Shown: piece after piece, positions 1 through 48,062 of the stretch | How positions within the stretch are numbered: the first letter of the stretch is position 1 | Layout: every line of letters begins with the position of its first letter | Source: an uncultured Candidatus Saccharibacteria bacterium | GTDB taxonomy: Bacteria; Patescibacteriota; Minisyncoccia; Minisyncoccales; Staskawiczbacteraceae | Assembly (NCBI GenBank): GCA_964592355.1 | Contig: CAZQBZ010000001.1 | Coordinates: 1 to 48,062, forward strand | Length of the DNA stretch: 48,062 bases | Direction: 5' to 3' | Translations under genes and position numbers: made by a program | Notes under the pieces: generated by a model | The model's input: only the letters and a program-made list of their open reading frames with translations | Told to the model about the DNA's origin: nothing | Database searches by the model: none

Positions 1-146
1 AGGGAATCGTCTTCCGGGAAAATAAAAAAATAGTCGAAACGGAAAAAAGACAACCTTTGATTGTGAAAGGATAACCAAAACATTATGTTAGGCAGTAAAT
101 AAAATTAACAAAAAAAATTATCGAAGAGGAAAAAATAATTGAAAAC

Positions 147-410
147 ATGAGGAGGTGTCCTCAATTTTACAATTGCTCAATAAATTTCTGCCCTTTGGAT
201 TTAGAAGCAAATCTTAGAAAAGGAGAAGAAGAAAATCGCTGTCCATTTAGGATAAACAAAAAAACGAAAGATCAAAAAGGTATGAAAACCCTTGCCCCTA
301 CGTGCGTTTTAGAATTTGTACCTAAATCAAATCTAAAAATGCTTAATAAACGCAATAAAAAGCGTTGGGAGGAGGTTAATAATATTAAAAACAACAACAA
401 TGAAAATTAA
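147..410 (+). CDS. hypothetical small Cys-rich, Lys-rich protein (phage/mobile-element-like)
   Basis: 87-aa ORF with several Cys (CPQFYNCSINFCP...RCPF). It overlaps the next ORF by 11 nt, consistent with an operon. No family recognised. Confidence 0.35.
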   Translation: MRRCPQFYNCSINFCPLDLEANLRKGEEENRCPFRINKKTKDQKGMKTLAPTCVLEFVPKSNLKMLNKRNKKRWEEVNNIKNNNNEN

Positions 411-705
411 CGATGTAGAAATAACGGCAAAAATAAACTTTGCTGGGGAAAAGAAAAATCACCCAAACATATTGGCTACAGCATCAATAACCATAAAAGA
501 AGAAATGGGAGAACACTTAACTATTAGCGGATTTACGGTTTGGAAGAGTTTGCATCAAGGGTTTAATGTTGAGCCACCGCAAACAAATAAAAAGTTTAGG
601 TACTGTCAAGGAACGCTTTTGGGGAGAATTAAGCAAGAAATCGTAAGACAGTATGAATACGATTCAAGATACAGAGACATCCCGATTGTCGAAGATTCAA
701 TTTGA
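400..705 (+). CDS. SpoVG-like small DNA/RNA-binding protein (tentative)
   Basis: 101 aa. The N-terminus MKINDVEITAKI...ILATASITIKEE...ISGFTVWKS resembles the SpoVG pattern (M.vTDVri...aiASITlD..fvvhdi.V). Assignment is from memory only. Confidence 0.4.
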   Translation: MKINDVEITAKINFAGEKKNHPNILATASITIKEEMGEHLTISGFTVWKSLHQGFNVEPPQTNKKFRYCQGTLLGRIKQEIVRQYEYDSRYRDIPIVEDSI

Positions 706-1237
706 TATCTATAGATTATTCTATAATGCTGTAAAACACTACCATTATAGTAAATACTATTAGAGATACTATAGTCTATATTATCTTCTAAAAAGAAGTT
801 AAAACTAATAATGTTTATTTTTTGAAATAAAAAAGAAAAAAATAAGCTCTAAATTAGTTTAGTAGAAAAATATTGGAAAATATGGGATTTCACTGCTTAT
901 CAGCCAAAGAACAGCACCTGAAAAGCAGGTAATAACAGGTGCTAGCAAGTTAGTTTCAGTGCATCCAGCTAAAATGGGCAATAGCTGGCCTTAAATGGCT
1001 AAATTTGGGCAAAAATAGCGAGAAATAACGTATTTTCTGACATTATAGGGTTGAATTTTCCGACACTATAAAAAGCATGGAAAAACGTGGATTTATTTAC
1101 ACGATAAAAAGAATACGGAAAATTACGGATTTATTCGGGAAAATACCTAAAAAAACCTAATTGCGTATTGCTCCTAAAAACCAATATTTCCGGCACACAC
1201 GCTTTATTTTAGACGAGTTTGGTGTTATAATTAAAAC

Positions 1238-1353
1238 GTGACCCAATTTAATAAATCCCGTTTTTTAATGACATGTTGTTGCCTTTAAGGGGCATCTGCC
1301 AATAACGTGTCTTTCGGGATTACGAATTGGGTCACCGGATGCCCCTTTAAGTT
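1238..1353. repeat. interleaved inverted repeats immediately upstream of the recombinase start
   Basis: GTGACCCAATT..AAATCCCG (1238-1260) pairs with CGGGATT..AATTGGGTCAC (1315-1335). CTTTAAGGGGCATC (1283-1296) pairs with GATGCCCCTTTAAG (1338-1351). The two pairs are interleaved. Confidence 0.4.
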
Positions 1354-1362
1354 GCAAAAAAT

Positions 1363-2937
1363 ATGAAAACAGTTCTATTCGCCAGAGTTTCTTCGAGAGA
1401 ACAGGAGGAAACTGGCTACTCCTTGCCCTCCCAAGAAAAACTTCTCAAGGAATATGCCGAGAAAAAAGATTTTAAAATTGGTAAAAAGTTTTCAATTTCA
1501 GAATCGGCATCCGGCCGCTATCAAAGAAAATGTTTCGACGAAATGTTAGATTATGTCAAAAATAACGACATAAAAGTTATAATCTGCGAGAAAGTTGACC
1601 GTCTTACGAGAAATTTAAAAGACGCTGTTTTTATTAACGAGTGGTTGAATAACGATTCGGAGCGACAAGTACATTTTGTAAAAGAAAACTGCATCTTAAG
1701 TAGAGATTCTAAATCTAACGACAAATTTATTTGGAATATCAAAGTTTCAACTGCTCAATACTACATAGATAATCTTTCAGAAGAGGTTAAAAAGGGACAA
1801 AAAGAAAAATTGGCTCAAGGTTGGTTTCCTCAAAAATCTCCTCTTGGTTACAAAACAATGGGAGAAAAAGGCCACAAAATACATGTTGTCGACGAAGATA
1901 AATCTTTTTTAGTTAAAAAAATGTTCGAGTTGTATTCTAGCGGGAATTATTCTCTTAAAAAATTAGTTGAGAAAATGTTTGAGGAGGGATTGAGAACTAA
2001 TGGCGGAAATAAATTATGCAAAAGTAGACTAGCGACCTTGCTATCAGACCCTTTTTATATGGGAAAGATAAGGTGGAATGACGCAGTTTACAGTGGAAAA
2101 CACGAGGCGTTAGTTTCAGAAGAGATGTTCGAATTGGTACAAAGAACGTTAAAAGGCAAAAAGACTCCAAGATACACAAAACACTTATACCTTTTTAAAG
2201 GTTTTTTAAGGTGTAATGAATGCGGAGGACTCATAACATGGGAAAAGCATAAAGGAATCGTCTACGGGCATTGTAATCACTATAGGAGCTGTTCTCAAAC
2301 GACATGGATAAAAGAGCCAGAGGCGGAGAAACAAATCTCGCACTTGTTTGGGAATTTGCAGATAAAAAATCAAAAATTAATGGAGTGGATTAAGCAAGCT
2401 CTGAAAGAAAGCCATCAAGACGAAATTCAATATCATTCTTCTGCTTTGAAGGAATTAAATTTAAGACTAGGACAAATTCAAAAGCGCATAGATAATCTTT
2501 ACGACGACAAAGTTGACGAAAAAATTACAAAAGAATTTTATGAGTCAAAGTTTAAAAAGTATTCAGAAGAAAAAGAAACTGTTTTATCGTCAATTAAAAA
2601 ACATTCTGAGTCTAGTGATAAATATCACGAGATTGGTTTGAATATCTACGAACTCTCCCAAAAAGCACCGGAATTGTATCAAAGGGCGAGTATAGAGGAA
2701 AAACAGCAATTAATGAGATTAGTTTTTGAAAATCTATCCCTTATGGGAGAAAAAATAAATTATTCTTATGCTAAACCTTTTGATTTACTGGTCGAAGCCG
2801 TAAAAGCTACAAATAGTTCTAAAGTGCTTAATTCTAAAGAATTGCCAGCCAATATTTTCGAACCTTCAGATTTTCGAATAAAAACAAACAAAAACAGGGC
2901 TTTTGACCCTGAAATTGCTTCTCTGCTCCGGTGGTAG
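1363..2937 (+). CDS. large serine recombinase (resolvase/invertase N-domain + recombinase domain + zinc ribbon + coiled coil)
   Basis: N-terminus MKTVLFARVSSREQ..GYSLPSQ carries the catalytic Ser motif. Also present: VIICEKVDRLTRN, a Cys cluster CNECGG...GHCNHY..C and a long C-terminal coiled coil. 524 aa. Confidence 0.9.
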   Translation: MKTVLFARVSSREQEETGYSLPSQEKLLKEYAEKKDFKIGKKFSISESASGRYQRKCFDEMLDYVKNNDIKVIICEKVDRLTRNLKDAVFINEWLNNDSERQVHFVKENCILSRDSKSNDKFIWNIKVSTAQYYIDNLSEEVKKGQKEKLAQGWFPQKSPLGYKTMGEKGHKIHVVDEDKSFLVKKMFELYSSGNYSLKKLVEKMFEEGLRTNGGNKLCKSRLATLLSDPFYMGKIRWNDAVYSGKHEALVSEEMFELVQRTLKGKKTPRYTKHLYLFKGFLRCNECGGLITWEKHKGIVYGHCNHYRSCSQTTWIKEPEAEKQISHLFGNLQIKNQKLMEWIKQALKESHQDEIQYHSSALKELNLRLGQIQKRIDNLYDDKVDEKITKEFYESKFKKYSEEKETVLSSIKKHSESSDKYHEIGLNIYELSQKAPELYQRASIEEKQQLMRLVFENLSLMGEKINYSYAKPFDLLVEAVKATNSSKVLNSKELPANIFEPSDFRIKTNKNRAFDPEIASLLRW

Positions 2938-3191
2938 GATTCGAACCTACGACCCACTCCTTACACATTATCCTAAAATTGCTTCTAGGGGTGGACTATA
3001 TCATTGCCATATTCTTTCGAACTTAGGCACCTCGGTATCTAGTCTCTACGGCGCTCCTCCGCAATGCGGAGGTTCCCACGGTATTGCCCACGAGGGGTTT
3101 CACCGTTATCCCGAGATTATTCATCCCAAAATTTCTTTCGGGAGCTGCAAATTGTTTACAGGGAGTCGCTCTACCGCTGAGCTACACCGGA
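2926..3191 (-). tRNA. tRNA-Asn(GUU) gene interrupted by a 194-nt group I intron in the anticodon loop (exons 3191-3158 and 2963-2926)
   Basis: Minus-strand 5' exon: TCCGGTG TA GCTC AGCGGTA GAGC G ACTCC CTGT. Minus-strand 3' exon: TAA GGAGT GGGTC GTAGG TTCGAAT CCTAC CACCGGA G. All four stems pair perfectly. U1-A72 plus discriminator G73 and the joined loop CUGUUAA fit tRNA-Asn. No CCA is encoded. Confidence 0.8.
2964..3157 (-). ncRNA. group I intron (IC3-like, tRNA-anticodon-loop type), no internal ORF
   Basis: The RNA contains CCGUAGAGACUAGAUACCGAGGUGCCUAAGUUCGAAAGAAUAUGG. This closely resembles the conserved P7/P3/P8 core (GUAGAGACUAGA...CCUAAG...UAUGG) of the Azoarcus and cyanobacterial tRNA introns as I recall them. 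P1 can form as exon CUGU paired with intron GCAG, with a U.G wobble at the splice site. The intron ends in G (2964). Confidence 0.7.
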
Positions 3192-3283
3192 ATATATTTT
3201 TATGTTTTCATAATACCCAACTTTTATTTTTTTTTCAAGTGCCGTCATTTTTATTTTGTGATAAGATATGTTTAAGAAATAAA

Positions 3284-3625
3284 ATGTTTAAAAGGTTCAC
3301 AGTTAAAAAACGCGAGCAGGCAAGGAGTTTTGTGCTTGAAAGGCTGGCTTACTTTAATCAATTCTATGGTTTTAAAATAAATCGGGTTGCTATAAAAAAT
3401 ACTTATAGAAGGTGGGGGAGTTGCTCTTCAAAAGGGAATCTTAATTTTAATTACAAGATAATTTATTTAAAACCGGAATTGGCCGATTATCTAATTGTGC
3501 ACGAACTTTGCCATTTGGGAGAATTTAATCATTCGCCTAAATTTCATGCCTTGGTGGCAAGAACAATTCCGAATTATGTTATTATAAATAAAGAATTGAG
3601 AAAAACTTCGATAAAATTTATCTAA
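3284..3625 (+). CDS. DUF45/YgjP-like (M48 family) zinc metallohydrolase, short form
   Basis: HELCHLGEFNHSPKFHALVARTIPNY matches the HExxH...H.p.F signature of the YgjP/DUF45 family. The first ATG clear of the tRNA is at 3284. The ORF-track start at 2903 runs through the tRNA and is spurious. Confidence 0.7.
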   Translation: MFKRFTVKKREQARSFVLERLAYFNQFYGFKINRVAIKNTYRRWGSCSSKGNLNFNYKIIYLKPELADYLIVHELCHLGEFNHSPKFHALVARTIPNYVIINKELRKTSIKFI

Positions 3626-3654
3626 AATTTTTTAAATAAGAGGAGTCAATTTAA

Positions 3655-4401
3655 ATGCAATGCAAACTTTGTTTAGAGGATAGGGAATTATGTAAAAATT
3701 CGCACATAATCCCGAAGTTTATGTATAAGGAAATTTTTGATGAAAAACATACCTTAGTTAAAAGTAATGTTTTGGATTTTGATAAATTAGTTCAAGATGG
3801 CGAGAAAGAAGGAAATCTGCTATGTAAAAAATGCGATAATGAACTCATTGGTTCTTTTGAAAAATACGCGTCAGAAGTTTTATATGGGGGCAATATTCAG
3901 ACAAAGCAACTGTATTATAAAAAATCAGATGAATCAGATGAAGTTGAATATACTCGGGTAGAAGGATTAGATTATAGAAAATTTAAACTATTTCTTTTGT
4001 CTATATTATGGAGGGCTAGTATCTCAAGTAAAGATTTTTTTTCTTCAGTTTCACTCGGCAGATATGAAGAGAAATTAAGGCAAATGATTTTTACTCAAAA
4101 TGCTGGCGAAGAAGGGGATTTTCCTTGTGTTTTGATATCTTATAGAAAAAGAAATTTTCCTAAAATAATAAGGTCGCCCATCAAAAAAAGGACGCAAGAT
4201 AATAAAATAACATATGATTTTTTGATAAGCGCCCTATCTTACAGATTTAAGGTTTCAGAAAATGATTCCTCGGAGTACAAAAAATTAGCAATAAAGAGAA
4301 ATGGTGAATTATACGTATATCATCCATCAGAAGATTTGGCAAAAGAAAGATTGGAAAAAATGCTCGGAATAATCATTCCGGTCGGTATGAAATTTAATTA
4401 A
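3655..4401 (+). CDS. hypothetical Cys-rich protein (CxxC...SHIIPKF...CxxC), unknown family
   Basis: 248-aa ORF preceded by AGGAG (3642-3646). It has two CxxC pairs (CKLC, CKKC) and an LLSILWRAS motif. No confident family assignment. Confidence 0.6.
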   Translation: MQCKLCLEDRELCKNSHIIPKFMYKEIFDEKHTLVKSNVLDFDKLVQDGEKEGNLLCKKCDNELIGSFEKYASEVLYGGNIQTKQLYYKKSDESDEVEYTRVEGLDYRKFKLFLLSILWRASISSKDFFSSVSLGRYEEKLRQMIFTQNAGEEGDFPCVLISYRKRNFPKIIRSPIKKRTQDNKITYDFLISALSYRFKVSENDSSEYKKLAIKRNGELYVYHPSEDLAKERLEKMLGIIIPVGMKFN

Positions 4402-4429
4402 ATTTATAGTTTTGTGGTAAAATAAATCA

Positions 4430-4981
4430 ATGGAATTGGTAGGCATATCTGCTAGTCAAATTTTTTGGTCACTTTGGCCTCTATGGGCTGTTTTATTAGC
4501 AGTTCCTATATTTGAATTAATTACTCTTTGGATTCGCATAATTTTAAAAAAAAGGCGCATTCGTAGAAAATTTATAAAAGGTGGAGAATGGAGGTCGGAT
4601 AATGAGCTTTTACATTGGCTTCGTGAAATGAAGCCTTGGGAATTTGAAGAATATATTGCTTATTTATTCACGCAACTGGGTTACAAAGCTAAAGCAGTTG
4701 GCAAATCACATGATGGAGGCATTGATGTTGTCATTGAAAAAGATGGCGTTGAAAGCTATATCCAATGTAAAAAATTTATAACTTCTAGTGTGACTGTCAG
4801 CCAAGTCCGCGATTTTTAAGGTTCATTGGTTGATCATCTTGCCAAGGGAAAAGCATATTTTATTACTACTAATAAATTTACCTTAGAGGCGGAAAAATTC
4901 GTCGAAGATAAGCCGATTGAACTTGTGGACGGATTTAAATTGATTGAATACATCAAACTTAGCAAAAAACAGGCAAGATAA
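4430..4981 (+). pseudogene. membrane-anchored Mrr-type (Mrr_cat) restriction endonuclease interrupted by an in-frame TAA at 4817-4819
   Basis: An N-terminal TM segment is followed by WEFEEYIAYLFTQLGY...HDGGIDVVIEKDG..YIQCKK, the D...(D/E)xK nuclease core. After VRDF-TAA the same frame continues as GSLVDHLAKGKAYFITTNKFTLEAEKFVEDKPIELVDGFKLIEYI up to a TAA at 4979-4981. This is the expected rest of the domain. Confidence 0.75.
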
Positions 4982-5100
4982 TTAACCGGCCTGTTTTTAA
5001 TTGGCATAAAATAGATAGCTTATCCGGGTTAGGTCCATTGCAGAGAAGGGAAATATAATATAAGATAACGCATCTCGTTCTTTGATTTGAAAGGAGAATT

Positions 5101-5802
5101 GTGGTGCCGAAAAAAACCAAAAAGACCGATAAGAAGGTAAAAGCTCTGGTGGAAATTTATCTTAGCAGTATTGGCGAGGTGCCTCTGCTTAGCCTTGCCC
5201 AAGAAATCTGGCTGTCAAAGAGAATCGAGCTGGGCAGCAGTTGGGCCCGGCAATACCTTACCAAGGCAAACTTGCGGCTGGTGGTGTCGCGCGCAAAGCT
5301 TTATGTAAAGCGCTCGTTGAACCTCACCCTGTTGGGCCTGATACAAGAAGGCAACATCGGCTTAATGGGCGCTGTGGAAAAATACGACTGGCGGTACAAT
5401 TGCCGGTTTTCCACTTATGCTGTGCCTCGCATCGACAGGGCAATTGAGCGCGCATTGTTTTACGACAATCGCGGCAGTGTTGCCCATTTTTCAATGGACG
5501 AACCCATTGGCCAAGAGGGTGATGAAAGCATGCACGGCCTCGTGGGCGACCAAAAGGCGGTTTGCCCAAGCGCCAAAGCCAATCAAGTGTCTCTGCAAAA
5601 CATTTTTGATGAAGTTTTGCAGGAGCTTAAAGAAAAAGAGCAACAGGTAATCAGCCTTAGCTTCGGGCTTGGCAACGGAGTTGCTTACACAGACAAGGAA
5701 ATTGCCAGGATTCTTGGCACAACCAAGGAAAGGGTGCGCCAGATCAAGGCAAAGGCGCTTAGACGCCTGAAAAACCACGAACGCATTGCCGGACTCAAAT
5801 AG
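5101..5802 (+). CDS. sigma-70 family RNA polymerase sigma factor, divergent short paralog of RpoD
   Basis: [52 protein letters not shown] covers region 2. TDKEIARILGTTKERVRQIKAKALRRLK is the region 4 HTH. GTG start with AGGAG at 5092-5096. Visibly GC-richer than its neighbours. Confidence 0.85.
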   Translation: MVPKKTKKTDKKVKALVEIYLSSIGEVPLLSLAQEIWLSKRIELGSSWARQYLTKANLRLVVSRAKLYVKRSLNLTLLGLIQEGNIGLMGAVEKYDWRYNCRFSTYAVPRIDRAIERALFYDNRGSVAHFSMDEPIGQEGDESMHGLVGDQKAVCPSAKANQVSLQNIFDEVLQELKEKEQQVISLSFGLGNGVAYTDKEIARILGTTKERVRQIKAKALRRLKNHERIAGLK

Positions 5803-5814
5803 TTTGGCTATAGT

Positions 5815-5847
5815 CCCGCGAGTCGCCAAGGCGACCGCGGGTTTTTT
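5815..5847 (+). terminator. rho-independent terminator after the sigma gene
   Basis: CCCGCGAGTCGCC-AAG-GCGACCGCGGG followed by TTTTTT. Confidence 0.7.
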
Positions 5848-5931
5848 GATTGACATTTTACGCAATGCGTGGTAGGGTTTTATTAGAACCTTGGACAATT
5901 CCACACTTTCCACTATCATGGAGAACTAATC

Positions 5932-6615
5932 GTGAAAAGGATTATTGGCAGAGCGGTATTCATTCGCCACGGGGAAACCAAGTATACAAATGAGTTTCCC
6001 GATCTCACTGATGCAGGCAAGGAGACCATCAAACGCGCCGCTGTTGAGATTCGCAAAATCCACAACTTGCGCCCCGATCCCTTGCGCATCATGTCGTCGC
6101 CTGCCCCCAGAGCGTTGGGTACGGCGGCTATCATCTCGCAAATCATGGGCTATGACCAAAGAGTGATCAGAACTTCTTTGCTGTCACCGGCCGACGTGAG
6201 AGACGCAAGGCGCGGCGCTGAAATTTTCAACGAGCACGTTGGCAATGGCGGATTCCGCCAGTTGTCGGCCTGCTATGGATCTGATCAGCGCTACGAGGAT
6301 CCCGCCATCTTTGAACCGCGAACTCAGGTTGTCTCCAGATTTTACGATCATCTGGGTCAACTCGTTCGCAACTTGATGGCAGGCACCCGTCCGCTGTTTG
6401 TGGTGTGCGTGTCGCACTACGAGGTTTTGTACCACTTGGTGGAGACCTCGCTCAGCCTGGACTACGCCAAAGACCACCCGCTCACCTTTGGAGAAATGGC
6501 TTTGCTGTCGTTTTACGACATAGGCCCAGGCTCGACGGTGGAGGTGTGCCTGACTTTCCGCGACAGAAGCCGAAACATGGTTTTCGACTACAAGAAGAAT
6601 CTTGTTGCGCAATAG
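5932..6615 (+). CDS. histidine phosphatase family protein (phosphoglycerate mutase-like)
   Basis: N-terminal RHGET catalytic motif (AVFIRHGETKY) and a later VSHYEVL (His). GTG start with GGAGA 7 nt upstream. GC-rich. Confidence 0.8.
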   Translation: MKRIIGRAVFIRHGETKYTNEFPDLTDAGKETIKRAAVEIRKIHNLRPDPLRIMSSPAPRALGTAAIISQIMGYDQRVIRTSLLSPADVRDARRGAEIFNEHVGNGGFRQLSACYGSDQRYEDPAIFEPRTQVVSRFYDHLGQLVRNLMAGTRPLFVVCVSHYEVLYHLVETSLSLDYAKDHPLTFGEMALLSFYDIGPGSTVEVCLTFRDRSRNMVFDYKKNLVAQ

Positions 6616-6735
6616 CAATTTGCACGGCGCTTTTCTTATTGCGCGAAGACCCTTAACTCGCTCCCAAACTTTTGAACAAAGCAGGGAGCTTTTTGTTTAT
6701 TGCGAAGATTTTTCATTTTGTGGTAAAATATAGAT

Positions 6736-7227
6736 ATGAAAAGGGGGATGAAAATATTTATTGCAATCGCAGTTTTATTTTTGGCTCTTGCTTTTGTTCT
6801 TGGCGCATATCTTTATCAAAAATCAATGGCAGATAAAACTGCCAAAGCAACCGAGGAGTCAGCTGTTAAAAACCTGGTTGAAAGTTTTGGGCAAAAGTTA
6901 AAAAATGTTTACTTGCTTTCAATGACGGCATCCGATGACATTGAGCAGAATTATAAAGATTTTGTTTCTGACGACCTTATAAATCGCTGGAAAACAGAGC
7001 CTTTTTCAGCGCCGGGCAGGGAGACTTCCAGCCCTTGGCCTGACAGCATTGTTGTTGAAGAAATCCGCCAGCAAAATCAAAACGCCTACGAAGTTTCTGG
7101 GAAAATAATAAACATGACAAGCTCGGGCGCGGCCTCCAGCCGAAGCTTTCAAGCCACGGTCTTGCGAATCGGCAAAAACAGGACTTGGCTTATATCAAAT
7201 TTTATTTTAGGGGCCTACTTAAATTGA
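6736..7227 (+). CDS. hypothetical membrane-anchored/secreted protein
   Basis: 163 aa with an N-terminal hydrophobic segment IFIAIAVLFLALAFVLGAYL. Its stop overlaps the next start (TGATG). Confidence 0.55.
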   Translation: MKRGMKIFIAIAVLFLALAFVLGAYLYQKSMADKTAKATEESAVKNLVESFGQKLKNVYLLSMTASDDIEQNYKDFVSDDLINRWKTEPFSAPGRETSSPWPDSIVVEEIRQQNQNAYEVSGKIINMTSSGAASSRSFQATVLRIGKNRTWLISNFILGAYLN

Positions 7228-7682
7228 TGAAAAAGAAAAATAAGCAAATAATAAATATAATAATTATTTCTCTTGCCGCAATCGCGCTTGCCGGAGCAAT
7301 TACGTTTTGGATTTATAAAGCATTTTTGGGGCCTAAAACCGATATATATTCGGGCACATGGGTTTGGGAAAAGACAATAATGAACGACGACACAACAATT
7401 ATGCCAAATCAGGCAGAAGCCTTCACTTTAACCTTTGTAATTGGCGGCAGGGTTTCCGGCGAAACGGACTGTAATGGTTTTACCGGCAATTTTGCGATCA
7501 CGCAGGACGGGAGTATAACTTTTAACCAGTTGGCAAGCACAGAAATGTTTTGCCAGGATTCGCAAGAAAATATATTTTTAGACGAAATTCAAAATGTTGA
7601 CCGATATCTTTTTGATAAATCGGGAAACTTGGTGCTCAATTTAAAGTTTGATTCGGGGAGCATTTATTTTAAAAAACAATAA
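7227..7682 (+). CDS. META domain protein (HslJ-like), membrane anchored
   Basis: CNGFTGNFAITQDGSITFNQLASTEMFC...ENIFLDEIQNVDRYLFDKSGNLVL matches the META/DUF306 pattern. The internal ATG at 7227 was chosen because it is translationally coupled to the upstream stop. Confidence 0.75.
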   Translation: MKKKNKQIINIIIISLAAIALAGAITFWIYKAFLGPKTDIYSGTWVWEKTIMNDDTTIMPNQAEAFTLTFVIGGRVSGETDCNGFTGNFAITQDGSITFNQLASTEMFCQDSQENIFLDEIQNVDRYLFDKSGNLVLNLKFDSGSIYFKKQ

Positions 7683-7715
7683 TATCGCTACGCTATAACA
7701 ATTAAAAATTAAAAA

Positions 7716-7740
7716 CCCGCCGACGCCCGACGTCGGCGGG
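7716..7740. repeat. 25-nt GC-rich palindrome (terminator-like hairpin), repeat copy 1
   Basis: CCCGCCGACG-CCCGA-CGTCGGCGGG, flanked by A-runs. Its reverse complement is identical over 24 nt to 11334-11357 inside atpH. Confidence 0.8.
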
Positions 7741-7751
7741 AAAGATAAAAT

Positions 7752-8516
7752 ATGAATAAAAGTTTTCTATGGTTTATTTTTGGCATTATTATAATAGTCG
7801 CCATTGCAGCCGCTGTGCTGTATTCGCAAGGATATATATCTATTAAAACGTCCCAGCTGACAGGCACTATTTCTTATCGGGAGAAAATAGTATTGCCTCA
7901 GGGCAGCGAGATAGTGGCGCAAATTCGCGATATCACCTCGGGAGATCCAGTAGTGGTGGCTGAAACAAAAATCACAACGCAGGGAGAAAATGTGCCAGTT
8001 TCCTTTACCATAAATTACAATCCAGTCAAAATATCAGAAGACAGAAATTATGATATTTATGCCACGATTGCGGTTGATGGCCAGACAAAGTGGGTTAATA
8101 TCGATTACACGCCTCTTTTGGAAGGCGGAGTTCCCAAGTCTTCCGTTGACCTTATGCTCGTGTTTGCCGAATCATCAAGTCAGATTTCGGCGACTGATTT
8201 GGCGGGAAAGGTTTTTCGCGCAGCCTATTTTAATGGCTCAGAGGTGCCATCTGATGCGGATTATACTTTAAGCTTTAATTCTGGCTCGATAGTGGCCCAA
8301 ATATGCAATATGATGTCGGGTAATTTTACAATCAATGGCGGGGTTATCTCCGGCAGTTTGATAACAACGGAAAAGCTATGCACAAGCCCATCGGGAATCA
8401 TGCAGGTGGAAGACGCCTTTAAGTCTATGATGGATTCCGGAGCCAATTTAGATTTTTCAAATGATGCCTTAACTCTTTCCGGCCAAGGCGCAAGCATAGT
8501 ATTTATCCAGCAATAG
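7752..8516 (+). CDS. YbaY-like lipoprotein domain + META domain protein
   Basis: An N-terminal TM segment is followed by ISYREKIVLPQGSEIVAQIRDI...NYDIYATIAVDG (YbaY-like). The C-terminus CNMMSGNFTINGG..ITTEKLC...ALTLSG is META-like. Confidence 0.65.
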   Translation: MNKSFLWFIFGIIIIVAIAAAVLYSQGYISIKTSQLTGTISYREKIVLPQGSEIVAQIRDITSGDPVVVAETKITTQGENVPVSFTINYNPVKISEDRNYDIYATIAVDGQTKWVNIDYTPLLEGGVPKSSVDLMLVFAESSSQISATDLAGKVFRAAYFNGSEVPSDADYTLSFNSGSIVAQICNMMSGNFTINGGVISGSLITTEKLCTSPSGIMQVEDAFKSMMDSGANLDFSNDALTLSGQGASIVFIQQ

Positions 8517-8525
8517 AAACAGAGC

Positions 8526-9122
8526 ATGAAAGCCTTAATTATTTTTGGTCACCCGGACACCAATATCGGTTTTGCTGTCAACATGTTGGAGGCGGTTAAA
8601 AACCGCCTGCAAGAAAGGGAGTGTGATTTTGAGGTCCTGGATTTGTATAAAATGAATTATGATCCGGTTTTAAAGTCAAGCGAGCTTTATACAGCGGGAA
8701 ATAGGGAGATTAGTTCGGAAAACTTGCAAATACAACAGAAAATAAAAGAGGCAAACGGCCTAATTTTCATTTACCCTGTCTGGTGGGGCGGGATGCCCGC
8801 GATAATGAAAGGATTTATGGATAGGGTTTTTACTCCCTGGTTTGCTTTTAAATACAGAAAAGATAAGCTTATGAATTTTGTTCCTGATAAATTGCTGGAT
8901 GATAAAAAGATTGCGGCTTTTGTGAGCTTTGGCGCGCCAAGATTTGTGTATGCGATGCTTTTGCATCCGGTTAAAATAATAAACAAGTTTGTTATATTCG
9001 GCCTTTTTTCTAAAAAATCCAAAACATTTTGCATATATAAGGCAAATTCGGCAACGGCTAAAGACAGGATGGCTCAAATAGCAAAAACGGCCCGGCAGGG
9101 AGTGGACTGGCTTATAGGTTGA
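8526..9122 (+). CDS. NAD(P)H dehydrogenase (quinone)/flavodoxin-like fold oxidoreductase
   Basis: MKALIIFGHP...LIFIYPVWWGGMPAIMKGFMDRVF is typical of the Flavodoxin_2 family. Confidence 0.75.
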   Translation: MKALIIFGHPDTNIGFAVNMLEAVKNRLQERECDFEVLDLYKMNYDPVLKSSELYTAGNREISSENLQIQQKIKEANGLIFIYPVWWGGMPAIMKGFMDRVFTPWFAFKYRKDKLMNFVPDKLLDDKKIAAFVSFGAPRFVYAMLLHPVKIINKFVIFGLFSKKSKTFCIYKANSATAKDRMAQIAKTARQGVDWLIG

Positions 9123-9207
9123 CAAAACCGAATAAAATACTAAGGTAAAGCAGTAGCTCTTTTTGTTAACCTGTTTCTATCAGATCCGCCAGAAAGGAGG
9201 AAGGACG

Positions 9208-9591
9208 ATGTTGCTTAGCATTTCGGAGCCTTGCGTTGAGTCAATGCAGGGCTCTCTGTTGTTTGTGGACTTTGTTGCCTTGTGCAGCAAGGTTGTTGAC
9301 GTCAACAAAGATAGGCGGTACTTTATCCGCGATTCTTCTGACAACAACACCCAAGAGGGTCCCACAGGCAAGAATGGATGCCGGAAATACTCCATTTGGT
9401 TGGAGTACGATGGCCAGCCTTTACTCAAAAGTGTGAAGGCTTCCAACTGGGAGGCAGAAGCCGACCGCCAGCTTGACCGCGAGGTTCAAGAGAGGATTTT
9501 TCTGCTGCAAGAACACGAAGAAGCCCGGCGCATATTTGAACTGGCAAAACGTTTCTTGGAGCGTAAAAAGCCCTTGTGCCAATGTAAGTAG
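9208..9591 (+). CDS. hypothetical protein (GC-rich orphan)
   Basis: ATG at 9208 is preceded by AGGAGG (9195-9200). 127 aa, no recognised family. Composition is GC-rich. Confidence 0.5.
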   Translation: MLLSISEPCVESMQGSLLFVDFVALCSKVVDVNKDRRYFIRDSSDNNTQEGPTGKNGCRKYSIWLEYDGQPLLKSVKASNWEAEADRQLDREVQERIFLLQEHEEARRIFELAKRFLERKKPLCQCK

Positions 9592-9732
9592 CCGGAAGGC
9601 GACATTTTTTAAGGCCCCGAGATAATATCAACGGGCCTTTTGCTTTTGCGGTGTTTTTACAGTTGCAAAAAGTTTTAAAATGTGTATAAAATAAAATATC
9701 TGTTTTTAAAATAGAAATTACGTTTTATATAA

Positions 9733-10461
9733 ATGGAAGAGATTTCTTTAAAGGCGCAACAGATTTTCAGTCTTGGAAACTTTCAAGTGACCAACTCTTT
9801 TTTTTTAACTCTTGTAGTTTGCGTTTTTTTGTTGGGATTTGCGATTTTGCTGAATAGAAAAATAAAATTGGTGCCGGGCAGGCTTCAGGGGGCAGTTGAA
9901 ATGGGAGCCGAGGCCCTGCTTAATTTGATGGAATCCACCCTGGGCAGCATGCATAACGCCAGAAAATATTTTCCCCTTGTCGCAACGATATTTTTATTTA
10001 TCCTTACCTGCAATTTGTTTGGGCTTTTGCCGGGAGTCGGGTCAGCTTGGATAGAATTTAACCATCACGAGGTGCCATTATTCAGATCGCCCGCCGCCGA
10101 CCTTAACTTTACATTAGCGTTTGCCGTGATTTCCGTTTTGGTGACAAATGCCTTGGGAATGGCGGCAACAGGAGTATTCAGCCATCTTGGCAAGTATTTT
10201 AACTTTAAGGGTCCGATAGAATTCTTTGTTGGAATTTTGGAAATAGTGTCGGAAATTGCCAAAATAGTCAGTTTGTCTTTCAGGCTGTTCGGGAATGTGT
10301 TTGCGGGAGAGGTGCTGCTTACGATCGTAACGTTTTTAGCGCCGTATTTTATACCATTGCCATTTATGTTTTTGGAAGTGTTTGTGGGAATGATTCAGGC
10401 ATTTATATTCGCAATGATAACACTGGTTTCAATATCGCTTCATACGGCAGAACATCACTAA
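9733..10461 (+). CDS. atpB: F0F1 ATP synthase subunit a
   Basis: Multi-TM protein with LSFRLFGNVFAGE (conserved Arg helix). First gene of the atp cluster. Confidence 0.92.
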   Translation: MEEISLKAQQIFSLGNFQVTNSFFLTLVVCVFLLGFAILLNRKIKLVPGRLQGAVEMGAEALLNLMESTLGSMHNARKYFPLVATIFLFILTCNLFGLLPGVGSAWIEFNHHEVPLFRSPAADLNFTLAFAVISVLVTNALGMAATGVFSHLGKYFNFKGPIEFFVGILEIVSEIAKIVSLSFRLFGNVFAGEVLLTIVTFLAPYFIPLPFMFLEVFVGMIQAFIFAMITLVSISLHTAEHH

Positions 10462-10508
10462 ATTTGTCAATAAAATTAAAGGTCAAAAATAATTAATTTA
10501 AAAAAAAC

Positions 10509-10739
10509 ATGGAATTAGAAGGCATTAAAACATTAGCAGTTGCAGGAACAATCGTTCTTGGCGCAATATTGCCAGCCATTTCAATCGGCTGGATCGGATC
10601 ATCGGCTTTGAAGGCTATTGGCAGAAATCCAGAAGCTGCTTCAAAGGTACAGACAATGGCAATTTTGGCCATTGCTTTCGCTGAAGCCATTGCTATTTAT
10701 GCATTGGTTATCGCTTTGATTATCAAATTCGTTGCCTAA
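10509..10739 (+). CDS. atpE: F0F1 ATP synthase subunit c
   Basis: 76-aa helical hairpin with a GRNPE loop and AFAEAIAIYALV (carboxylate Glu). Confidence 0.92.
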   Translation: MELEGIKTLAVAGTIVLGAILPAISIGWIGSSALKAIGRNPEAASKVQTMAILAIAFAEAIAIYALVIALIIKFVA

Positions 10740-10790
10740 TTTAAGGCTGAAAATTGCCCCGATTTTCGGGGCAGAATTTAGTTTTTAATT

Positions 10791-11291
10791 ATGGAAAACG
10801 AACTATTATCTCAACTCGGAATAAATTGGGGAATATTTTTAAGCCAGGCTTTTAATTTTGCCATACTTTTGGCGGTCCTGACTTTTTTTGTGTACAAACC
10901 CCTTATGAAAGTGCTGGACGAAAGGGCAAAAAGGATAAAAGAGGGGTTGGACAAGGCCCAGGAAGCCGATGTCAGGCTTAAAGAGGTTGATGAAATCTCC
11001 AAGGAAAAAATAAAGACAGCCGAGCAAAAATCAGTTGAAATTATCAGGCTTACCGGCCAAAAAGCCAAAATATTGGAGCAAGATATGATGCAGAAAATGG
11101 AGGAAAAGCAAAGGCAAATTGCTCTGGAAACCGAAAAAATGGCTAAAAAACAAAAAGAAGACGCCGAGAAGCAGGTTTTAAGCAATGCTGTGGCTCTGGT
11201 AAGAGACCTTATTATAAAAACAGTTGAGCTTAACCCCAAAGACATTGACGACAAGTTAATTAAGAAAGCGGCAGATGAAATACAAGGTTAA
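10791..11291 (+). CDS. atpF: F0F1 ATP synthase subunit b
   Basis: N-terminal TM segment plus a long charged helix. Located between atpE and atpH. Confidence 0.85.
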   Translation: MENELLSQLGINWGIFLSQAFNFAILLAVLTFFVYKPLMKVLDERAKRIKEGLDKAQEADVRLKEVDEISKEKIKTAEQKSVEIIRLTGQKAKILEQDMMQKMEEKQRQIALETEKMAKKQKEDAEKQVLSNAVALVRDLIIKTVELNPKDIDDKLIKKAADEIQG

Positions 11292-11658
11292 GGATTACGC
11301 AAAAGCCTTGGCCGAAGTTTTATCGGCCAAAAACCCGCCGACGTCGGGCGTCGGCGGAATTTCAGTGGGGTTTATAAAATTATTGGAAAAGCAAGGAGAC
11401 CTGGGTAAAGCCAAAGAAATATTGGAAAAGACAGAAATTTTTTTGGCAAAAAAGCAGGGTAAAAAATCCATAACATTTGAGACGGCAAGAAAATTGACAG
11501 ACAATCAAAAGAAATCTTTTTCAAAATTTATTGAAAAAGGCGACGTGGTGAAAGAAAAAATAAGCCCGGATTTGATTGCAGGTATAAAGATTGTGATTGA
11601 TGGCGACAGGCAAATTGATTATTCAATGAAAAACAAAATAAACAAAATATTCTCATGA
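11275..11658 (+). CDS. atpH: F0F1 ATP synthase subunit delta (short, 127 aa), carrying an in-frame palindromic repeat
   Basis: Lies between b and alpha. N-terminus is YAKALAEVL and the C-terminus IAGIKIVIDGDRQIDYSMKNKI is delta/OSCP-like. It overlaps atpF by 17 nt and atpA by 4 nt. Confidence 0.8.
   Translation: MKYKVKDYAKALAEVLSAKNPPTSGVGGISVGFIKLLEKQGDLGKAKEILEKTEIFLAKKQGKKSITFETARKLTDNQKKSFSKFIEKGDVVKEKISPDLIAGIKIVIDGDRQIDYSMKNKINKIFS
11334..11357. repeat. 24-nt GC-rich palindrome inside the atpH coding sequence, repeat copy 2
   Basis: CCCGCCGACGTCGGGCGTCGGCGG is the reverse complement of 7717-7740. It encodes PPTSGVGG in frame within atpH. Confidence 0.8.
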
Positions 11659-13175
11659 GCCAGGAAATAATAGAAAAACTTAAAAAATCAATTGAGAATT
11701 ACAAAGAAAATCCTCAATGGGAAGAAGTCGGAAAAGTTGTTGAAGCGGGCGACGGAATTCTAAAAATTTCGGGGCTTAGCAAGGCAGAATCTTTGGAGGT
11801 TTTGGCGGTTGAAACAGAAAAAGACATTGTAAAAGTTTTGGCTTTAAACCTTGAAGAAGATTCTATCGGAGCTTTGGTTTTGGGTGATGCCGGACATATT
11901 AAAGCAGGTCAGACGGTAAAAAGAACAAAGCAATTGCTTTCTATTCCAGTGGGTGAAAATTTGCTGGGCAGAGTTGTAGACCCCCTTGGGAATCCTTTGG
12001 ACGGCAAAGGCCCGATTTTTTCGGCCAAAGATAAATTTGAAAGCTATAACTTGGAAAACTCTGCTCCAAATGTTTTAAGCAGGGAAGGGGTTAATTATCC
12101 CATGCACACGGGGATTAAAGCCATTGACGCTATGATTCCGGTTGGACGAGGCCAAAGGGAGCTTATTATCGGCGACAGGCAAACAGGTAAAACAGCTATT
12201 GCCCTGGATGTTATCATAAACCAAAAAGACGAAGAAAAGAGGCCGATTTGCATTTATGTGGCTGTGGGTCAGAAAGAGAGTAAGGTGGCTAAAATCGCTG
12301 AAACTTTGAAACAGCAGGGCGCCTTGGAATATTCAATTATCGTGTCAGCATCGGCTTCAAGCCCTGCCGCATTTTGGTATTTGGCGCCGTTTGCAGGATG
12401 CGCCATTGGTGAATATTTTAGAGACAAAGGCAAAGATGCTCTTGTGATTTATGACGACTTGTCAAAGCATGCTTGGGCATATAGGCAAATTTCTTTGTTG
12501 CTTCGCAGGCCGCCAGGAAGAGAAGCATACCCGGGAGACGTGTTCTATTTGCATTCGAGGCTTTTGGAAAGAGCCGCCAAATTGAGTAAAGAAAAAGGCG
12601 GGGGCAGTTTGACTGCTTTGCCGATTATTGAAACTCAGCTTGGAGATGTGACAGCATACATTCCAACAAACGTGATTTCTATTACAGACGGCCAAATTTA
12701 TTTGGAATCAGATTTATTTTACCAGGGAACAAGACCTGCTGTTAATGTGGGATTATCAGTGTCTCGCGTGGGTTCATCTGCTCAAACAAAGGCTATGAAA
12801 AAGGTTGCGGGCAAACTCAGGCTGGAATTGGCGCAATTCCGCGAGCTGCAAACATTCGTGCAGTTTGCATCAGATGTTGACGAAGCAACCAAAACAAGGA
12901 TCAATAAGGGCAGAATCATCACAGAAGTGTTAAAGCAGCCGGATTTGGCCCCAATTCCTTTTGAAAAGCAAGTTTTGGTTTTGTACGCGGCTTTGAATGG
13001 ATATTTCAACAAATTTGAGCCAAGCCAGATGCAAGAAATTGAAAAGAAATTTATTGAATATGTTGACGACTTGCATGGCGAGCTGATTGGAAAAATCAAA
13101 AAAGAAAGGGCAATTTCAGAGGAAACGGAAGCCGAAATAAAACAGGTTATAGAAAAATTTATAGAGGCCCAATAA
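11655..13175 (+). CDS. atpA: F0F1 ATP synthase subunit alpha
   Basis: Walker A GDRQTGKT and strongly conserved alpha-subunit sequence throughout. 506 aa. Confidence 0.97.
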   Translation: MSQEIIEKLKKSIENYKENPQWEEVGKVVEAGDGILKISGLSKAESLEVLAVETEKDIVKVLALNLEEDSIGALVLGDAGHIKAGQTVKRTKQLLSIPVGENLLGRVVDPLGNPLDGKGPIFSAKDKFESYNLENSAPNVLSREGVNYPMHTGIKAIDAMIPVGRGQRELIIGDRQTGKTAIALDVIINQKDEEKRPICIYVAVGQKESKVAKIAETLKQQGALEYSIIVSASASSPAAFWYLAPFAGCAIGEYFRDKGKDALVIYDDLSKHAWAYRQISLLLRRPPGREAYPGDVFYLHSRLLERAAKLSKEKGGGSLTALPIIETQLGDVTAYIPTNVISITDGQIYLESDLFYQGTRPAVNVGLSVSRVGSSAQTKAMKKVAGKLRLELAQFRELQTFVQFASDVDEATKTRINKGRIITEVLKQPDLAPIPFEKQVLVLYAALNGYFNKFEPSQMQEIEKKFIEYVDDLHGELIGKIKKERAISEETEAEIKQVIEKFIEAQ

Positions 13176-13192
13176 AAGCTACGCTTATATAA

Positions 13193-14137
13193 ATGGAAAG
13201 TCCGCAAAACATCAAAAAAAGGCTAAAATCAGTCAAAAACATCGGCCAAATCACAAAGGCGATGGAGCTGGTTTCGGCTACAAAGATGCGAAAAAGCCAG
13301 CAAGTGGCGCTGGACAGCAGACCCTATAGCTTTGCGGCATTGGATTTATTGGCGACAATTTCTGAACTTGATGTTAAATTGCCAGAGCTTTTGCAAACAA
13401 GGCCGGTTAAAAAGGTTTTGTTTGTGCTTGTGGCATCTGATAAGGGTTTGGCAGGCGCATTTAACAGCTCGGTTTTCAAAAAGTTTGAACAGCATTTAAA
13501 GATCCATAAAGCAGAATGGGACAAAGAAGAGCATTCATATATTGCCGTGGGAGAAAAAGCATATAACTATTTGTCAAAACGTGGATTTAATGTTTTAAAA
13601 AAAGTAAATGATATGGGAGACTTTACGGATTTGGAAGAAGTTTCGCCAATGGCAAACTTTTTGGTGCAAGGATTTTTAGATAAAGATTGGGACAGAGTAA
13701 TTGTCATTTCAACTCATTTTATAACCGCCTTAAAGCAAGAGCCGCATGTTCGCAGAGTGTTGCCTATTGATTTTGACCATATCGCCCAAACCGTTGTTGA
13801 AACAATTCCCGAAAGAGGAAAATTTGCCGAACTTTTAAAAGAAAACGATGTCAGCTTTGTGCCCAATAGGGAAAAAATAAAAGAATATATTATTGAACCG
13901 TCACCGGAAAAAGTTTTGGAAAAATTGGCGGAACATTTGTTTTTGATGACAATTTACCAATTGGTTTTGGAGGCAAATGCATCAGAACATTCGGCCCGCA
14001 GAATGGCAATGAAAACAGCATCGGATAACGCATCGGATTTGGCAGAAAAATTAAATTTGCAATATAACAAGTCGCGTCAGGCAAAAATCACAACAGAGAT
14101 TTCAGAGATTTCGGCAGGAGCCGAGGCCTTGAGCTAA
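13193..14137 (+). CDS. atpG: F0F1 ATP synthase subunit gamma
   Basis: N-terminus IKKRLKSVKNIGQITKAMELVSATKMRK and C-terminus YNKSRQAKITTEISEISAGAEAL. Confidence 0.95.
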   Translation: MESPQNIKKRLKSVKNIGQITKAMELVSATKMRKSQQVALDSRPYSFAALDLLATISELDVKLPELLQTRPVKKVLFVLVASDKGLAGAFNSSVFKKFEQHLKIHKAEWDKEEHSYIAVGEKAYNYLSKRGFNVLKKVNDMGDFTDLEEVSPMANFLVQGFLDKDWDRVIVISTHFITALKQEPHVRRVLPIDFDHIAQTVVETIPERGKFAELLKENDVSFVPNREKIKEYIIEPSPEKVLEKLAEHLFLMTIYQLVLEANASEHSARRMAMKTASDNASDLAEKLNLQYNKSRQAKITTEISEISAGAEALS

Positions 14138-14246
14138 TTTTTTGATATTAATTTTGCTTTTGCGCCACAATAATTTATATTATTAAAATAATTTTTTCAG
14201 AATATCCTACTTGATTATTTAGTTGAATGGTTGTGGTTGGCAATAA

Positions 14247-15671
<1,425 letters not shown>

Positions 15672-15713
15672 TCGCTCGGCCATTGCCTTTGCAAATTGAC
15701 GGGATAATTATCC
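15672..15713 (+). repeat. type-B repeat element, left half only (truncated by or fused to type A)
   Basis: TCGCTCGGCCATTGCCTTTGCAAATTGACGGGATAATT is identical to the left ends at 37091 and 44072. It starts 1 nt after the atpD stop. Confidence 0.85.
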
Positions 15714-15849
15714 CGCTCGGCAACAGATTTGAAAGTGTACGCTCGCCCTTCCAGCGAAGGGCTCGCTCAGGTCCTCGCGCCTGGCGCGCCGCATAGCGGC
15801 GACCAGCCGCCAGGGCTGCGGCAGCCACTTTCAAACCTATTGCCTCGCT
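15714..15849 (+). repeat. type-A MITE-like palindromic repeat element, copy A1
   Basis: Termini are CGCTCGGCAACAGATTTGAAAGTG ... CCACTTTCAAACCTATTGCCTCGCT, enclosing a GC-rich hairpin-rich core. Homologous to 34762-34905 and 38546-38688. Confidence 0.85.
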
Positions 15850-15860
15850 ATAAAATATCT

Positions 15861-16100
15861 ATGAAATTATCAATTTACAGCTTAAAAAGAGTTTTGTTTC
15901 AGGGCCAAGCCCAGCTTTTAAATTGCAAAACAGCAGTGGGCGAGATAACGGTTTTGGATAACCATCATCCTTTGATTGGTATTTTGACTGCGGGAGCCGT
16001 GAAGGTAGTGGCAGAAGAAAAAGAACATTTTTTTGATGTAAAATCAGGCTTTATTGAGGTGCGCCACGGCAACGAGGTCCGCTGCCTTGTTGATGAGTAG
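15861..16100 (+). CDS. atpC: F0F1 ATP synthase subunit epsilon, N-terminal beta-sandwich only (79 aa)
   Basis: MKLSIYSLKRVLFQGQA...GEITVLDNHHPLIGIL..G.VKV...FIEV is epsilon-like. The first ATG after the repeat is used. The ORF-track start at 15729 lies within repeat A1. Confidence 0.8.
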   Translation: MKLSIYSLKRVLFQGQAQLLNCKTAVGEITVLDNHHPLIGILTAGAVKVVAEEKEHFFDVKSGFIEVRHGNEVRCLVDE

Positions 16101-16122
16101 AAAAAGCGTATAATTAAAATAT

Positions 16123-16653
16123 ATGCAGTGTCCAAACGACAACGAATATTTGCAAAAGATGTTGTTCCACGATGTTGAAGTGGACTATTGCCCAAAGTGT
16201 TTGGGTGTTTGGTTTGATAAAGACGAGTTAAGGCTTGCCAAAGACGAAAAAGACAAAGATTTAAATTGGGTTGATATTGATTTGTGGCGCGACAAATCAA
16301 AATTTCAAGTTGCGCATTCAAAAAGGCTTTGCCCGGTGGATAGGACAATGCTTGTGGAAACAAGATACGATAATTCAAGGACAAAAGTGGATTTCTGCAA
16401 AATGTGCAATGGAATTTGGCTTGATAGGGGAGAATTCAAGCAGATAATAAATTACTTGAAAAACAAGTCGGATTACGAAGTTTTAAATCACTACACCAAA
16501 AACTTGGCGGTTGAGTTGTGGGAAGTTTTCTCCGGCCCCGAAACATTTCGTGAAGAATTGGCAGACTTTTTTACATTATTAAAATTATTTAATTACAAAT
16601 TTATCACGCAACATCCGCGTATTACGGATTTGCTTGAAGATTTGCCAAAATAA
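16123..16653 (+). CDS. zinc-ribbon protein with two TFIIB-type Zn-finger (zf-TFIIB) domains
   Basis: Two copies of the C(P).......DxCxxCxGxWxDxxE pattern are present: CPND..DYCPKCLGVWFDKDEL and CPVD..DFCKMCNGIWLDRGEF. Confidence 0.7.
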   Translation: MQCPNDNEYLQKMLFHDVEVDYCPKCLGVWFDKDELRLAKDEKDKDLNWVDIDLWRDKSKFQVAHSKRLCPVDRTMLVETRYDNSRTKVDFCKMCNGIWLDRGEFKQIINYLKNKSDYEVLNHYTKNLAVELWEVFSGPETFREELADFFTLLKLFNYKFITQHPRITDLLEDLPK

Positions 16654-16655
16654 CT

Positions 16656-17204
16656 ATGATAGGATATATAATTTTAGCCGTTGTCGTGGTTGTCGCCCTG
16701 TGGGTGATTGCGGCATTTAATGGCTTTGTAGTGTTGAAAAACAGGGCAAAAGAAGCTTGGTCGGATATCGATGTGCAACTAAAAAGAAGGTATGACTTAA
16801 TTCCAAATTTGGTTGAAACAGTAAAGGGTTATGCAACACACGAAAGGGAAACATTAGACAAAGTTATCCAGGCAAGGGCAGCCGCAATGGGAGCAAAAGA
16901 TATTCACGAAAAAGCAGGAGCAGAAAATATGCTGTCTGATACATTAAAAAGTTTGTTTGCAATCTCTGAAAATTATCCGGACTTGAAGGCTTCAACAAAC
17001 TTTTTGGAATTACAGCGCGAACTTACAGACACAGAAGACAAAATTCAGGCAGCCCGCAGGTTTTATAACACAAATGTCAGGGATTTGAACATTAAAGTTG
17101 AGCAATTCCCCGGCAACATAATCGCAAACATTTTTGGATTCAAGCAGATGGAGCTTTTTGAAGCAAAAGGAGCCGAAAAAGATCCCGTTGCAGTAAAGTT
17201 TTAA
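16656..17204 (+). CDS. lemA: LemA family protein
   Basis: N-terminal TM segment plus AWSDIDVQLKRRYDLIPNLVETVKGYATHERETL...ARRFYN, typical of LemA. Confidence 0.9.
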   Translation: MIGYIILAVVVVVALWVIAAFNGFVVLKNRAKEAWSDIDVQLKRRYDLIPNLVETVKGYATHERETLDKVIQARAAAMGAKDIHEKAGAENMLSDTLKSLFAISENYPDLKASTNFLELQRELTDTEDKIQAARRFYNTNVRDLNIKVEQFPGNIIANIFGFKQMELFEAKGAEKDPVAVKF

Positions 17205-18109
17205 TGTCAACATTATATACGCAAGCAGATTCAAACACGCGAAAAACCTGGTTCTTGTTAACTGGGTTTTTGGTCTTTATCATCGCCATTGGCTGGCTGT
17301 TCAGTTACGCCTTAAACGATACAACAATTCTGTATGTCGCTGTTTTTATAAGCATATTTTCAAGTTTTGGCAGCTATTGGTGGTCTGACAAAATTGTTCT
17401 GTCAATGTACAGGGCCAGCCCGATTGAGAAAAAAGACAACCCAGAGCTTTATCGTCTGGTTGAAAATTTGTGCATCACGGCAGGCCTGCCAGTGCCCAAA
17501 ATATATATTTTGCCCGAAGCCCAGCCCAATGCCTTTGCAACCGGACGCAATGCAAAACACGCCGTGGTTGCCGTTACCCAGGGGCTTTTACAAAGATTGG
17601 ATAAAACAGAGCTTCAAGGCGTTTTGGCGCATGAGCTTTCGCACATAGGCAACAAAGATATGCTGCTCAGCACAATCGTTGCGATTTTGGCGGGAGTAAT
17701 TGCGATATTGGCAAATATGTTTTTGAGAGTTGGCTCTTTTGGCGGGCATAGAAATTCTGACGATAACAAGGGAGGTGTGATATTTGTGGTTTTGGCAATC
17801 ATTGCCGCCATTCTGGCTCCGATTGCAGCCAGTATGGTACAACTGGCAATTTCTCGCAAGCGTGAATTTTTAGCAGATGCCGACGGGGCGCTTCTAACAA
17901 GGTATCCGGAGGGCCTGGCTTCTGCTCTTGAAAAAATTTCGCAAGACGCCACACCAATGAGGGTAAAAAATGAAGCAACGGCGAGTTTGTTTATTGATAA
18001 CCCCCACAAGGGAAAGCAAAAAACAAACTGGTTCGTAAAATTATTTATGACCCATCCGCCAATCGAAGAGCGCATCCAGGCCCTTCGCGGAATGGATGTT
18101 AATAATTAA
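17204..18109 (+). CDS. htpX: zinc metalloprotease HtpX (M48)
   Basis: HELSHIGNKD (HExxH), 4 TM segments, EFLADADGA and a THPPIEERI tail. Confidence 0.92.
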   Translation: MSTLYTQADSNTRKTWFLLTGFLVFIIAIGWLFSYALNDTTILYVAVFISIFSSFGSYWWSDKIVLSMYRASPIEKKDNPELYRLVENLCITAGLPVPKIYILPEAQPNAFATGRNAKHAVVAVTQGLLQRLDKTELQGVLAHELSHIGNKDMLLSTIVAILAGVIAILANMFLRVGSFGGHRNSDDNKGGVIFVVLAIIAAILAPIAASMVQLAISRKREFLADADGALLTRYPEGLASALEKISQDATPMRVKNEATASLFIDNPHKGKQKTNWFVKLFMTHPPIEERIQALRGMDVNN

Positions 18110-18119
18110 AATAATCATT

Positions 18120-18359
18120 ATGAATGATAAAAGAATTTATAGGGACGAGTTCAATAATATTATAAAAGAGCTTTTTCCTTTCAGCGACAAAGAAAGGGAT
18201 TATCTCAAGGCTATTTTTGACAAAGACCTCGTTGACGGCTTGACAGAATGGGAATTAAAAGACAAAGTAATAAAGATGCAGACAAATCAGACCGACGAAG
18301 TGGACACATACGAGGCTCAAAAGATAAAAAATAAGCTTTTAGGAAAGCTTGGCGGATAA
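18120..18359 (+). CDS. hypothetical small protein
   Basis: 79-aa ORF counted from the internal ATG. The alternative upstream start at 18096 overlaps the htpX end. No family recognised. Confidence 0.45.
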   Translation: MNDKRIYRDEFNNIIKELFPFSDKERDYLKAIFDKDLVDGLTEWELKDKVIKMQTNQTDEVDTYEAQKIKNKLLGKLGG

Positions 18360-18374
18360 CCGCTGATATACCCT

Positions 18375-18458
18375 GGAGAAGTCGCATAGCGGCTATTGCA
18401 ACGCCCTGGAAAGGCGTGCCCTTAACGGGGCCCGTGGGTTCGAGTCCCACCTTCTCCG
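18375..18458 (+). tRNA. tRNA-Ser(GGA)
   Basis: GGAGAAG/CTTCTCC acceptor stem, ACGCC-CTGGAAA-GGCGT anticodon arm (GGA), long variable arm, GTGGG-TTCGAGT-CCCAC T arm and discriminator G. No CCA is encoded. Confidence 0.85.
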
Positions 18459-18542
18459 CTTTTTAAAGCTTAATATAACCCATATCTGTTAAGGCAATCT
18501 GGACATTGTCCAGTTTTAGCGTAGACTAAAACTTGTATTAAC

Positions 18543-20096
18543 ATGTCTGGTAATAATCAAGAACAAATTATATCTCTTAGAAATTCATGCCTAGCAAATG
18601 CCGAAGCCTTATTGTCAATGGCCGAGAGAGAAATAGGCAAAGGAGTCGATCATGTGTGCTTTCATTTGGGTCTTTTGGCATTAGAAGAAATAGGAGAGGC
18701 TGTAATCGCCACCATAAATTATACTAACGATGTTGCAGGTAAGCGAAATGAGGATTTATATGCTGCAATGTATGATCACGTAAAGAAGGCGTTTTGGGCG
18801 ATATGGGGTGAAAGCGTTATTGACAGTCAGGGGCTTCTTAAAAAGAATTTAGAAGATAATATTCATCTCGCTACGACCCTTCACAAAAGGAGACTCGAAT
18901 CACTTTATACAAACCCAGATAATCCTCTTCCTTTAGATAAACGGGTTGAGGATAAGGAGTTAACCATGCTTATAAACCTTACAAGGGCTCGGTTAGAGTA
19001 TGAAAAAAGTAAGGAAATAAAACCATTAGATGAGGTTGATACCGAAATATTATTGTGGTATTTTAATGCTTTAGAAAATCCTGATATTAGGAAATATATA
19101 TTTAGTAAGCCATCATTGGATAAATTTGTAGAATTACAACAGGGCGGTGAATGGATAAAGTGGTTGCGGCAAGAATTTAAAAAGCATGAAGAGGAAATGC
19201 GTAAGCTTGCAAAGGAAGAAATTGAAAGACGAACACCCGAAGAAAAAGATGCTCTTAAACCAAAATATAAAATGCGAGTGCGAATACAAACACCATCTCA
19301 TTCTATTAGGAATGGCGCTTTCGCAAGTTGGAATTCCGGTATAGACAACATTAAATTGTACAAGTCGGACAAAAAGGGTGCAAAGAAGCTATCAAAGGGC
19401 GAGATAATAATTGATTTTACTTTTCCAAAAAAGTTGCTGGTTCAGGGTCTCTGGGAACACGGTCTCTACATGGCAAAGACGCTCATCGTTGCTCTTAATG
19501 TAGCCACACTCGGTGTTTTTTGGTGGAATGTGCAAAAAGATATTGAAAAATATTATGAAGAAATTTTAGACCTGGAACGAGATCCGAAGGGAGGAGTAAA
19601 GATTGGTATTGTTCCCCCAAAAAGGTTGAATGTTAATTTTGACCAAGGGATGTTTGTTCTTGACGATAAAGAAATGCAAAATGTAAATTACATGGCAGCT
19701 TACCTCCTTCGTAATTCCAAAAAGCTAGAGGAGTATTTGAAATCTTATGCAATGGCATTGACTCTTTTCAGTAAGACTGACATTCATCTGCGACTGGAAG
19801 TTAATGCGTTTGATGAGTTTTATAAAGCGTTAAAGCATGCCATGATAGCCTTAGGAGATTGGGATAGTAAGGCCGATTTTATGAATGCCGTTAAAAACAA
19901 GTTAAAGGAAGTAGGGGAACTAAAAGAAATCGATCGTACACTTCAGCTGGGAAAGATGTTGGACGAGGATGAAAAAAGAGAAAAATATCATCCTATTACA
20001 TTGACAGAAGTTATTGCTATGAAAGTGTACTGTGATTATTATGTACAGCTTAAGGCTCGTGATTATTTCAGAGAAGAAGAGAAAAAAGTCAGTTAG
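18543..20096 (+). CDS. large hypothetical protein with an N-terminal AbiV/HEPN-like domain (candidate abortive-infection/defence protein)
   Basis: 517 aa. The N-terminus CLANAEALLSMAEREIGKGVDHVCFHLGLLALEEIGEAVI resembles the AbiV-family pattern (NA..LL..A..L......A.fL..lA.EE.GKa) as I recall it. The remainder, including a charged coiled-coil segment, is unassigned. Confidence 0.45.
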   Translation: MSGNNQEQIISLRNSCLANAEALLSMAEREIGKGVDHVCFHLGLLALEEIGEAVIATINYTNDVAGKRNEDLYAAMYDHVKKAFWAIWGESVIDSQGLLKKNLEDNIHLATTLHKRRLESLYTNPDNPLPLDKRVEDKELTMLINLTRARLEYEKSKEIKPLDEVDTEILLWYFNALENPDIRKYIFSKPSLDKFVELQQGGEWIKWLRQEFKKHEEEMRKLAKEEIERRTPEEKDALKPKYKMRVRIQTPSHSIRNGAFASWNSGIDNIKLYKSDKKGAKKLSKGEIIIDFTFPKKLLVQGLWEHGLYMAKTLIVALNVATLGVFWWNVQKDIEKYYEEILDLERDPKGGVKIGIVPPKRLNVNFDQGMFVLDDKEMQNVNYMAAYLLRNSKKLEEYLKSYAMALTLFSKTDIHLRLEVNAFDEFYKALKHAMIALGDWDSKADFMNAVKNKLKEVGELKEIDRTLQLGKMLDEDEKREKYHPITLTEVIAMKVYCDYYVQLKARDYFREEEKKVS

Positions 20097-20192
20097 TTAG
20101 TTGCTTAATTGCTTTTATTGCTTCGCGAACGCTCTCTATGTAGGGAGTGTCTTGGAGGGTTATAATAAGCGTCGGGCGTGCCCGCTTGTATT

Positions 20193-20221
20193 AAAAAGCA
20201 TCCACAATGTGGATGCTTTTT
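20193..20221 (+). terminator. rho-independent terminator
   Basis: AAAAAGCATCCAC-AAT-GTGGATGCTTTTT: a perfect 9-bp stem followed by a T-run. Confidence 0.75.
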
Positions 20222-20342
20222 AATGAAAATTGGTGGGGCGAGAACCTCAAATCACTCCGTGTCGGAAAATATTAAAAACCGAGGGTTTTTAAAGCCGGGG
20301 GTCGGGGTGATTTGGAGGGGTTCTAGCGAGCCGTGGCGAGCG

Positions 20343-20360
20343 GAGTCCCACCTTCTCCGC
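20343..20360 (+). repeat. 18-nt direct repeat of the tRNA-Ser 3' end (att-like islet boundary)
   Basis: GAGTCCCACCTTCTCCGC is identical to 18441-18458, the 3' end of tRNA-Ser. Confidence 0.8.
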
Positions 20361-20563
20361 AAAATTAAATGCCCACGATAGGGCTTTTAATTTGCAGATA
20401 CCTGGTAGGAGGGTTGGTGAGGTAAAAAGGGTTCTTATAATTATTTTTACCCTATGTCGTCTCAGAATTTTTGTATATGTTGCCATGAACAGAGTTGCGT
20501 TGCCAGCGCGCGAAAAATCAAGACTCCTTGCAGAGATAAAATGGCCGGGTGTATTATAATAAT

Positions 20564-21529
20564 ATGAACAAATACCTACTATTAACTCTATTAATTATAT
20601 TATTCGTAATTATTTTTGCCTCGTTTCAATATTTTTATCCTGGGAGCCCGGAGAATATTAATTCTAAGAATTTTGAAATACTTGCTCATCGAGGCGCGCA
20701 TGTGATGTGGAAGCAGGGAGAATATGATTTGGCGACGGGATGCGAGGCAACCCATATTTATAAGCCGACAGAAGATCAAACATATATTGAAAACACTATT
20801 GAATCAATTAAGAAGGCGTTTGAGTTAGGAGCAACGATTGTCGAAATTGACATCAGATCAAGCAAGGATAATGTTTTAATGATAAGCCATGAAGAAAATT
20901 TGGAATGTAAAACGGATGGACATGGAAAGATTGGCGACTACACGGCAGATGAGCTTAAAAAACTTGATGTCGGTTATGGTTTCACTTATGACGATGGGCA
21001 GACATATCCATATAGAGGAAAAGGCATAGGGAAAATGCCAACTCTTCAAGAAGTTTTAAAAGAATTTCCCGATAAAAAATTTTTAATTGATCATAAGGAT
21101 CGCACTAAGGAAACGACCGATTTGCTGATTAGTGTATTAAAAGAACTTAAAGAAGAACAAAGACAAAAGATATTTTTTTGGAGCTCTAAAGAAATGGGGG
21201 ACTACTTGCAAAAAGAGGTTCCAGAAACAAAGCGCTTATTGGCTAATCGTTCGGAAATGAAATCTTGCATAATTAAATATGTTGCCAGTTTTGGCATATT
21301 AGGCTTTGGGGATGAATGCAGTGACTTGGCTATAGTAATGACTAAGCAATACTCTAAGTATATGTGGGGCTGGCCTTATAGCTTCATTAAAAAGGCCCAA
21401 GATAACAATAGCGCCGTGTTTTTAATGGCCGATACTGCAGAGGAAATTGAATGGGCGAAAAATTTGCCAGTTGACGGAGTAATAACAGATTATATTGAAT
21501 TAATTGCCCCTGCTTTTGGAAATAAATAA
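20564..21529 (+). CDS. glycerophosphodiester phosphodiesterase family protein, N-terminal membrane anchor
   Basis: ILAHRGAH...ENTIESIKKAFELGATIVEIDIRSSKDNVLMISHE is a GDPD signature. The ATG at 20564 is preferred over the GTG at 20549. Confidence 0.75.
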   Translation: MNKYLLLTLLIILFVIIFASFQYFYPGSPENINSKNFEILAHRGAHVMWKQGEYDLATGCEATHIYKPTEDQTYIENTIESIKKAFELGATIVEIDIRSSKDNVLMISHEENLECKTDGHGKIGDYTADELKKLDVGYGFTYDDGQTYPYRGKGIGKMPTLQEVLKEFPDKKFLIDHKDRTKETTDLLISVLKELKEEQRQKIFFWSSKEMGDYLQKEVPETKRLLANRSEMKSCIIKYVASFGILGFGDECSDLAIVMTKQYSKYMWGWPYSFIKKAQDNNSAVFLMADTAEEIEWAKNLPVDGVITDYIELIAPAFGNK

Positions 21530-21706
21530 TATATGAGAGAGATTATAAACTGGATGCGAAATAAAGACAAATAATAACGAAAAACAAGATATAGATCAAA
21601 AATACGCGATTTTTCGCGTATTTTTAGTTGAGAACCCTTTATATTCCCTTTTTTCGTATAGGCTTTTAGAAAGGTCGGATATTAAAACCAAAAAATGTGA
21701 ATATAA

Positions 21707-22285
21707 ATGAATAAGAAATATTTTTTGTATGCCATAGTTCCGGCGCTGCTTCTGGCCTCTGTCGGGGCGGCTGCTTACGCTTCCCAGGCGCAAGACGCTA
21801 ACCCAATGGCCGGCATAGTGGCAAAAATAGCTCAAAAGTTTAATTTGAGCCAAAATGATGTCCAGGCGGTTTTTGATGAATACAGAGATGAAGAAAAAAT
21901 TGAACGTGATGCAAAAATGCAAGAGACACAGGCGCAGATGGAGCAAAAGGTTAAAGACGAATTAACCCAAGCTGTATCTGACGGCAAATTGACACAGGCT
22001 CAAATGGATTTAATCTTGGCTAAACGCGCAGAGTTGCAGGCCGAAAAGCCAGCAATGAGCCAGCAGGCGCCTGGAAAGCCTTCAACTTCAAAAACAAAGG
22101 AAGAAATGGAGGCCGAAAGAACTGCCCGACAGGCAGAAATGAAATCCAAGCAGGATGCCTTAAAACAATGGGCAACTGATAATGGAATTTCAGAAGAATA
22201 CCTCAAATTTGTAGGCAATATGCCAGGGTTTGGGGGAGAGCGCAAAGGTTTCGGCAATATTAATAATCAATCCGATGCTAAATAG
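21707..22285 (+). CDS. hypothetical secreted protein (signal peptide, Gln/Glu/Lys-rich helical)
   Basis: Signal-like N-terminus MNKKYFLYAIVPALLLASVGAAAYASQA followed by low-complexity helical sequence. Confidence 0.6.
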   Translation: MNKKYFLYAIVPALLLASVGAAAYASQAQDANPMAGIVAKIAQKFNLSQNDVQAVFDEYRDEEKIERDAKMQETQAQMEQKVKDELTQAVSDGKLTQAQMDLILAKRAELQAEKPAMSQQAPGKPSTSKTKEEMEAERTARQAEMKSKQDALKQWATDNGISEEYLKFVGNMPGFGGERKGFGNINNQSDAK

Positions 22286-22296
22286 CATTTGAGGTT

Positions 22297-22337
22297 GCGC
22301 CCCTAAAAGGAGATAATTAGATCTCCTTTTTGGCGCA
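22297..22337 (+). terminator. rho-independent terminator
   Basis: GCGCCCCTAAAAGGAGAT-AATTAG-ATCTCCTTTTTGGCGC. Confidence 0.65.
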
Positions 22338-22423
22338 ATATGATTTTGAATAAATATAAATCCACGAGCTTACGCTCGCAGTATTATATCGCTACGCTAA
22401 AAACGTCAGAAATAATAAAAATT

Positions 22424-22735
22424 ATGGACAATAAAACCAAAAAAATTATAACATGGCTGTTAGTGGTTATCGTCGTGTTTGCGGCAGGATTCGGTTCAGG
22501 ATATTTGTTTGGAAAGTCATCTGGTCCGGGAAGATTCTCTGAAATACCAGATGGATTTGGGGGTGTCAGGAATTCCGGAAATAATGTTAATTCCGGATCA
22601 AATTCTGAAACGGAGAATGATGTTAATTCCGGATCGGATTCACTAAACAGAAATATAAGACAGCAGCCTGGAACACAAGCTCCGGAGGGCCAAACTCCAG
22701 AGGGTCAAATGCCCCAGGATATTCAGGCCGAGTAG
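22424..22735 (+). CDS. hypothetical membrane-anchored low-complexity protein
   Basis: An internal ATG is followed by a TM segment (IITWLLVVIVVFAAGFGSGYLF) and Asn/Ser/Gly-rich repeats (NSGNNVNSGSNSETENDVNSGSDS). Confidence 0.5.
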   Translation: MDNKTKKIITWLLVVIVVFAAGFGSGYLFGKSSGPGRFSEIPDGFGGVRNSGNNVNSGSNSETENDVNSGSDSLNRNIRQQPGTQAPEGQTPEGQMPQDIQAE

Positions 22736-22869
22736 CTTTGATAGAAAAACAACAAAAAAACGCCAGGATATGCTGGTGTTTTTTTGTTTGCAAACAAGGT
22801 GTGGTTATGATATTGTTTGCCATAAGCACCTTTCCAAATTCCTCATTCCCTTCAGGGAGGTTGATAGCG

Positions 22870-23448
22870 ATGAGAAAAATAAATCCGAACTGGCTGACCG
22901 CTTCACGCATGGTGGTGTTTGCCCCATTGGCTCTTGGCCTTTTGTGTCTGGATACTCAGCTAAGCCTGGCATTATGTTTGGTTGTGATGCTGCTGGCCGA
23001 GCTGACAGATGCGCTTGATGGCGCGCTGGCCCGCGCCACGGGGCAGGTTACAGACCTGGGCAAGATATTTGACCCTTTGTGCGACTCCGTCTATCACGGC
23101 CTGGTGTGGATGGGATTTGTGGCAGCAGGCTGGATGCCGGCCTATGTAGCCGCCATCTTTTTGTTTCGCGACCAGATAGTGGCCTACATCAGGGTTTACC
23201 TGGCGCAAAAGCAGTTTATAATGGCTGCCCGGTGGTCAGGCAAGGTTAAGGCCGTTTCGCAGGCAACTGCTCAGATAGCAGTGGTTGTGCTGCATTTGGC
23301 ATTGCCCGATACCGAGGCTTCCCGCATAGCTCAGCTGTGCCTGATTGGCGTGGCAGCGGCTGTCACTCTATATTCCCTGATTGACTACATTAAGGGAGGG
23401 CTTTTGCAAAAAGCAGACATTGCGGCGCATTTTAAAGCCGCAGCGTAA
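22870..23448 (+). CDS. CDP-alcohol phosphatidyltransferase family protein
   Basis: DALDGALARATGQVTDLGKIFDPLCD matches D-G-x2-A-R-x8-G-x3-D-x3-D. ATG at 22870 with GGAGG 9 nt upstream. GC-rich. Confidence 0.85.
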   Translation: MRKINPNWLTASRMVVFAPLALGLLCLDTQLSLALCLVVMLLAELTDALDGALARATGQVTDLGKIFDPLCDSVYHGLVWMGFVAAGWMPAYVAAIFLFRDQIVAYIRVYLAQKQFIMAARWSGKVKAVSQATAQIAVVVLHLALPDTEASRIAQLCLIGVAAAVTLYSLIDYIKGGLLQKADIAAHFKAAA

Positions 23449-23480
23449 GGCTTTTGCCTGAGTTCCATCCTCGTTTGTTT

Positions 23481-23528
23481 GTCCCCATCAATATTGCGTC
23501 TTGCATTGTTGCTGGGGACTTTTGTTTT
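23481..23528 (+). terminator. probable terminator hairpin
   Basis: GTCCCCA...TGGGGAC followed by TTTTGTTTT. Confidence 0.45.
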
Positions 23529-23640
23529 GTGGCATATATCTTAGAAACCATATATGCCACTGCGTTCGTAAAAAAGCAACAAGCTCGCTTTGTTGCTTTA
23601 TCTTTATTTGTGGTATAATAATATAAAGAAACAAAAAATC

Positions 23641-24375
23641 ATGAAATTCAAATTTTTAGATAAAGATTATTCTGCCAGTTTTATAATAGGCATCGCCCTG
23701 ATTTTGGCGGCAGCCGTGTTTGGCTTATTCTATTATTATGGCCAGCTGGCAAACACTAAGGATGTGCTGTCAGTAACCGGATCTGCCAAAACAAATGTGA
23801 CCTCTGATCAGGCAAAACTGGTGATCTCATTGTCTAGAACGGTCGCAATTAGCGATTTGTCTTACGGATACGGCCAAATTTCAAGCGATTTGTCTTTGAC
23901 CAAAGCGATGCTGCAAAACGCCGGCGTGGAGGCTTCGGCAATAACAGAAAGCCCTGTTTCAATGTATCAGAATTACTATAAGGAAGGCAGTTCCGAACAA
24001 AGCTATCAGCTTTCTCAGATAATAACCGTGCAATCAGGAGATGTTAATAAGATAACAGAAGTTTCTAAAAAAATTCCGGATTTGGTCTCGCAGGGGGCAG
24101 TGGCAACAGTGCAGTCATTGGAATATTATTATTCCGGATTGCCCGATTTGAGAATTTCTTTATTGTCTGATGCAATAAAAGACGCAAAATCCAGAGCCGA
24201 GAAAATTGCCGAGGGTACAGGCAGGCGAGTGGGCAGTGTTCAAGAGGCTTCAAGCGGAGTGGTGCAGGTTTTATCGCCAAATTCCATTGATATTTCTGAC
24301 TACGGCAACTATGATACCTCAACCGTTGAAAAAGAAGTCATGGTAACGGTAAAAGCTTCTTTTAGGCTAAAATAA
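23641..24375 (+). CDS. SIMPL domain (DUF541) protein
   Basis: N-terminal TM segment, then LSVTGSAKTNVTSDQAKLVISLS... and C-terminus VTVKASFRL, typical of SIMPL. Confidence 0.75.
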   Translation: MKFKFLDKDYSASFIIGIALILAAAVFGLFYYYGQLANTKDVLSVTGSAKTNVTSDQAKLVISLSRTVAISDLSYGYGQISSDLSLTKAMLQNAGVEASAITESPVSMYQNYYKEGSSEQSYQLSQIITVQSGDVNKITEVSKKIPDLVSQGAVATVQSLEYYYSGLPDLRISLLSDAIKDAKSRAEKIAEGTGRRVGSVQEASSGVVQVLSPNSIDISDYGNYDTSTVEKEVMVTVKASFRLK

Positions 24376-24389
24376 TAAAGATAAAAAAT

Positions 24390-24704
24390 ATGAACAAAAC
24401 AGCAATAAGTATCATAATTAAAGTTTTGTTGTTGGTTATAGCCTTGTTTTGGCTGATTTTTTCTTTGATGTCGGGATTTGAAAGCAGCGGGGGATTTAAC
24501 AATTTGCCCAACGCTTTGCCATGGCTGGTCCTGTTAATTGGGGTTATTATCGCTTTCAGATGGGAAATAGTCGGCTCTGTGTTGATTATAATGTATGCTA
24601 TTTTTGCCATGATATTTTTTGGATTCGGCATAGTTGTTTTTATTATTTCTTTGCCGTTGGCCGTATTAGCGGGGGCATTGTTGCTTTTTAGGATTATTTT
24701 ATAA
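24390..24704 (+). CDS. hypothetical small integral membrane protein
   Basis: 104 aa with 3-4 hydrophobic segments. Confidence 0.55.
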   Translation: MNKTAISIIIKVLLLVIALFWLIFSLMSGFESSGGFNNLPNALPWLVLLIGVIIAFRWEIVGSVLIIMYAIFAMIFFGFGIVVFIISLPLAVLAGALLLFRIIL

Positions 24705-24730
24705 TATTTATATAATTAAATTTTAAAAGT

Positions 24731-25504
24731 ATGGCACCTGAAACAAAATCTAAAAAATTTGATCTATCAAACAGGCTATATGTTTTGCTTGTTTTAATTC
24801 TTGTGATTGGTATTGCATATTTTGCCTGGATAGTATTTTACACATACAAGGCGGGAGATATTGAAGATGCAAATCAAATCACCATTTCCGCCACAGGAGA
24901 GGTTTATGCTGCTCCTGATATTGCAGCCTTGACTCTTGGCATCCAGACCGACGGCAAGGATGTTAAAAATATAACCCAAGAGAATACCGAGACAATGAAT
25001 AAAATCATTGACGGTGTAAAAAGCTTGGGTTTGGAAGCAAAAGACATTCAAACAACGCAATATTCCGTTTCGCCTCAATATAATTGGACGCAGGATAAAG
25101 GACAGGTTCTTGAGGGGTATAGAATAACGCAAAACATAGACCTTAAAATAAGGGATTTTGATAAAATTGGAGACATTCTCAGTGTTGCCACCGAAAATGG
25201 CGCGAATATTGTAAGCGATTTGAGATTTTCAATAGAAGACGAAGAGAAGGCTAAAACACAGGCCAGGGATAAAGCGATAGCTGCCGCTAAGGCCAAGGCG
25301 CAGACGATTGCTCATCAGGCCGGCATCAAGCTTGGCGACATAATCAATGTTTATGAAGATTATTATTATGCGCCTGTTCAATATTCTTCAGCAAAAGTGA
25401 TGAATGATATGGCATCCTCTGAGTCTGCCAGAGAAATAGCTCAGGTGGAATCCGGCGAACAACAGGTTCAAATTACAATAAATTTGGTGTACGAAATCAG
25501 GTAA
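24731..25504 (+). CDS. SIMPL domain (DUF541) protein
   Basis: ITISATGEVYAAPDIAALTLGIQT...TTQYSVSPQYNW...ITINLVYEI. Confidence 0.8.
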   Translation: MAPETKSKKFDLSNRLYVLLVLILVIGIAYFAWIVFYTYKAGDIEDANQITISATGEVYAAPDIAALTLGIQTDGKDVKNITQENTETMNKIIDGVKSLGLEAKDIQTTQYSVSPQYNWTQDKGQVLEGYRITQNIDLKIRDFDKIGDILSVATENGANIVSDLRFSIEDEEKAKTQARDKAIAAAKAKAQTIAHQAGIKLGDIINVYEDYYYAPVQYSSAKVMNDMASSESAREIAQVESGEQQVQITINLVYEIR

Positions 25505-25836
25505 TGGATTGCATTTTCTGTAAAATTTCCAAAGGCGAAATTCCTTCCAAAAAAGTTTTTGAAAGCGACAATGTTTTCGCCTTTTTGGATATAAACCCAA
25601 AGGCCAAAACCCACATTTTAGTTGTGCCTAAAAAGCATATTGAATCAGTTAAAACCTTGGATGTTCAAGACAAAGACATTGTGGCAGAAATGATTTTTAC
25701 TGCCAAAGAAATCGCAGAAAAAGAGGGGTTGCAGGGCTATAAGCTGGTTTTCAATGTTGGCCGCGACGGCGGGCAAATTGTTGACCATTTGCATCTGCAT
25801 CTGCTAAGCGGCGATGTGGCTGATTTGCCCGTTTAA
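25504..25836 (+). CDS. HIT family (histidine triad) protein
   Basis: CIFCKI... and the histidine triad DHLHLHLL. Confidence 0.9.
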   Translation: MDCIFCKISKGEIPSKKVFESDNVFAFLDINPKAKTHILVVPKKHIESVKTLDVQDKDIVAEMIFTAKEIAEKEGLQGYKLVFNVGRDGGQIVDHLHLHLLSGDVADLPV

Positions 25837-25852
25837 AATTAATGCCAACTAA

Positions 25853-27190
25853 ATGGACACAAAAGAACTACAAGAAGAGTTTAGCAAAGATTTTTTTCAA
25901 CCCGACTATTTTTCGCAATTCAAAATCAACGGCAAAAAGAAAAAAGCAGACATAAGCGTCATTATTCCAACTTACAACAGATGTCCCTTTGCCAAAGATT
26001 CTGAAAATTATAAATACAACCCTTTATATTTGTGCATCATCTCTATTTTACGCCAGAAACTGCCTGTGGCAGAGATAGTTGTTGTAGATGACGCATCAAC
26101 AGATTATACAAAAGAAGTCGTTGACGATTTGGAAATCCAGGCATCTTCCAAGAAGGGTGTAAAAATAAAATATCTTAAAAACGAAACCCAAAAAGGCAGT
26201 TCAACCTCCAGAAACATCGGGGCAAAGCTGGCTGGCTCAAAATACTTGTTTTTCTTGGATGACGACTGTGTTTCAGCTCCTTATTTGACATTTACGGCAA
26301 TGCTCGTGATGAAAAAGTTGGAAAAATCCGACAGAAATTTTTCTGTGCTTGTGCTGCCTGTTTATGACAGGTCGTCTTTTCCAAAAGCGGCCTTGCCGAT
26401 TGCCGACCTCACAAAAACGTTTATAAAAAGAGGGAATTCCAGCGCATCTTTTAATTCTGTTCCGACAGAATATATAACCTCAAAAAACAGGTTTTTAAAT
26501 AAAACCTTAAAGATTTTCAAGCCCATAGAAGTTTACCAGACTTGGGGCCATTTTATAATAGACAGAAGCAAATATTTGGATGTGGGAGGGTTTCCTGATT
26601 TTGCAACATGGCCAAACAAGATTGGGGAAGAGCAGGAGTTTGCCTGCCGTCTTATAGAAAACTCATATAGCTTATATTATTTGCCAGACCCGAAAGCGTC
26701 GTCGTATCATGGAGCCTATGGGGCGCATATAGGCAATTTTACCGGCAGGGATTGGTTAGCAGATGAAAGCGACGGGGAATATAGTTTAGTCAAATTTTCT
26801 GAGCTTTGTGAAAATGGCATAAGATCGGGCAATAGAGTTTCGGCCAGAGAATATATTTATTCAAAAATTATTGCCTGTTTTTGCATTTTATACAAAAGAA
26901 ATATAAAAGAAGCCATAAATTGGGCTCAGCATACGTATAAAAGTTTTGTGCAGGATAACGAGCAAAGGTGGTATCCCGCGTATGCCAGAGGAGAGGAGTT
27001 TTTGCGCGAAACCAGAGATAAAATTTGGCATGATGCCATAACGGACGGGCTTTTATTACTTGAAGAAACTGAGCAGAAAAGGCTTAACAAAATTGAAGGC
27101 TTTATAATTTCACTTAAAAAGAAGGGTCAGCTCCAAGAATATAACAAAAAACACTGGTTGCCAATTTTATTAAAAAAGCTCCTAAAATGA
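25853..27190 (+). CDS. family 2 glycosyltransferase
   Basis: ISVIIPTYNR, VVVDDASTDYT and FFLDDD (DxD) motifs. Confidence 0.8.
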   Translation: MDTKELQEEFSKDFFQPDYFSQFKINGKKKKADISVIIPTYNRCPFAKDSENYKYNPLYLCIISILRQKLPVAEIVVVDDASTDYTKEVVDDLEIQASSKKGVKIKYLKNETQKGSSTSRNIGAKLAGSKYLFFLDDDCVSAPYLTFTAMLVMKKLEKSDRNFSVLVLPVYDRSSFPKAALPIADLTKTFIKRGNSSASFNSVPTEYITSKNRFLNKTLKIFKPIEVYQTWGHFIIDRSKYLDVGGFPDFATWPNKIGEEQEFACRLIENSYSLYYLPDPKASSYHGAYGAHIGNFTGRDWLADESDGEYSLVKFSELCENGIRSGNRVSAREYIYSKIIACFCILYKRNIKEAINWAQHTYKSFVQDNEQRWYPAYARGEEFLRETRDKIWHDAITDGLLLLEETEQKRLNKIEGFIISLKKKGQLQEYNKKHWLPILLKKLLK

Positions 27191-27242
27191 AGTTGCTTTT
27201 TTGGGCATTTTGTGGCAAGATGAAGCCACTAAGTTTTTAACC

Positions 27243-29060
27243 GTGGATCCGCAAATAGAGGAAATAAAAAACAGGCTGAATGTTCTGGATGTTGTGGGTT
27301 CATATGTGAAACTCACAAAAACCGGAATAAATCACAGGGGCGTCTGCCCTTTTCACTCAGAAAAGGGGCCGTCTTTTTTCGTTTCACCCGCCAGGCAAAT
27401 GTGGCACTGTTTTGGATGCGGCGCAGGAGGCGATATTTTCGAATTTATTAAAAGAATAGAAGGAGTTGAGTTTCCCGAGGCATTGCGTATCTTAGCTCAA
27501 AAAGCTGGCGTAGAGTTAAAACATTATAATAAAAACCCAAAGGAAAATACAGAAAGACAAAGGCTTTATGATATTTGCGAGTTGGCGGCCGCGTTTTTTG
27601 AAAAACAGCTTTCAGGTCCCGGTTGGGGACAAAAAGCAAAAGAATATTTGCTGGGCAGGGGATTGGAGCCGGAAACGATTAAAAAGTGGAGGTTAGGCTA
27701 TGCTCCTGACACTTGGCAGGGATTGTCGGATTATTTGGTAGGCAAAGGATTTACCAGGCAGGAAATTGTAAAAGCCGGCTTGGCGGTGCAGTCTGACAAA
27801 GGTGGGCAGCCTTATGACAGGTTTCGCGGCAGGATTATTTTTACGATTTTTGACGCAAATTCAAAACCAATAGGCTTTGGCGCCAGAGTTTTTAAGGATG
27901 CAGACAATAAAGAGATTGCCAAATACATAAATACGCCCCAAACTGCGCTTTATGATAAAAGTTCGGTTCTTTACGGGCTTAACTTTGCCAAGATTCCCGT
28001 AAGAAAGAATAATCAGGCGGTTTTGACAGAAGGTTATATGGATGCCATAATGTGCCATCAGGCGGGCTTTGATAACACGATTGCGGTGTCTGGCACGGCT
28101 TTGACAGAAAAACACCTGCCAATTTTAAAAAGACATACTGATAATTTGCTTTTGAGTTTTGATATGGATGCAGCCGGCGACAATGCCACAAAAAGAAGCA
28201 TTGCCTTGGCAGAGGCCCAGGGGTTTAATCTGAAAGTGGTGAATGCCTATGATAATGCCAAAGACCCAGCTGAAATTATTTTAGAAAACCCGCAAAACTG
28301 GCAAGAAGCTGTTAAAAACGCAAGAGGCATAATGGATTATTATTTTGACACAGCCTTTTTGCATTTTGACAAAAATACGCAGCAGGGCAGGCTGGCAATA
28401 GAAAATATAATTTTGCCTGCTATAAAAAGGTTGCCAAACAAAATAGAGCAATCTTTATGGATAGGCAAATTAGCGCCCAAGTTGGGAGTCAAAGAAGATG
28501 CTGTAATGGCAGAACTGGCCAAAGTAAAGATAGAAGCCGTTGCCCAAGTGGCAGCTAAGGCCGACGTCGGAACAAAAGTAATAAGAGCCAGCACACCCGA
28601 GGGAAGAATAAAAATGCTGCAAGAGAGAATTATTTCTTTGATATTAAAAAGCCCTTACAGCCTGAATTTGGTAAAAGCACAGGATATGTATTTGTTTTCG
28701 GGAAACATTAAAAGCTTTTTAGAAAAGGCCAAAGAGGCTTCAATGCCGATATTTGCCAGAGACGACGAGTCAAAAACAGAAGAAGATCTGAGGACGGTCT
28801 TTGCCGACATTTCCAAGGCAACAGAGCATAAAGAATTTTTTGACACACTGGCTTTAAGGGCCGAGGTTGAACTGGAAAATGAGGGCCCCGAAGAAGCAGA
28901 GCTTTGCTTAGCTCAGTTAAAAGATATAAAATTAAGAAGTACTCTGGAAAATTTATCCATGCAAATCGCGGCAGAGGAAAATGCGGATAAAATTGAAGAA
29001 TTAAAAAAGGAGTTTAATATTAAAGCCAAAGAACTGCATTATGGCAATAAAAAAATCTAA
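27243..29060 (+). CDS. dnaG: DNA primase
   Basis: Zinc ribbon [41 protein letters not shown] and DMDAAGD. The GTG at 27243 gives the usual N-terminus. The TTG at 27201 in the ORF track is an alternative start. Confidence 0.92.
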
Positions 29061-30201
29061 AAAGACAGTCGCTAAAAAAGCAAAAAAAGAAACAAAAGCG
29101 GCAAAAAAGACGGCTGTAAAAAAACAAAAAAAGCCCGTTTTTGACGCAGAAGGAATTGCAAAATTGCAGAGAAAAGGCGAGGAACGAGGCTTTGTGACAA
29201 CGGCGGAGATTTTGTATGTTTTTCCAAATATTGAAAGAGATATAGAGGGCTTTGAAAAGATGTATGACGACTTCAGGGAAAAGGGCATAGAGATAAAAGA
29301 AATGCAGGACTTTTTGGAAACTAAAAAACAAAAAGAAAAGAAGCAAAAAAAGGCCCTGATTGGCAAGATAGATCCTATTCAAATGTATTTGAAAGAAATC
29401 GGCAAATCAAGCTTTTTGTCGGCAAGGGAAGAAAAAGAATTGGCAAAGAGAATCGAAGCAGGCGACGAAGAGGCAAAAAACAGGCTTGCTTTGGCAAACC
29501 TCAGGCTTGTGGTTTCTATTGCCAAAAAATATGTGGGCCGCAGCCCAAATTTAACTTTATTGGATTTAATCCAAGAGGGAAATTTGGGGCTTTTCAAGGC
29601 TGTTAAAAAATTTGATTGGAGGAAGGGTTATAAATTTTCGACTTATGCGACCTGGTGGATCAGGCAATCGATTACAAGGGCTTTGGCTGACCAGGCCAGG
29701 ACAATCCGTATTCCTGTGCACATGATAGAAACAATTTCAAAATACACAAAAGTGCGCAAATCTTTATTGCAAGAGCTTGGCAGAGAGCCTCTTGCCGAGG
29801 AAATTGCGGCTGAAATGGGATTAGAGGTGGATAAAGTCCATCATATCAGAAAAATTGCCCAGAAAGCCGTTTCCTTGGAAACCCCCGTAGGAGAAGATAA
29901 GGATAAACAGGATTCGGTGCTGGCCGAGTTTATAAAAGACGACAAGACAATAGCCCCAAATACAGAAGCTTCAAGAAATCTATTAAAAGACAGGCTGAAA
30001 GAAATTTCAGGAGAGCTTACTCCAAGAGAATTGAAAATTTTGGGAATGAGATTCGGTCTTGAAGACGGAGTAATGCATACCCTAGAAGAAACAGGGGAGG
30101 AGTTTGGCGTTACAAGAGAGAGAATCAGGCAAATCCAGGCAAAAGCATTGGAAAAACTCAGAAAACACAAAGAACTCAAAAAGGTTAAGGATTATTATTA
30201 A
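29041..30201 (+). CDS. rpoD: RNA polymerase primary sigma factor
   Basis: Regions 1.2 to 4 are all present: [51 protein letters not shown] and [17 protein letters not shown]. The N-terminus is Lys-rich. Lies directly after dnaG. Confidence 0.95.
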
Positions 30202-30216
30202 TCGCGAATAAAAATA

Positions 30217-30368
30217 GGCTTCCTGTTTGACGCTCATTCCGCCCAGGTCGGGAAATCCCGCTTCGCGGGAATTTCTCGCGACCAGAAGCGACGAAATTGG
30301 CTCATGTCCTCGGCAAATTTTGCCTTCGGCAAACCATGCAATTTGCCTCCGGATCCTAACAGGAGACC
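30217..30368. repeat. type-D palindromic repeat element containing a type-C hairpin module (30244-30290)
   Basis: Terminal inverted repeat GGCTTCCTGTT ... AACAGGAGACC. The interior CAGGTCGGGAAATCCCGCTTCGCGGGAATTTCTCGCGACCAGAAGCG is homologous to 44115-44161. Followed by a T-run. Confidence 0.7.
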
Positions 30369-30420
30369 TATTTTTTTATTTGTCTTGCCAAGGATTTTTT
30401 CTATGGTAAAATAAATAAAT

Positions 30421-30615
30421 ATGAAGGCTCCAAAAAAGAACAAAATAGAGGACGAATCAATTTTTGATATTTTTATCACGATTGCCGCTACGATAATTAT
30501 TGTCATCCTGTCTTTTTTGTTTTACTATTACGCCCTGAAAGCCAAATCCATAGAGGCCTATTTTCCGAACCTGCCAATTATTGCAGCCAATGAAATCCAA
30601 GGACATCGTCGATAA
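30421..30615 (+). CDS. possible small membrane protein
   Basis: 64-aa ORF with one clear TM segment. It overlaps the next gene start by about 30 nt. Weak call. Confidence 0.3.
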   Translation: MKAPKKNKIEDESIFDIFITIAATIIIVILSFLFYYYALKAKSIEAYFPNLPIIAANEIQGHRR

Positions 30616-31279
30616 AATAAAATCTCTTAAAAATCCTAAAAACATCGCGGGGATGCGCAGATTTGGCATAAGGCCAAAGGCTCAGGTTTACGGCGTTTCT
30701 ATGCCCGATATAAGGCGAATGGCAAAAGAGATAAAAAAAGATCATGAGCTTGCTCTCGCGCTTTTTAAATCAGGCGTTCACGAGGCAAAGATATTGGCCA
30801 CAATAATAGCAGAACACGAAAAGCTGACAGAAAAAGAAGTAGATGAATGGGTAAAATTATTTGACTCATGGGATATTGTGGACCAGTGCTGCATGAATCT
30901 TTTTTGGCAGTCAAAAATATGCCGAAAAAATATTCTTGAATGGACAAAATCCCAAGAGGAGTTTATCAGAAGAACGGCATTTTCTTTAATGGCGGTATTG
31001 GCAGTAAAAAATAAAGAAATGAAAGATGCGGACTTTTTAAAATTTTTCCCTTTAATTAAAAAATATGCGACAGACGAAAGGAATTTTGTTAAGAAATCAG
31101 TAAACTGGGCATTAAGACAAATAGGAAAGCGGAACATGGCTCTTAATAAAGAAGCCATAAAATTATCCCAGGAAATACGCGAAATGGGCCAAAAGAAAAG
31201 TTCAAAAGCTGCAAAATGGGTGGCATCAAATGCTTTATCGGAGCTATTGTCCCCTAAATATCAAGCTAAACTAAAATGA
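30581..31279 (+). CDS. DNA alkylation repair protein (AlkD-like HEAT-repeat family)
   Basis: KNIAGMRRFGIRPKAQVYGVSMPDIRRMAKEI...ELALALF.SGVHEAKILAT...WDIVDQCC...ERNFVKKSVNWALRQIGKRN. Confidence 0.8.
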   Translation: MQPMKSKDIVDKIKSLKNPKNIAGMRRFGIRPKAQVYGVSMPDIRRMAKEIKKDHELALALFKSGVHEAKILATIIAEHEKLTEKEVDEWVKLFDSWDIVDQCCMNLFWQSKICRKNILEWTKSQEEFIRRTAFSLMAVLAVKNKEMKDADFLKFFPLIKKYATDERNFVKKSVNWALRQIGKRNMALNKEAIKLSQEIREMGQKKSSKAAKWVASNALSELLSPKYQAKLK

Positions 31280-31755
31280 ATTTATTTTTTAAAATAATTA
31301 TTTTTTTTGTTGTTGTGGGAGTTGTCGTCGGGGGGATTTATTTTTTGATGCAAAATTTGCCTCCGTTGATTTCTTCGAAATCGGGAATTTCAAAAGTATG
31401 TTTTTATCAAGACTATGAGAGGTGTTTTTCGGTTGAGCTGGCAAGAACTTCCACCGAAAGGAAAAACGGGCTTATGTTGCGCGAAAGCCTTGATGAAAAC
31501 TCCGGAATGCTTTTTGTCTTTGATAGAGATGGAATTTATCCGATGTGGATGAAAAATATGGAAATTCCCTTGGATTTAATTTGGATGGATAAAGATGGCA
31601 ATGTTGTGTTTATGAAAGAAAATGCCCAACCTTGCGGTGAAGGCGAATGCCAAAACATCACCCCGACTGCCAGAGCTTATTATGTATTAGAGATTAACGC
31701 CGGCCTTATCGAGGCCTATAGATTGGAAGTCGGCGGCAGAGCTTCGTTTAAGTAA
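31276..31755 (+). CDS. DUF192 domain protein
   Basis: ERKNGLMLRESLDENSGMLFVF...PMWMKNMEIPLDLIWMDKDGNVV is typical of DUF192. Confidence 0.8.
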   Translation: MNLFFKIIIFFVVVGVVVGGIYFLMQNLPPLISSKSGISKVCFYQDYERCFSVELARTSTERKNGLMLRESLDENSGMLFVFDRDGIYPMWMKNMEIPLDLIWMDKDGNVVFMKENAQPCGEGECQNITPTARAYYVLEINAGLIEAYRLEVGGRASFK

Positions 31756-31760
31756 TATTA

Positions 31761-31789
31761 AAAGCGGGGATTTTAACCCCGCTTTTTTT
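31761..31789. terminator. bidirectional terminator between convergent genes
   Basis: AAAAGCGGGG-ATTTTAA-CCCCGCTTTTTTT. Confidence 0.7.
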
Positions 31790-33101
31790 AGTATAAATAT
31801 CCCCAAGTTTGCAATTTATCAGAATCTTCGTACCAGCCCAACCCAATGTCGGTACGGTAAAACATATTTTGCAATAAGATATTCTCAATTCTGCCATAAA
31901 CTTGTTTTCTGGCGTCCTCAACGGTTGTGCCCGAGCCGGTCACCACTAAAACATATCCTGATTCTCCCGCAATTTGCCAGTTGCCATCCGTCATCTTTAC
32001 GTCTCCTAAATGCACCCCATCCAAACTCGGTTTCTTAAAGATAATCGACAGGTCTCTGTAAATTTCCATTTCGGCCTTGTCAAAGTAGGGGAATGGGGGA
32101 ACCACGCAACACACACCTATTTGAAATCCTTTTTTGGTTTTTAATTCAAAGGATTCGCCCTTTGCCAGCATATATAAAAATTCTCCGATATTGGCGGTTA
32201 TGCCCTCCATCGCAATTGAGATATGCGGATATCCGAACCTGCAAGTGAATTCAAGAGGATAAATTCCTCTTGCGTTTGCAATGCAATTTATATCCACATA
32301 ACCCACATAGCCGGACTTTCTGATTTCCAAACCCATTTTTTCAAGAGTCGTTCTAAAAATTGTGTTGGGGCCTGACCAGTACATTAAGGTTCCCATTTCG
32401 CCGGTAAACGGACCGATATCGCCGGGGAACAATTTTTTGTGCTCGAAGTTTATGTTAACAGGATAAATGAAGTCTTTGCCATTAAAAAATGCTCCAACAG
32501 CCACCTCGACTCCTTGGGCAAATTTTTGCAGTTGAAATTGTTTTACCCTTTTTTCAAGAACTATTTTGTTTGATCTTAAAATTTCGTGAATATCCTTGCC
32601 GTCTTCATCTTTGCCTAAAAATAAGATGCCTTTTGAATCCGACCCCAAAAATCCAGATGGCTTAAAAACATATCTGCCGGGGTTTTGTTCTATAAATTTT
32701 AGAGCTTCGTCATAGTTTGAAAAATCCCAATGAGCCAAAGTAAGCATCCCCATTTTTTTCATTTCTGACTGGCCGAACTCCCTGTCTTCTTCAAGCCTGT
32801 CGGTGTATGCGGAACCGCCTACAACAAGCTTGCCCTTCTGCCTAAGCTCATCCGCTTCTTGTCCAAATCCCACGTCATCAAAAACAATAACATCGGCCCA
32901 GTCTATAAATTGCTTGTAATCAGGAACTTTATCTAAAAATCCGTCGTATACATCTTTATCCCATTCGGCTTTAATGTAGACCTTAACCTCATGACCCTCT
33001 TTTTTTATTTGATAAGCTATGTCTCCCGATAAACTTTCCCAGCTTACGAATAAAAACTTTTTTGGCGTTATTGGCGCATGGTTGTTTCCGTTTCCATTCA
33101 T
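31788..33101 (-). CDS. ATP-grasp ligase, PurD-like (phosphoribosylamine--glycine ligase family)
   Basis: 437 aa with a PurD-like N-domain (KFLFVSWESLSGDIAYQIKKEGHEVKVY) and an ATP-grasp core (YVFKPSG...). The canonical GGREHA motif is absent. Confidence 0.6.
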   Translation of the reverse strand: MNGNGNNHAPITPKKFLFVSWESLSGDIAYQIKKEGHEVKVYIKAEWDKDVYDGFLDKVPDYKQFIDWADVIVFDDVGFGQEADELRQKGKLVVGGSAYTDRLEEDREFGQSEMKKMGMLTLAHWDFSNYDEALKFIEQNPGRYVFKPSGFLGSDSKGILFLGKDEDGKDIHEILRSNKIVLEKRVKQFQLQKFAQGVEVAVGAFFNGKDFIYPVNINFEHKKLFPGDIGPFTGEMGTLMYWSGPNTIFRTTLEKMGLEIRKSGYVGYVDINCIANARGIYPLEFTCRFGYPHISIAMEGITANIGEFLYMLAKGESFELKTKKGFQIGVCCVVPPFPYFDKAEMEIYRDLSIIFKKPSLDGVHLGDVKMTDGNWQIAGESGYVLVVTGSGTTVEDARKQVYGRIENILLQNMFYRTDIGLGWYEDSDKLQTWGYLY

Positions 33102-33102
33102 T

Positions 33103-33528
33103 TTATTTATACTTGTCGTCGTAGGTTGAATAAGAAATAGTTAATTCCTCACCCTTTTTTATCGGCCTTGCCGCTTTAAAAATAAGCGCTTCGTCCTTAC
33201 CATTTCCGACAATTTTTAAATTTGGATTTTTTGAATTATTTACAAAGAAAGAAATGTCAATTCCGTTTAATCCCGTTTCGGGGATATATACCGAGCCGTC
33301 TTTTTCTATCACAAAAAAGTCATCAATCATTCTTAAAACCTCTTTATCCAACTTTTTTATCTCTTTTGCTTCAAACTTATGCCACTTGCCCTGTTTAATG
33401 CCGGCAAAGGGGTCTTTTCCTTTTGGAATATCCCTGACCGCAAAAACTCCAACACCTTCTATCTTTGAAGCCCTCAATCTGCAATAAGTATTTTTTAAAT
33501 TTTTAATAATTTCTTTTTTCTTTTCCAT
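33103..33528 (-). CDS. SET domain protein (putative protein-lysine methyltransferase)
   Basis: IEGVGVFAVRDIPKG...FVNNSKNPN...KKGEELTISYS is a SET signature. Its stop is 1 nt from the start of the ATP-grasp gene. Confidence 0.75.
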   Translation of the reverse strand: MEKKKEIIKNLKNTYCRLRASKIEGVGVFAVRDIPKGKDPFAGIKQGKWHKFEAKEIKKLDKEVLRMIDDFFVIEKDGSVYIPETGLNGIDISFFVNNSKNPNLKIVGNGKDEALIFKAARPIKKGEELTISYSTYDDKYK

Positions 33529-33617
33529 CTTTTATATTAACAATTATTATAGTATAACACTTGGAAATTTTTATGCAAAAAAACACCGCATTTCTGCGGC
33601 ATTTTTTAAACAAAAGA

Positions 33618-33800
33618 TTAGTATCTGTTTGTTCTTGGAGGTCTCTTTTTTGACCAGCATTCTCTGCAATAGATTGGTCTATCAGGAGATGGCTCAAAAG
33701 GCATCTCTGTGATTTCTGTTCCGCATTCGGAACATTTCCAGTTTCCTTTTACCATTTCTCTTGGTGCAAAACCTCCTCTGTTGTTATTTCCGTTAAACAT
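33618..33800 (-). CDS. CxxC-x17-CxxC-type zinc-ribbon small protein
   Basis: WKCSECGTEITEMPFEPSPDRPIYCRECW preceded by an Asn/Gly/Arg-rich N-terminus. As far as I recall, this family is common in CPR genomes. Confidence 0.7.
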   Translation of the reverse strand: MFNGNNNRGGFAPREMVKGNWKCSECGTEITEMPFEPSPDRPIYCRECWSKKRPPRTNRY

Positions 33801-33905
33801 TGTGTTTTTCTTAAATAAGAATAAACGACCTTTCTAATAGGCCGTTTTTATTCGTACTATTAGCTTGATTTTATTATACTTTACTGATAGGATAAAGTCA
33901 ATACT

Positions 33906-34754
33906 ATGAAGAAAATTATTCTCTTGCCAATAATCTTGGCAATTATTATTCTAATTTTAATTGGCATATTGGTTTTTTATAAAACACCGCAATCTGAGGT
34001 TCAGGCTCCGACAATTCAGGGGGGGATTATTGTGAGTTCTCTGGTGGAAGATCAGGAAATTTCTTCGCCGTTGAAAATTGCAGGATACGTTAACGGACAA
34101 GGATGGACGGGCTTTGAGGGTCAAGTTGGCACAGTCACGCTGCTTGATTATAAAGGCAACGAATTAGCCACAGAAGTTTTAAAAGCTACAACAGATTGGA
34201 CCCAGCTTCCGACTCAATTTGAAGCGGAACTCGAGTTTGTGCCAGCAAGCAGCGGACCGGCAACACTTTTATTTAAAAATGAAAATGCCAGCGGTTTACC
34301 GGAAAATAACAGAGAATTCTCATTGCTGGTGTCAGTAAAACAAGAACAGGAGCCGGAAACAATGGAGGTGAGCGTATTCTTTAATAACAACAATCTCGAC
34401 CCCCAAGTCAGCTGCAATAAAGTTTTTGAGGTAAAAAGAACCATTCCTAAGACGGGAGCAATTGCGAGAGCGGCCATTGAGGAGCTTTTAAAGGGGCCGA
34501 CCCAGCAGGAAATAAAATCAGGATATTATACGAATATAAACAGCGGAGTGAAATTGAATAACATAAGCATTCAAAAAACCAATCCGCCCTCCGCGCTTGT
34601 TGATTTTGATGAACAACTGCAGTTTCAGGTTGGGGGGTCTTGTAAAGTCGGAGCAATCAGAGCGCAGATAACCCAAACCTTAAAACAGTTTCCATCAATT
34701 GAAGACGTGATTATTTCAATAAACGGCAGAACAGAAGATATTTTACAGCCTTAA
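33906..34754 (+). CDS. Gmad2 Ig-like + GerMN domain protein, membrane anchored
   Basis: N-terminal TM segment, SSPLKIAGYVNGQGWTGFEGQVG (Gmad2-like) and VSVFFNN...RAAIEELLKGPT (GerMN-like). Confidence 0.65.
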   Translation: MKKIILLPIILAIIILILIGILVFYKTPQSEVQAPTIQGGIIVSSLVEDQEISSPLKIAGYVNGQGWTGFEGQVGTVTLLDYKGNELATEVLKATTDWTQLPTQFEAELEFVPASSGPATLLFKNENASGLPENNREFSLLVSVKQEQEPETMEVSVFFNNNNLDPQVSCNKVFEVKRTIPKTGAIARAAIEELLKGPTQQEIKSGYYTNINSGVKLNNISIQKTNPPSALVDFDEQLQFQVGGSCKVGAIRAQITQTLKQFPSIEDVIISINGRTEDILQP

Positions 34755-34761
34755 ATCTTAC

Positions 34762-34905
34762 CGCTCGGCAACAGCTTTGAAAGTGTGCGCTCGTTCCGCC
34801 AGCGCGGAACTCGCTCAGGTCCTCGCTCCTGGCGCCCCTCGCCAAAATGGCTCGGGGAACCAGCCGCCAGGGCTGCGAAGCCACTTTCAAAGCTGTTACC
34901 TCGCT
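34762..34905 (+). repeat. type-A MITE-like palindromic repeat element, copy A2
   Basis: Termini are CGCTCGGCAACAGCTTTGAAAGTG ... CCACTTTCAAAGCTGTTACCTCGCT. Nearly identical to the reverse complement of 38546-38688. Confidence 0.88.
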
Positions 34906-34920
34906 ATAATTCATTAAATA

Positions 34921-36069
34921 ATGCAGTTTAAAATTTCAAAAAAATCAAATAAAAGCCAGGCCCGACTTGGATTTTTAGAAACCGAAAACGGAGTTGTGGA
35001 AACTCCTTGTTTGGTTGGCGTGGCAACTCAGGCGGCCGTGAAAACTTTAACATCCGAGGAGGCCTTGCAGGCAAAGTCGCAAATGCTAATTTGCAACACA
35101 TTTCATTTGCATTTAAAGCCCGGCCAAGACATTGTGGCCAAGGCGGGCGGTTTGCATGATTTTATGAATTGGAAAAAGCCCCTAATGACAGATTCTGGGG
35201 GCTTCCAAGTGTTTTCTTTGGGGTTTGGCCGAGATTATGGAATGGGTAAAGTTTTATCCGCCAAAGGCGGATCCGCCTCTGGCGGAAAAGTTGTGGAGGC
35301 AGGAGCCCAACCAAGTAAAATAAAGATTACAGATGATGGAGTATTTTTTAGGTCGCCGGTTGATGGGGCGGAACTGTTTTTAGGCCCCAAAGAATCAATA
35401 AAGATTCAGGAAAAATTGGGAGCAGATATTATTTTTGCCTTCGATGAATGCACCAGTCCTATCGCAGATTACGAATATACTAAAAATTCTTTGCAGAAAA
35501 CCCACAAATGGGCGAAAATCTGCCTAAAAGCCAAAAAATCAGACCAAGCCCTATTTGGCATCGTGCAAGGCGGGAAATTTAAAGATTTGCGCGAGCAATC
35601 AGCAAAGTTTATCGGGGGCTTGGATTTTGACGGATTTGGCATTGGCGGTGAATTTGGCGACGATAAAAGCCAAATGGCAAACATGATAGGCTGGTGCTTG
35701 CAAGAATTGCCGGAAAAAAAGCCAAGGCATCTGCTGGGCATCGGATATTTGGAAGATATGGAGCAAATTATTAAGGCTGGAATTGATACATTTGATTGCA
35801 CCGTTCCCACGCATTATGCCCGTCATGGAATTGCCTTTACTAAAGAGGGCAAGCTTGATTTGAATAAGTCTCAGTTTTTAAAAGACCGAGAGCCTCTGGA
35901 TTCGGACTGCATGTGTTTTGTGTGCCAAAATTACAAAAGAAATTACATATCACACTTATTAAAAGCCAGAGAAATTACGGCCTTAAAGCTTTTAACGTTT
36001 CATAATCTTTTTTATTTTAACACTTTTGCCGAGAAATTAAGACAGGAAATAAAAAATGGAAAAATTTGA
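34921..36069 (+). CDS. tgt: tRNA-guanine transglycosylase (queuine tRNA-ribosyltransferase)
   Basis: MTDSGGFQVFSL, FAFDEC, LFGIVQGG, LLGIG and the Zn site CMCFVCQNY...SHL. Confidence 0.92.
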   Translation: MQFKISKKSNKSQARLGFLETENGVVETPCLVGVATQAAVKTLTSEEALQAKSQMLICNTFHLHLKPGQDIVAKAGGLHDFMNWKKPLMTDSGGFQVFSLGFGRDYGMGKVLSAKGGSASGGKVVEAGAQPSKIKITDDGVFFRSPVDGAELFLGPKESIKIQEKLGADIIFAFDECTSPIADYEYTKNSLQKTHKWAKICLKAKKSDQALFGIVQGGKFKDLREQSAKFIGGLDFDGFGIGGEFGDDKSQMANMIGWCLQELPEKKPRHLLGIGYLEDMEQIIKAGIDTFDCTVPTHYARHGIAFTKEGKLDLNKSQFLKDREPLDSDCMCFVCQNYKRNYISHLLKAREITALKLLTFHNLFYFNTFAEKLRQEIKNGKI

Positions 36070-37090
36070 AGACGTAATTCAAAAATACAATTACGAACTG
36101 CCCGAAAAATTGATTGCCCAAAAACCCGCCTCTCCTCGCGACGAGGCGCGTCTTTTAATATATAACAGGACGGAAGATAAGGTTTATTGCGATAAATTTT
36201 TGAATATTGCGAAATATTTACCCAAAAACGCGGTTTTGGTTTTTAACGAAACAAAAGTTTTGCCCGCAAGATTGAATTTAAAAAAAGAAACAGGAGGAAA
36301 AGTTGAAATTTTGTATTTAAAAACCAGGGGAGGCCTGTTGGAAGTTTTGGCTGACAGAAAATTAAATGTCTGCGCAAAAATATTGTTAAATAAAAACATT
36401 GTTTTTGAAGTTGCGGCCCGCGACCAAAAGATTTATTTGTTAAAACCCTTGTTTGATGTCAAAAAAATCGATGCAGTTTTAGAAAAATATGGAGTGGCTC
36501 CGATTCCGCCATATATAAAACATTCACCTCTTTCAAAGGGTCAGTTAAAACAGCAATATCAGACAATTTTTGCAAAGCATTCTGGTTCTGTTGCTGCCCC
36601 CACGGCAAGTTTGCATTTTACGAAAAGAGTTTTGGCAAGCCTCAAAAAGGCGAAAATTAACGTAAAATTTGTTACTTTGCACGTTGGGCTTGGCACTTTT
36701 TCCCCATTGACCCAAGAAAATTTAGAAACTAAAAAGCTTCACTCTGAATTTTATAATATAAACAAAAAAACCGCGGAATTCCTGAATAAATCAAAGCATC
36801 AGGGCAAGCCAATTATCGCTGTTGGCACAACTGTTGCCAGAACACTGGAGGCTGCATCCAAAAATGGCCAAATTAAAAATTTGTCAGGTCAAACCGATAT
36901 TTTTATTTCAGAAGGGTACAAATTTGGTTTCATTGATGGAATGGTCACCAATTTCCATGTGCCCAAATCCAGTCTCTTGATGTTGGTTGCGGCGCTTGTC
37001 GGCAGGGAAAAAATTATGGAGATTTATAAATTTGCCATTGCTAAAAAATTTAAGTTTTATTCTTTTGGCGACGGGATGCTGATAATATAG
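36056..37090 (+). CDS. queA: S-adenosylmethionine:tRNA ribosyltransferase-isomerase
   Basis: YNYELPEKLIAQKPASPRDEARLL, AAPTASLHFT, LHVGLGTF, AVGTTVARTLE and FYSFGDGMLI. Confidence 0.92.
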   Translation: MEKFEDVIQKYNYELPEKLIAQKPASPRDEARLLIYNRTEDKVYCDKFLNIAKYLPKNAVLVFNETKVLPARLNLKKETGGKVEILYLKTRGGLLEVLADRKLNVCAKILLNKNIVFEVAARDQKIYLLKPLFDVKKIDAVLEKYGVAPIPPYIKHSPLSKGQLKQQYQTIFAKHSGSVAAPTASLHFTKRVLASLKKAKINVKFVTLHVGLGTFSPLTQENLETKKLHSEFYNINKKTAEFLNKSKHQGKPIIAVGTTVARTLEAASKNGQIKNLSGQTDIFISEGYKFGFIDGMVTNFHVPKSSLLMLVAALVGREKIMEIYKFAIAKKFKFYSFGDGMLII

Positions 37091-37091
37091 T

Positions 37092-37234
37092 CGCTCGGCC
37101 ATTGCCTTTGCAAATTGACGGGATAATTTTTGCCAGCGCAAAAATTTCCCTCAGAACTCGCCCCGCCAGTCGCCCTTCGGGCGACACCGTGCTGGCGGGG
37201 CTCCGTTATGCATTTGCAAAGGCAAGGCCTCGCT
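37092..37234 (+). repeat. type-B MITE-like palindromic repeat element, copy B2 (complete)
   Basis: Termini are CGCTCGGCCATTGCCTTTGCAAAT ... ATTTGCAAAGGCAAGGCCTCGCT, with internal nested hairpins. Starts 1 nt after the queA stop. Confidence 0.88.
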
Positions 37235-37251
37235 TGTTATAAAATTATCGT

Positions 37252-37797
37252 ATGGTAAAGCCGAAAATATTAGTTCATATTTGCTGCGCTATTTGCGCTG
37301 TGGCGCTTATAGAAAAGCTGAAACAAGATTTTGAGCCTGTTTTGTTTTATTACAACCCAAACATTTATCCCGAAGATGAATATGAAAAAAGAATGCAGTC
37401 GGTTGTGAAAATGGCGGAAATTTACAGTGTGGAATTTTTTGAGGCAAGTTATGAGCCGGAAATATGGCAGAAGAAAATAAAAGGAAAAGAAGATGATCCG
37501 GAAAGGGGAGCCAGGTGTTATGATTGTTTTGAAATGAGATTGCAAAAGACTGCCAAGCTGGCAGAAGAGCAGGGTATAGGGATTTTTACAACTTCTTTAT
37601 TTGTTAGCCCGTTCAAAGACGAAAAACAGGTGGATTTGGCCGGAAAAAACATTGCTAAGGCCGAAAATATAAAATATTTGGCAATGGCGGATATTTTGGA
37701 AAATAAAAGCGAAAACTGGAAAAAGACGCGAGAGCTTGCAAAAAGGCATAATTTCTTTTTTCAAAAATATTGCGGTTGCAAATTTAGCATATGGTAA
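37252..37797 (+). CDS. queH: epoxyqueuosine reductase QueH (DUF208)
   Basis: ILVHICCAICA, FYYNPNIYPEDEY, RCYDCFEMRL, FTTSLFVSPFKD and the CGC tail. Confidence 0.88.
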   Translation: MVKPKILVHICCAICAVALIEKLKQDFEPVLFYYNPNIYPEDEYEKRMQSVVKMAEIYSVEFFEASYEPEIWQKKIKGKEDDPERGARCYDCFEMRLQKTAKLAEEQGIGIFTTSLFVSPFKDEKQVDLAGKNIAKAENIKYLAMADILENKSENWKKTRELAKRHNFFFQKYCGCKFSIW

Positions 37798-37809
37798 TAT
37801 AATAAAGGT

Positions 37810-38100
37810 ATGAGAGGAAAACTTAAAAAAATTCAAGAAGAGCAAGAGAGGCTGGCCAGGGAAGTGCAGGTTAAGGTTATAGGTTATTTGCTTACGGCAT
37901 TGGGATTTGTAGCGGGTCTTGCGATGAATGACGCAATAAAATCAACAATAGAATACCTTTTTCCGCTTTCCGGCAACTCGGTGGTGGCAAAATTAATATA
38001 TGCGATACTGCTGACAATGGTAATAGCCGCAATAAGCGTATGGTTGATAAGGATATCAGAAAGAATTGAAGGAAAAAACAAAGATGAAAAAGCCGCTTGA
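37810..38100 (+). CDS. small membrane protein (DUF5654-like)
   Basis: 96 aa with two TM segments and ALGFVAGLAMNDAIKSTIEYLFP. Confidence 0.55.
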   Translation: MRGKLKKIQEEQERLAREVQVKVIGYLLTALGFVAGLAMNDAIKSTIEYLFPLSGNSVVAKLIYAILLTMVIAAISVWLIRISERIEGKNKDEKAA

Positions 38101-38226
38101 TAGAGCGGTTTTTTGTTGTGGATAAGTGCCAGTTGACCGATGTTTTTTAGGGGAGTAAAATTAAATCCCACGAAGAAAAAAATATTTTTATATAATTAAA
38201 TATCCGCGTTACGGCGGAAAAAAAAT

Positions 38227-38520
38227 ATGGAAAAAGAAAAACAAAATTTTTGCCACGATTGCGGCAAAATAATAGAAATGGAAGGAGAAGAAATTAAAAA
38301 CGGGGTTTTTTTGTCCTATGACAACGCAGGCGAGAAAATCCATGTGTTCAAATGCAGTGACTGCTATGACACGAACAAAGCTTTGACCAATTTCCAGCCC
38401 TGCGAGGTTTATAGCAGAGTTGTGGGCTATATCAGGCCCGTGCAGCAATGGCACAAAGGCAAAAAGCAGGAATTTGAAGAGAGAAAAGAGTTTGTAGTTA
38501 AAAACGAAGGCTGTTGCTAA
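38227..38520 (+). CDS. stand-alone NrdD C-terminal-like protein (Zn ribbon + glycyl-radical-type motif)
   Basis: CHDCG...CSDC followed by EVYSRVVGYIRPVQQWHKGKKQEFEERK. This matches the C-terminal RV.GY......WN.GK..E...R glycyl-radical segment of class III ribonucleotide reductase. Only 97 aa. Confidence 0.7.
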   Translation: MEKEKQNFCHDCGKIIEMEGEEIKNGVFLSYDNAGEKIHVFKCSDCYDTNKALTNFQPCEVYSRVVGYIRPVQQWHKGKKQEFEERKEFVVKNEGCC

Positions 38521-38545
38521 GTTTTTTTGACCGAATAATTTAAAG

Positions 38546-38688
38546 GCGAGGCAATAGGTTTGAAAGTGGCTTCGCAGCCCTGGCGGCTGGTTCCCCGAGC
38601 CATTTTGGCGAGGGGCGCCAGGAGCGAGGACCTGAGCGAACTCCGCGCTGGCGGAGTGAGCGTACACTTTTAAAGCTGTTGCCGAGCG
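38546..38688 (-). repeat. type-A MITE-like palindromic repeat element, copy A3 (inverted orientation)
   Basis: The reverse complement reads ..CGCTCGGCAACAGCTTTAAAAGTG...CCACTTTCAAACCTATTGCCTCGCC, and its core is nearly identical to A2. Confidence 0.88.
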
Positions 38689-38701
38689 TCTATTTTAAAA
38701 C

Positions 38702-39310
38702 ATGGAAAAATATATTTTGCCCGAGTTGCCGTTTGGTTATAAAGATTTGGAGCCATATATTACAGAAGAAACTTTGCGTTATCATCACGATAAGCATCAC
38801 CAGGCATATGTTAACAATTTAAACACCGCGGTGGACAAGCACCCCGAACTTTTTGAAAAATCTGTTGAAGAATTGCTGACAAATTTAGATGTTGTGCCAG
38901 AGGACATTCGCCAGGCCGTAAAAAATAATGGCGGGGGAGTTGCCAACCACACATTGTATTGGAATAGCATGGCAAAGGGCTCAGGCCAGCCTGTTGGCGA
39001 ATTGGCCGGTGCGATTAATAAAACTTTTGGCAGCTTTGAAGATTTTAAGCAAAAATTTGAGGAAGAAGGCTTAAAAAGATTTGGCTCAGGCTGGGTGTGG
39101 CTGGTGAAAAATGATTCGGGTGAGTTGGAGATTTTATCAACCGCAAATCAAGACACTCCTTTGTCGGATGGAAAAATTCCAATTTTGTTGAACGATGTTT
39201 GGGAGCATGCCTATTATTTGCAATATAAAAATCTGCGGGCAGACTATTTAAAAGCCTGGTGGAATATAGTAAACTGGCAAGAAGCCGAAAAAAGGTATAT
39301 AAATAAGTAA
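38702..39310 (+). CDS. sodA: Fe/Mn superoxide dismutase
   Basis: LPELPFGYKDLEPYI, HHDKHHQAYV and DVWEHAYYL. Confidence 0.95.
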   Translation: MEKYILPELPFGYKDLEPYITEETLRYHHDKHHQAYVNNLNTAVDKHPELFEKSVEELLTNLDVVPEDIRQAVKNNGGGVANHTLYWNSMAKGSGQPVGELAGAINKTFGSFEDFKQKFEEEGLKRFGSGWVWLVKNDSGELEILSTANQDTPLSDGKIPILLNDVWEHAYYLQYKNLRADYLKAWWNIVNWQEAEKRYINK

Positions 39311-39311
39311 T

Positions 39312-39974
39312 ATGATTACACTTGAAAAGGTAAGAAGCAATCCGCAAATTTTGAATTTTATAAAACAGGCCGACACCTCAATGATGGCCTTAGAATACAC
39401 GAATCATGGGTTAAGGCATGTTAACTTGGTGGCGGAAAGGGCCAAGCAAATCGCCAAAACTTTGGGCCTGTCAAAAGAAGACCAGGAATTAGCGGCTATT
39501 TCCGGATTTTGTCATGATTTGGGAAATTTTATGACCCGCACATACCACCACTATTTTGCGGCTTTAATATTTCATCAGATTTTTCAAAATGAGGCAGAAC
39601 CCCAAGAAGTTTCAACAATAATGCAAGCCATCGCCAATCACGACAAGCAGGAAATGGAGTTTACCACTGCTGTTTCAGCTATTTTGGTGCTTGCCGACAA
39701 ATCCGACGTTGACAGATCAAGGGTAGCCGAATCAAGCCTTGAAAAGATAAAACTGGATATTCATGACAGGGTAAACTATGCAACAACAGAAAGCAGAATC
39801 AAGATAGACAACGCAAAGAAAAGGATTACTTTGGTTTTGAAAATCGATACCAATTTTTGTCCCATTATGGAGTATTTTGAGATTTTTACCGAAAGGATGG
39901 TATTTTGCAGGCAAGCAGCCGAATTTTTGGGTTACCAGTTCGGAATTGTGATAAACAAGGTCAGGCTCCTTTAA
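39312..39974 (+). CDS. HD domain phosphohydrolase
   Basis: HGLRHVNLVAERA...GFCHDLGN (H...HD). 220 aa. Confidence 0.7.
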   Translation: MITLEKVRSNPQILNFIKQADTSMMALEYTNHGLRHVNLVAERAKQIAKTLGLSKEDQELAAISGFCHDLGNFMTRTYHHYFAALIFHQIFQNEAEPQEVSTIMQAIANHDKQEMEFTTAVSAILVLADKSDVDRSRVAESSLEKIKLDIHDRVNYATTESRIKIDNAKKRITLVLKIDTNFCPIMEYFEIFTERMVFCRQAAEFLGYQFGIVINKVRLL

Positions 39975-40004
39975 TTTTGTAATGCTTTTCGCTTAAACAT
40001 TGAT

Positions 40005-40460
40005 ATGAAAGATTTTTATGTGATTTGCGATAGCATTCGCAGCTTGGAAAATATAGGGTCGATTTTTAGAACGGCTGACGCATTAGGGGTGACAAAAATA
40101 TATCTTTGCGGAATATGCGGAACTCCGCCAAACCCAAAAATTTCAAAAACGGCCCTTGGCGCCGAAAAGAATGTTCCCTGGGAATATGTAAAACAAACAG
40201 GCAGATTGATAGATAAATTAAAAAAGCAGGGAATTGAGGTTGTGGCACTGGAGCAGGCCGAAGGTTCAATTGATTACGCAAAATATAGGCCCAAATTTCC
40301 GGTTGCCCTGATTGTTGGCAATGAAGTAAAAGGAATTTCTCCCAAGATCTTGCAAAAATGCGATAAAGTAATAGAATTGCCAATGTCGGGAAAAAAAGAA
40401 AGCCTAAATGTGTCAGTGGCTTTTGGGGTTGCTGGCTACGAAATTGTTAAGAGTAAATAA
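40005..40460 (+). CDS. SpoU/TrmH family RNA 2'-O-methyltransferase
   Basis: NIGSIFRTADALG, ALIVGNEVKGIS and IELPMSGKKESLNVSVAFGV. Confidence 0.88.
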   Translation: MKDFYVICDSIRSLENIGSIFRTADALGVTKIYLCGICGTPPNPKISKTALGAEKNVPWEYVKQTGRLIDKLKKQGIEVVALEQAEGSIDYAKYRPKFPVALIVGNEVKGISPKILQKCDKVIELPMSGKKESLNVSVAFGVAGYEIVKSK

Positions 40461-40496
40461 TATCGCTACGCTAAGTAAAATTAAAAACAAATTAAT

Positions 40497-40723
40497 ATGA
40501 TAAAAGTAGAAGATTTACAGGGGCTTGCAGATGTTTTGAATGATCCGGTTTATATGTCAATTTATTTGGCTGGAGTATAATCTGGAAAGGTTTTGCCCTT
40601 TGGAAAGCGGCCCAAAACGAAAGCAAACCTTGGTTCATTGTGATGCTCGTGGTAAACACAGTCGGAATTCTGGAAATATTATACGTTTTTGTCTTTTCAA
40701 AGAAAAAAGAATCAGAAAAATAA
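40497..40723 (+). pseudogene. DUF5652-like small membrane protein gene with an apparent -1 frameshift near 40577
   Basis: Frame 0 reads MIKVEDLQGLADVLNDPVYMSIYLAGV and then hits TAA at 40578. The -1 frame continues from 40577 as IIWKGFALWKAAQNESKPWFIVMLVVNTVGILEILYVFVFSKKKESEK, the DUF5652 core (WKG.ALWKAA....WF....NT.GILEI.Y), but has no start codon of its own. Confidence 0.55.
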
Positions 40724-40727
40724 TCTG

Positions 40728-40756
40728 TTGACAAGATAAAATTATTTTGATAAATT
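40728..40756 (+). promoter_or_regulatory. candidate sigma-70 promoter for the Rrf2-nifS-nifU-mnmA operon
   Basis: TTGACA (40728-40733), a 17-nt spacer, then TAAATT (40751-40756). It is followed by the inverted repeat AAACAGAC-GGAATTA-GTCTGTTT directly before the ATG. Confidence 0.35.
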
Positions 40757-40785
40757 AAAAACAGACGGAATTAGTCTGTTTTTAA

Positions 40786-41169
40786 ATGCAAATATCAAAG
40801 AAAACACAATATGGAATGAGGGCAATGGTTTTTTTGGCAAAAAAATATAAGTCAAAAAAATTGTCTTCGCTTAAAGAAATCTCAGAAAAAGAGAACATTC
40901 CTTTTTCGTTCTTGGAAAAAATAGTTGCGGACTTAGAAAAGGCCAAATTAGCAAAGGGTAAAAAGGGGATTGGCGGGGGGTATGTTTTAACGAAAACGCC
41001 TCAAAAAATCACTGCTTTTGATATTGTAAGAGTTTTAGAAGAAACCCAGTCTGTTAACTGCGCGCTATGCGGACAAAAATCAAAATGCGCCTCAAAAAAC
41101 GTGTGGTCAAAGGTCAATACGGCGATTGAAAAAGCCTTAAAATCAGTTAAATTATCAAGCCTTATATAG
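40786..41169 (+). CDS. Rrf2 family transcriptional regulator (IscR/NsrR-like)
   Basis: The MQISKKTQYGMRAMVFLA... winged-helix N-terminus and GGGYVLTK are present. C-terminal Cys residues occur as CALCGQKSKC. Confidence 0.88.
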   Translation: MQISKKTQYGMRAMVFLAKKYKSKKLSSLKEISEKENIPFSFLEKIVADLEKAKLAKGKKGIGGGYVLTKTPQKITAFDIVRVLEETQSVNCALCGQKSKCASKNVWSKVNTAIEKALKSVKLSSLI

Positions 41170-41187
41170 GAGCTTGGCCGATATAAC

Positions 41188-42327
41188 ATGAAAAGAATAT
41201 ATTTAGATTATGCAGCTACGACACCGATAGACAAAATGGTTGCAAAGGCCATGCAGGATTCGCCATGGGGCAATACGATGTCTTTGCACTCTTTCGGCCA
41301 GGAAGCGAAGCTCGCGTTGGAAAACAGCAGGCAGATTTTTGCCGATGCGATAAATGCCAATGCAAATGAGATTGTTTTTACGGGCTCAGCTACGGAAAGC
41401 AATAATACAGCTTTAAAAGGTGTGGCCTTCGCCAAAAAATCGGGCCACATAATCATTTCTTCGATAGAACATCCGTGCATTGTAGAATCAGCCAAATGGC
41501 TTAAAAAGCAGGGTTTTGAAATCACAGAGTTGTCGGTTGATAGTTTGGGCAGAATTAATCCTCAGGACGTGGCAAATGCAATAAAGCCAGAGACGATTTT
41601 GGTGTCTGTAATACATGCAAACAATGAAATCGGCACAATTCAGGATATTGCCCAAATTGGAAAAATTTGCCGCAATAAAAATGTTTTATTTCACACAGAT
41701 GCCTCTCAAAGCTTTGGAAAAGTGACCATTGATGTTGAAAAGATGAACATAGACTTGCTTACAGCCTCTTCACATAAAATTTACGGGCCAAAAGGGGCAG
41801 GGCTTTTGTACGCGAGAAAGGGAATTGTTTTGACGCCATTGTTGCACGGAGGCGGCCAGGAAAACGGGCTTCGCGGTTCCACTGTTAATTTATCGGCAAT
41901 CGTCGGATTTGCCAAGGCCTGCGAAATTTGCCAAAAGGAAATGAAAAAAGAGGCGAGAAGGCAGATATCTTTGAGAAATAAACTGATAAAAGGAGTTTTG
42001 AAGATAGAAAATTCATATTTAAACGGCCATCCGACAGAAAGATTACCCAATAATGCCAATTTCAGATTTGATTTTGTGGAGGGCGAAAGCTTGCTGATGC
42101 AGCTTGATATGGAAGATATTGCTTGCTCAACCGGATCGGCCTGCTCGTCATTCAAGCTTGAACCCAGTCATGTTTTGCTGGCAACCGGCTTAAAACCAGA
42201 GCAGTGCCATGGAAGCCTGCGCGTTTCGATAGGAAGATTCACTACCCAAAAGGATATAGATAAAATAATCAAAGTTTTGCCAAAGATCGTGGGAAAAATA
42301 AGGGCAATTTCACCGTATGGGAAATAA
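41188..42327 (+). CDS. nifS: cysteine desulfurase (NifS/IscS type)
   Basis: IYLDYAATTP, SSHKIYGPKG (PLP Lys) and CSTGSACSS (active Cys). Confidence 0.93.
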   Translation: MKRIYLDYAATTPIDKMVAKAMQDSPWGNTMSLHSFGQEAKLALENSRQIFADAINANANEIVFTGSATESNNTALKGVAFAKKSGHIIISSIEHPCIVESAKWLKKQGFEITELSVDSLGRINPQDVANAIKPETILVSVIHANNEIGTIQDIAQIGKICRNKNVLFHTDASQSFGKVTIDVEKMNIDLLTASSHKIYGPKGAGLLYARKGIVLTPLLHGGGQENGLRGSTVNLSAIVGFAKACEICQKEMKKEARRQISLRNKLIKGVLKIENSYLNGHPTERLPNNANFRFDFVEGESLLMQLDMEDIACSTGSACSSFKLEPSHVLLATGLKPEQCHGSLRVSIGRFTTQKDIDKIIKVLPKIVGKIRAISPYGK

Positions 42328-42363
42328 ATCCATACCCTACAGATTTGAAGATGTGATTTCGTT

Positions 42364-42539
42364 ATATATATTTGCATCTACCGATAGTCGTTTTGCCCAG
42401 CGGCAAAACGCTATCTGCATTCTCGGCAATTTGCTCCTCGCCCGCGGGCGAGGAGACCATGCCAAATTGCCTGCGAAAGCTAGATCCAAATATATATAGC
42501 GAAATCTAATAAAACCATTTTCAAACCTATCGCCTCGCT
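42364..42539. repeat. type-E palindromic repeat (42364-42498) followed by a solo type-A right terminus (42516-42539)
   Basis: Terminal inverted repeat TATATATATTTGCATCTA ... TAGATCCAAATATATATA, with internal hairpins GTTTTGCC-CAG-CGGCAAAAC and CTCCTCGCC-CGC-GGGCGAGGAG. After it, CCATTTTCAAACCTATCGCCTCGCT matches the type-A right end. Confidence 0.7.
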
Positions 42540-42554
42540 ATTAAATTTAAAAAC

Positions 42555-43040
42555 ATGAAAACAAAAACACCAAAAACCTGTGCGGCATTATACACCCCAA
42601 AAGTAATGGAGGCTTTTAAAAATCCGCATAATTACGGAAAGATAAAAAATCCATCAGGCATCGGCAAGGTGGGAAATTTGGTTTGCGGCGATGTAATGTG
42701 GCTGTACATAAAAGTTGACGAAAAAGAGAAAATAACAGACATAAAGTTTGAAACTTTTGGTTGCGTGGCCGCAATTGCCACCAGCTCAATGATTACAGAT
42801 TTGGCAAAAGGCAAGACAATAACACAGGCCTTAAAGCTCAAAAAAGACGACATTATCAAAAAACTCGGGGGGCTGCCATCTATAAAATACCATTGCTCAG
42901 TGTTGGCAATAGACGCCTTGGTTGAGGCTGTTTACGACTATTATTTAAGCCAGGGAAAGGATTTTCCGGAAGGGTTGCAGGAAAAGCACAAAGTCATTGC
43001 CAAAGAAAAAGAAATGGCAGAGAAAACATTTGAAGATTAA
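42555..43040 (+). CDS. nifU: Fe-S cluster assembly scaffold (NifU/IscU type)
   Basis: CGDVMWLYI, FGCVAAIATSS and HCSVLAIDAL (three ligand Cys). Confidence 0.92.
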   Translation: MKTKTPKTCAALYTPKVMEAFKNPHNYGKIKNPSGIGKVGNLVCGDVMWLYIKVDEKEKITDIKFETFGCVAAIATSSMITDLAKGKTITQALKLKKDDIIKKLGGLPSIKYHCSVLAIDALVEAVYDYYLSQGKDFPEGLQEKHKVIAKEKEMAEKTFED

Positions 43041-44069
43041 ATGAAAAAAGATAATTCCAAAATCAAAGTGGTTTGTGCTATGTCCGGCGGAGTGGACAGT
43101 TCGGTTTCGGCGGCCTTGTTAAAGCAAGCCGGCTTTGATGTTGTGGGAGTTATGGCAAAGTTTTGGAAAGATGGCCAAAGCTCGGCAGAAAACAGGTGCT
43201 GCTCAATAGAAAGCGAAAAGCTTGCCAGGCTTGTTTGCCACCAGCTTGGAATTCCATTTTATGTCGTTAATTTGGAAAGAGAATTTAAAAAAGCGGTTGT
43301 TGATGATTTTTTGGCGCAATATAAGAAAGGGGCTACGCCAAACCCGTGTGTTGTGTGCAATAAAGAAATAAAATTCGGCCTTTTGCTTAAAAAAGCCGAA
43401 AAAATGGGAGCTGATTTTTTGGCGACAGGGCATTATGTCAGGATAGAAAACGGAAAAATGATGAAGGGAAAAGATAAGGCAAAAGACCAGAGCTATTTTT
43501 TATGGCAGTTAGATAAAAGCCATCTTAAAAAGATTTTGTTTCCCGTCGGAGGATATGCAAAGGCCGAGGTTCGCCAGCTGGCAAAAGAATTTGATTTGCC
43601 GGTTGCAGAGACGCCGGAATCTCAGGAGGTTTGCTTTGTGCCGGATATCACAAATAATTTTTTGGCAAAATATTTAAAGCAGAAACCGGGAAAAATTATT
43701 GATAAAACCGGCAAGGTTATGGGTTCTCATCAGGGGCTGTGGTTTTATACGATAGGGCAGAGAAAGGGGCTTGAATTGTCGCAGGGGCCATGGTTCGTTG
43801 TTGCCAAGGACTTTAAGAAAAATGTCTTGGTTGTGTCAAAGAATAAAAAAGATTTGTATAGCAAAGAGTTAAAAATAAAGAATACAAACTGGATTGGTAA
43901 AAAATCGGCCTCCGTGGATGTTAAAATAAGATACAAAAGCGGGTTTGCAAAGGCTAAAATATCAGGGAATAAAATTATTTTTCGGGCTCGTCAGCTGGCA
44001 ATTACTCCTGGACAATCGGCCGTATTATACAAGGGAAATGAATTGCTTGGCGGGGGAATAATAGAGTGA
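43041..44069 (+). CDS. mnmA: tRNA 2-thiouridine(34) synthase
   Basis: PP-loop VVCAMSGGVDSS, NPCVVCNKEIKF, ATGHY and DQSYFL. Confidence 0.95.
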   Translation: MKKDNSKIKVVCAMSGGVDSSVSAALLKQAGFDVVGVMAKFWKDGQSSAENRCCSIESEKLARLVCHQLGIPFYVVNLEREFKKAVVDDFLAQYKKGATPNPCVVCNKEIKFGLLLKKAEKMGADFLATGHYVRIENGKMMKGKDKAKDQSYFLWQLDKSHLKKILFPVGGYAKAEVRQLAKEFDLPVAETPESQEVCFVPDITNNFLAKYLKQKPGKIIDKTGKVMGSHQGLWFYTIGQRKGLELSQGPWFVVAKDFKKNVLVVSKNKKDLYSKELKIKNTNWIGKKSASVDVKIRYKSGFAKAKISGNKIIFRARQLAITPGQSAVLYKGNELLGGGIIE

Positions 44070-44072
44070 TAT

Positions 44073-44257
44073 CGCTCGGCCATTGCCTTTGCAAATTGAC
44101 GGGATAATTTTTGCCAGGTCGGGAAGTCCTGCTTTGCAGGAACTTCTCGCGACCAGAAGCGCAAAAATTTCCCTCAGAACTCGCCCCGCCAGTCGCCCTT
44201 AGGGCGACACCGTGCTGGCGGGGCTCCGTTATGCATTTGCAAAGGCAAGGCCTCGCT
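44073..44257 (+). repeat. type-B repeat element copy B3 carrying a nested type-C hairpin module (44115-44161)
   Basis: Same termini as B2. Relative to B2, 42 nt (GTCGGGAAGTCCTGCTTTGCAGGAACTTCTCGCGACCAGAAG) are inserted in the loop of the GGGATAATTTTTGCCAG/CGCAAAAATTTCCC hairpin. Confidence 0.88.
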
Positions 44258-44278
44258 TAAAGCAATAATAAAAATACA

Positions 44279-44479
44279 ATGGCAAAAATCACAGCAAAAA
44301 CAACATTGGGAAAAATCTTAGAGCTTAAAAATGGCTCTGAAATTTTACATAAACACGGGGTGCCTTGCATGGGTTGCCCGATGGCGCAATTTGAAGTGGA
44401 TAAGCTTCAGATCGGCCAGGTTTGCAAGGTTTACGGGTTGCCCCTAAAAGACATTTTAGAAGACTTGAATAAATCATAA
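44279..44479 (+). CDS. DUF1858 domain protein (redox-disulfide type)
   Basis: ITAKTTLGKILE...GVPCMGCPMAQFE..L..VCKVYGL is DUF1858-like. Confidence 0.7.
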   Translation: MAKITAKTTLGKILELKNGSEILHKHGVPCMGCPMAQFEVDKLQIGQVCKVYGLPLKDILEDLNKS

Positions 44480-44511
44480 TTTTAAGTTTTAATAAAGATA
44501 AAACCCCATCA

Positions 44512-44976
44512 ATGGGGCATGATAATCAAATGGAAAAGAAAACAATAATTAAAATAGCGGTTGCCGCCGTTGTTATAATAATAGCTATTTTTGCGGCAAA
44601 TTCAGCGGGATTCTTTAAGCCCCAACCCGAAGTTACGCCAGAAATGGGTAAGATAACACTATTTTATGGTCACGATTGTCCGCATTGCAAAGACTTGGAG
44701 CTCTGGATGACAAACAATGGCATTAACGATAAATTCAGCATTGATAAGCTTGAGGTACAGTATAATAAAGATAATCAAAATCTTTTGAGGGGCGCGGCAA
44801 AATTTTGCAACATAGCAGAGACATCTATCGGCGTGCCGCTTCTATGGACCGGCCAAGGGGATTGTCTATTGGGGCTGGAGCCGATCCAGGAATTTTTCAA
44901 TCAGGAAACCGAAAAACAAAATGATTTGCAAAATCAAGAAGTTGATACAGATAAAGCCAATGAAATTCCAGAGTAA
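44512..44976 (+). CDS. membrane-anchored thioredoxin-fold protein (CPHC)
   Basis: A TM anchor is followed by ITLFYGHDCPHCKDLELW and later IGVPLLW (a cis-Pro-like motif). Confidence 0.65.
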   Translation: MGHDNQMEKKTIIKIAVAAVVIIIAIFAANSAGFFKPQPEVTPEMGKITLFYGHDCPHCKDLELWMTNNGINDKFSIDKLEVQYNKDNQNLLRGAAKFCNIAETSIGVPLLWTGQGDCLLGLEPIQEFFNQETEKQNDLQNQEVDTDKANEIPE

Positions 44977-45475
44977 AATTTTAACATTATTTTTAGCGCT
45001 GTTTTTTGCCGCAGCTGGCTCAGTTAAAGCCGTATGCCCGGTTTGCGTGGTGGCAGTGGGCGGAGGGCTTGGCATTTCAAGATGGCTGGGTGTTGATGAT
45101 GCTATTTCTTCTCTGTGGATTGGCGCATTGCTGGCGGCAATGTCGCTTTGGACAATAGACTGGATCCAAAAGAAAAATTGGAAATTCGTTTTTTATAAAG
45201 CCGTCACATGGGTTTTGTATTATGGGCTTACCGTCGGACCCTTGTATTATTATGGGCTGATTGGCCACCCATTAAACAAAATTTTTGGCATAGATAAAAT
45301 ATTGTTCGGAGTGATTTTGGGGACAGCAGTGTTTTTGGGCGGGGTGTGGCTGAACTTATTTTTGAAATTAAAAAACAATGGTAAGCAGTACTTTAATTAT
45401 CAAAAAGTGGTGGTGCCATTTTTGTCGCTTGTAGCGGCCAGCTTAATTCTTTATTTGATAATAATATGGAAATAA
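44960..45475 (+). CDS. hypothetical polytopic membrane protein with an N-terminal CPVC motif
   Basis: The internal ATG at 44960 gives a signal-like MKFQSKILTLFLALFFAAAGS followed by VCPVCVVAVGGG. There are 4-5 TM segments. It overlaps the upstream gene by 17 nt. Confidence 0.55.
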   Translation: MKFQSKILTLFLALFFAAAGSVKAVCPVCVVAVGGGLGISRWLGVDDAISSLWIGALLAAMSLWTIDWIQKKNWKFVFYKAVTWVLYYGLTVGPLYYYGLIGHPLNKIFGIDKILFGVILGTAVFLGGVWLNLFLKLKNNGKQYFNYQKVVVPFLSLVAASLILYLIIIWK

Positions 45476-45996
45476 ACAACCAAAAAATAGACGAATTTGT
45501 AAAAAAAGTAAATTCAAGCAAAGACAATCAGCTTGATTTGTCTTCGGACGAAGATTTGTCCATTGCTATAATGAATTTAATTTCTATAGAAGAACACTTC
45601 TTTTTTACCGCGAATAAAACAGGAAAATCAGAATATTTTGATTTGCTCAATACCGCCCGAGAAATGAGGAAAGATTTGCTTAAGAGAATCATAAAAGACC
45701 CGGAAGGAGAAGTTTGGTGCATTTCAAAGCATTTGCTGGCCTCATCAATGAGGCTTATGGAGGTGGGCACGAAGGCTCAGGGGCGTGGCAACAAGAAGGA
45801 TGCAGAGGAATTGTTTAAAAAAGCCTACGAGCTTTATAGCCTGTTTTGGGGCATAAACTTAAAGCTTATTGATTTGGGCGAAGTCAAAAAAATAGACGAA
45901 AACCAAATTGACGCAAAAGACCAAGATAAGAAAATCGGAATTATGGCAAAACTCGGCCAAGTGGTGCAAAAGGTGATTGACTGCTGTAAAGAGTAA
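45466..45996 (+). CDS. hypothetical protein
   Basis: 176-aa ORF overlapping the upstream stop by 10 nt, with a terminator-like hairpin downstream. No family recognised. Confidence 0.5.
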   Translation: MEINNQKIDEFVKKVNSSKDNQLDLSSDEDLSIAIMNLISIEEHFFFTANKTGKSEYFDLLNTAREMRKDLLKRIIKDPEGEVWCISKHLLASSMRLMEVGTKAQGRGNKKDAEELFKKAYELYSLFWGINLKLIDLGEVKKIDENQIDAKDQDKKIGIMAKLGQVVQKVIDCCKE

Positions 45997-46117
45997 AAAG
46001 AATTTAAAAACCGTCCGTGGGCGGTTTTTATTTTCAAAAAATTGAAATTCTTTCACAAAAATGGTAAATTTTGCATAGTTATCGTTTGGTTCCTGAACAA
46101 CTAAATAGGAGAATGCA

Positions 46118-47068
46118 ATGAAGCTTCACGGAATTGATTTTGGAAATATTCTTGGCGCTTCAGGCGCGCAGGGATTTTTTGGGGAAGGCTACTGGTTTCA
46201 CAAATTCTTTAAGCCTTTTGGCTTGGATTTTTCCGGGATGACCTTTGTGTCAAAAACCGCCACGCGTTGGCCGAACGAAGGCAACATGCCGCTCACGCAA
46301 GACTACAGGCCGCGTGATTTTTTTCCCGGGTGTGTCAGGGTAAAGCCCTGGCGCGGAGCGATACTAAACGCCGTTGGCCTTAGTAATCCTGGTCTGGAAG
46401 CCTTGCTGGCTACGGGTTTTTGGCAAGAAAGGACGGACCCCTTTTTTATATCCGTGATGTCGCTGGCCGATACGCCAGAAGGCCGTCTTGAAGAATTGGG
46501 CCAAATGGTGGACTTGATCGGGGAGCAAAAAGACAGGTTTTCTGCGCCTTTCGGTTTGCAGATTAACTTATCGTGTCCCAACACCAAACACAACCCGCGC
46601 CAGCTGGTTGGCGAATCCGAAAAGTCGCTCGCCGTGGCAAGCAGGCTTGGGGTGCCGTTGATGCCAAAGTATAGCATTGCTTCGGCATCCGTGGCAGCAA
46701 TCAGAGAATTGGATGACAATCCACTTTGTGATGCCATTTGCGTATCTAATACGGTGCCGTTTGGTTCGCCATGCATTAATTGGCAAAGGGCATGGGGGAG
46801 CAAGAAGTCTCCGCTTGAAAAATACGGCGGAGGCGGACTTTCCGGGTCTGCGCTTTGCCTTTTGGTGTGTGATTGGATTGCATATCTGCGTGACGCCGGG
46901 TTTTCTAAACCCATTAATGGCGGAGGGGGTATTATGCATCCAGATGACGTTTTGGTTTATTATGAAGCCGGGGCGTCTTCGGTATTTATCGGTTCGGTTG
47001 CATCGCTTCGACCGTGGCGCGTGAAGGCCATTATCGATCAGGCAAACGACCTGAAGTGGAAAAGATAG
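46118..47068 (+). CDS. dihydroorotate dehydrogenase family (PyrD-like TIM barrel) protein
   Basis: INLSCPNT, GGGGLSGSAL and INGGGGI...GASSVFIGS motifs. AGGAG lies 6 nt upstream of the ATG. GC-rich. Confidence 0.65.
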   Translation: MKLHGIDFGNILGASGAQGFFGEGYWFHKFFKPFGLDFSGMTFVSKTATRWPNEGNMPLTQDYRPRDFFPGCVRVKPWRGAILNAVGLSNPGLEALLATGFWQERTDPFFISVMSLADTPEGRLEELGQMVDLIGEQKDRFSAPFGLQINLSCPNTKHNPRQLVGESEKSLAVASRLGVPLMPKYSIASASVAAIRELDDNPLCDAICVSNTVPFGSPCINWQRAWGSKKSPLEKYGGGGLSGSALCLLVCDWIAYLRDAGFSKPINGGGGIMHPDDVLVYYEAGASSVFIGSVASLRPWRVKAIIDQANDLKWKR

Positions 47069-47073
47069 GTCAT

Positions 47074-47116
47074 GTCCTCGCGTTTTTGGCAGTTGCCGGA
47101 ACGCGAGGACTTTTTG
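47074..47116 (+). terminator. rho-independent terminator
   Basis: GTCCTCGCGTT...AACGCGAGGAC followed by TTTTT. Confidence 0.7.
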
Positions 47117-47170
47117 TTTATACAGCGCAAAAGTGATATAATATTAAAATATCATTAACTTTTACTAAAT

Positions 47171-47971
47171 ATGTTCGGACTAAATAAATCAACGCCAAAA
47201 TTTTGCAACTTATCGGGGAAAGTGGCAATTATAACAGGCGCAGCCAAGGGAATGGGCAGGGCTCATGCTTTGACTTTGGCCAAAGCCGGAGCAAAGGTTG
47301 TGGTAACTGATATTGATGTTGATGGAATTCAAAAGGTTGTTGAAGAAATTAAAAAAGAAAGAGGCGAGGCGATAAACATTAAGTGCGATCAGAGCCAAAA
47401 ATCAGATGTTGATAATGTTATAAGCCAAACCATGGGCAAATTTGGGAAAATAGACATTTTGGTGAATAATGCAGGAATTTTTCCCACAAAGCCATTTTTG
47501 GAAATGGAAGAAAGAGATTTTGAAAAAGTGATTGATGTAAATTTAAAAGGATATTTTTTAATGGCCCAGGCCGTTGCCAAAGAAATGCAAAAAAATAGCA
47601 AGAACGAGAAAGGGCAGAGAGGGGTGATTGTGAATATCGCATCTATTGCAGCCATGGTCGGATTTCAGGGGCTTTCGCATTATTGCGCCTCAAAAGGCGG
47701 AATTGTTGGAATGTCCAGGGCGATAGCGCTTGAATTGGCCCCCTTGGGCATACGCATAAATACAATCAATCCAGGGGCAATAGACACACCGGGCGCTTCC
47801 ATGAGCAATATTCCAGAAGAACAGAGAAAGGCAATAATGGCGCCAATCCCGATGAAAAGGCAGGCGGACGCCCAAGAAGTTGCCAATGCGGTTTTATTTT
47901 TAGTGTCGGACGAAGCTTCTTATATGACAGGGTCTGAGGTGGTTGTCGACGGAGGCTGGACCGCTGCGTAA
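47171..47971 (+). CDS. SDR family oxidoreductase (FabG-like)
   Basis: ITGAAKGMGRA (TGxxxGxG), NNAG and the YCASKGG (YxxxK) catalytic motif. Confidence 0.88.
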   Translation: MFGLNKSTPKFCNLSGKVAIITGAAKGMGRAHALTLAKAGAKVVVTDIDVDGIQKVVEEIKKERGEAINIKCDQSQKSDVDNVISQTMGKFGKIDILVNNAGIFPTKPFLEMEERDFEKVIDVNLKGYFLMAQAVAKEMQKNSKNEKGQRGVIVNIASIAAMVGFQGLSHYCASKGGIVGMSRAIALELAPLGIRINTINPGAIDTPGASMSNIPEEQRKAIMAPIPMKRQADAQEVANAVLFLVSDEASYMTGSEVVVDGGWTAA

Positions 47972-48062
47972 GCAGCGGGACAGGCGCCGCAGGAAGGGGT
48001 CGGGAGGGAGAGTTCCCTCCCGTGTAGGAAATTATTCAAAACCGAGGGTTTTGAAGGAGCGA

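Follow-up and report, generated by a model that had tools for sequence, protein, structure and literature searches.

Compact IC3-like group I intron splitting the tRNA-Asn(GUU) gene of a Patescibacteria bacterium

The split tRNA gene and its detection

The window (the whole stretch of 48,062 nt analysed here) belongs to a Patescibacteria (CPR) bacterium and carries on its minus strand a tRNA-Asn(GUU) gene in two pieces, with a group I intron between U35 and U36 (Table 1; intron position i lies at 3158-i in the window). When positions 3191-3158 are joined to 2963-2926, a perfect 72-nt cloverleaf with stems of 7, 4, 5 and 5 bp is obtained. The initial annotation had claimed that a cloverleaf can be assembled only from these two segments and had proposed an intron-aware search; both the sequence and the intron mode of ARAGORN, which called tRNA-Asn(gtt) at c[2925,3191] with an intron of 194 nt, confirmed this assembly. 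The joined exons, re-run in ARAGORN, were again called as tRNA-Asn(gtt) of 72 nt, with the GUU anticodon within a 7-nt loop. CCA is not encoded at the 3' end. The -10 hexamer of the promoter-like sequence ends 19 nt upstream of tRNA position 1, and from promoter to terminator two independent assemblies agree with the window in every base. To delimit a possible island, the sequence upstream of the recombinase gene was searched for direct repeats of the tRNA 3' end. It gave only chance 10-13-mers, which says little either way, because serine integrases leave no long repeats and the contig ends 11 kb upstream.

Table 1. Positions of the split tRNA-Asn gene, the intron elements and the neighbouring features in the window
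Feature	Position	Strand	Basis or remark
Sigma-70-like promoter, TTGAAA-17 nt-TATTAT	3210..3238	-	Consensus match 10/12; predicted function
tRNA-Asn 5' exon, 34 nt (nt 1-35): acceptor 5' strand UCCGGUG, D arm, anticodon-stem 5' strand, loop C32 U33 G34 U35	3158..3191	-	Sequence, ARAGORN
Group I intron without ORF (194 nt)	2964..3157	-	Rfam match, MFE fold, covariation
P1: exon CUGU (3161-3158) and intron A1-A3 against internal guide UUUGCAG (3151-3145)	3145..3161	-	cmscan alignment, covariation
P2 hairpin, 8 bp, GAAA tetraloop	3124..3143	-	MFE; both-side changes in 8/8 pairs
P3 5' strand, partner 3035-3029	3111..3117	-	MFE; 5/7 pairs covary
P4 (ACGGUG/UACCGU) around short P5 (CCC/GGG); J4/5 GAAA, J5/4 CAAU	3078..3106	-	MFE, alignment
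P6 (GGG/C-CC) and P6a hairpin, 7 bp	3050..3077	-	MFE; 6/9 pairs covary
P7 5' strand, G-A(bulge)-GACUA inside GUAGAGACUAGA	3040..3046	-	Read from the sequence
P3 3' strand	3029..3035	-	MFE, covariation alignment
P8 with canonical 11-nt tetraloop receptor CCUAAG...UAUGG and GAAA loop	3006..3028	-	Sequence, MFE, alignment, Azoarcus comparison
J8/7 and P7 3' strand, AAUGAUAUAGUCC	2993..3005	-	Rfam alignment; GAUAUAGUCC invariant in alignment
P9 hairpin, 7 bp, GCAA (GNRA) loop	2972..2989	-	MFE; 6/7 pairs covary
Omega-G, last intron nucleotide, ...AAUGUG|UAAGG	2964	-	Sequence; ..UG|UAA at intron end in all 33 Asn loci
tRNA-Asn 3' exon, 38 nt (nt 36-73): U36 A37 A38, anticodon-stem 3' strand, variable loop, T arm, acceptor CACCGGA, G73	2926..2963	-	Sequence, ARAGORN
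Intrinsic-terminator-like hairpin, CAGGG-UCAAAAG-CCCUG, then UUUUUGUUUG	2885..2911	-	15 nt downstream of the tRNA
Gene for a large serine recombinase, convergent with the tRNA	1363..2937	+	12-nt overlap of the gene end with the tRNA 3' end
ORF annotated as 'YgjP-like' protein, 240 aa	2903..3625	+	First ~100 codons antisense to tRNA and intron

Default ARAGORN and Rfam at its gathering thresholds, applied to the whole window, reported only a tRNA-Ser(GGA) and missed the split tRNA-Asn, which was detected with a local E-value Rfam search and ARAGORN in intron mode. According to its own authors, tRNAscan-SE reportedly misses such genes as well.

Fold of the intron and covariation among its relatives

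The intron matched the Rfam model Intron_gpI (RF00028) over model positions 1-253 with 33.1 bits (E = 8.9e-7 in a 501-nt search, about 1e-4 when scaled to the full window). Thus the search proposed in the initial annotation gave a full-length match, yet with a score below the curated gathering score of 50. Of 16 Asn introns with clear homology, only one reaches this threshold, and Williams 2020 (bioRxiv 10.1101/2020.01.27.920355) states that the Rfam seed includes no bacterial sequence and gives 18-20 bits as that study's own working cut-off. The sub-threshold score reflects the limited sensitivity of the model and does not count against group I membership.

The minimum free energy (MFE) of the intron has a z-score of -2.96, and the MFE fold alone yields P2, P3, P4, P5, P6/6a, P8 and P9 in the canonical order. 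Together with the Rfam match and the identity of the unit in two assemblies, this goes far beyond a chance resemblance. The alignment to RF00028 puts P1 at CUGU|AAA with a U.G wobble (U35.G10), which places the 5' splice site after CUGU (U35). The complete order is P1-P2-P3-P4-P5-P6/6a-P7-P3'-P8-P7'-P9. The 5' strand of P7, presumed to be the guanosine-binding helix, pairs with 2998-2993 (UAGUCC) in a pseudoknot across P3 (G112-C165, bulged A113, and G114-C164 through A118-U160). P10 would have only about 2 bp. The 'core string' of the initial annotation is present in all its parts (GUAGAGACUAGA, CCUAAG and UAUGG), but CCUAAG...UAUGG is the 11-nt GAAA-tetraloop receptor in P8 and not part of the catalytic core; by analogy it is likely the docking site for L2. 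With P2 present, and with the compact architecture and motifs of the Azoarcus IC3 intron (61% identity), we label the intron IC3-like from this likeness. The small IC3-like intron that had been proposed is supported. According to Williams 2020, an intron database cited there labels the four classical bacterial tRNA introns IC3. A protein-spliced bulge-helix-bulge intron of the archaeal or eukaryotic type was also considered and rejected, because the group I core within the 194 nt is complete and the organism is a bacterium.

For the covariation analysis, 26 introns were aligned with MAFFT and the structure of the window intron (61 pairs) was projected on the alignment. The search pattern that gathered the relatives fixed P7 and part of P3', where covariation is uninformative; accordingly, P7 is paired in 26/26 and invariant since both of its strands were fixed. 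Paired cells amounted to 87.5%, against 33-43% with the partners slid, and compensatory cells to 270, against 46-79 in the slid controls; both sides changed in 37 of the 61 pairs, and none of 500 shuffles reached the observed values on any measure. Covariation was seen in P2, P3, P4, P6a, P8 and P9, with P4 paired throughout the alignment (100%) and its first pair swapped from A-U to U-A. The folding of P3 to P9, which the initial annotation had made decisive, is found in canonical order by the MFE fold and the cmscan alignment together, with covariation in P3, P4, P6a, P8 and P9 and with the pairing of P7 fixed by the pattern. The predicted P1 of CUGU with GCAG also held: the splice-site U.G is invariant (26/26), and the neighbouring pair varies (AU 14, CG 5, GC 3, GU 3, UG 1) without being unpaired in any of the 26 introns.

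These data also bear on the possibility that the intron is a decayed relic which no longer splices, the gene being a pseudogene and tRNA-Asn being supplied from elsewhere. The stretch is of low GC and rearranged, with gene fragments and a recombinase, and an endonuclease ORF carried by the intron of a sister genome (L064) is lost from the window intron, as a relic would allow. However, all 61 proposed pairs are standard pairs in the window copy, which also keeps all 72 columns that are invariant among the 26 introns, and the sequence-predicted promoter and terminator are intact. In addition, no uninterrupted tRNA-Asn occurs among 120 uninterrupted tRNAs of related loci, which suggests that the split copy is usually the functional one. 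We therefore regard decay as improbable.

Identity of the host tRNA and the overlapping ORF

The initial annotation had pointed out that GU/UGU is repeated at both junctions, and the ambiguity is genuine: either join yields a valid cloverleaf, with U at -1 and G at omega in each case. The gene could then be read as tRNA-Thr(UGU) with the intron 2 nt further 5' (after U33; 'Thr.2Ug') and with the product CU|UGUAAGG. ARAGORN picks Thr at 26 homologous loci, and Williams 2020 includes a class Thr.2Ug, the seed sequence of which (Pgr210) closely resembles the window intron. Under the Thr reading, however, U(-1) would face an A, with the invariant U.G wobble two bases later; only the junction after U35 sets U(-1) opposite the guide-sequence G, in agreement with the proposed insertion between nt 35 and 36. 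The intron ends in G as described (2964), and homologues such as L062 have an omega-G at the Asn junction only. Furthermore, G1-C72, C2-G71 and U73 are present in 51 of 51 tRNA-Thr genes that are uninterrupted in related loci, whereas the window gene and its 32 homologues (33/33 split genes of this kind) carry U1-A72 with G73, the features on which the initial annotation had favoured Asn. U1-A72 with G73 is the bacterial tRNA-Asn signature known from E. coli tRNA-Asn, and GatCAB recognises U1-A72. The signature was taken from this established knowledge, the 120 uninterrupted tRNAs sampled including no CPR tRNA-Asn for direct comparison. With the tRNA-Thr controls and the position of the wobble against it, we rejected the Thr(UGU) reading as very improbable. 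The split gene, its fold, its junctions and the Asn identity of the tRNA are established by these analyses.

As a separate observation, intron-aware tools can shift the junction by two bases, turning Asn into 'Thr' and Tyr into 'Ser', and this shift probably affected a published class.

A further reading would have no RNA gene in the region, which would instead encode the N-terminus of the 240-aa YgjP-like protein and resemble a tRNA and intron fortuitously. The ORF is indeed annotated by gene callers in two assemblies, and its N-terminal 100 residues have tblastn matches in other genomes. However, all those matches sit antisense to other intron-bearing tRNA genes, Pfam YgjP spans only residues 134-234, downstream of the tRNA, and a protein on the opposite strand cannot account for covariation at the RNA level; this reading is hardly credible. 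The first ~100 codons are almost certainly non-coding. Because the split gene is invisible to default tools, the MAG would seem to have no tRNA-Asn under default ARAGORN or curated Rfam, and a false 240-aa ORF is annotated; recognition of the intron completes the tRNA set and removes both the spurious protein and the spurious antisense-intron 'homologues'.

Proposed splicing, host range and comparison with known introns

From these features we infer the transcription, catalysis and tertiary contacts of the intron. Transcription from the gene's own promoter would give a precursor of ~290 nt, in which the loop CUGU would pair with the intron guide GCAG to form P1. An exogenous guanosine bound in P7 would attack after the wobble-paired U35; the terminal G194 would then occupy the guanosine site, and the freed 3' OH of U35 would attack the bond before U36, ligating the exons to the 72-nt tRNA-Asn with the loop CUGUUAA. 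The fold is probably steadied by docking of L2 (GAAA) with the P8 receptor and of L9 (GCAA) with P5, as in the Azoarcus intron. We consider it very likely that this explanation as a whole, a tRNA-Asn(GUU) split between U35 and U36 by a compact IC3-like intron that is removed by this route, is correct. It includes the views that the lineage's guide GCAG targets the CUGU common to tRNAs with GUN anticodons (Asn, Asp, Tyr and rarely His) and that the intron is inherited mostly within each host tRNA.

The initial annotation had regarded tRNA-Asn as an unusual host and site, but this novelty does not hold. The first literature matches on group I introns in tRNA-Asn were organelle and mitogenome papers only; the bacterial precedent is Williams 2020 (bioRxiv 10.1101/2020.01.27.920355), where 'Asn.4Ug' is among 21 tRNA/site settings and the seed alignment contains Pam37.Asn.4Ug. 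The window intron fits that definition (after loop nt 4, C-U-G-U|U-A-A, with U at -1, G at omega and tRNA-Asn as host), and the arrangement, catalogued since 2020, is common in Patescibacteria. Our lineage scan covered at least 120 loci, mostly from Patescibacteria; among the matches listed, Asn was the commonest host (at least 33 Asn, at least 25 Asp and at least 19 Tyr among 79 loci with a resolved host tRNA). A split-tRNA call was lacking at 31 of the 120 loci (contig ends, ORF-bearing introns of more than 700 nt, unusual tRNAs), and three of these were typed by hand. Viral contigs scanned with a general IC3 pattern yielded 44 loci, none with an Asn host. The window intron thus leaves the known range of group I intron hosts and insertion sites unchanged, and adds one more case of CPR bacteria with many self-splicing introns in essential RNAs.

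In the sister genome L064 this site is occupied by the same intron (83.5% identical across 230 nt), whose P1 loop contains an ORF. We call such ORFs only 'HNH-like', on the basis of the motif CxxC...HH...CANCHxExH, because their Pfam support is sub-threshold (HNH at E ~0.003 for L096; no match for L110). Since the L064 intron carries this ORF, the window intron is best read, from sequence comparison, as an endonuclease-free form. A broader reading is tentative, and we give it somewhat less than even weight: the lineage may specialise on the CUGU loops of GUN (queuosine-family) tRNAs in Patescibacteria, moving among Asn, Asp, Tyr and His as the 4-nt GCAG fits all, aided in some copies by the P1-loop HNH-like endonuclease; the intron-bearing tRNA-Asn may also be a recurrent attachment site of large serine recombinases, whose genes overlap the tRNA 3' end; and the published 'Thr.2Ug' may be a mis-typed Asn.4Ug. 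If so, Asn would rank among the main hosts of tRNA introns in bacteria.

Among known introns, Pam37.Asn.4Ug, as it appears in the seed alignment of Williams 2020, shares with the window intron the host tRNA, the insertion after U35, U at -1, G at omega, a P1 with exon ..UGU, and the core strings at J6/7-P7 and J8/7. It is longer (276 nt), with an additional hairpin that follows P2 and an insert of the P7.1/7.2 type, and is 54% identical over the longer sequence. The low identity and these inserts place the window intron in a different, more compact sub-lineage. The closest published sequences are two other seeds from that publication, Mba143.Tyr.4Ug (72% identity) and Pgr210.'Thr'.2Ug (67%), which have the same guide GCAG, GAUAACGGUGAA...ACCGUGG (P3-P4), CCGUAGAGACUAGAUACC, GAUAUAGUCCA, overall length and helix set. 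The host of Mba143 is tRNA-Tyr. Pgr210 bears the label Thr.2Ug, yet in its P1 (cuguc/GGCAG) the wobble U lies two bases later than the label implies, and judging from this sequence it is probably an Asn.4Ug intron like that of the window. The structural archetype is the IC3 intron of Azoarcus sp. BH72 pre-tRNA-Ile(CAU) (Aol6.Ile2.5Ug), which likewise has ~200 nt, no ORF, the P1-P9 helix set, GUAGAGACUAGA at J6/7-P7, a GAAA loop in P2, the 11-nt receptor CCUAAG..UAUGG in P8 and a GNRA loop in P9. It lies in tRNA-Ile2 after nt 36, whereas the window intron lies in tRNA-Asn after nt 35; it is also GC-rich and has a second receptor in P5/P5a, absent from the short P5 of the window intron. The cyanobacterial and plastid tRNA-Leu(UAA) intron (Leu.3Ug) also splits the anticodon of a bacterial tRNA with a U.G at the splice site, but it is inserted after U34, is longer (56% identity) and is detected by standard models.

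The split tRNA-Asn gene and its group I fold

Joining of the two minus-strand exons yields a 72-nt cloverleaf, identified by ARAGORN as tRNA-Asn(gtt), and in intron mode, the check proposed in the initial annotation, the same program called the split gene, c[2925,3191] with a 194-nt intron, straight from the window. Default ARAGORN and Rfam at its curated thresholds missed the split tRNA-Asn, and their sole call in the window was tRNA-Ser(GGA) at 18375-18459. The unit from promoter to terminator is identical in two further independent assemblies, L001 (NCBI GCA_030154545.1) and L002 (Logan), so the split gene is not an assembly artefact. The minus-strand sequence agrees with the initial annotation in coordinates, lengths, motif strings, P1 pairing and terminal G; the split gene is real and that structural interpretation is right in all details.

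Features of the tRNA-Asn locus. Helices were read from the sequence; intron position i is window coordinate 3158-i.
Feature	Position	Strand or numbering	Detail
tRNA 5' exon	3191-3158	minus	TCCGGTGTAGCTCAGCGGTAGAGCGACTCCCTGT
tRNA 3' exon	2963-2926	minus	TAAGGAGTGGGTCGTAGGTTCGAATCCTACCACCGGAG
Promoter-like site	3238-3210	minus (tRNA strand)	TTGAAA-17-TATTAT
Terminator hairpin and U-run	2911-2885	minus (tRNA strand)	
P1	exon CUGU + A1-A3 with U7-G13	intron	
P2	15-34	intron	GAAA loop
P3	41-47 with 123-129	intron	
P4	52-57 with 75-80	intron	
P5	62-64 with 69-71	intron	
P6/6a	81-108	intron	
P7	G112 + G114-A118 with U160-C165	intron	A113 bulged
P8	130-152	intron	canonical 11-nt tetraloop receptor CCUAAG...UAUGG, GAAA loop
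P9	169-186	intron	GCAA loop
Omega-G	194	intron	
Large serine recombinase gene	1363-2937	+	stop codon 12 nt inside tRNA 3' end
ORF annotated as 240-aa YgjP-like protein	2903-3625	+	over-extended

In a permissive local Rfam search, the full Intron_gpI model (RF00028, 1-253) matched 2972-3167 on the minus strand (33.1 bits, E = 8.9e-7), and no other family came near. The covariance search suggested in the initial annotation thus gave a whole-model match, although its score lies under the curated gathering score of 50. Because the Rfam seeds, as Williams (bioRxiv 2020, working at 18-20 bits) points out, include no bacterial sequence and just one of 16 obvious homologues (Asn introns among the matches listed) reached the gathering score, this cut-off is a poor guide for such introns. 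Folded in isolation by energy minimisation, the 194 nt gave -58.8 kcal/mol (z = -2.96), with P2, P3, P4, P5, P6/6a, P8 and P9 recovered in canonical order; within the P3-P9 fold, on which the initial call had been made to depend, P7 comes from the reading of the sequence.

Relatives were collected by scanning GTDB, one genome per species, with the pattern GTAGAGACTAGATACC-N18-48-GATATAGTCC, which gave at least 120 loci, nearly all of those among the matches listed being from Patescibacteria/CPR MAGs. We aligned the window intron with 25 relatives (hosts 10 Asn, 8 Asp and 7 Tyr) and projected its structure onto the columns. Standard pairs occupied 87.5% of the cells, compared with 33-43% when the 3' partners were slid by 1-3 columns; both sides had changed in 37 of 61 pairs (18-23 in the slid controls), and 270 cells were compensatory (46-79). 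Whichever measure was used, none of 500 shuffles reached the observed value. Covarying pairs were found in P2 (8/8), P3 (5/7), P6/6a (6/9), P8 (6/7) and P9 (6/7). P7 was 100% paired yet invariant, as the search pattern had fixed its sequence, and its support therefore consists of sequence conservation and analogy only. P7 aside, the group I fold is established.

Splice junction and host assignment

The repeat of GU at the two junctions formally allows two joins: CUGU|UAA, a tRNA-Asn with the intron after U35, and CU|UGUAA, a tRNA-Thr with the intron after U33. A U.G wobble in P1 is the hallmark of the group I 5' splice site; here it is invariant (26/26) and uses the last U of CUGU. The pair beside it (intron nucleotide 1 with the guide base 5' of the G) covaries (AU 14, CG 5, GC 3, GU 3, UG 1) and is unpaired in none of the 26 aligned introns. 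If the intron followed U33, the partner of U(-1) would be an A, against the invariant U.G. U1-A72 with G73 is the bacterial tRNA-Asn signature, as in E. coli tRNA-Asn, and U1-A72 is a recognition element of GatCAB. Among the matches listed, 26 homologous loci typed 'Thr(tgt)' by ARAGORN all start with U1 and end with A72-G73, whereas the uninterrupted tRNA-Thr genes of the same loci, 20 of them with anticodon UGU, all (51/51) have G1-C2-C3...G-G-C and U73. Some homologues, for example the pattern-matched locus L062, have an omega-G at the Asn junction only. The wobble position, the G1/U73 signature of tRNA-Thr genes and the omega-G of homologues decide the case: the junction is CUGU|UAA in a tRNA-Asn, and the preference for Asn over Thr(UGU) in the initial annotation was well founded.

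When host typing required that U(-1) face the G of the guide sequence, that the intron end in omega-G and that the loop have 7 nt, 79 loci among the matches listed were resolved (Asn 33, window included, Asp 25, Tyr 19, His 1, Leu 1), with U1, CUGU| and UG|UAA common to all 33 Asn genes.

In its intron mode ARAGORN shifts the junction by two bases (loci within L053-L165), which turns Asn into Thr(tgt) at 26 loci and Tyr into Ser(tga) at eight. Such slippage gives these genes a false Thr or Ser identity, and a published class is probably affected too: the 'Thr.2Ug' setting of Williams 2020 (seed Pgr210, P1 cuguc/GGCAG), where names give the host tRNA, the anticodon-loop nucleotides before the intron, U(-1) and omega-G, has the same slipped-junction signature and is probably mis-typed Asn.4Ug.

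We infer that splicing would follow the standard group I two-step transesterification. P1 would present U35.G10 and an exogenous G bound in P7 would attack after U35; G194 would then take its place in the same site, and the 3' OH of U35 would attack before U36, giving the ligated tRNA with loop CUGUUAA. By analogy with the Azoarcus intron, L2 (GAAA) may dock into the P8 receptor and L9 (GCAA) on P5.

Intron lineage and genomic surroundings

The closest relative by RpoD among the matches listed, L064 (88.6% amino-acid identity), has the same intron at the same tRNA-Asn site (83.5% identical from guide sequence to 3' exon), with a P1 loop that is about 320 nt longer and encodes an HNH-like ORF (...CANCHREI..., L064 7050-7369). 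Similar P1-loop ORFs lie upstream of the intron core in L096 and L110. These ORFs of 80-110 aa, with a CxxC...HH...CANCHxExH motif, lie between the 5' splice site and the guide sequence, and their HNH match in Pfam is sub-threshold. Since these three introns carry the ORF and the window intron, at 194 nt, has no room for one, the latter is best interpreted as the form without endonuclease of an intron that once was, or at times is, mobile. Nearest neighbours have the same host tRNA in 61 of 76 cases among the matches listed (chance expectation 34%), with some Asn/Tyr crossover, a pattern consistent with inheritance that is mostly vertical inside each tRNA gene and with occasional switches between tRNAs sharing CUGU.

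An IC3-type core (GTAGAGACTAGA...CCTAAG...TATGG) was found in 44 IMG/VR contigs, mostly inside phage tRNA genes for Leu(UAA/CAA), Met(CAU), Arg(UCU) and possibly Phe, Pro, Tyr and Cys; in none of the 44 was tRNA-Asn the host. The window encodes tgt and queA (34921-37090, +) of the queuosine-34 pathway, whose substrates, the GUN-anticodon tRNAs (Asn, Asp, Tyr, His), are the host set of the intron lineage via loop CUGU, which may be a coincidence. P1 of the precursor locks up the Tgt recognition element U33-G34-U35.

The window, which carries F-ATPase, dnaG, rpoD, tgt, queA and mnmA genes, is part of a bacterial chromosome. Its AtpD shares a 90%-identity cluster with a protein of Candidatus Staskawiczbacteria, and Patescibacteria loci are the nearest to its RpoD and DnaG; the window therefore comes from a group where the intron is common. 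The tRNA-Asn sits in a 33-34% GC stretch with gene fragments. Residues 2-99 of the overlapping YgjP-like ORF translate the tRNA and intron in antisense, and the tblastn 'homologues' of this part are other introns read in reverse; Pfam YgjP covers residues 134-234 only (profile 106-206 of 207), and the actual gene is thus a fragment that lacks its 5' part. Window 3300-4819 (33-34% GC, about 40% elsewhere) contains this fragment, a 248-aa ORF that matched no family and part of an Mrr_cat nuclease domain (profile 1-69 of 115); lying next to the tRNA, it has the look of a decayed restriction/defence islet. Directly downstream of tRNA-Ser(GGA), an AbiV-type HEPN protein of 517 aa (18543-20096, +) is a candidate defence gene.

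In the window and in L053, L058, L066, L148, L087, L096 and L110, a large serine recombinase gene converges on the intron-bearing tRNA-Asn and terminates at its 3' part or within it; all eight recombinase-flanked loci are tRNA-Asn. This suggests that tRNA-Asn is an attachment site for a CPR serine-recombinase element family; no island boundary was found for the element. In relatives L064, L110, L122 and L163 the intron-bearing tRNA-Asn lies directly downstream of dnaG-rpoD, and in the window it is 26 kb from dnaG-rpoD (rpoD at 29041-30201), on the opposite strand. On one side, homology between window 2925-3239 and L064 6972-7597 breaks off precisely at the 3' end of the tRNA, and on the other 48 nt before its 5' end. 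From these limits, either the tRNA-Asn gene was relocated or its flanks were replaced. Contigs L001 and L002, elsewhere 99.98% identical to the window, do not match window 1-95, owing either to an artefact at the contig end or to a difference in structure among the assemblies.

Comparison with published introns

Classical reviews give four bacterial tRNA settings, Leu(UAA), fMet, Ile2(CAU) and Arg(CCU), and the initial annotation had considered tRNA-Asn an unusual host and insertion site. However, Asn is the commonest host of this intron lineage (33 of the 79 resolved loci among the matches listed), and the setting is published: Williams (bioRxiv 2020) reported 5,292 intron-split tRNA genes in 21 settings from ~80,000 genomes, with Pam37.Asn.4Ug in the seed alignment beside Tyr.4Ug, Asp.4Ug and Thr.2Ug seeds. 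The locus is an unannotated addition to the published Asn.4Ug setting.

The CPR loci L047-L166 contain, among the matches listed, no tRNA-Asn among 120 uninterrupted tRNA genes and at least 33 interrupted ones, and tRNA-Asn will often seem 'missing' from CPR genome annotations. Group I introns made tRNAs in circularised CPR genomes hard to detect (Lui et al. 2021), and the tRNAscan-SE 2.0 paper describes the program as not designed for such introns. The value of the present result is annotation repair, with an absent tRNA-Asn restored and a spurious ORF removed.

Pam37.Asn.4Ug shares host, site, U(-1) and omega-G with the window intron at 54% identity. The closest published seed is Mba143.Tyr.4Ug (72%), followed by Pgr210.'Thr'.2Ug (67%), and the Azoarcus intron (61%) and Leu.3Ug (56%) are more distant.

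Follow-up and report, generated by a model that had tools for sequence, protein, structure and literature searches.

The window analysed here is a stretch of 48,062 nucleotides from the genome of an uncultured Candidatus Saccharibacteria bacterium, a metagenome-assembled genome of 657 kb in 49 contigs. Public sequencing runs that contain its species cluster include ones from anaerobic digesters and landfill, and the runs listed comprise no RNA run. Five genes of this window lie in four patches of raised GC content. Windows of 400 nt gave GC values of 0.47-0.56 at 5001-6600, 0.50 at 9201-9600, 0.53-0.565 at 22801-23400 and 0.51-0.52 at 46201-47000 compared with a mean of 0.403 for the whole window, and all four patches proposed in the initial annotation were thus borne out. 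The pile-up of spurious ORFs that had been cited alongside them is simply a by-product of their GC content. The patch genes, their flanking signals and an adjoining AT-rich segment are as follows.

3655..4819, forward strand: two AT-rich accessory genes, between a YgjP-like gene and the sigma gene (GC3 0.25, about -3 standard deviations)
5041..5100, forward strand: leader of the sigma gene and its promoter-like block; Shine-Dalgarno (SD) motif AGGAG at 5092-5096, then GTG at 5101
5101..5802, forward strand: short sigma-70-family factor, 233 aa (GC 0.504, GC3 0.59)
5813..5847, forward strand: GC-rich hairpin and T-run after the sigma gene, terminator-like by sequence reading
5850..5931, forward strand: leader of the phosphatase gene and its promoter-like region; SD GGAGA at 5920-5924, then GTG at 5932
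5932..6615, forward strand: histidine phosphatase branch 1, 227 aa (Pfam His_Phos_1; GC 0.539, GC3 0.66)
9195..9591, forward strand: orphan orf9208, 127 aa (ORF 9208-9591; GC about 0.50, GC3 0.60), with SD AGGAGG at 9195-9200 before ATG at 9208
22856..23448, forward strand: CDP-alcohol phosphatidyltransferase, 192 aa (ORF 22870-23448; Pfam PF01066 CDP-OH_P_transf; GC 0.51), with SD GGAGG at 22856-22860 before ATG at 22870
46042..46117, forward strand: leader of the PyrD-like gene and its promoter-like site; SD AGGAG at 46107-46111, then ATG at 46118
46118..47068, forward strand: PyrD-like TIM-barrel protein, 316 aa (Pfam DHO_dh; GC 0.513)
47075..47115, forward strand: hairpin GTCCTCGCG...CGCGAGGAC and T-run after the PyrD-like gene, by sequence reading

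When compared with 618 ORFs from across the genome, these five genes deviate from the median by +2.8 to +4.1 robust standard deviations in GC and by +3.0 to +5.5 in GC3, and in codon usage they rank among the lowest 6-13%. They belong to a set of about 40 GC-rich accessory genes (GC of at least 0.48) scattered over the 657 kb. All five SD motifs occur exactly at the positions given by the initial annotation, 4-10 nt upstream of the start codon, as is characteristic of SD-dependent initiation. Across the genome an SD core (GGAG, GAGG or AGGA ending 3-12 nt 5' of the start codon) precedes 21 of 40 GC-rich ORFs versus 15 of 539 native low-GC ORFs (Fisher p=3e-18). As the chance rate of this core within coding sequence is approximately 10%, native leaders are depleted in it; they are A/U-rich and the expectation that they would be poor in SD motifs was confirmed. 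The frequency of strong SD motifs follows gene GC, from 59% at 0.51 and above through 29% at 0.48-0.51 and 19% at 0.45-0.48 to 5-9% below 0.45. The congener G015 has the same division by GC and SD, but in another set of genes.

The 16S rRNA of this genome, with its mature 3' end taken from the gene sequence, has the tail GGATCATTTTTTTAAA, ending in ...GGAUCAUUUUUUU, and lacks CCUCC. The anti-SD was absent from every readable 16S tail among 40 relatives searched, covering several congeners and eight other families of the order, and a genome-wide search found no hidden copy elsewhere. Judged on these gene sequences, the CCUCC anti-SD is lost from the 16S rRNA of the whole order to which the host lineage belongs. 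Loss of the anti-SD has already been published for a subgroup of Parcubacteria, in passages of Tsurumaki et al. (2022, RNA 28:1041, PMC9297842). The host 16S rRNA being without CCUCC and the native leaders without SD, the motifs of the patch genes cannot work via textbook pairing, and they are probably without function in this host.

The distribution of the GC-rich genes differs from that of the native genes. Reciprocal best matches in G015 exist for 382 of 551 low-GC ORFs (69%) versus 7 of 44 GC-rich ORFs (16%), and several of these seven are spurious ORFs in rRNA; none of the five patch genes has an ortholog there. In genome samples, as opposed to complete surveys, the histidine phosphatase occurs, at no more than 43% identity, in 5/400 genomes from the phylum, 4/400 from the order and 0/7 congeners, the CDP-alcohol phosphatidyltransferase in 36/400 genomes of the phylum (best match 42%, with no match in the same class or order) and the PyrD-like gene in 5/400 genomes of the order. 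Only 11 homologs of the histidine phosphatase were present in 5.8e9 proteins. For orf9208 there was no Pfam or PHROG family and no relative beyond its own cluster among 1.8e9 cluster representatives; an ortholog with 82% identity lies at the same position in the sister contig L209. The CDP-alcohol phosphatidyltransferase sits in a 6.4-kb stretch after tRNA-Ser, the sole Rfam match across the window, and this stretch is about 1.5 kb long in G015.

The sigma factor has Pfam regions 1.2, 2 and 4 (PF04542, 1.6e-10; PF04545, 1.5e-14), which place it in the sigma-70 family, while region 3 was undetected by Pfam in this protein and its 10 closest homologs. It represents a rare family of proteins approximately 230 aa long, in which some 10 homologs share 46-88% identity with it; RpoD proteins come next at 40% or less, and G015 has a paralog match at 35% only. 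The promoter-like block AAATATAATATAAGATAACGCATC...TTTGAAAGGAGAATTGTG is kept in four relatives with differing upstream neighbours and therefore marks the left edge of the sigma unit. Behind the sigma gene, the hairpin differs in each of three relatives and is followed by a conserved block. The consensus scan did not pick up the hairpin at 5813..5847, and the loop of that at 47075..47115 exceeds what the terminator scan accepts. Two putative promoters were read for the phosphatase: TTGACA (5850-5855), 17 nt and TAGGGT (5873-5878) by eye, or instead TGGACA (5892) and TATCAT (5919) by consensus scan. Use of the latter would yield an mRNA lacking the SD. Upstream of the sigma gene, the first AT-rich accessory gene also bears an SD (AGGAG) and a Mrr_cat domain was found by Pfam in 4430-4819; this slot holds other genes in the related contigs L209 and L213 and none in L211.

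Phylogenetic evidence came from the PyrD-like gene, the one among the five covered by a tree and an AU test; close homologs bearing a name do not exist for the sigma factor, the histidine phosphatase and the CDP-alcohol phosphatidyltransferase. Its product shares 64-70% identity with copies from Doudna-, Ryan-, Niyogi- and Uhrbacteria versus 46-56% with those of congeners, the tree places it apart from the congeners' copies and monophyly with them was rejected (AU p=0.0014). Its site is empty in G015, where the flanking genes are adjacent, and the site used by the congeners is empty in G000; three insertion sites exist in the family, each corresponding to one clade of the gene tree. A putative extended -10 promoter, TTGAAA-17-TG-TAAATT, was detected by consensus scan, and the leader motif ...GAACAACTAAATAGGAG is common to copies in other CPR lineages. 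An SD-sequestering hairpin was considered for this leader; the motif is conserved, yet RNAalifold predicts no common structure. Within the clade sharing one site the SD fades from AAGGAGAG to AAAGGAAA to none, and the GC3 excess falls in step (+0.18, +0.09, +0.06). In G024 and G005 the SD is gone with the ORF intact, and thus it is dispensable there.

A second hot spot is occupied in G000, G015, G008 and G018 by differing GC-rich, mostly SD-led genes encoding unrelated proteins and is unoccupied in four congeners; a search for border repeats in common was negative at this site. Nothing like the attC site or IntI integrase of an integron gene cassette was noticed there or on comparing the sigma and phosphatase blocks between relatives. 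Integrase and transposase domains were absent from the patch genes and their neighbours, which comprise ATP synthase, FabG, META lipoproteins and the like with no prophage context. As PHROG gave generic family matches only, a phage origin found no support. The units span 0.4-1.5 kb and fall short of classical genomic islands, and so the term 'islands' applied in the initial annotation was too strong for what are single-gene units without an integrase.

In a sister species the sigma, histidine phosphatase and orf9208 genes are found at corresponding positions, and they are older than that split. Their four-fold divergence (0.17-0.32) matches that of native genes (0.16-0.55), and thus they did not arrive recently. 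A DNA-level search across the genus was insensitive, with atpB alone matched (64-74%).

We consider it probable that the five genes arrived by horizontal transfer as self-contained accessory units, drawn mainly from a Patescibacteria gene pool, whose SD motifs were inherited and are eroding. This interpretation builds on direct results, namely the atypical composition, the SD contrast, the loss of the anti-SD, patchiness, empty sites, multiple insertion sites and the incongruence of the PyrD-like gene; from these we infer the direction and source of transfer. Each unit would consist of its own promoter-like site, an SD leader, a single ORF and usually a predicted hairpin terminator. Such units may circulate mainly among Patescibacteria and insert into variable gaps between conserved genes without an integrase nearby, with uptake probably by transformation and recombination. 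The SD motifs would be an inheritance from SD-using sources and would wear away with residence time. The foreign origin proposed in the initial annotation is supported, having withstood tests of composition, of the rarity of SD motifs and of phylogeny: sliding GC and codon usage deviate strongly, and the patch genes were not placed with vertical relatives, given their absence from G015 and, for the PyrD-like gene, the AU result. Its further proposal of an SD-using, higher-GC donor lineage did not fare as well. Neither a specific donor of this kind nor a transfer vehicle was identified, the nearest PyrD-like copies sit in SD-poor, lower-GC surroundings, and the genes seem to have come from other Patescibacteria.

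A different reading, which we regard as unlikely though deserving of attention, is that these genes form a long-resident class whose composition and purine-rich leader are preserved by selection or by some process particular to these genes, biased gene conversion for instance, as could be the case if the leader works in a route of initiation or regulation not needing the 16S anti-SD. With three taxa used for polarisation, the third positions of the sigma and histidine phosphatase genes show 94 GC>AT and 86 AT>GC changes, a count that depends on the root as the three lineages are near-equidistant, and 28:24 (likewise root-dependent) on the lineage of the window, compared with about 72% GC>AT expected for drift to host composition; since there is no clear drift, maintenance by selection keeps a place among the explanations. 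The promoter and leader blocks of these two genes, together with their SD motifs, have diverged far less than silent sites (6.5% difference from the sister species in the phosphatase leader block versus 27-37% at four-fold sites). Furthermore, the PyrD-like gene keeps its SD in 21/24 CPR hosts whose flanking genes are SD-less, some of them on long branches, and positional counterparts in G000 and G015 retain the GC excess and SD at 28-31% protein identity. Long residence is, however, difficult to reconcile with a patchy distribution and empty sites, with three insertion sites for one family whose tree conflicts with species relationships, with unrelated proteins in one hot spot, with loss of the SD from intact PyrD-like genes or with a genome that has no anti-SD anywhere. 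A related proposal, that lineages without the anti-SD actively preserve GC-rich codons and a leader of the GGAGG type on a special class of accessory gene, seems to us slightly more doubtful still. If true, it would imply a function of the motif independent of the anti-SD, for which the candidates are a regulatory role, a reader consisting of protein or RNA, and a purine tract free of structure that GC-rich mRNAs need; alternatively, selection may act on a gene pool that needs to be expressible in many hosts.

Donors outside Patescibacteria, for example the host organism of the episymbiont, seem improbable; the genes would then mark that host. Their GC of 0.50-0.58 is above that of most relatives and some matches of the sigma factor are RpoD proteins of Firmicutes at approximately 37% identity, which equals that of CPR RpoDs, but every close homolog bearing a name is from Patescibacteria, the top Atlas cluster for the histidine phosphatase is from Minisyncoccota and the CDP-alcohol phosphatidyltransferase was matched within the phylum. 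An intrinsic GC excess, due to amino-acid composition or expression level and uninformative on origin, is very improbable. Across 45 lineages, the PyrD-like family almost always exceeds its flanks in GC content, and this excess is partly a consequence of amino-acid composition, with a stable component at codon positions 1 and 2. This reading is nevertheless largely refuted by the GC3 excess, as third positions differ most between GC-rich and native ORFs (0.60 versus 0.39); moreover, the five genes come from families with no relationship to one another, with one orphan, and the SD motifs lie outside coding sequence. Finally, a chimera of assembly or binning, conceivable for a metagenome-assembled genome in 49 contigs, is refuted and scarcely credible: contigs from other samples match 4400-7535 and 7753-9800 without difference, a relative from another study with 10-14% divergence spans the same junctions and L209 has an identical gene order.

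Our reading of acquisition from a shared gene pool agrees with the finding that horizontal transfer is frequent in the tiny genomes of CPR bacteria and occurs mostly within Patescibacteria (Gios et al. 2025, mSystems, PMC12455944). The islands described there likewise indicate frequent exchange of accessory metabolic and regulatory functions, but without mention of SD or anti-SD, whereas the units found here are single genes without mobility genes. Parcubacteria without an anti-SD likewise have a 16S rRNA lacking CCUCCU, but the passages of PMC9297842 that bear on this describe the rRNA and not an SD-bearing minority of genes. The combination of a GC-rich, SD-led minority with loss of the anti-SD is thus found neither in PMC12455944 nor in those passages of PMC9297842. 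Bacteroidota also have A-rich leaders and SD motifs on a few per cent of genes (about 3% in B. ovatus; bioRxiv 10.1101/193490), but retain the anti-SD, and because the host lineage has lost it, the residual SDs cannot be explained as in that group.

Structurally, a close parallel is with phage morons, autonomous units of promoter, ORF and terminator between conserved genes. Both are self-contained, atypical single-gene units between conserved neighbours with variable occupancy of slots. Morons, however, are prophage-borne, whereas the present units are flanked by housekeeping genes on a cellular chromosome. A moron's own promoter and terminator would correspond here to consensus promoter-like sites and to hairpins read from sequence. 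The amelioration model of foreign genes, reportedly due to Lawrence and Ochman, fits this class of atypical GC3, and the older PyrD-like clade seems to be losing both its high GC3 and its SD; the sigma and histidine phosphatase genes depart from the model in having no clear GC>AT bias.

Where the anti-SD is lost, an SD together with GC-rich third positions provides a cheap and very specific flag of accessory genes (SD in 52% of GC-rich ORFs versus 2.8% among native ones), which is usable for mapping gene flow in uncultured ultra-small bacteria. These lineages also constitute a natural experiment on the role left to an SD once its partner has gone. If the motifs decay, acquisitions become datable; if they are kept, a further component takes part in translation initiation in these bacteria.

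The genome (G000) to which the window belongs as one full 48-kb contig comprises 656,653 bp in 49 contigs, with 40.0% GC and 98.6% completeness. Contigs of Candidatus Staskawiczbacteria match the window's native neighbour genes at 62-75% protein identity, and the stretch is present in public sequencing runs from anaerobic digesters. A composition profile bore out the four GC-richer patches described in the initial annotation (0.50-0.565 GC over a background of ~0.40), which hold five genes:

5101-5802, + strand, short sigma-70 factor (Pfam regions 1.2, 2 and 4)
5932-6615, + strand, histidine phosphatase, branch 1 (HisPhos; Pfam)
9208-9591, + strand, orf9208, no Pfam family
22870-23448, + strand, CDP-alcohol phosphatidyltransferase (Pfam)
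46118-47068, + strand, PyrD-like protein (Pfam DHO_dh)

GC also reaches 0.525 at the contig's very end (47601-48000), in or after the 3' part of a FabG-like gene.

Among ORFs called mechanically across the entire genome, GC clusters tightly around a mode of 0.397 (robust standard deviation 0.035), with a heavy tail towards high values. The five genes stand out from this, their GC by +2.8 to +4.1 standard deviations and their GC3 by +3.0 to +5.5; by codon usage they rank in the bottom 6-13% of genome ORFs. This agrees with the initial annotation on their composition. Once rRNA-overlapping ORFs had been taken out, 40 GC-rich ORFs (GC at least 0.48) were counted, or 4.4% of the genome. Mean GC at codon positions 1, 2 and 3 is 0.54, 0.42 and 0.60 in these ORFs versus 0.45, 0.34 and 0.39 in native ones, so that the gap is widest at silent positions. 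A three-gene GC-rich block elsewhere (C14:10563-13703; unknown protein, acyltransferase and class-V aminotransferase, GC 0.53 apiece) has a Shine–Dalgarno (SD) core at the called start in two of three genes and no orthologs (0/3) in the congener G015.

An assembly artefact was rejected as the source of this arrangement, because contigs from other samples covering 4400-7535 and 7753-9800 show zero differences from the window, a landfill-study relative (10-14% diverged) spans the Mrr-sigma and orf8526-orf9208 junctions, and a 31-kb contig (L209) of the sister species, from another metagenome, shares the window's gene order: YgjP, sigma (89%), HisPhos (88%), four genes, orf9208 (82%) and atpB (97.5%).

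All five SD motifs were found where first reported, 4-9 nt upstream of the start codons. Genome-wide, an SD core (GGAG, GAGG or AGGA ending 3-12 nt before the start) precedes 21/40 GC-rich ORFs versus 15/539 low-GC ORFs (p=3e-18), confirming that the motif is rare outside the GC-rich set and common within it. Since the chance rate of such a core within coding sequence is ~10%, native leaders, with an A content of 44-56%, avoid the motif. Strong SDs drop stepwise with declining gene GC (59%, 29%, 19%, then 5-9%), and the same split is seen in G015 (701 kb, 35.7% GC), with cores at 15/34 high-GC versus 23/567 low-GC ORFs. The sole 16S gene of G000 (contig C30) ends ...GTGGATCATTTTTTTAAATTTT, reading TTTTTTTAAA in place of CCTCCTTA after GGATCA (C30:6680-6830). 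The anti-SD CCTCC is absent from this tail, from the 90 nt downstream and from every readable 16S tail among 40 relatives searched (congeners and eight other families of the order), tails that differ among themselves; no separate locus resembling a 16S tail with CCUCC occurs in the genome. The SDs on the GC-rich genes thus have no textbook partner. Anti-SD loss is already described for a Parcubacteria subgroup (Tsurumaki 2022, PMC9297842), and is known context, not a new finding.

The GC-rich genes are largely accessory. Reciprocal best hits in G015 exist for 69% of low-GC ORFs (median identity 66%) and for only 7/44 GC-rich ORFs, several of them spurious ORFs in rRNA; the GC-rich gene set of G015 is a different one, with orthologs of 0/5 window genes. 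The sigma factor belongs to a rare ~230-aa family without region 3, whose members lie in unrelated contexts. HisPhos has 11 homologs among 5.8 billion proteins, being found in 0/7 congeners sampled and, within the order, in 4/400 genomes (at most 43% identity); one homolog, in a member of the same family (L275/L277, G795:C12:30705-31265), matches over residues 2-76 and, separately, over 123-224, and may be a broken gene. No relatives of orf9208 were found outside its own cluster. The CDP-alcohol transferase has homologs, at most 42% identical, in 36/400 genomes from other parts of the phylum and none in its own class or order. Two genes before it, within the variable stretch after tRNA-Ser, is a gene for a glycerophosphodiester phosphodiesterase (20549-23448 spans both), and the two may share a lipid head-group theme. 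All close homologs bearing names are from Patescibacteria, in agreement with a published analysis (PMC12455944) in which other Patescibacteria were the source of 83% of the transfers detected into this group.

The PyrD-like gene is the clearest foreign case. Its flanks (45466-45996 and the FabG-like gene, 47171-47971) adjoin each other in G015 with 170 nt between them, and the congeners' own insertion site is empty in G000. The subfamily occurs in only 5/400 genomes of the order (46-56% identity to the window copy); copies from Doudna-, Ryan-, Niyogi-, Uhr-, Buchanan- and Peregrinibacteria reach 62-70%. Within the family the gene occupies three different chromosomal sites, one tree clade per site. 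A supported clade, itself nested in a larger supported one, unites the congeners' copies with a single Staskawiczbacteria copy, and the window's copy lies outside both clades; constraining it with the three congeners costs 118 log-likelihood units, and this grouping is rejected (AU p=0.0014). The gene has a promoter-like extended -10 site upstream and a hairpin with a T-run past its stop. Its leader (46081-46117) has, directly upstream of the SD, the motif C(T/C)T(A/G)AACAA(C/T)TAAAT, common to loci of distant CPR lineages (L084, L085, L089, L090, L093-L095, L115), where it follows an extended -10 box every time; no common fold of the shared copies came out of RNAalifold. In many CPR genomes (loci L083, L087, L089, L090, L093-L095, L111) the gene ends TGGAGGTAA, overlapping the SD of a coupled downstream gene, whose product begins M..(I/L)TLRR(L/F)DDMHCHFR and looks like an amidohydrolase or dihydroorotase. 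This partner was lost from, or never stood beside, the window's copy.

The GC-rich units each appear to be self-contained. In front of sigma, the homology that four relatives share sets in ~55 nt before the start codon, and the neighbours beyond differ. Beside the YgjP-like gene, the slot holds two AT-rich genes in the window, others in L209 and a further relative (L213), and none in another (L211); these varying occupants mark it as a cassette hot spot. The window's pair (3655-4819; GC3 0.25, ~3 standard deviations below the mode) comprises an unknown gene with SD AGGAG and one with an Mrr_cat nuclease domain. In the gap from sigma to HisPhos, each relative has a terminator hairpin of its own, and divergence is only 6.5% over the 93 nt after it, which contain the promoter-like hexamers, the leader and the SD. 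A second hot spot, outside the window and downstream of the C6_13404 ortholog (C6:12085-13403 in G000; loci L282-L303), is empty in four congeners and filled in G000, G015, G008 and G018 with GC-rich (0.49-0.59), mostly SD-led, opposite-strand genes. Their products are N-terminally membrane-anchored Pro/Ala-rich proteins, of which only those of G000 and G015 are detectably related (28%). Fragment-sized GC-rich ORFs at this site in some genomes may be remnants. No integrase or transposase was found near the units, and no vehicle for their transfer was seen.

Evidence on decay of these genes is mixed. In its favour, a PyrD-like clade at one shared site, with intact ORFs, has SDs fading from AAGGAGAG (L111) through AAAGGAAA (G016) to none (G024, G005), and its GC3 excess drops from +0.18 to +0.09 and +0.06. 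The excess at positions 1 and 2 persists, so part of the family's GC-richness comes from protein composition. Against simple decay stands old residence: four-fold divergence from the sister species (sigma 0.27, HisPhos 0.32, orf9208 0.17) is within the native range (0.16-0.55), placing these genes already in the common ancestor. Polarised third-position changes in sigma and HisPhos may also count against it, at 94 GC>AT versus 86 AT>GC (window lineage 28:24), where host bias would give ~72% GC>AT; the three lineages are nearly equidistant, and with a root on the L209 branch these counts could instead mean up to 76% GC>AT. Across 45 CPR loci, moreover, the PyrD-like SD is kept in 21/24 hosts whose flanking genes have none, and the GC excess is greater in such hosts (+0.07 versus +0.02; Spearman -0.51, p=3e-4).

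The foreign origin of the GC-rich, SD-led genes, as first proposed, is supported by the gene-set difference from G015, the empty PyrD-like site, the three sites, the AU test and the patchy distribution; the pattern was not found in the published literature searched. The most likely mechanism would be repeated insertion of self-contained single-gene units into variable intergenic slots, probably through transformation and recombination, from a source pool that would be mainly intra-Patescibacteria. Such units would bring SD signals that the host ribosome could not read in the classical way. Taken together, the evidence on age and decay fits continual re-import from this pool, and also maintenance by selection.

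Follow-up and report, generated by a model that had tools for sequence, protein, structure and literature searches.

A family of GC-rich, branched hairpin repeats, probably mobile, at operon gene junctions of Patescibacteria

The window analysed here is a 48,062-nt stretch (positions 1–48,062 of the forward strand) of contig CAZQBZ010000001.1 from an uncultured Candidatus Saccharibacteria bacterium (GCA_964592355.1). Several of its gene junctions are occupied by GC-rich, non-coding repeats. Types A, B, D and E in the window, together with types B′, F and G in its relatives, are built on a common three-way junction that joins an outer stem (P1), a 5′ hairpin (P2) and a 3′ hairpin (P3). Between atpD and atpC, a forward-strand B-type left half (15672–15713), made up of the 5′ arm of P1, TGAC and a shortened P2, is directly abutted by A1, a full forward-strand A-type element (15714–15849) with the three-way junction and a CTCG at each flank. 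A repeat search matched this half element (15672–15717) at 87% identity with the left ends of the two fuller B-type copies, B1 and B2. Farther along the forward strand lie a D-type element with the same P1/P2/P3 plan (30210–30375) and A2, a full A-type element upstream of tgt (34762–34905). The P2 loop of the D element holds a small hairpin, the C module (30243–30298), which is 86% identical to 44114–44169. B1, a full B-type element on the forward strand (37092–37234), follows the queA stop codon directly in the queA|queH junction. The junction between an nrdD-like gene and sodA contains A3, a full A-type element on the reverse strand (38546–38688) that is 88% complementary to A2 over 164 nt. 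Between nifS and nifU, a forward E-type element (42355–42506), whose 26-nt arms are 92% complementary, is followed by a solo A-type right end (42515–42546, forward), a remnant 91% identical to the right end of A1. Finally, the junction between mnmA and a small ORF is filled by B2 (44073–44257, forward), a B-type element with a 42-nt C hairpin (44114–44169) inside the CAGC loop of its P2.

The nine pieces listed by the first-pass annotation were thus all recovered at every coordinate, both by repeat search and by direct reading of the sequence, and all are intergenic. Together the elements sum to 1136 nt, or 2.4% of the window. They are indeed GC-rich, at 0.47–0.65 against 0.40 for the window. 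Full elements measure 132–185 nt, and the ORFs that run across them are spurious only; the recurring peptide AQVLAPGAP..QPPGLR noted in these ORFs is real. The first-pass annotation had copies often beginning 1–4 nt after a stop codon; three begin 0–2 nt past the stop, and the rest 7–27 nt past it. Nesting is real: B2 consists of B1 with a 42-nt hairpin added to the P2 loop, and the same hairpin recurs in D. Outside this single insert, the two copies match at 100% over 46 nt and at 99% over 101 nt. An assembly artefact is excluded because the same copies appear, identical base for base, in independent assemblies: an NCBI metagenome-assembled genome, four JGI assemblies and Logan assemblies. 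Contigs of other assemblies end within the elements, as is expected of multi-copy repeats. Among 30 terminator-like sites in 29500–45000, none coincides with an element.

Every element is predicted to fold far more stably than its dinucleotide shuffles, with z scores from −3.9 to −11.3. P1 is long and type-specific, with arms of 15–26 nt. P2 closes on a CAGC loop, and P3, set between CTCG and CT(G/C)CG, bears either an ACCRTG bulge or an ACAACG loop; in the D element, P3 reads CTCG|GCAAATT..ACCATGC AATTTGC|CTCCG. In types A, B, B′, F and G, P1 is bordered at each end by a direct CTCG, which D and E lack. In the modelled fold, P1 stacks on P3 to give a long imperfect hairpin, from which P2 projects as a side hairpin. 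Additional small hairpins sit within the loops, P3b in that of P3 and the C module in that of P2. The motif T-S-M-D-D-W-C(C)-TCG, followed by a 7-bp stem and CT[CG]CG, selects the B-, D- and E-type elements; across 1.4 Mb of other loci, this junction motif gave a single spurious site. Units of the form CTCG-hairpin-CT(N)CG occur 20 times in 141 kb, compared with 0–5 times in local shuffles. The four to five related types proposed earlier therefore do exist, but they are better described as one structural family with a common junction plan and common motifs.

The stems of this family change in sequence in a compensating manner. Pairing holds in 93.4% of cells across 17 distinct A copies, compared with 88.7% after shuffling, and both sides have changed in six of the seven P2 pairs. 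Between F and G, the P3 stem (GCCCCG/CGGGGC versus GCATCT/AGATGC) has changed at five of six pairs, all of which are still complementary, and encloses an identical ACAACG loop. Two compensatory pair changes separate the two C-module copies, and the arm sequence of P1 covaries as well, the copy in L108 (one of the related loci, numbered with the prefix L) included. Whole parts also recombine: 48 nt of the B-type P2 are matched at 100% in the B′ element of L096, whose P1 and P3 are different, and A-type P2 alleles combine freely with P3b alleles. These alignments show that stems retain pairing despite sequence change and that entire stem modules swap between copies. The terminal inverted repeats reported by the first-pass annotation are accordingly present, but their sequences are wholly different between types and evolve by compensation.

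Nor is the family confined to the window; copies, insertion polymorphism and an empty site were all seen elsewhere. About 18 further copies lie in related Patescibacteria metagenome contigs; for type A, 13 further copies were seen in other metagenome contigs and more in L108–L111. The relatives are syntenic with the window at about 84% (83–86%) nucleotide identity. A copies are 90–96% identical between species, above the level of the flanking genes; L101 and L096, for instance, have copies that match A1 at 95%. At four junctions the occupant varies among relatives, which carry other types, other orientations or half-elements. The queA|queH junction, held by B1 in the window, has an A-type element in L096 and L098. 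At nrdD|sodA, L098 has a counterpart of A3 with a different P2 module, L096 a B′ element, and L104 a B′ half together with an A element in the opposite orientation. Where the window has E between nifS and nifU, L107 and L109 have A-type elements and L096 an F-type; the A element of L107 is a full one, at the junction that in the window holds the solo A right end. L107 and L109 have an empty mnmA|orf junction; their two genes overlap there (ATGA), with GGGGGA upstream of the overlap. L096 has an A element plus an F-like remnant at this junction. At mnmA|orf, the overlapping stop/start region stands on both sides of the insert. At another locus, L104 carries a composite of a B-like left half and a full A, like that at 15672–15849. 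One relative has a family member in its S10 ribosomal-protein operon, and L109 retains a decayed copy whose CTCG ends are gone. Comparison of these sequences shows that, from one related genome to the next, gene junctions have acquired, lost and exchanged copies, and that incoming elements sit within or against older ones. Indeed, the re-use of junctions by different types and the recurrence of half/full composites imply that new copies land in or beside old ones. No copies were found in 19 other CPR loci or in phage and viral sequences.

Target-site duplications that extend past the 4-nt CTCG are suggestive at most. Longer AT-rich flanking repeats are clear at A4, L101 and A3 but do not reach significance overall: a longest-common-substring comparison gave p = 0.017 and a comparison of abutting repeats p = 0.13. 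Some element sites show duplications of variable length, 8–13 nt, and a 20-nt duplication surrounds a repeat of another family at 47972. The micro-motif TCGCTACGCTA, which equals the left and right flanks of an element (TCGCT / CGCTA) linked by one A, occurs on the forward strand at 7685–7695, 22389–22399 and 40463–40473; L096 and L107 lack the last of these in their orthologous spacers. This micro-motif is possibly a footprint or a seed of the elements.

It is useful to contrast the family with known small repeats. We found no description of such repeats in Patescibacteria in the literature; the family is previously undescribed, a set of GC-rich, non-coding hairpins of ~140 nt, and the kind of small mobile DNA it represents is already known. 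It resembles REPIN/REP-BIME sequences, which are likewise non-coding, GC-rich, extragenic, multi-copy long hairpins (REPINs of ~100 nt) whose stems undergo compensatory changes (PMC3116915). RAYT acts on REP as a folded single strand and cleaves at CT dinucleotides on either side of the hairpin, 5′ and 3′, which parallels the CT|CG framing on both sides here; REP is also marked by a GTAG tetranucleotide conserved at the hairpin's 5′ foot (PMC8266576). Unlike REP, types A–G have neither GTAG nor CTAC at a conserved position; these occur only in the reverse complement of TCGCTACGCTA and in an I-type element of L097. Also unlike a REPIN, which is a doublet of short REPs, the present elements form a branched junction with nested hairpins and have many unrelated outer stems within one genome. 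ERIC/IRU, Correia (CREE), RUP, BOX and bcr1 repeats share a length of 100–200 bp, terminal inverted repeats, intergenic position and a stable predicted fold, and are often co-transcribed at gene 3′ ends. They differ in showing no sequence relation to our family and in their flanking repeat, TA or TTTAT rather than CTCG; a CPR host, type-specific termini around common inner junction motifs, systematic nesting and the replacement of occupants at fixed junctions set our family apart. The GC clusters and repetitive hairpin-forming elements of yeast, Allomyces and sponge mitochondria are similar as GC-rich single, double or triple hairpins that invade intergenic AT-rich DNA of compact genomes, but they are organellar and shorter (17–84 bp), with no common sequence or junction motif. 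Classical MITE terminal inverted repeats are duplex DNA bound by a transposase. Because the termini here are type-specific and compensating, a single-strand hairpin element of the REPIN/ERIC kind fits better. The first-pass interpretation is supported; its label of MITE-like remains apt for short, non-coding, multi-copy sequences with inverted repeats and empty sites, and is less apt in the classical sense.

We consider it probable that these sequences are non-autonomous mobile DNA repeats forming one family restricted to a clade of Patescibacteria, and that selection acts on the single-stranded fold as its unit, not on a duplex terminus bound by protein. An enzyme encoded elsewhere and acting in trans would recognise the folded strand and would cut or join at the CT|CG frame; it may be an HUH/Y1 (RAYT/IS200-like) nuclease or one of another type. 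If fold and CT|CG are what is recognised, existing elements would be preferred targets, which would explain the nesting, the half-plus-full composites and the re-use of junctions. A sense-oriented element would be co-transcribed in operon mRNAs and presumably tolerated there by virtue of its compact folding between stop and start codons. A RAYT gene usually has REPs flanking it; none was found in the window or in the related sequence examined. Some 100 kb of annotated neighbours contained no transposase or reverse-transcriptase Pfam, and 10 further ORFs that were checked held no transposase. The earlier statement that the window lacks a transposase stands for the classical kind, but it passed over a large serine recombinase at 1363–2937, in a low-GC island at least 13 kb from the elements and with no visible link to them. 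Several observations count against mobility: no mobilising enzyme was found in the sequence examined, D and E have no outer CTCG frame, the hairpin feet lack the GTAG that defines REP, target-site duplications longer than CTCG are suggestive at most, and different samples of the same strain showed no presence/absence polymorphism.

The orientation of the elements bears on several other explanations. Among 25 independent placements, 23 are sense and two (A3 and A4) antisense, a bias that could reflect a strand-specific mechanism or selection on RNA; the unpaired motifs kept across types (the CAGC loop, ACCRTG/ACAACG and CT(S)CG) might just as well be the signature of a functional RNA. It is conceivable, if unlikely, that the host uses the elements as cis-acting structured RNAs in operon mRNAs, as processing or stability signals or as devices that fold the spacer and so hold the upstream stop codon near the downstream start codon, with spread by duplication secondary; such a role would be compatible with mobility. 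It would accommodate the sense bias, the covariation of stems around constant unpaired motifs and a conservation of A copies between species that exceeds that of genes. Elements also end 8–22 nt ahead of the following start codon, an interval that lacks any Shine-Dalgarno-like sequence, and it is the empty mnmA|orf site that has GGGGGA before its ATGA. ERIC and Correia elements, which alter mRNA cleavage and stability, provide a precedent (PMC3184786). However, A3 and A4 are antisense, nrdD|sod shows both orientations across genomes, types are interchangeable as occupants, and junctions of relatives work with an empty site or the decayed L109 copy. G–U pairs favour neither strand clearly, and the elements have no coincident terminator or promoter signature and no Rfam match: a gathering-threshold scan of the window returned tRNA-Ser only, and E-value scans (limit 5–10) of the A2, B1, A3, E, B2C and D regions gave chance-level matches.

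The three-way junction, conserved loop and junction nucleotides and variable closing stem also recall small RNA genes or self-cleaving ribozymes, for which TATAAT-like hexamers 3–6 nt beyond both ends might offer an AT-rich, −10-like promoter flank. Independent RNAs of this sort are nevertheless highly improbable, as spacer composition alone predicts such hexamers, a consensus promoter scan gave no consistent site, no ribozyme or sRNA model matched even at E < 10, inspection revealed no hammerhead core (CUGANGA...GAAA) on either strand, and truncated halves and decayed copies persist. Integron attC sites and Vibrio VCR repeats are imperfect hairpins of ~60–140 nt that lie just after ORFs, mostly in one orientation, and are recognised by structure as single strands, all of which is reminiscent of our elements. 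Types moreover swap at exactly the same junctions, and the right junction CCTCGCT|TAAA is common to the window and L096, so that TCGCTCGG and CCTCGCT might be crossover cores and the occupants cassettes. Site-specific recombination of this kind is barely credible, given that the neighbours are syntenic housekeeping operons (atp, que, isc and mnmA) instead of a cassette array, that inspection found no attC cores (RYYYAAC/GTTRRRY), the ends reading CTCG GCAAC... and ...TTGC CTCG, and that no integrase adjoins, the sole recombinase being the distant serine enzyme.

Returning to mobility, a bolder version seems doubtful at best: the three-way junction and its invariant frame (CTCG...CT(S)CG, CAGC and ACCRTG/ACAACG) would constitute the recognition or catalytic core of a new mobility mechanism, and hairpins of any sequence would be inserted recursively at CT|CG, as single-stranded DNA or by way of an RNA intermediate. 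The 8–13-nt duplications and the 20-nt duplication at 47972 would fit target-primed synthesis. CPR bacteria may also have co-opted the fold as an operon “punctuation” that replaces coupling based on Shine-Dalgarno sequences.

The ~1-Mb genomes of Patescibacteria (CPR) are regarded as streamlined, with few repeats. In such a genome, one repeat family makes up ~2.4% of a 48-kb stretch, is lodged in the most conserved operons (ATP synthase, queuosine, Fe–S cluster and mnmA) and separates gene pairs that overlap in relatives. In practical terms, these repeats fragment CPR metagenome assemblies and lead gene calling to spurious ORFs and to N-terminal extensions. More broadly, the family offers a natural experiment in how hairpin repeats spread, nest and replace one another, in the recognition of a fold and a 4-nt frame as opposed to a terminal sequence, and in the tolerance of 140-nt structured inserts by tightly coupled operons.

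The repeats listed in the first-pass annotation were all recovered in place by repeat search and direct reading, and the MITE-like interpretation put forward there is supported, with refinements. Full A-type elements lie at 15714-15849 (A1), 34762-34905 (A2) and, inverted, 38546-38688 (A3); the B-type elements lie at 37092-37234 (B1) and 44073-44257 (B2), D at 30210-30375 and E at 42355-42506. On the two sides of a single 42-nt insert, identity between B1 and B2 is 100% and 99%, and A2 and A3, in opposite orientation, share 93.7% identity. A fourth A copy just outside the window (A4; record L086 16067-16225) is 96.7% identical to A3, and beside it a G element, a type known from relatives, is reduced to a single end on the window contig and complete in the related record L107. 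Past the window end, a type H element of ~150 nt with ends ATAGCTCGGGCA...TGCCTGAGCTAT, a terminator-like hairpin coming after it, occupies contig positions 50554-50720 (L086 ~13384-13550). The elements take up 2.4% of the window and are indeed GC-richer than their surroundings (47-65% against 40%), and the fold of every one is much more stable than those of shuffled sequences (z −3.9 to −11.3). Four JGI assemblies, as well as Logan assemblies, contain them without a single base difference; thus, the earlier concern that they might be assembly artefacts can be dismissed. Several of these contigs terminate within an element, as expected of repeats. Gene callers render the elements as spurious small ORFs or N-terminal extensions (window 15729-16100; L004 2316-2681; L086 5147-5329); AtpC is called at 121 rather than 79 aa, and an A element read in frame gives ..LKVYARPSSEGLAQVLAPGAP...

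Folding of each copy revealed one plan common to A, B, D and E and to types B', F and G from relatives. A long outer stem of 15-26 bp (P1) has a type-specific sequence. The loop of the 5' hairpin (P2) is CAGC in A, B, B' and E, and is interrupted in B2 and D by a small hairpin, the C module. There follow, in order, a junction ending in CTCG, the 3' hairpin (P3), CT(G/C)CG, a few bases and the 3' arm of P1. P3 has a simple form in F and G, a short stem with an ACAACG loop, and an extended form in A, B, B', D and E, in which the same stem carries an inner hairpin (P3b) and then a 6-7-nt bulge (ACCATGC, CACCGTG or ACCAGC). In A, B, B', F and G, a direct CTCG abuts P1 on either side, within a wider frame, (A/T)TCG-CTCG-[P1...P1']-CTCG-CT(A/T); P2 of type A is likewise framed, CTCG...CTCG. 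A descriptor consisting of the junction, a 7-bp stem and CT[CG]CG recovers the B-, D- and E-type elements and, across 1.4 Mb of other loci, hits just one spurious site. In 141 kb of the host clade, the CTCG-hairpin-CT(N)CG unit was counted 20 times, against 0-5 times in local shuffles. The reverse strand is more stable by 8-17 kcal/mol in the A types, and the strands are about equal in the others; G-U counts did not differ between strands and favored neither.

Covariation was scored within type A alone, over 17 distinct aligned copies, since a MAFFT alignment across types was not structure-consistent. Paired cells reached 93.4%, against 88.7% when shuffled and 43-51% when slid by one column. 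Six of the seven P2 pairs have changed on both sides, and two P1 positions are mismatched in most copies. At least five P2 "alleles" (GCCCTTC, GTTCCGC, ACTCCGC, ATTCCGC and GCTTTGC) occur in free combination with two P3b alleles, and between A3 and its orthologous copy in L098 the entire P2 stem is different. Five of the six P3 stem pairs differ between F and G, with complementarity kept in full around an identical loop, and the two C modules show two compensatory pair differences. Over 48 nt, B and the B' element of L096 have a 100% identical P2 but different P1 and P3, and the P3 of B' resembles that of E. The analysis shows multi-copy, non-coding elements that are polymorphic and nested, that maintain their hairpins and that swap modules. 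Since the "terminal inverted repeats" of one type bear no relation to those of another but can always pair, and since the unpaired frame is shared, we infer that the object under selection is the folded single strand.

Relatives reveal how sites change hands. A metagenome scan with a 20-base A-core pattern found nine AT-rich contigs with 13 further A copies (76-96% identity), and a protein search with the spurious A peptide returned 2 clusters only, the source of records L108-L111. L096 is syntenic with window 35.7-46.1 kb and L107 with 40.3-55 kb, at 83-86% nucleotide identity. L096 and L098 have A at queA|queH, the junction of B1 in the window. At nrdD-like|sodA, the window and L098 have an antisense A, L096 has B', and L104 has a left half of B' plus a sense A. 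At nifS|nifU, the window has E and a solo A end; L107 has a complete A, L109 an A that has decayed and lost its CTCG ends, and L096 an F. The mnmA|orf junction holds B2 with its C module in the window, A plus an F-like right end in L096, and nothing in L107 and L109. In these empty alleles the genes overlap (…AATAATACAATGAAAAT…), the start ATG containing the stop TGA; filled alleles have the overlap's stop-codon side and start-codon side once each, one on either side of the insert, so that insertion here appears to have duplicated at least ~9 nt. Long target-site duplications tested over the elements were suggestive, not significant. Half-elements joined to a full, different element are found repeatedly, at loci unrelated to each other (window atpD|atpC, L104, L096 and window nifS|nifU). 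These comparisons show gain, replacement and decay, and newcomers appear to favor already occupied sites. A further relative, L097, has an invaded S10/spc ribosomal-protein operon (1095-1200, 2437-2447 and 12781-12912), with a type I element between the S10 and L3 genes and an A copy beyond the methionine aminopeptidase gene. Between species, A copies are 90-96% alike, above the similarity of the surrounding genes, which points to either constraint on a master sequence or recent exchange.

The 11-mer TCGCTACGCTA joins the elements' left flank, an A and their right flank. Three copies lie in the window (7685, 22389 and 40463) and one in L097, between the L4 and L23 genes, against ~0.07 expected by chance in 141 kb; the site at 40463 is missing from both orthologous spacers. 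The motif could be a seed or a scar left by excision, and its extra A is not accounted for by a plain CTCG-to-CTCG deletion.

It is useful to compare these elements with REP sequences, whose RAYT transposase uses CT cleavage sites 5' and 3' of the REP hairpins (PMC8266576). CT|CG frames whole elements and P3 on both sides, paralleling the CT cuts of RAYT; however, the GTAG of REP is absent on inspection, and membership in REP or REPIN is therefore not claimed. If the CT|CG frame were a cut-and-join site, each element would carry fresh targets, which would explain both nesting and the re-use of junctions. Placements are 23 sense against 2 antisense, a strong bias that fits a strand-specific (replication-coupled) mechanism or selection on mRNA and, with transcription and replication co-oriented here, does not tell the two apart. 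Nearly every gene of this 40% GC window is on the + strand, and cumulative GC skew climbs steadily across it. A cis-acting RNA role useful to the host, whether in processing, stability or coupling, is plausible and need not conflict with mobility. As the primary explanation, however, it must contend with the antisense copies, the interchangeability of types, a functional empty site and decaying copies. Independent sRNA or ribozyme genes are less likely, as are att/attC-like recombination sites. No Rfam family matches the elements at gathering or permissive E-values, the hammerhead core and attC cores are absent on inspection, no terminator-like site coincides with an element, and no consistent sigma-70 promoter-like site does so.

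No transposase, RT or HUH Pfam was found in ~100 kb of annotated neighbors or among ten unknown ORFs. The sole yield was a large serine recombinase of 524 aa with Resolvase and Recombinase domains (ORF 1363-2937; region window 1-5000 and upstream record L092 1-9500), within a distinct island of low GC (32-35%) with many ORFs lacking a Pfam match and an adjoining Mrr-like nuclease. This island is probably an integrated mobile element or prophage, and it contains none of the hairpin repeats.

Other repeats share the region. A second, unrelated family without an Rfam match is found at window 47972-48062, continuing to ~48100 (L086 10802-10930), and at 20215-20375. Its ~125-nt insert at the 3' end of an SDR gene lies between 20-nt direct repeats, GGAGGCTGGACCGCTGCGTA, that duplicate the gene's end including the stop codon; it is missing in L107 and present in L109, there with an additional 42-nt hairpin inside, and has a 36-nt core in common with the long GC-rich spacer 20215-20375. 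The 452-nt intergenic region 20097-20548 reaches 70% GC, has long-range pairing (GGTGGG...CCCACC) and no Rfam match, and is a candidate divergent CPR non-coding RNA. A 25-nt GC-rich hairpin, CCCGCCGACG-N5-CGTCGGCGGG, occurs in opposite orientations at 7716-7740 and 11334-11358, the latter in frame within the atpH (ATP synthase delta) ORF, encoding ..KNPPTSGVGGI... This copy is possibly an in-gene palindromic insertion; if so, the first-pass statement that no copy interrupts a gene, which stands for the main family, is true of that family only.

The window sequence is also contained in the 76.8-kb contig JASEYN010000635.1 of the NCBI MAG GCA_030154545.1. The best QueA matches among species representatives, "Patescibacteria group bacterium" (72%) and "Candidatus Parcubacteria bacterium" (59%), indicate that the host is a CPR bacterium whose own species lies outside the GTDB-representative collection. 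Sequence and descriptor searches found no family members in 80 QueA loci, 19 other Patescibacteria among them, and neither pattern scans of IMG/VR nor BLAST against phage genomes returned copies; on this thin sampling, the family looks clade-restricted. The literature searches turned up no account of such repeats in CPR; useful analogues were REPINs, RAYT biochemistry, a MITE review and mitochondrial hairpin repeats. Overall, the elements constitute a new, apparently clade-restricted repeat family, of a kind already known, that is unusual among bacterial intergenic repeats in its branched fold, shared frame and recursive hairpin insertion.

Follow-up and report, generated by a model that had tools for sequence, protein, structure and literature searches.

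A single-gene islet with a long AbiV-type HEPN protein at the 3′ end of tRNA-Ser(GGA) in a Patescibacteria genome

The end of tRNA-Ser(GGA) recurs a short distance downstream of the tRNA gene in the window (the whole 48,062-nucleotide stretch of DNA that was analyzed), and a single gene lies between the two copies. How did this gene come to be there, is the segment mobile, and is its 517 amino acid (aa) product, as the sequence-only reading proposed, a one-gene anti-phage system with a new architecture? The closest relatives of the host in public genomes carry the label Candidatus Staskawiczbacteria (Patescibacteria).

The islet at the 3′ end of tRNA-Ser(GGA)

According to ARAGORN, tRNA-Ser(GGA) is the sole tRNA of the 48-kb window (Table 1). 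Its 18-nt end, GAGTCCCACCTTCTCCGC, occurs exactly twice in the window, and no match was found in 100 shuffles with up to 2 mismatches allowed. The second copy lies where the sequence-only reading had placed it, and the first is at 18442–18459, one nucleotide from the 18441–18458 given there. The repeat length is exact because the neighboring bases of the two copies differ on either side. Copy 1 spans the 3′ half of the T-loop, the T-stem, and the 3′ strand of the acceptor and extends one base beyond the discriminator. Between the two copies lie 1883 bp (1901 bp with one repeat copy included), which contain one 517-aa ORF, one terminator hairpin, and a structured end-module of ~110 nt. The ORF list confirms that there is one gene and no recombinase gene between the repeats, and base composition does not distinguish the islet from its flanks.

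Two small hairpins occur in the 83-nt leader, where a promoter scan gave only a weak match (18500–18527, 9/12). No terminator separates the tRNA from the gene, and transcription from the tRNA promoter may thus continue into it. The strong terminator ascribed to the gene is indeed present as a perfect hairpin, which is absent from the list of a consensus terminator scan. Another hairpin (AAATTAAATGCCC/GGGCTTTTAATTT) occurs just 3′ of repeat copy 2; relatives have the same hairpin type directly 3′ of tRNA-Ser, and here it is probably the original terminator of the tRNA, displaced by the insertion. A 14-nt inverted repeat (18468–18481 and 20157–20170) was considered as a pair of terminal inverted repeats and rejected, as it is close to chance level in AT-rich DNA.

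The order LemA-HtpX-tRNA-Ser(GGA) is kept in ~25 related Patescibacteria genomes, and the gene was found in none of the 80 related loci examined. On a contig from a related species (L097), tRNA-Ser is followed after ~100 nt by an orthologue (84% aa identity) of the GDPD gene that adjoins the islet downstream in the window, and this locus has neither the repeat nor the module. Because L097 has nothing comparable between tRNA-Ser and this downstream gene, we interpret the islet as an insertion. Relative to that species, 18460–20360 has very likely been inserted at the 3′ end of tRNA-Ser(GGA), and the synteny, the gene-free loci, and the L097 arrangement together bear out the original proposal of insertion at a tRNA 3′ end. 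Short copies of the tRNA end are common 90–200 nt 3′ of tRNA-Ser in relatives, which would suit a chance match or a local partial tRNA duplication without any insertion. An 18-mer match is unexpected by chance, the gene is missing from 80 of 80 related loci, and an empty arrangement exists in L097; these effectively refute that explanation, which we consider extremely improbable.

The content 3′ of tRNA-Ser varies in nearly every relative, and the cassette gene is patchy among close relatives. At the same tRNA, contig L019 carries a 1.97-kb, recombinase-less insert whose repeat is at least 26 nt long and whose cargo is different, encoding a leucine-rich-repeat protein. Within the sampled population the cassette is fixed: among the 13 contigs with identical HtpX, every one that extends far enough has the gene. 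The exact empty-site junction (tRNA end plus right flank) had 0 matches in metagenome contigs, and neither a same-strain empty site nor an excision junction was found among contigs with identical HtpX or metagenome contigs. The proposed comparison for an empty site was thus positive in the related species L097 and negative within the same strain population. The ends of the contigs with identical HtpX cluster 177–483 nt past the gene, which we attribute to assembly breaks at the repeated module rather than to variants.

Table 1. Features of the islet, its protein and the end-modules in the window, with homologue loci that have defense-gene neighbors
Feature	Position	Strand	Basis or content
tRNA-Ser(GGA), integration target, intact	18375..18459	+	ARAGORN; Rfam tRNA 53.6 bits; after HtpX also in ~25 relatives
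Direct repeat copy 1, attL-like	18442..18459	+	exact 18-mer, twice in window, 0 expected by chance
Leader between tRNA and ATG, 83 nt	18460..18542	+	sequence; fold -20.5 kcal/mol, z = -2.2; promoter scan
Gene for the 517-aa long AbiV protein	18543..20096	+	ORF list and translation; homologues; AF2 model mean pLDDT 90.8
AbiV-type HEPN domain, aa 9–127	18567..18923	+	PF18728; TIGR04498; profile match 9bj5/9bj7; Foldseek; conservation counts
Helical middle region, aa ~133–232	18939..19238	+	model secondary structure; alignment A1
Alpha/beta domain, aa ~233–365	19239..19637	+	C-terminal model pLDDT 85; Foldseek; conservation counts
C-terminal helical bundle, aa ~366–517	19638..20093	+	Foldseek 7ae6, 4nqf, prob ~0.5
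Terminator of cassette gene: perfect hairpin, 17-bp arms, A-run and T-run flanks	20190..20224	+	inverted repeat I1; fold -21.5 kcal/mol, z = -7.65
End-module copy A	20231..20342	+	blastn, nhmmer; covariance model R1 27 bits, E = 3e-4; fold -56 kcal/mol, z = -3.1
Direct repeat copy 2, attR-like	20343..20360	+	exact 18-mer match to tRNA-Ser end
Hairpin just 3′ of repeat copy 2	20362..20393	+	inverted repeat I6; fold -16.1 kcal/mol, z = -5.1
End-module copy B, cut by window end	47985..48062	+	blastn, nhmmer; covariance model R1 84 bits
Homologue locus L088			AbiEii and DpnI; also large serine recombinase
Homologue locus L090			OLD-type ATPase/TOPRIM
Homologue locus L092			N6/N4 methylase and ResIII helicase
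Homologue locus L093			DUF1156 and DUF499

The repeated end-module

The sequence-only reading saw in the repeat the classic signature of tRNA integration. This proved too simple, as repeat copy 2 is continuous with a repeated structured module that is gene-free in relatives and is also found at a non-tRNA target with a 20-nt repeat. In the islet, module copy A opens with GGTGGGGCGAGAACC, a degenerate version of the tRNA T-arm in inverted orientation, contains the conserved core GTGTCGGAAAATATTAAAAACCGAGGGTTTTTAA (as a pattern, GTGTAGGAAAWTATTMAAAACCGNGGGTTTT), and ends in GGGGTTCTAG...GGCGAGCG, directly abutting repeat copy 2. Copy B lies just 3′ of an enoyl-ACP-reductase-like gene (47171–47971); the full contig, L104, shows that an exact 20-nt direct repeat of the last codons of this gene lies on either side of copy B (GGAGGCTGGACCGCTGCGTA, at L104 4781–4800 and 4908–4927). 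The module is a repeated element, flanked at copy B by a repeat of its own target.

We found five copies of the module (four independent loci) in the ~1 Mb of sequence searched, with copy A the most divergent (27 bits versus 84–104 for the others with covariance model R1). The pairing of hairpin 1 is maintained by differing sequences in three copies. Two relatives (L016 and L026) have tRNA-Ser, the hairpin, the module, and the tRNA-end copy, and the gene is missing. Rfam searches identified only the tRNA in 18000–20800 and only noise around copy B, and searches of viral contigs returned nothing beyond 20-nt pattern matches. A MITE or IS-derived element was considered and rejected: on inspection, copy B ends without a terminal inverted repeat, and flanking repeats of 18–20 nt are longer than usual.

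Tyrosine recombinases are absent from the 48-kb window, which encodes a single recombinase, 15 kb from the islet and of the large serine class. Enzymes of this class normally leave very short repeats rather than 18-nt ones, so it is unlikely to be the integrase.

One possibility is that the islet is the decayed remnant of a larger island that entered by a tyrosine-integrase crossover in the tRNA 3′ end and later lost the integrase and its other genes. Its distal cargo gene would be left together with attR and the module, as the former P-arm of attP, and it would now be immobile. We consider this rather unlikely. A near-identical module core has a protein gene’s 3′ end as its target, flanked there by a 20-nt repeat of that site, and one classical integrase is not expected to use both cores. 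L016 and L026 would each have had to decay independently to one minimal structure (hairpin, module, repeat), which is unparsimonious, and a simple P-arm leaves unexplained why the module starts with an inverted target copy. In favor of decay, att sites of this kind usually have the form seen in the 18-nt repeat, which reaches from the T-loop to the end of the tRNA, the islet is fixed in all sampled contigs, and the identity between tRNA and copy in relatives narrows to the last 8–14 nt, which a crossover in the acceptor strand would predict. Old integrations have also left documented partial-tRNA remnants in other streamlined genomes (bioRxiv 10.1101/2020.12.28.424599).

A different history would involve two events, in which the module and the tRNA-end copy were resident and the AbiV gene with its terminator arrived later by homologous recombination using the flanks (hot-spot exchange). 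The repeat would then be uninformative about the arrival of the gene, because the gene would have entered between the tRNA and a pre-existing module. Such a history is consistent with the relatives that have the tRNA, hairpin, module, and repeat and are gene-free, with content 3′ of tRNA-Ser that differs in nearly all relatives, and with close homologues that travel with large serine recombinases, not with tRNA-linked elements. It appears quite improbable to us, since no donor locus with the gene between tRNA-Ser and the module was found, the divergent copy A is not obviously the resident module of L016 and L026, and L019 represents a second cargo-bearing, repeat-bounded insert at the same tRNA.

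The islet can be compared with several known systems. CIMEs keep attL and attR and have lost integration and transfer genes (PMC5704250). The islet is similarly without its own recombinase, contains cargo only, and has both repeat copies intact, and, as in a tRNA-integrated islet, the 18-nt exact repeat includes the 3′ end of the target tRNA and an empty site exists in L097. CIMEs are by definition derived from ICEs or IMEs by decay, typically with lengths of several kb, whereas the islet has a single gene in 1.9 kb and related elements measure only 0.1–0.2 kb; unlike in CIMEs, its end-module is common to two unrelated targets. No parent element with the module or att site was found, and the viral contigs are without the module. 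The islet also resembles the tycheposon islands of Prochlorococcus (bioRxiv 10.1101/2020.12.28.424599) in its streamlined genome, tRNA hot spot, and partial tRNA copies; the cargo of tycheposons includes defense genes, as may that of the islet. Tycheposons carry their own tyrosine recombinase, whereas the islet has no integrase or integrase fragment.

In structural terms only, the module can be compared with sites that recombine as folded single strands, such as integron attC sites and the attP(+) hairpin of the CTX phage, which uses the host XerCD. In the islet, an imperfect hairpin of ~100 nt ends a promoter-less, single-gene, recombinase-less unit, and its closing stem pairs the inverted with the direct target copy. 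Unlike integrons, the islet has no integron integrase, attI site, or GTTRRRY core sites; unlike attC sites, the module has a conserved sequence core; and unlike the target of CTX attP(+), that of the islet is not dif-like. We know of no counterpart in tRNA-linked islands for a module with an inverted target copy.

The long AbiV protein and its family

The N-terminus of the protein is a genuine AbiV-type HEPN domain, in line with the resemblance noticed by the sequence-only reading. Residues 9–127 match PF18728 (Pfam HEPN_AbiV; 31.3 bits, cut-off 27.1) and TIGR04498 (NCBIfam; 32 bits, cut-off 27), and there is a profile match of the domain to the lactococcal AbiV structures 9bj5 and 9bj7 (E = 0.01). 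Foldseek searches with the AF2 model identified the HEPN structures 3o10, 1ufb, 2hsb, and 1wol (prob 0.92–1.0, target TM 0.57–0.66), the first three of which are structural neighbors of AbiV according to Zhu et al. (bioRxiv 10.1101/2024.05.05.592566). The whole model matched in its HEPN domain only, apart from spurious membrane proteins. Conserved residues of the domain are E48/E49-x-G51, D78-H79-x-x-K82, and H114-x-x-R117-x4-Y122; conservation counts show H79, K82, R117, and Y122 to be invariant or nearly so.

Lactococcal AbiV (abiV1/abiV2; PDB 9BJ5–9BJ7) is a 201-aa HEPN RNase that degrades rRNA and is paired with an RNA antitoxin (bioRxiv 10.1101/2024.05.05.592566; PMC13064643). As in that protein, the N-terminal ~130 residues match the family HMMs and adopt the HEPN fold. 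The family motifs EExGK, DHxKK, and RxxxLY align with the solved structure, so that the two proteins have in common EExGK (dimer-interface residues in the AbiV crystal structure), the His-x-x-Lys segment, and R-x-x-x-L-Y; in the alignment to 9bj5/9bj7, H93 and K96 correspond to the invariant H79 and K82. Unlike in lactococcal AbiV, the Arg and second His of 91-RNHKSKH-97 are unconserved. R91 aligns with Y77, where 71 of 80 family members have D or E, and H97 has no counterpart. A check for HEPN Rx4-6H catalytic residues therefore came out negative at the lactococcal position, and aa 1–130 contain no R-x4-6-H pattern. RNase activity is not assured, because the arginine of this motif is not conserved and the second His is missing. 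The protein further differs from the ~200-aa single-domain AbiV in its 517 aa with three further conserved regions. No antitoxin RNA or small ORF was identified upstream, where the 83-nt leader has its two small hairpins (z = -2.2).

The remainder of the protein was said to match nothing recognized, and this held up in profile and structure searches: the ~390-residue extension has no convincing match in Pfam, PADLOC, PHROGs, BFVD, or Foldseek, and beyond HEPN_AbiV the Pfam search gave only a sub-threshold match to DUF4286. The middle region includes a long charged helix (201–227) in which W204 is invariant. In the alpha/beta domain K241 is nearly invariant, and other marked features there are an S252-H253-S-I-R256 turn, G324-x-F-W-W, and D343; those of the helical bundle are Y402, K411-x-D413-x-H415, and K494. 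For the C-terminal Foldseek search we modeled aa 228–517 separately; the alpha/beta fold appears weakly ferredoxin-like or PII-like (7r32, 3bpd, 2x3d, prob 0.8–0.9), with all matches of the search at E ≥ 0.05. There are weak structural hints of a HEPN toxin in the C-terminal bundle, but a tandem HEPN arrangement was rejected, as hhalign of the N- against the C-terminal profile gave a probability of 0.2%. R247-x5-H253 was also rejected as a HEPN motif; it fits the Rx4-6H pattern, but it is at a beta-hairpin site and position 247 is R or K.

The architecture is not new. The full-length layout of ~500–530 aa is that of a large existing family of at least 264 clusters (50% identity), already labeled “AbiV family”. 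Homologues include 135 word-indexed sequences and 581 representative clusters, nearly all full length. The ~390 extra residues are conserved across this long family, which is present in Patescibacteria, archaea, and large-genome bacteria, and a single viral contig encodes a relative (31% identity). The protein was not called by PADLOC, as none of the PADLOC-DB 2.0 models matched it at E ≤ 10, and PHROGs and BFVD gave nothing for it.

Four of 10 sampled homologue loci have defense-gene neighbors, a raw count from a small sample (Table 1). Large serine recombinases also occur at 4 of the 10 (L087, L088, L094, and L096), and elements that carry close homologues also encode large serine recombinases and TrwB or T4SS pilins. 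No tRNA-end repeats were found around the ten homologues, and upstream they have no consistent partner or spacing in common.

A proposed cassette and its cargo

Our best reading of the whole, which we think has an even chance of being correct, is a non-autonomous, CIME-like cassette that carries a one-gene candidate for abortive infection and is fixed in the population sampled. The cassette would be a member of a family of non-autonomous integrative mini-elements comparable to CIMEs, with the end-module as their recombination arm. A recombinase encoded elsewhere may have inserted it, with a crossover within the last ~8–18 nt of the tRNA, and an excised circle would join ...GGCGAGCG + GAGTCCCACCTTCTCCGC + TTTTTAAAGCTTAATA. 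Mobilization of the cassette in trans is a tentative suggestion. Transcripts that start at the tRNA promoter probably read through into the cargo gene and end at the cassette’s own hairpin.

The protein may be a stand-alone effector of the abortive-infection type, and we consider a defense role moderately likely. By analogy with the rRNA-degrading lactococcal AbiV, the N-terminal HEPN domain could be an RNA-cleaving toxin module, a mechanism that we rate at slightly less than even. The extension (helical linker, alpha/beta domain, helical bundle) may be a built-in sensor or auto-inhibitor, which would replace the separate RNA antitoxin required by the short lactococcal AbiV.

Many HEPN proteins are not nucleases. 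With an unconserved canonical Rx4-6H arginine, no matches to defense models in PADLOC, and a gene that is fixed in a housekeeping neighborhood here, the protein could have no anti-phage role: it might be a toxin module that is selfish or serves addiction, or its function might be regulatory or in RNA processing, on a shared AbiV-type HEPN scaffold that has no nuclease activity. The near-invariant H79, K82, R117, and Y122 argue instead for an active site. Restriction, Abi, or OLD-type genes at 4 of 10 homologue loci, recombinases at 4 of 10, and the patchy distribution among close relatives also count against a role outside defense, which we judge unlikely.

If long AbiV is a single-polypeptide abortive-infection system, it would be a HEPN toxin controlled by fused domains, not by an RNA antitoxin, and would add a widespread system that current defense-finding models miss. 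The confident structure model and the few invariant residues make it directly testable. The end-module may matter more than the protein. On a more speculative view, which we think improbable, it would define a new class of small non-autonomous integrative elements in Patescibacteria, in which the inverted and direct target copies of each element pair as a hairpin that mimics the duplex target, a host-encoded recombinase inserts the element at gene 3′ ends in the manner of the CTX-phage attP hairpin or integron attC sites, and read-through from the target gene expresses single promoter-less cargo genes such as that of long AbiV. The genomes of Patescibacteria are tiny, with few recognized mobile elements. 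If this view is right, recombinase-less cassettes that target gene 3′ ends (five copies at four independent loci) would be a new route of gene flow in Patescibacteria, and would provide these mobile-element-poor organisms with a cassette system for defense genes.

The tRNA-Ser insertion

The sequence GAGTCCCACCTTCTCCGC occurs exactly twice in the window (18442-18459 and 20343-20360) and spans the end of tRNA-Ser(GGA) from the T-loop to one base beyond the discriminator. The bases beside the two copies differ on either side, which fixes the repeat length at exactly 18 nt. The sequence-only reading had described this repeat correctly, with its first coordinate pair (18441-18458) one base too low. 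A chance match is effectively excluded: 0 of 100 shuffles matched with two mismatches permitted. The ORF list and translation confirm one long gene between the copies, and the strong terminator proposed after it is present as a hairpin followed by a T-run (see table). A consensus terminator scan of 18000-20700 called no terminator despite this hairpin, probably because its long AT-rich outer stem lies outside the scan rules. A 14-nt inverted repeat with one arm a few bases past the left repeat copy, on the islet side, and the other shortly ahead of the terminator (18468-18481 and 20157-20170, 13/14 complementary) is at about chance level in AT-rich DNA.

Relatives were gathered by an HtpX scan with one genome per species, which yielded Patescibacteria MAGs; most of the nearest ones, at 77-81% identity, carry the label Candidatus Staskawiczbacteria. 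The order LemA-HtpX-tRNA-Ser(GGA) is kept in about 25 closest relatives, and a homologue of the 517-aa gene occurs within 6 kb in 0 of 80 related loci. In the metagenome contig L097, whose source is a related organism with an 84% identical GDPD protein, tRNA-Ser(GGA) is followed by GDPD about 100 nt on, and there is no repeat. A virtual empty site (18460-20360 deleted) aligns to L097 across the tRNA and the GDPD start. The empty arrangement in L097 and the gene's absence from the related loci bear out the proposed insertion at the tRNA 3′ end. Locus comparison establishes it at the level of related species, and at that level only, not as present-day mobility. An empty site was thus found in a relative, as the earlier proposal had envisaged; metagenome contigs gave no match to the exact empty junction. 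The islet is fixed within the strain population, with the AbiV gene in 13/13 identical-HtpX contigs wherever these are long enough (at least 9 samples). The hairpin right after the second repeat copy is of a type that relatives carry directly 3′ of tRNA-Ser, and is probably the tRNA's displaced terminator.

Features of the window and of related loci
Feature	Position	Strand	Remarks
Large serine recombinase, 524 aa	1363-2937		Resolvase, Recombinase and zinc-ribbon domains
YgjP-like metallopeptidase	2903-3625		next after large serine recombinase
Upstream flank			housekeeping: ATP synthase subunits, zinc-ribbon protein, LemA, HtpX, small ORF
tRNA-Ser(GGA)	18375-18459	+	sole tRNA in window (ARAGORN); Rfam 53.6 bits
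Long ORF, 517 aa	18543-20096		only long ORF between repeat copies
Hairpin, perfect 17-bp arms, flanking A and T runs	20190-20224		-21.5 kcal/mol, z = -7.65
Hairpin right after repeat copy 2	20362-20393		z = -5.1
Downstream flank			housekeeping: GDPD-family phosphodiesterase, pgsA, SIMPL proteins
Module copy B	47985 to window end (48062); L104 4802-4927		directly 3′ of enoyl-ACP-reductase-like gene
Module-bearing locus in L016	7594-7811		tRNA-Ser(GGA), terminator hairpin, module, tRNA 3′-end copy; without AbiV gene or coding cargo
Module-bearing locus in L026	2176-2376		arrangement as in L016; no protein-coding cargo
Short GC-rich hairpin-forming inserts 3′ of tRNA-Ser(GGA)	L020 7704-7793; L023 7790-7915; L035 1989-2168; L059 3700-3820; L065 10551-10667
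Insert in L019, 1.97 kb	4279-6335		at same tRNA; recombinase-less

A repeated end-module

The approximately 110 nt between the terminator and the second repeat copy (copy A, 20231-20342) share a core, (G)GGGTCGG-hairpin-CCGTGTAGGAAAWTATTMAAAACCGNGGGTTTTKAAGGAGCGAG...GCGAC, with three other places: copy B in the window and one locus each in two related species (L016 and L026). Run over about 1 Mb of sequence, a covariance model based on three copies picks up all five instances and nothing else convincing. Copy A diverges most (27 bits, E = 3e-4), and the pairing of hairpin 1 is kept across three copies despite their differing sequences. The module has no match in Rfam and is absent from viral contigs. 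Islet-bearing metagenome contigs (L003-L006, L125-L129) stop repeatedly 177-483 nt past the gene, at points within or close to the module and repeat, which fits assembly breaks at repeated sequence.

The module begins with an inverted copy of its target, so its closing stem pairs the inverted with the direct target copy. T-arm bases agree at 18/20 positions in L026, 16/20 in L016, and 15/20 in L035; the inverted copy in the window matches at about 12/15 by eye, and that at the protein-gene target is GCAGCGG. The last codons of the upstream gene appear on both sides of copy B as an exact 20-nt direct repeat (4781-4800 and 4908-4927 in L104, the full contig holding this copy). Across the stop codon, the end of that gene pairs with the beginning of the module in a 7-bp hairpin whose loop is GTAA. 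It is improbable, in our estimate, that Patescibacteria have in this module a new hairpin-mimic cassette system directed at gene 3′ ends.

The tRNA-end signature does reflect a real insertion; the repeat belongs to the module-bearing element family and not to the AbiV gene as such. A less likely alternative invokes two separate events, a resident module and a gene added later by homologous exchange; L016 and L026 have the module without the gene.

The short inserts in five relatives are 90-200 nt long, and each closes with 12-19 nt copied from the tRNA 3′ end. Several are unlike the module in sequence; L035 carries its inverted T-arm copy. The insert in L019, a related genome, encodes a 268-aa leucine-rich-repeat protein (4837-5643), and the repeat that bounds it, at least 26 nt long, runs beyond the tRNA end. 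These inserts identify the tRNA-Ser(GGA) 3′ end as a recurrent insertion site in the clade. The tRNA-end copies in L026 (2356-2376) and L035 (2150-2170) include CCA, which the resident tRNA gene does not encode, and those in L026, L035, L020, and L023 depart from the resident tRNA in the T-stem or acceptor, at one or two positions. This suggests that the copies derive from another lineage or from mature tRNA.

A long form of AbiV

Residues 9-127 clear the curated cut-off of Pfam HEPN_AbiV (31.3 vs 27.1 bits), and the N-terminal domain clears that of NCBIfam AbiV_defense (32 vs 27 bits). The long-AbiV family profile matches the lactococcal AbiV structures 9BJ5 and 9BJ7 (E = 0.01). A confident AlphaFold2 model of the protein (80 homologues, mean pLDDT 90.8) matches at its N-terminus the HEPN structures 3O10, 1UFB, 2HSB, and 1WOL (prob 0.92-1.0), the first three being reported structural neighbours of lactococcal AbiV (bioRxiv 10.1101/2024.05.05.592566). 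The suspected AbiV-type HEPN N-terminus is upheld by these cut-offs and structures.

The lactococcal AbiV protein, a HEPN RNase, degrades rRNA and requires an upstream RNA antitoxin; its catalytic motif is given as 91-RNHKSKH-97 (bioRxiv 10.1101/2024.05.05.592566; PMC13064643). In the alignment, its H93 and K96 correspond to invariant H79 and K82. The catalytic Rx4-6H pattern that was to be looked for is lacking at this position, because R91 aligns to Y77 (Asp/Glu in 71/80 family members) and H97 has no counterpart. Across the long-AbiV family, H79, K82, H114, R117, and Y122 vary hardly or not at all. The 517-aa protein differs from characterised AbiV in two defining features, size and the Rx4-6H arginine.

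The other approximately 390 residues fall into three parts: the first is helical and includes a long charged helix, the second is an alpha/beta domain whose Ser-His-Ser-Ile-Arg turn is almost invariant, and the last is a helical bundle at the C-terminus. These residues are as unmatched as first reported, with no above-threshold Pfam match and nothing in PHROGs, BFVD, or PADLOC, the last of which had been suggested for recognizing a defence system. Comparison with PDB folds gives weak hints, all at E of at least 0.05, of a ferredoxin-like or PII-like fold and perhaps of a second HEPN-like bundle. When the N- and C-terminal regions are compared profile to profile, no relation is found. The segment R-I-Q-T-P-S-H-S-I-R (19281-19310, aa 247-256) fits the Rx4-6H pattern; within the alpha/beta domain, it is part of a beta-hairpin. 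The family keeps S252, H253, and R256 almost without exception, and this may be a second functional site.

A word-indexed search found 135 relatives, nearly all of 505-535 aa with 95-99% query coverage. Many already bear the name "AbiV family abortive infection protein" (NCBI or JGI); Minisyncoccia, Nomurabacteria, and a Nitrosotalea archaeon are among the named hosts. An exhaustive search of 50%-identity representatives gave 581 clusters at E <= 1e-3 and 264 at E <= 1e-30, with matches again over the full length. Given these clusters and names, the architecture is not new, contrary to the earlier claim; sequence similarity places the protein in a long form of the AbiV family that already exists. 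Some relatives (P0077, P0083, P0089-P0095, P0099, P0102) have extra N-terminal domains (PF16277, HTH PF13744/PF13443, alpha/beta-hydrolase PF00326/PF00561), which could be alternative sensor or effector modules.

Known defence genes adjoin 4/10 inspected homologue loci (AbiEii and DpnI; OLD-type ATPase/TOPRIM; N6/N4 methylase and ResIII helicase; DUF1156 and DUF499). Large serine recombinases also adjoin 4/10, two of these with TrwB-like or T4SS-pilin genes as well. A tRNA-end repeat occurs at 0/10, and among viral contigs just one has a gene for a distant relative. In this small sample of ten loci, the neighbourhood pattern fits a mobile defence gene. The rival view, a non-defence role, has beside it the empty PADLOC result and, on the other side, these defence neighbours.

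Recombinases and the proposed cassette

The islet lacks a recombinase, as originally noted, and no tyrosine recombinase occurs among window ORFs of about 230 aa or more. The large serine recombinase in the window is 27% identical to the one beside the long-AbiV gene in L096, a homologue locus, and may point to a further mobile element at the left end of the window. Large serine recombinases normally leave very short repeats only, so we do not propose it as the islet integrase. A less likely rival is a classical integrase island that has fully decayed; the cargo-free module copies at the same tRNA in relatives speak against it.

Our preferred reading is a non-autonomous, CIME-like cassette (CIME as defined in PMC5704250). 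A recombinase acting in trans would insert it, and the module would be its recombination arm. The AbiV-type HEPN domain would be the effector of a stand-alone candidate abortive-infection protein, in which the fused 390 residues would stand in for the RNA antitoxin as sensor or inhibitor. We give this reading, taken whole, an even chance of being right. The main points of interest are a testable long-AbiV protein family and the end-module.

Follow-up and report, generated by a model that had tools for sequence, protein, structure and literature searches.

In the 48,062-nt stretch of DNA analysed here (the window), the spaces between genes hold a hairpin module, C, which is on balance probably a REP-like mobile DNA element, miniature and non-autonomous, recognised in its folded form, inserted directly 3' of C-Y-A(G) and held to its shape by the competence or retention of the copies that keep it.

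The window holds exactly two copies of C, found with a degenerate pattern for which 0 matches are expected in shuffled sequence, and a covariance model places them at 68 and 66 bits, with the next match at 10 bits. The core is laid out as GGTCG, a single G, a 10-bp upper stem, a loop of 3-4 nt, the returning arm of the upper stem with one bulged base, TCG, and CGACC. That of copy 2 (44117-44154) reads GGTCG-G-GAAGTCCTGC-TTT-GCAGG(A)ACTTC-TCG-CGACC, while copy 1 (30246-30283), inside the host element D, has the upper stem GAAATCCCGC/GCGGG(A)ATTTC. The hairpin is predicted to form on either strand at -22 to -24 kcal/mol (z -1.9 to -3.4). An earlier sequence-only reading had claimed that the module recurs within D and that differences between the two copies at paired positions are compensated. 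Both claims are confirmed by reading the sequence: A/G is paired with T/C and C/T with G/A, both stem differences being compensated, and the only other difference is one loop base. The pairing of the stem also stands, although its arms are not a perfect 10/11 match, as the 3' arm bears one extra bulged base, and this base is a kept feature of the family.

Both copies lie within larger composite hairpins (Table 1). B2 and B3 are one 145-nt composite palindrome, with 100% identity over the 5' 46 nt and 99% over the 3' 101 nt, and B3 differs by an extra 42 nt between ..TTTTTGCCAG and CGCAAAAATTT... The two sequences are otherwise collinear, which bears out the proposal of a 42-nt insertion in the loop of an internal B hairpin; the interval first singled out, 44115-44161, takes in the whole insert, which has boundaries that are ambiguous by up to 2 nt owing to a shared AG. 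The insertion site lies between G and C of the CAGC tetraloop of the hairpin aatttttgcCAGCgcaaaaatt (37125-37146 in B2), written here as CAG^C with the caret at the junction. B3 is a three-helix composite of an outer stem, P2 with C inside, and a P3 module at 44180-44228; D encloses hairpin 1, with C inside, and a P3 module at 30308-30352. Among perfect hairpins of at least 6 bp in the window, CAGC is the most frequent tetraloop, five being empty and two holding C.

Table 1. Copies of module C, their host elements and related features. Coordinates are those of the window unless a locus (L number) is named.
Feature	Location	Strand	Evidence or remark
Module C copy 1, 38-nt hairpin core in element D	30246..30283	+	covariance model 68.2 bits, pattern match, fold
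Module C copy 2, 38-nt hairpin core	44117..44154	+	covariance model 66.2 bits, pattern match, fold
42-nt segment in D hairpin 1, at CAG^C	30247..30288	+	orthologous L144 hairpin lacks the segment
42-nt segment in B3, at CAG^C of P2 tetraloop	44118..44159	+	missing from B-type elements B2, L118 and L127
Host element D	30205..30375	+	terminator-like outer stem followed by T-run, downstream of rpoD
Host element B3	44072..44258	+	DNA fold -60.5/-63.1 kcal/mol, z -8.7/-8.9
Host element B2, P2 loop empty	37091..37235	+	empty site between 37136 and 37137
Empty CAGC-loop hairpin gcccttcCAGCgaagggc	15745..15762	+	candidate target of the same kind
Empty CAGC-loop hairpin gttccgcCAGCgcggaac	34793..34810	+	
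Empty CAGC-loop hairpin actccgcCAGCgcggagt	38640..38657	-	within inverted A-type element
Empty CAGC-loop hairpin cgttttgccCAGCggcaaaacg	42389..42410	+	
Divergent tract, 63 nt	30180..30242	+	20 differences from L136 (alignment with L136)
Composite elements with common termini, window	15672-15856, 34741-34904, 38546-38709(-), 37091-37235, 44072-44258		
Composite elements with common termini, L127	1892-2040, 4196-4341, 5599-5767, 9353-9511, 11030-11237		
Composite element with common termini, L129	2983-3215		

The module is widely distributed beyond the window. A metagenome scan with the pattern GGTCGGGAA-N16-20-TTCTCGCGACC returned 81 loci, all but five in contigs of low GC (0.30-0.46), and removal of duplicates left 79 loci with 50 distinct cores. 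Exact protein matches and the names of homologues place the window and several of these loci in Candidatus Staskawiczbacteria and other Patescibacteria, and several of the samples that carry C are 0.1-um groundwater filtrates. With a covariance model, 95 matches were found in 566 kb of these loci, and every non-spurious placement was intergenic. Copies are mostly singlets, at a density of about 1 per 15-100 kb; where there are several, they are either kilobases apart or nested or in tandem with the same orientation. A function as DNA-uptake sequence was considered and is ruled out by this density and by the covarying stems. A scan of a genome collection with GGTCGGGN{20,26}TCGCGACCAGAAG gave only chance matches in high-GC genomes, the AGAAG tail being too specific, and the sole match in the viral contigs scanned was a chance one in a high-GC coding region. 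The Rfam scan of the window reported tRNA only, with no family for C at the gathering threshold; by E-value the best matches to C reached 0.09-0.5, far under gathering scores. The literature searched gave no description of these repeats and no report of REPs in CPR bacteria.

Covariation was assessed in an alignment of the 50 distinct cores, all from other contigs. The structure has 15-16 pairs, and 7 of 15 show compensatory change. Watson-Crick or wobble pairs fill 97.6% of the stem cells against 87.4% in shuffles, none of the 500 shuffles reaching the observed value, while sliding the 3' partner by 1-3 columns brings pairing down to 34-49%; RNAalifold arrives unaided at the same helix. With more copies collected, the matched changes seen in the window prove to be general, as 92 double-change cells were observed (25 expected) against 24 non-Watson-Crick cells, 18 of which are not standard pairs. 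Pair 13-31 is UA in 20 cores, AU in 14, CG in 8 and GC in 7, with one mismatch. The parts of the structure that do not pair are kept as well: the unpaired G at column 9 is present in 50/50 cores, TCG in 49/50, and the bulge occurs at the same place in 48/50, its identity being free (A 32, T 13, G 3, C 2). GGTCGGG..TCTCGCGACC, the 1x3 internal loop G/TCG and CYA on the 5' side are nearly invariant. For the stem base this is partly ascertainment because the search pattern fixed 20 of the 38 bases, but thirteen extra copies, with no more than two mismatches in the fixed part, covary at the stem base as well (GGGAG..CTCTCG, GGGAT..ATCTCG, GGTCA..TGACC). The claim of selection for, or of copying dependent on, a hairpin rather than primary sequence is therefore supported, with the refinement that primary sequence counts too, since stem base, internal loop and CYA are nearly invariant. 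A kink-turn was considered for the internal loop and set aside on inspection, as the non-bulged strand has CC where GA is needed.

Presence and absence of C at identical positions is seen in several loci. Five aligned B-type elements differ by the 42-nt indel at the same CAG^C, which is filled in B3 and L086 and empty in B2, L118 and L127; L118 carries a copy of the same subfamily in the loop of its P3 hairpin instead. Empty CAG^C sites exist for both the B and the D host hairpins, which supports the nested insertion originally proposed, and the polymorphism in occupancy probably reflects insertion rather than deletion. The inserts at other filled and empty pairs, including L115, are of 41, 42 or 44 nt, that is, the core and a 3' tail of 3-5 nt. 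The junctions of these pairs are ambiguous by 1-4 nt and show no target-site duplication of a consistent kind; with the 3' tail variable as well, the unit has no defined ends. Copies also enter each other. L077 has three, each nested in the next one's loop (GC-TA[copy]CGA-AAGC), L125 has a nest related to that of L077 and, in addition, a copy inside the internal loop of another, and in L103 two copies stand in tandem.

Directly 5' of the core, 48 of the 79 loci have CTA and 15 have CCA (together 63/79), so that with the first G of the core the sequence reads CYAG^GTCG; CYA is already there in 3 of 6 empty sites. The flank on the right begins with C, A or T, starting with CTA in 16/79 loci (about a fifth), and the full CTAC, complementary to GTAG, was seen by eye in about nine. 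CTA is found on both sides in 16/79 loci, or 13/77 where flanks are of full length. A TA or CTA target duplication, as for an IS630/Tc1-like element, was rejected because right and left flanks agree in those 16/79 loci only, and identity as a terminator was rejected because C has no T-run, its flanks being CTA, AGA or CGA (the T-run belongs to the outer stem of the host D). Around 60-61% of copies fall within a predicted host stem compared with 40-48% for controls with mismatched flanks, a modest difference. AT-rich flanks surround 11 of 77 copies, so that C can also be found by itself, which answers whether it is ever found outside other elements. Another motif, ATATCGCTACGCTA(T/A)A, occurs three to four times in the window (7679-7715, 22383-22419 and 40457-40493, and 42524-42560). 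Between SpoU and DUF5652 it is an insertion of about 12 nt relative to L127 and L129, and TCGCTA^CGCT is the insertion site of C in six other loci (..CGCTA[C]CTACGC..); the motif may be the scar of an element or a landing site.

The spacer between rpoD and alkD was compared across strains in which RpoD is 95-100% identical. Hairpin 1 of D contains C in the window, L136 and L064; the homologous hairpin of L144, GTCCCGC-CAGC-GCGGGAT, is unbroken and without C, and L145-L148 have plain terminators and no D. The C cores of the window and L064 have four base differences, which are exactly two complementary pairs (A-T to T-A, C-G to T-A), a pattern with an estimated chance of about 1e-4, and L136 differs from L064 by one more compensated pair, in the host stem. 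The segment 30273-30362 runs from the 3' half of C through the 3' arm of hairpin 1 to P3. Compared with L064 (3320-3410) it has a single difference in about 90 nt, whereas the rest diverges by about 16%; it is either under strong constraint or recently homogenised. Relative to L136, which has an identical RpoD and an overall divergence of about 0.7%, the window contains the divergent tract 30180-30242, which extends as far as the left junction of C, the next 257 bases being identical. This tract leaves the D of the window with mismatched stems in hairpin 1 and on the outside. It is read here, from the alignment, as a probable conversion or repair tract bounded by the junction of C; a tract ending exactly there is as expected if the junction is a site of strand breakage and repair, with which it fits without being proof. 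Between rpoD and D, L144 also has extra hairpin repeats at 3662-3760 (AGTGAGTGAGCGAAGTGAAAATTTATTTTCACTTCCGAACGAACG.., AAAAACTCGAAGAGTTTTT) that are not in the window.

The same tract has a place in an explanation in which C is not mobile at all. Occupancy would then come from recombination or gene conversion among the cassettes A, B, D and E, and compensation from hairpin-templated repair (quasi-palindrome correction) rather than from selection. Cassette types do swap at orthologous intergenic sites, the D of the window looks chimeric with its breakpoint at the edge of C, one subfamily of C (GAAGTCCTGC) travels with B-type hosts, and microhomology at the junctions is only 1-4 nt. However, C is found in at least eight unrelated contexts, among them AT-rich flanks without a host element, as well as in different loops of the same host type and inside itself, and its CYA flank is conserved across contexts. 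Templated palindrome repair is expected to erase asymmetries, while shape recognition is expected to keep them; the bulge and the 1x3 loop survive in 48-50 of 50 cores, which disfavours compensation by simple palindrome-templated repair. The explanation as a whole is unlikely. Practically no weight is left for the idea that the two double changes in the window are coincidental and C a fragment common to two degenerate repeats: it could draw on there being just two copies in the window, but is refuted by the 92 compensated cells in 50 cores and by the orthologous pair of the window and L064.

Whether the hairpin acts as DNA or as RNA was left open by the sequence-only reading. Selection at the RNA level would tolerate G.T but not A.C, and the 24 non-Watson-Crick cells comprise 6 G.T and 7 A.C, giving no excess of wobble. 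Where the genes on both sides are co-directional, 26 of the de-duplicated copies lie on the sense strand and 11 on the opposite one (p=0.02; about 70:30), and a few copies lie between divergent or convergent genes. With wobble not in excess, 30% of copies antisense and no matching Rfam family, a DNA hairpin is better supported than an RNA hairpin, either as a DNA-level element or under a strand-symmetric constraint, with a moderate orientation bias remaining; the sense bias is also compatible with an RNA role or strand-specific insertion. A functional RNA hairpin (e.g. protein-binding, stabilising or processing) in polycistronic transcripts, selected as RNA and spread by duplication of composite elements, would accommodate that bias, the location of copies between co-transcribed housekeeping genes (e.g. 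tgt-queA-queH, rpoD-alkD, mnmA), the strong covariation with a conserved internal loop and bulge, and the near identity of window and L064 in the part of D that lies 3' of C. It is nevertheless improbable, given not only the antisense copies and the wobble counts but also the orthologous and paralogous sites that lack C and are otherwise unchanged, the self-nesting three deep, for which there is no obvious RNA rationale, and the want of an Rfam match or of association with a particular gene family.

If C is mobile DNA, a trans-acting nuclease or transposase presumably moves it, possibly one that is HUH/Y1-like. Searches with tblastn using E. coli RayT and an approximate IS200 TnpA gave a best E of 0.18 in 585 kb of fragments. 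The 40 proteins of the window include no Y1 transposase and no integrase, the sole recombinase being a large serine recombinase in an unrelated island. When 558 ORFs around the modules were clustered, no gene family recurred beside C; the ten clusters inspected look housekeeping by sequence (RpoD, AtpA, SecD, LepA, SpoU, Rrf2), and no transposase-like ORF lies near C in the loci examined. The genes between inverted pairs of C in L074 and L107 were considered as transposases and are ordinary histidine kinases and membrane proteins. The serine recombinase (Resolvase, Recombinase and Zn ribbon, 1363-2937) belongs to a cluster at 1363-5802 with a YgjP-like metallopeptidase, an unknown protein, a fragment of an Mrr-type restriction endonuclease (4430-4819) and, at 5101-5802, a short sigma-70-like factor; the cluster is probably a mobile island that has integrated. 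Elsewhere, a tRNA gene (18375-18458) is directly followed by a 517-aa protein (18543-20096) with an N-terminal HEPN/AbiV domain, which may be a defence gene at a tRNA-linked insertion site.

Among known systems, C works like REP/REPIN sequences and the BIME mosaics, without the GTAG head, the doublets, a detected RAYT or an Rfam family. REP/REPIN sequences, which are mobilised by RAYT (TnpA-REP) in Proteobacteria, are like C short, imperfect, extragenic palindromes of 20-40 nt in multiple copies, with a conserved hairpin foot and a short flank, in either orientation, and with bulges or mismatches of a kind that suggests recognition of folded single-stranded DNA; compensatory changes are reported to be common in REPIN hairpins (PMC3116915), as they are in the stem of C. 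Unlike REPs, C lacks the GT(A/G)G 5' foot, having CTA (48) or CCA (15) as its 5' flank, comes mostly as singlets rather than as inverted doublets at fixed spacing, has yielded no gene for a RAYT, the Y1 HUH transposase that REPs usually flank, in 585 kb of fragments and one 48-kb window, and sits in the loops of other hairpins and of its own copies in a CPR host. As in the BIMEs of enterobacteria, elements bearing C are intergenic mosaics of a few types of palindromic unit, after genes and within operons, but the units are nested, hairpin in loop, instead of side by side with fixed linkers, and whole cassettes with the termini TCGCTCGG...CCTCGCT are exchanged at orthologous sites.

Other mobile elements resemble C in part. 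IS200/IS605 elements and their miniature derivatives, the PATEs, insert 3' of a specific tetra- or pentanucleotide without duplication, as C may do after CYA/CYAG, although its right end follows no clear rule; also similar are the imperfect hairpin with an extrahelical base and a target that is likely single-stranded. However, C is one hairpin instead of distinct subterminal ones at left and right, its 3' tail varies, the searches gave no TnpA and its orientation bias is only moderate. A MITE would have terminal inverted repeats flanked by a target-site duplication of fixed length, while C shows no consistent duplication and has inserts of 41, 42 or 44 nt. The attC sites are similar in that structure is kept with free stem sequence, extrahelical bases mark one strand and the context is cassette-like, but C has no R''/R' core sites (RYYYAAC / GTTRRRY), no integrase or cassette array, and is a non-coding 38 nt. 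An intrinsic terminator is a G+C-rich hairpin directly followed by a T-run, which C is not. IS1397, ISKpn1 and members of the IS110 family insert in REP loops and are full-length, transposase-encoding elements. The loop of an intergenic palindrome is the insertion site for these as for C, but the inserting unit of C is itself a 42-nt hairpin.

The host elements of C are also variable. The genes beside them are all housekeeping (atp operon, dnaG, rpoD, alkD-like, tgt, queA, queH, sodA, iscS, nifU, mnmA), and the spacers are almost wholly taken up by GC-rich elements. The termini TCGCTCGG...CCTCGCT are common to the A, B and E types, at least three interior types. Relatives 0-5% apart in RpoD have different elements or none at the same sites: between mnmA and DUF1858 there is a 4-nt ATGA overlap in L129-L132, a 211-nt spacer with B3 and C in the window and an A-type element in L127; between queA and queH there is B in the window and A in L127; and between NRDD and sodA there is an inverted A in the window and B in L127 and L086. 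Spacers with ordinary terminators, unlike these, are kept across relatives. Because orthologous spacers hold different types or none, the whole system of elements appears to be in rapid turnover, with C as one layer of it. The orientation of C relative to the termini of its host could be compared in just four informative cases, too few to draw on.

Some further features of the host elements were observed. The P3 sub-module recurs at 30308-30352, 44180-44228, 37153-37201, 42431-42476, 15771-15822 and 34827-34885, and reads CTCGG-stem-[variable inner hairpin]-ACC(A/G)TGC-stem'-CTCCG/CTGCG. Its copies have wholly different stems but keep the unpaired motifs, and it appears to be a second family of modules with covariation. 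Both P3 and the element termini have stems with a TC/TC 2x2 mismatch in the context C-TC-GG / CC-TC-G (e.g. 44072-44081 / 44249-44257), which on the minus strand is CGAG/CGAG. CGAG/CGAG is the pyrimidine-GA-purine context for stable tandem sheared G.A pairs, and this suggests that it may be the bottom strand that folds and functions. Two near-identical GC-rich hairpins at 7711-7740 and 11329-11362 (AAAACCCGCCGACG(C/T)C(C/G)G(A/G)CGTCGGCGG), which match each other both directly and as reverse complement, make up another small family of repeats.

For C as a mobile DNA element of the REP type, a mechanism can be proposed. The unit would be the imperfect palindrome of 38-39 nt with its 3' tail of 3-5 nt, copied into single-stranded or extruded DNA directly 3' of C-Y-A(G). 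Preferred sites would be the loops of existing hairpins, namely CAG^C tetraloops, the loop of another C, and TCGCTA^CGCT motifs. The substrate recognised is presumably single-stranded DNA, the folded strand being marked by the invariant lower stem GGTCG/CGACC, the G/TCG internal loop and the bulge five pairs up the 3' arm. If competence or retention depends on a copy keeping this shape, the upper stem would drift by compensated changes while the stem base stays fixed. In a gene-dense genome, survivorship may add to the nesting, loops being the only harmless sites. The setting for all of this would be a BIME-like mosaic, with palindromic cassettes undergoing turnover at orthologous sites between genes.

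The ultra-small CPR bacteria (Patescibacteria) have tiny, gene-dense genomes that are usually described as poor in mobile DNA. In the window, hairpin elements that form a modular and apparently active population fill the intergenic space. Much more tentatively than the mobility of C itself, it is possible that Candidatus Staskawiczbacteria and related CPR possess an undescribed mobile-DNA system without a RAYT or IS200-type enzyme, in which structure-specific cleavage 3' of CYAG within hairpin loops serves to insert 40-nt hairpins, giving recursively nested palindromes, and in which whole non-coding cassettes bounded by TCGCTCGG...CCTCGCT are swapped at fixed landing sites between genes. With 50 variants, all four pair types at one position and conserved bulges, the family offers a clean natural example of selection for nucleic-acid shape. 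Repeats of this type will break CPR metagenome assemblies and confuse binning, and they could serve as strain markers. The sequence CYAG^GTCGGG.. provides a defined substrate for finding the enzyme that moves C, and if this enzyme is not a RAYT, it would represent a new structure-specific DNA-insertion activity.
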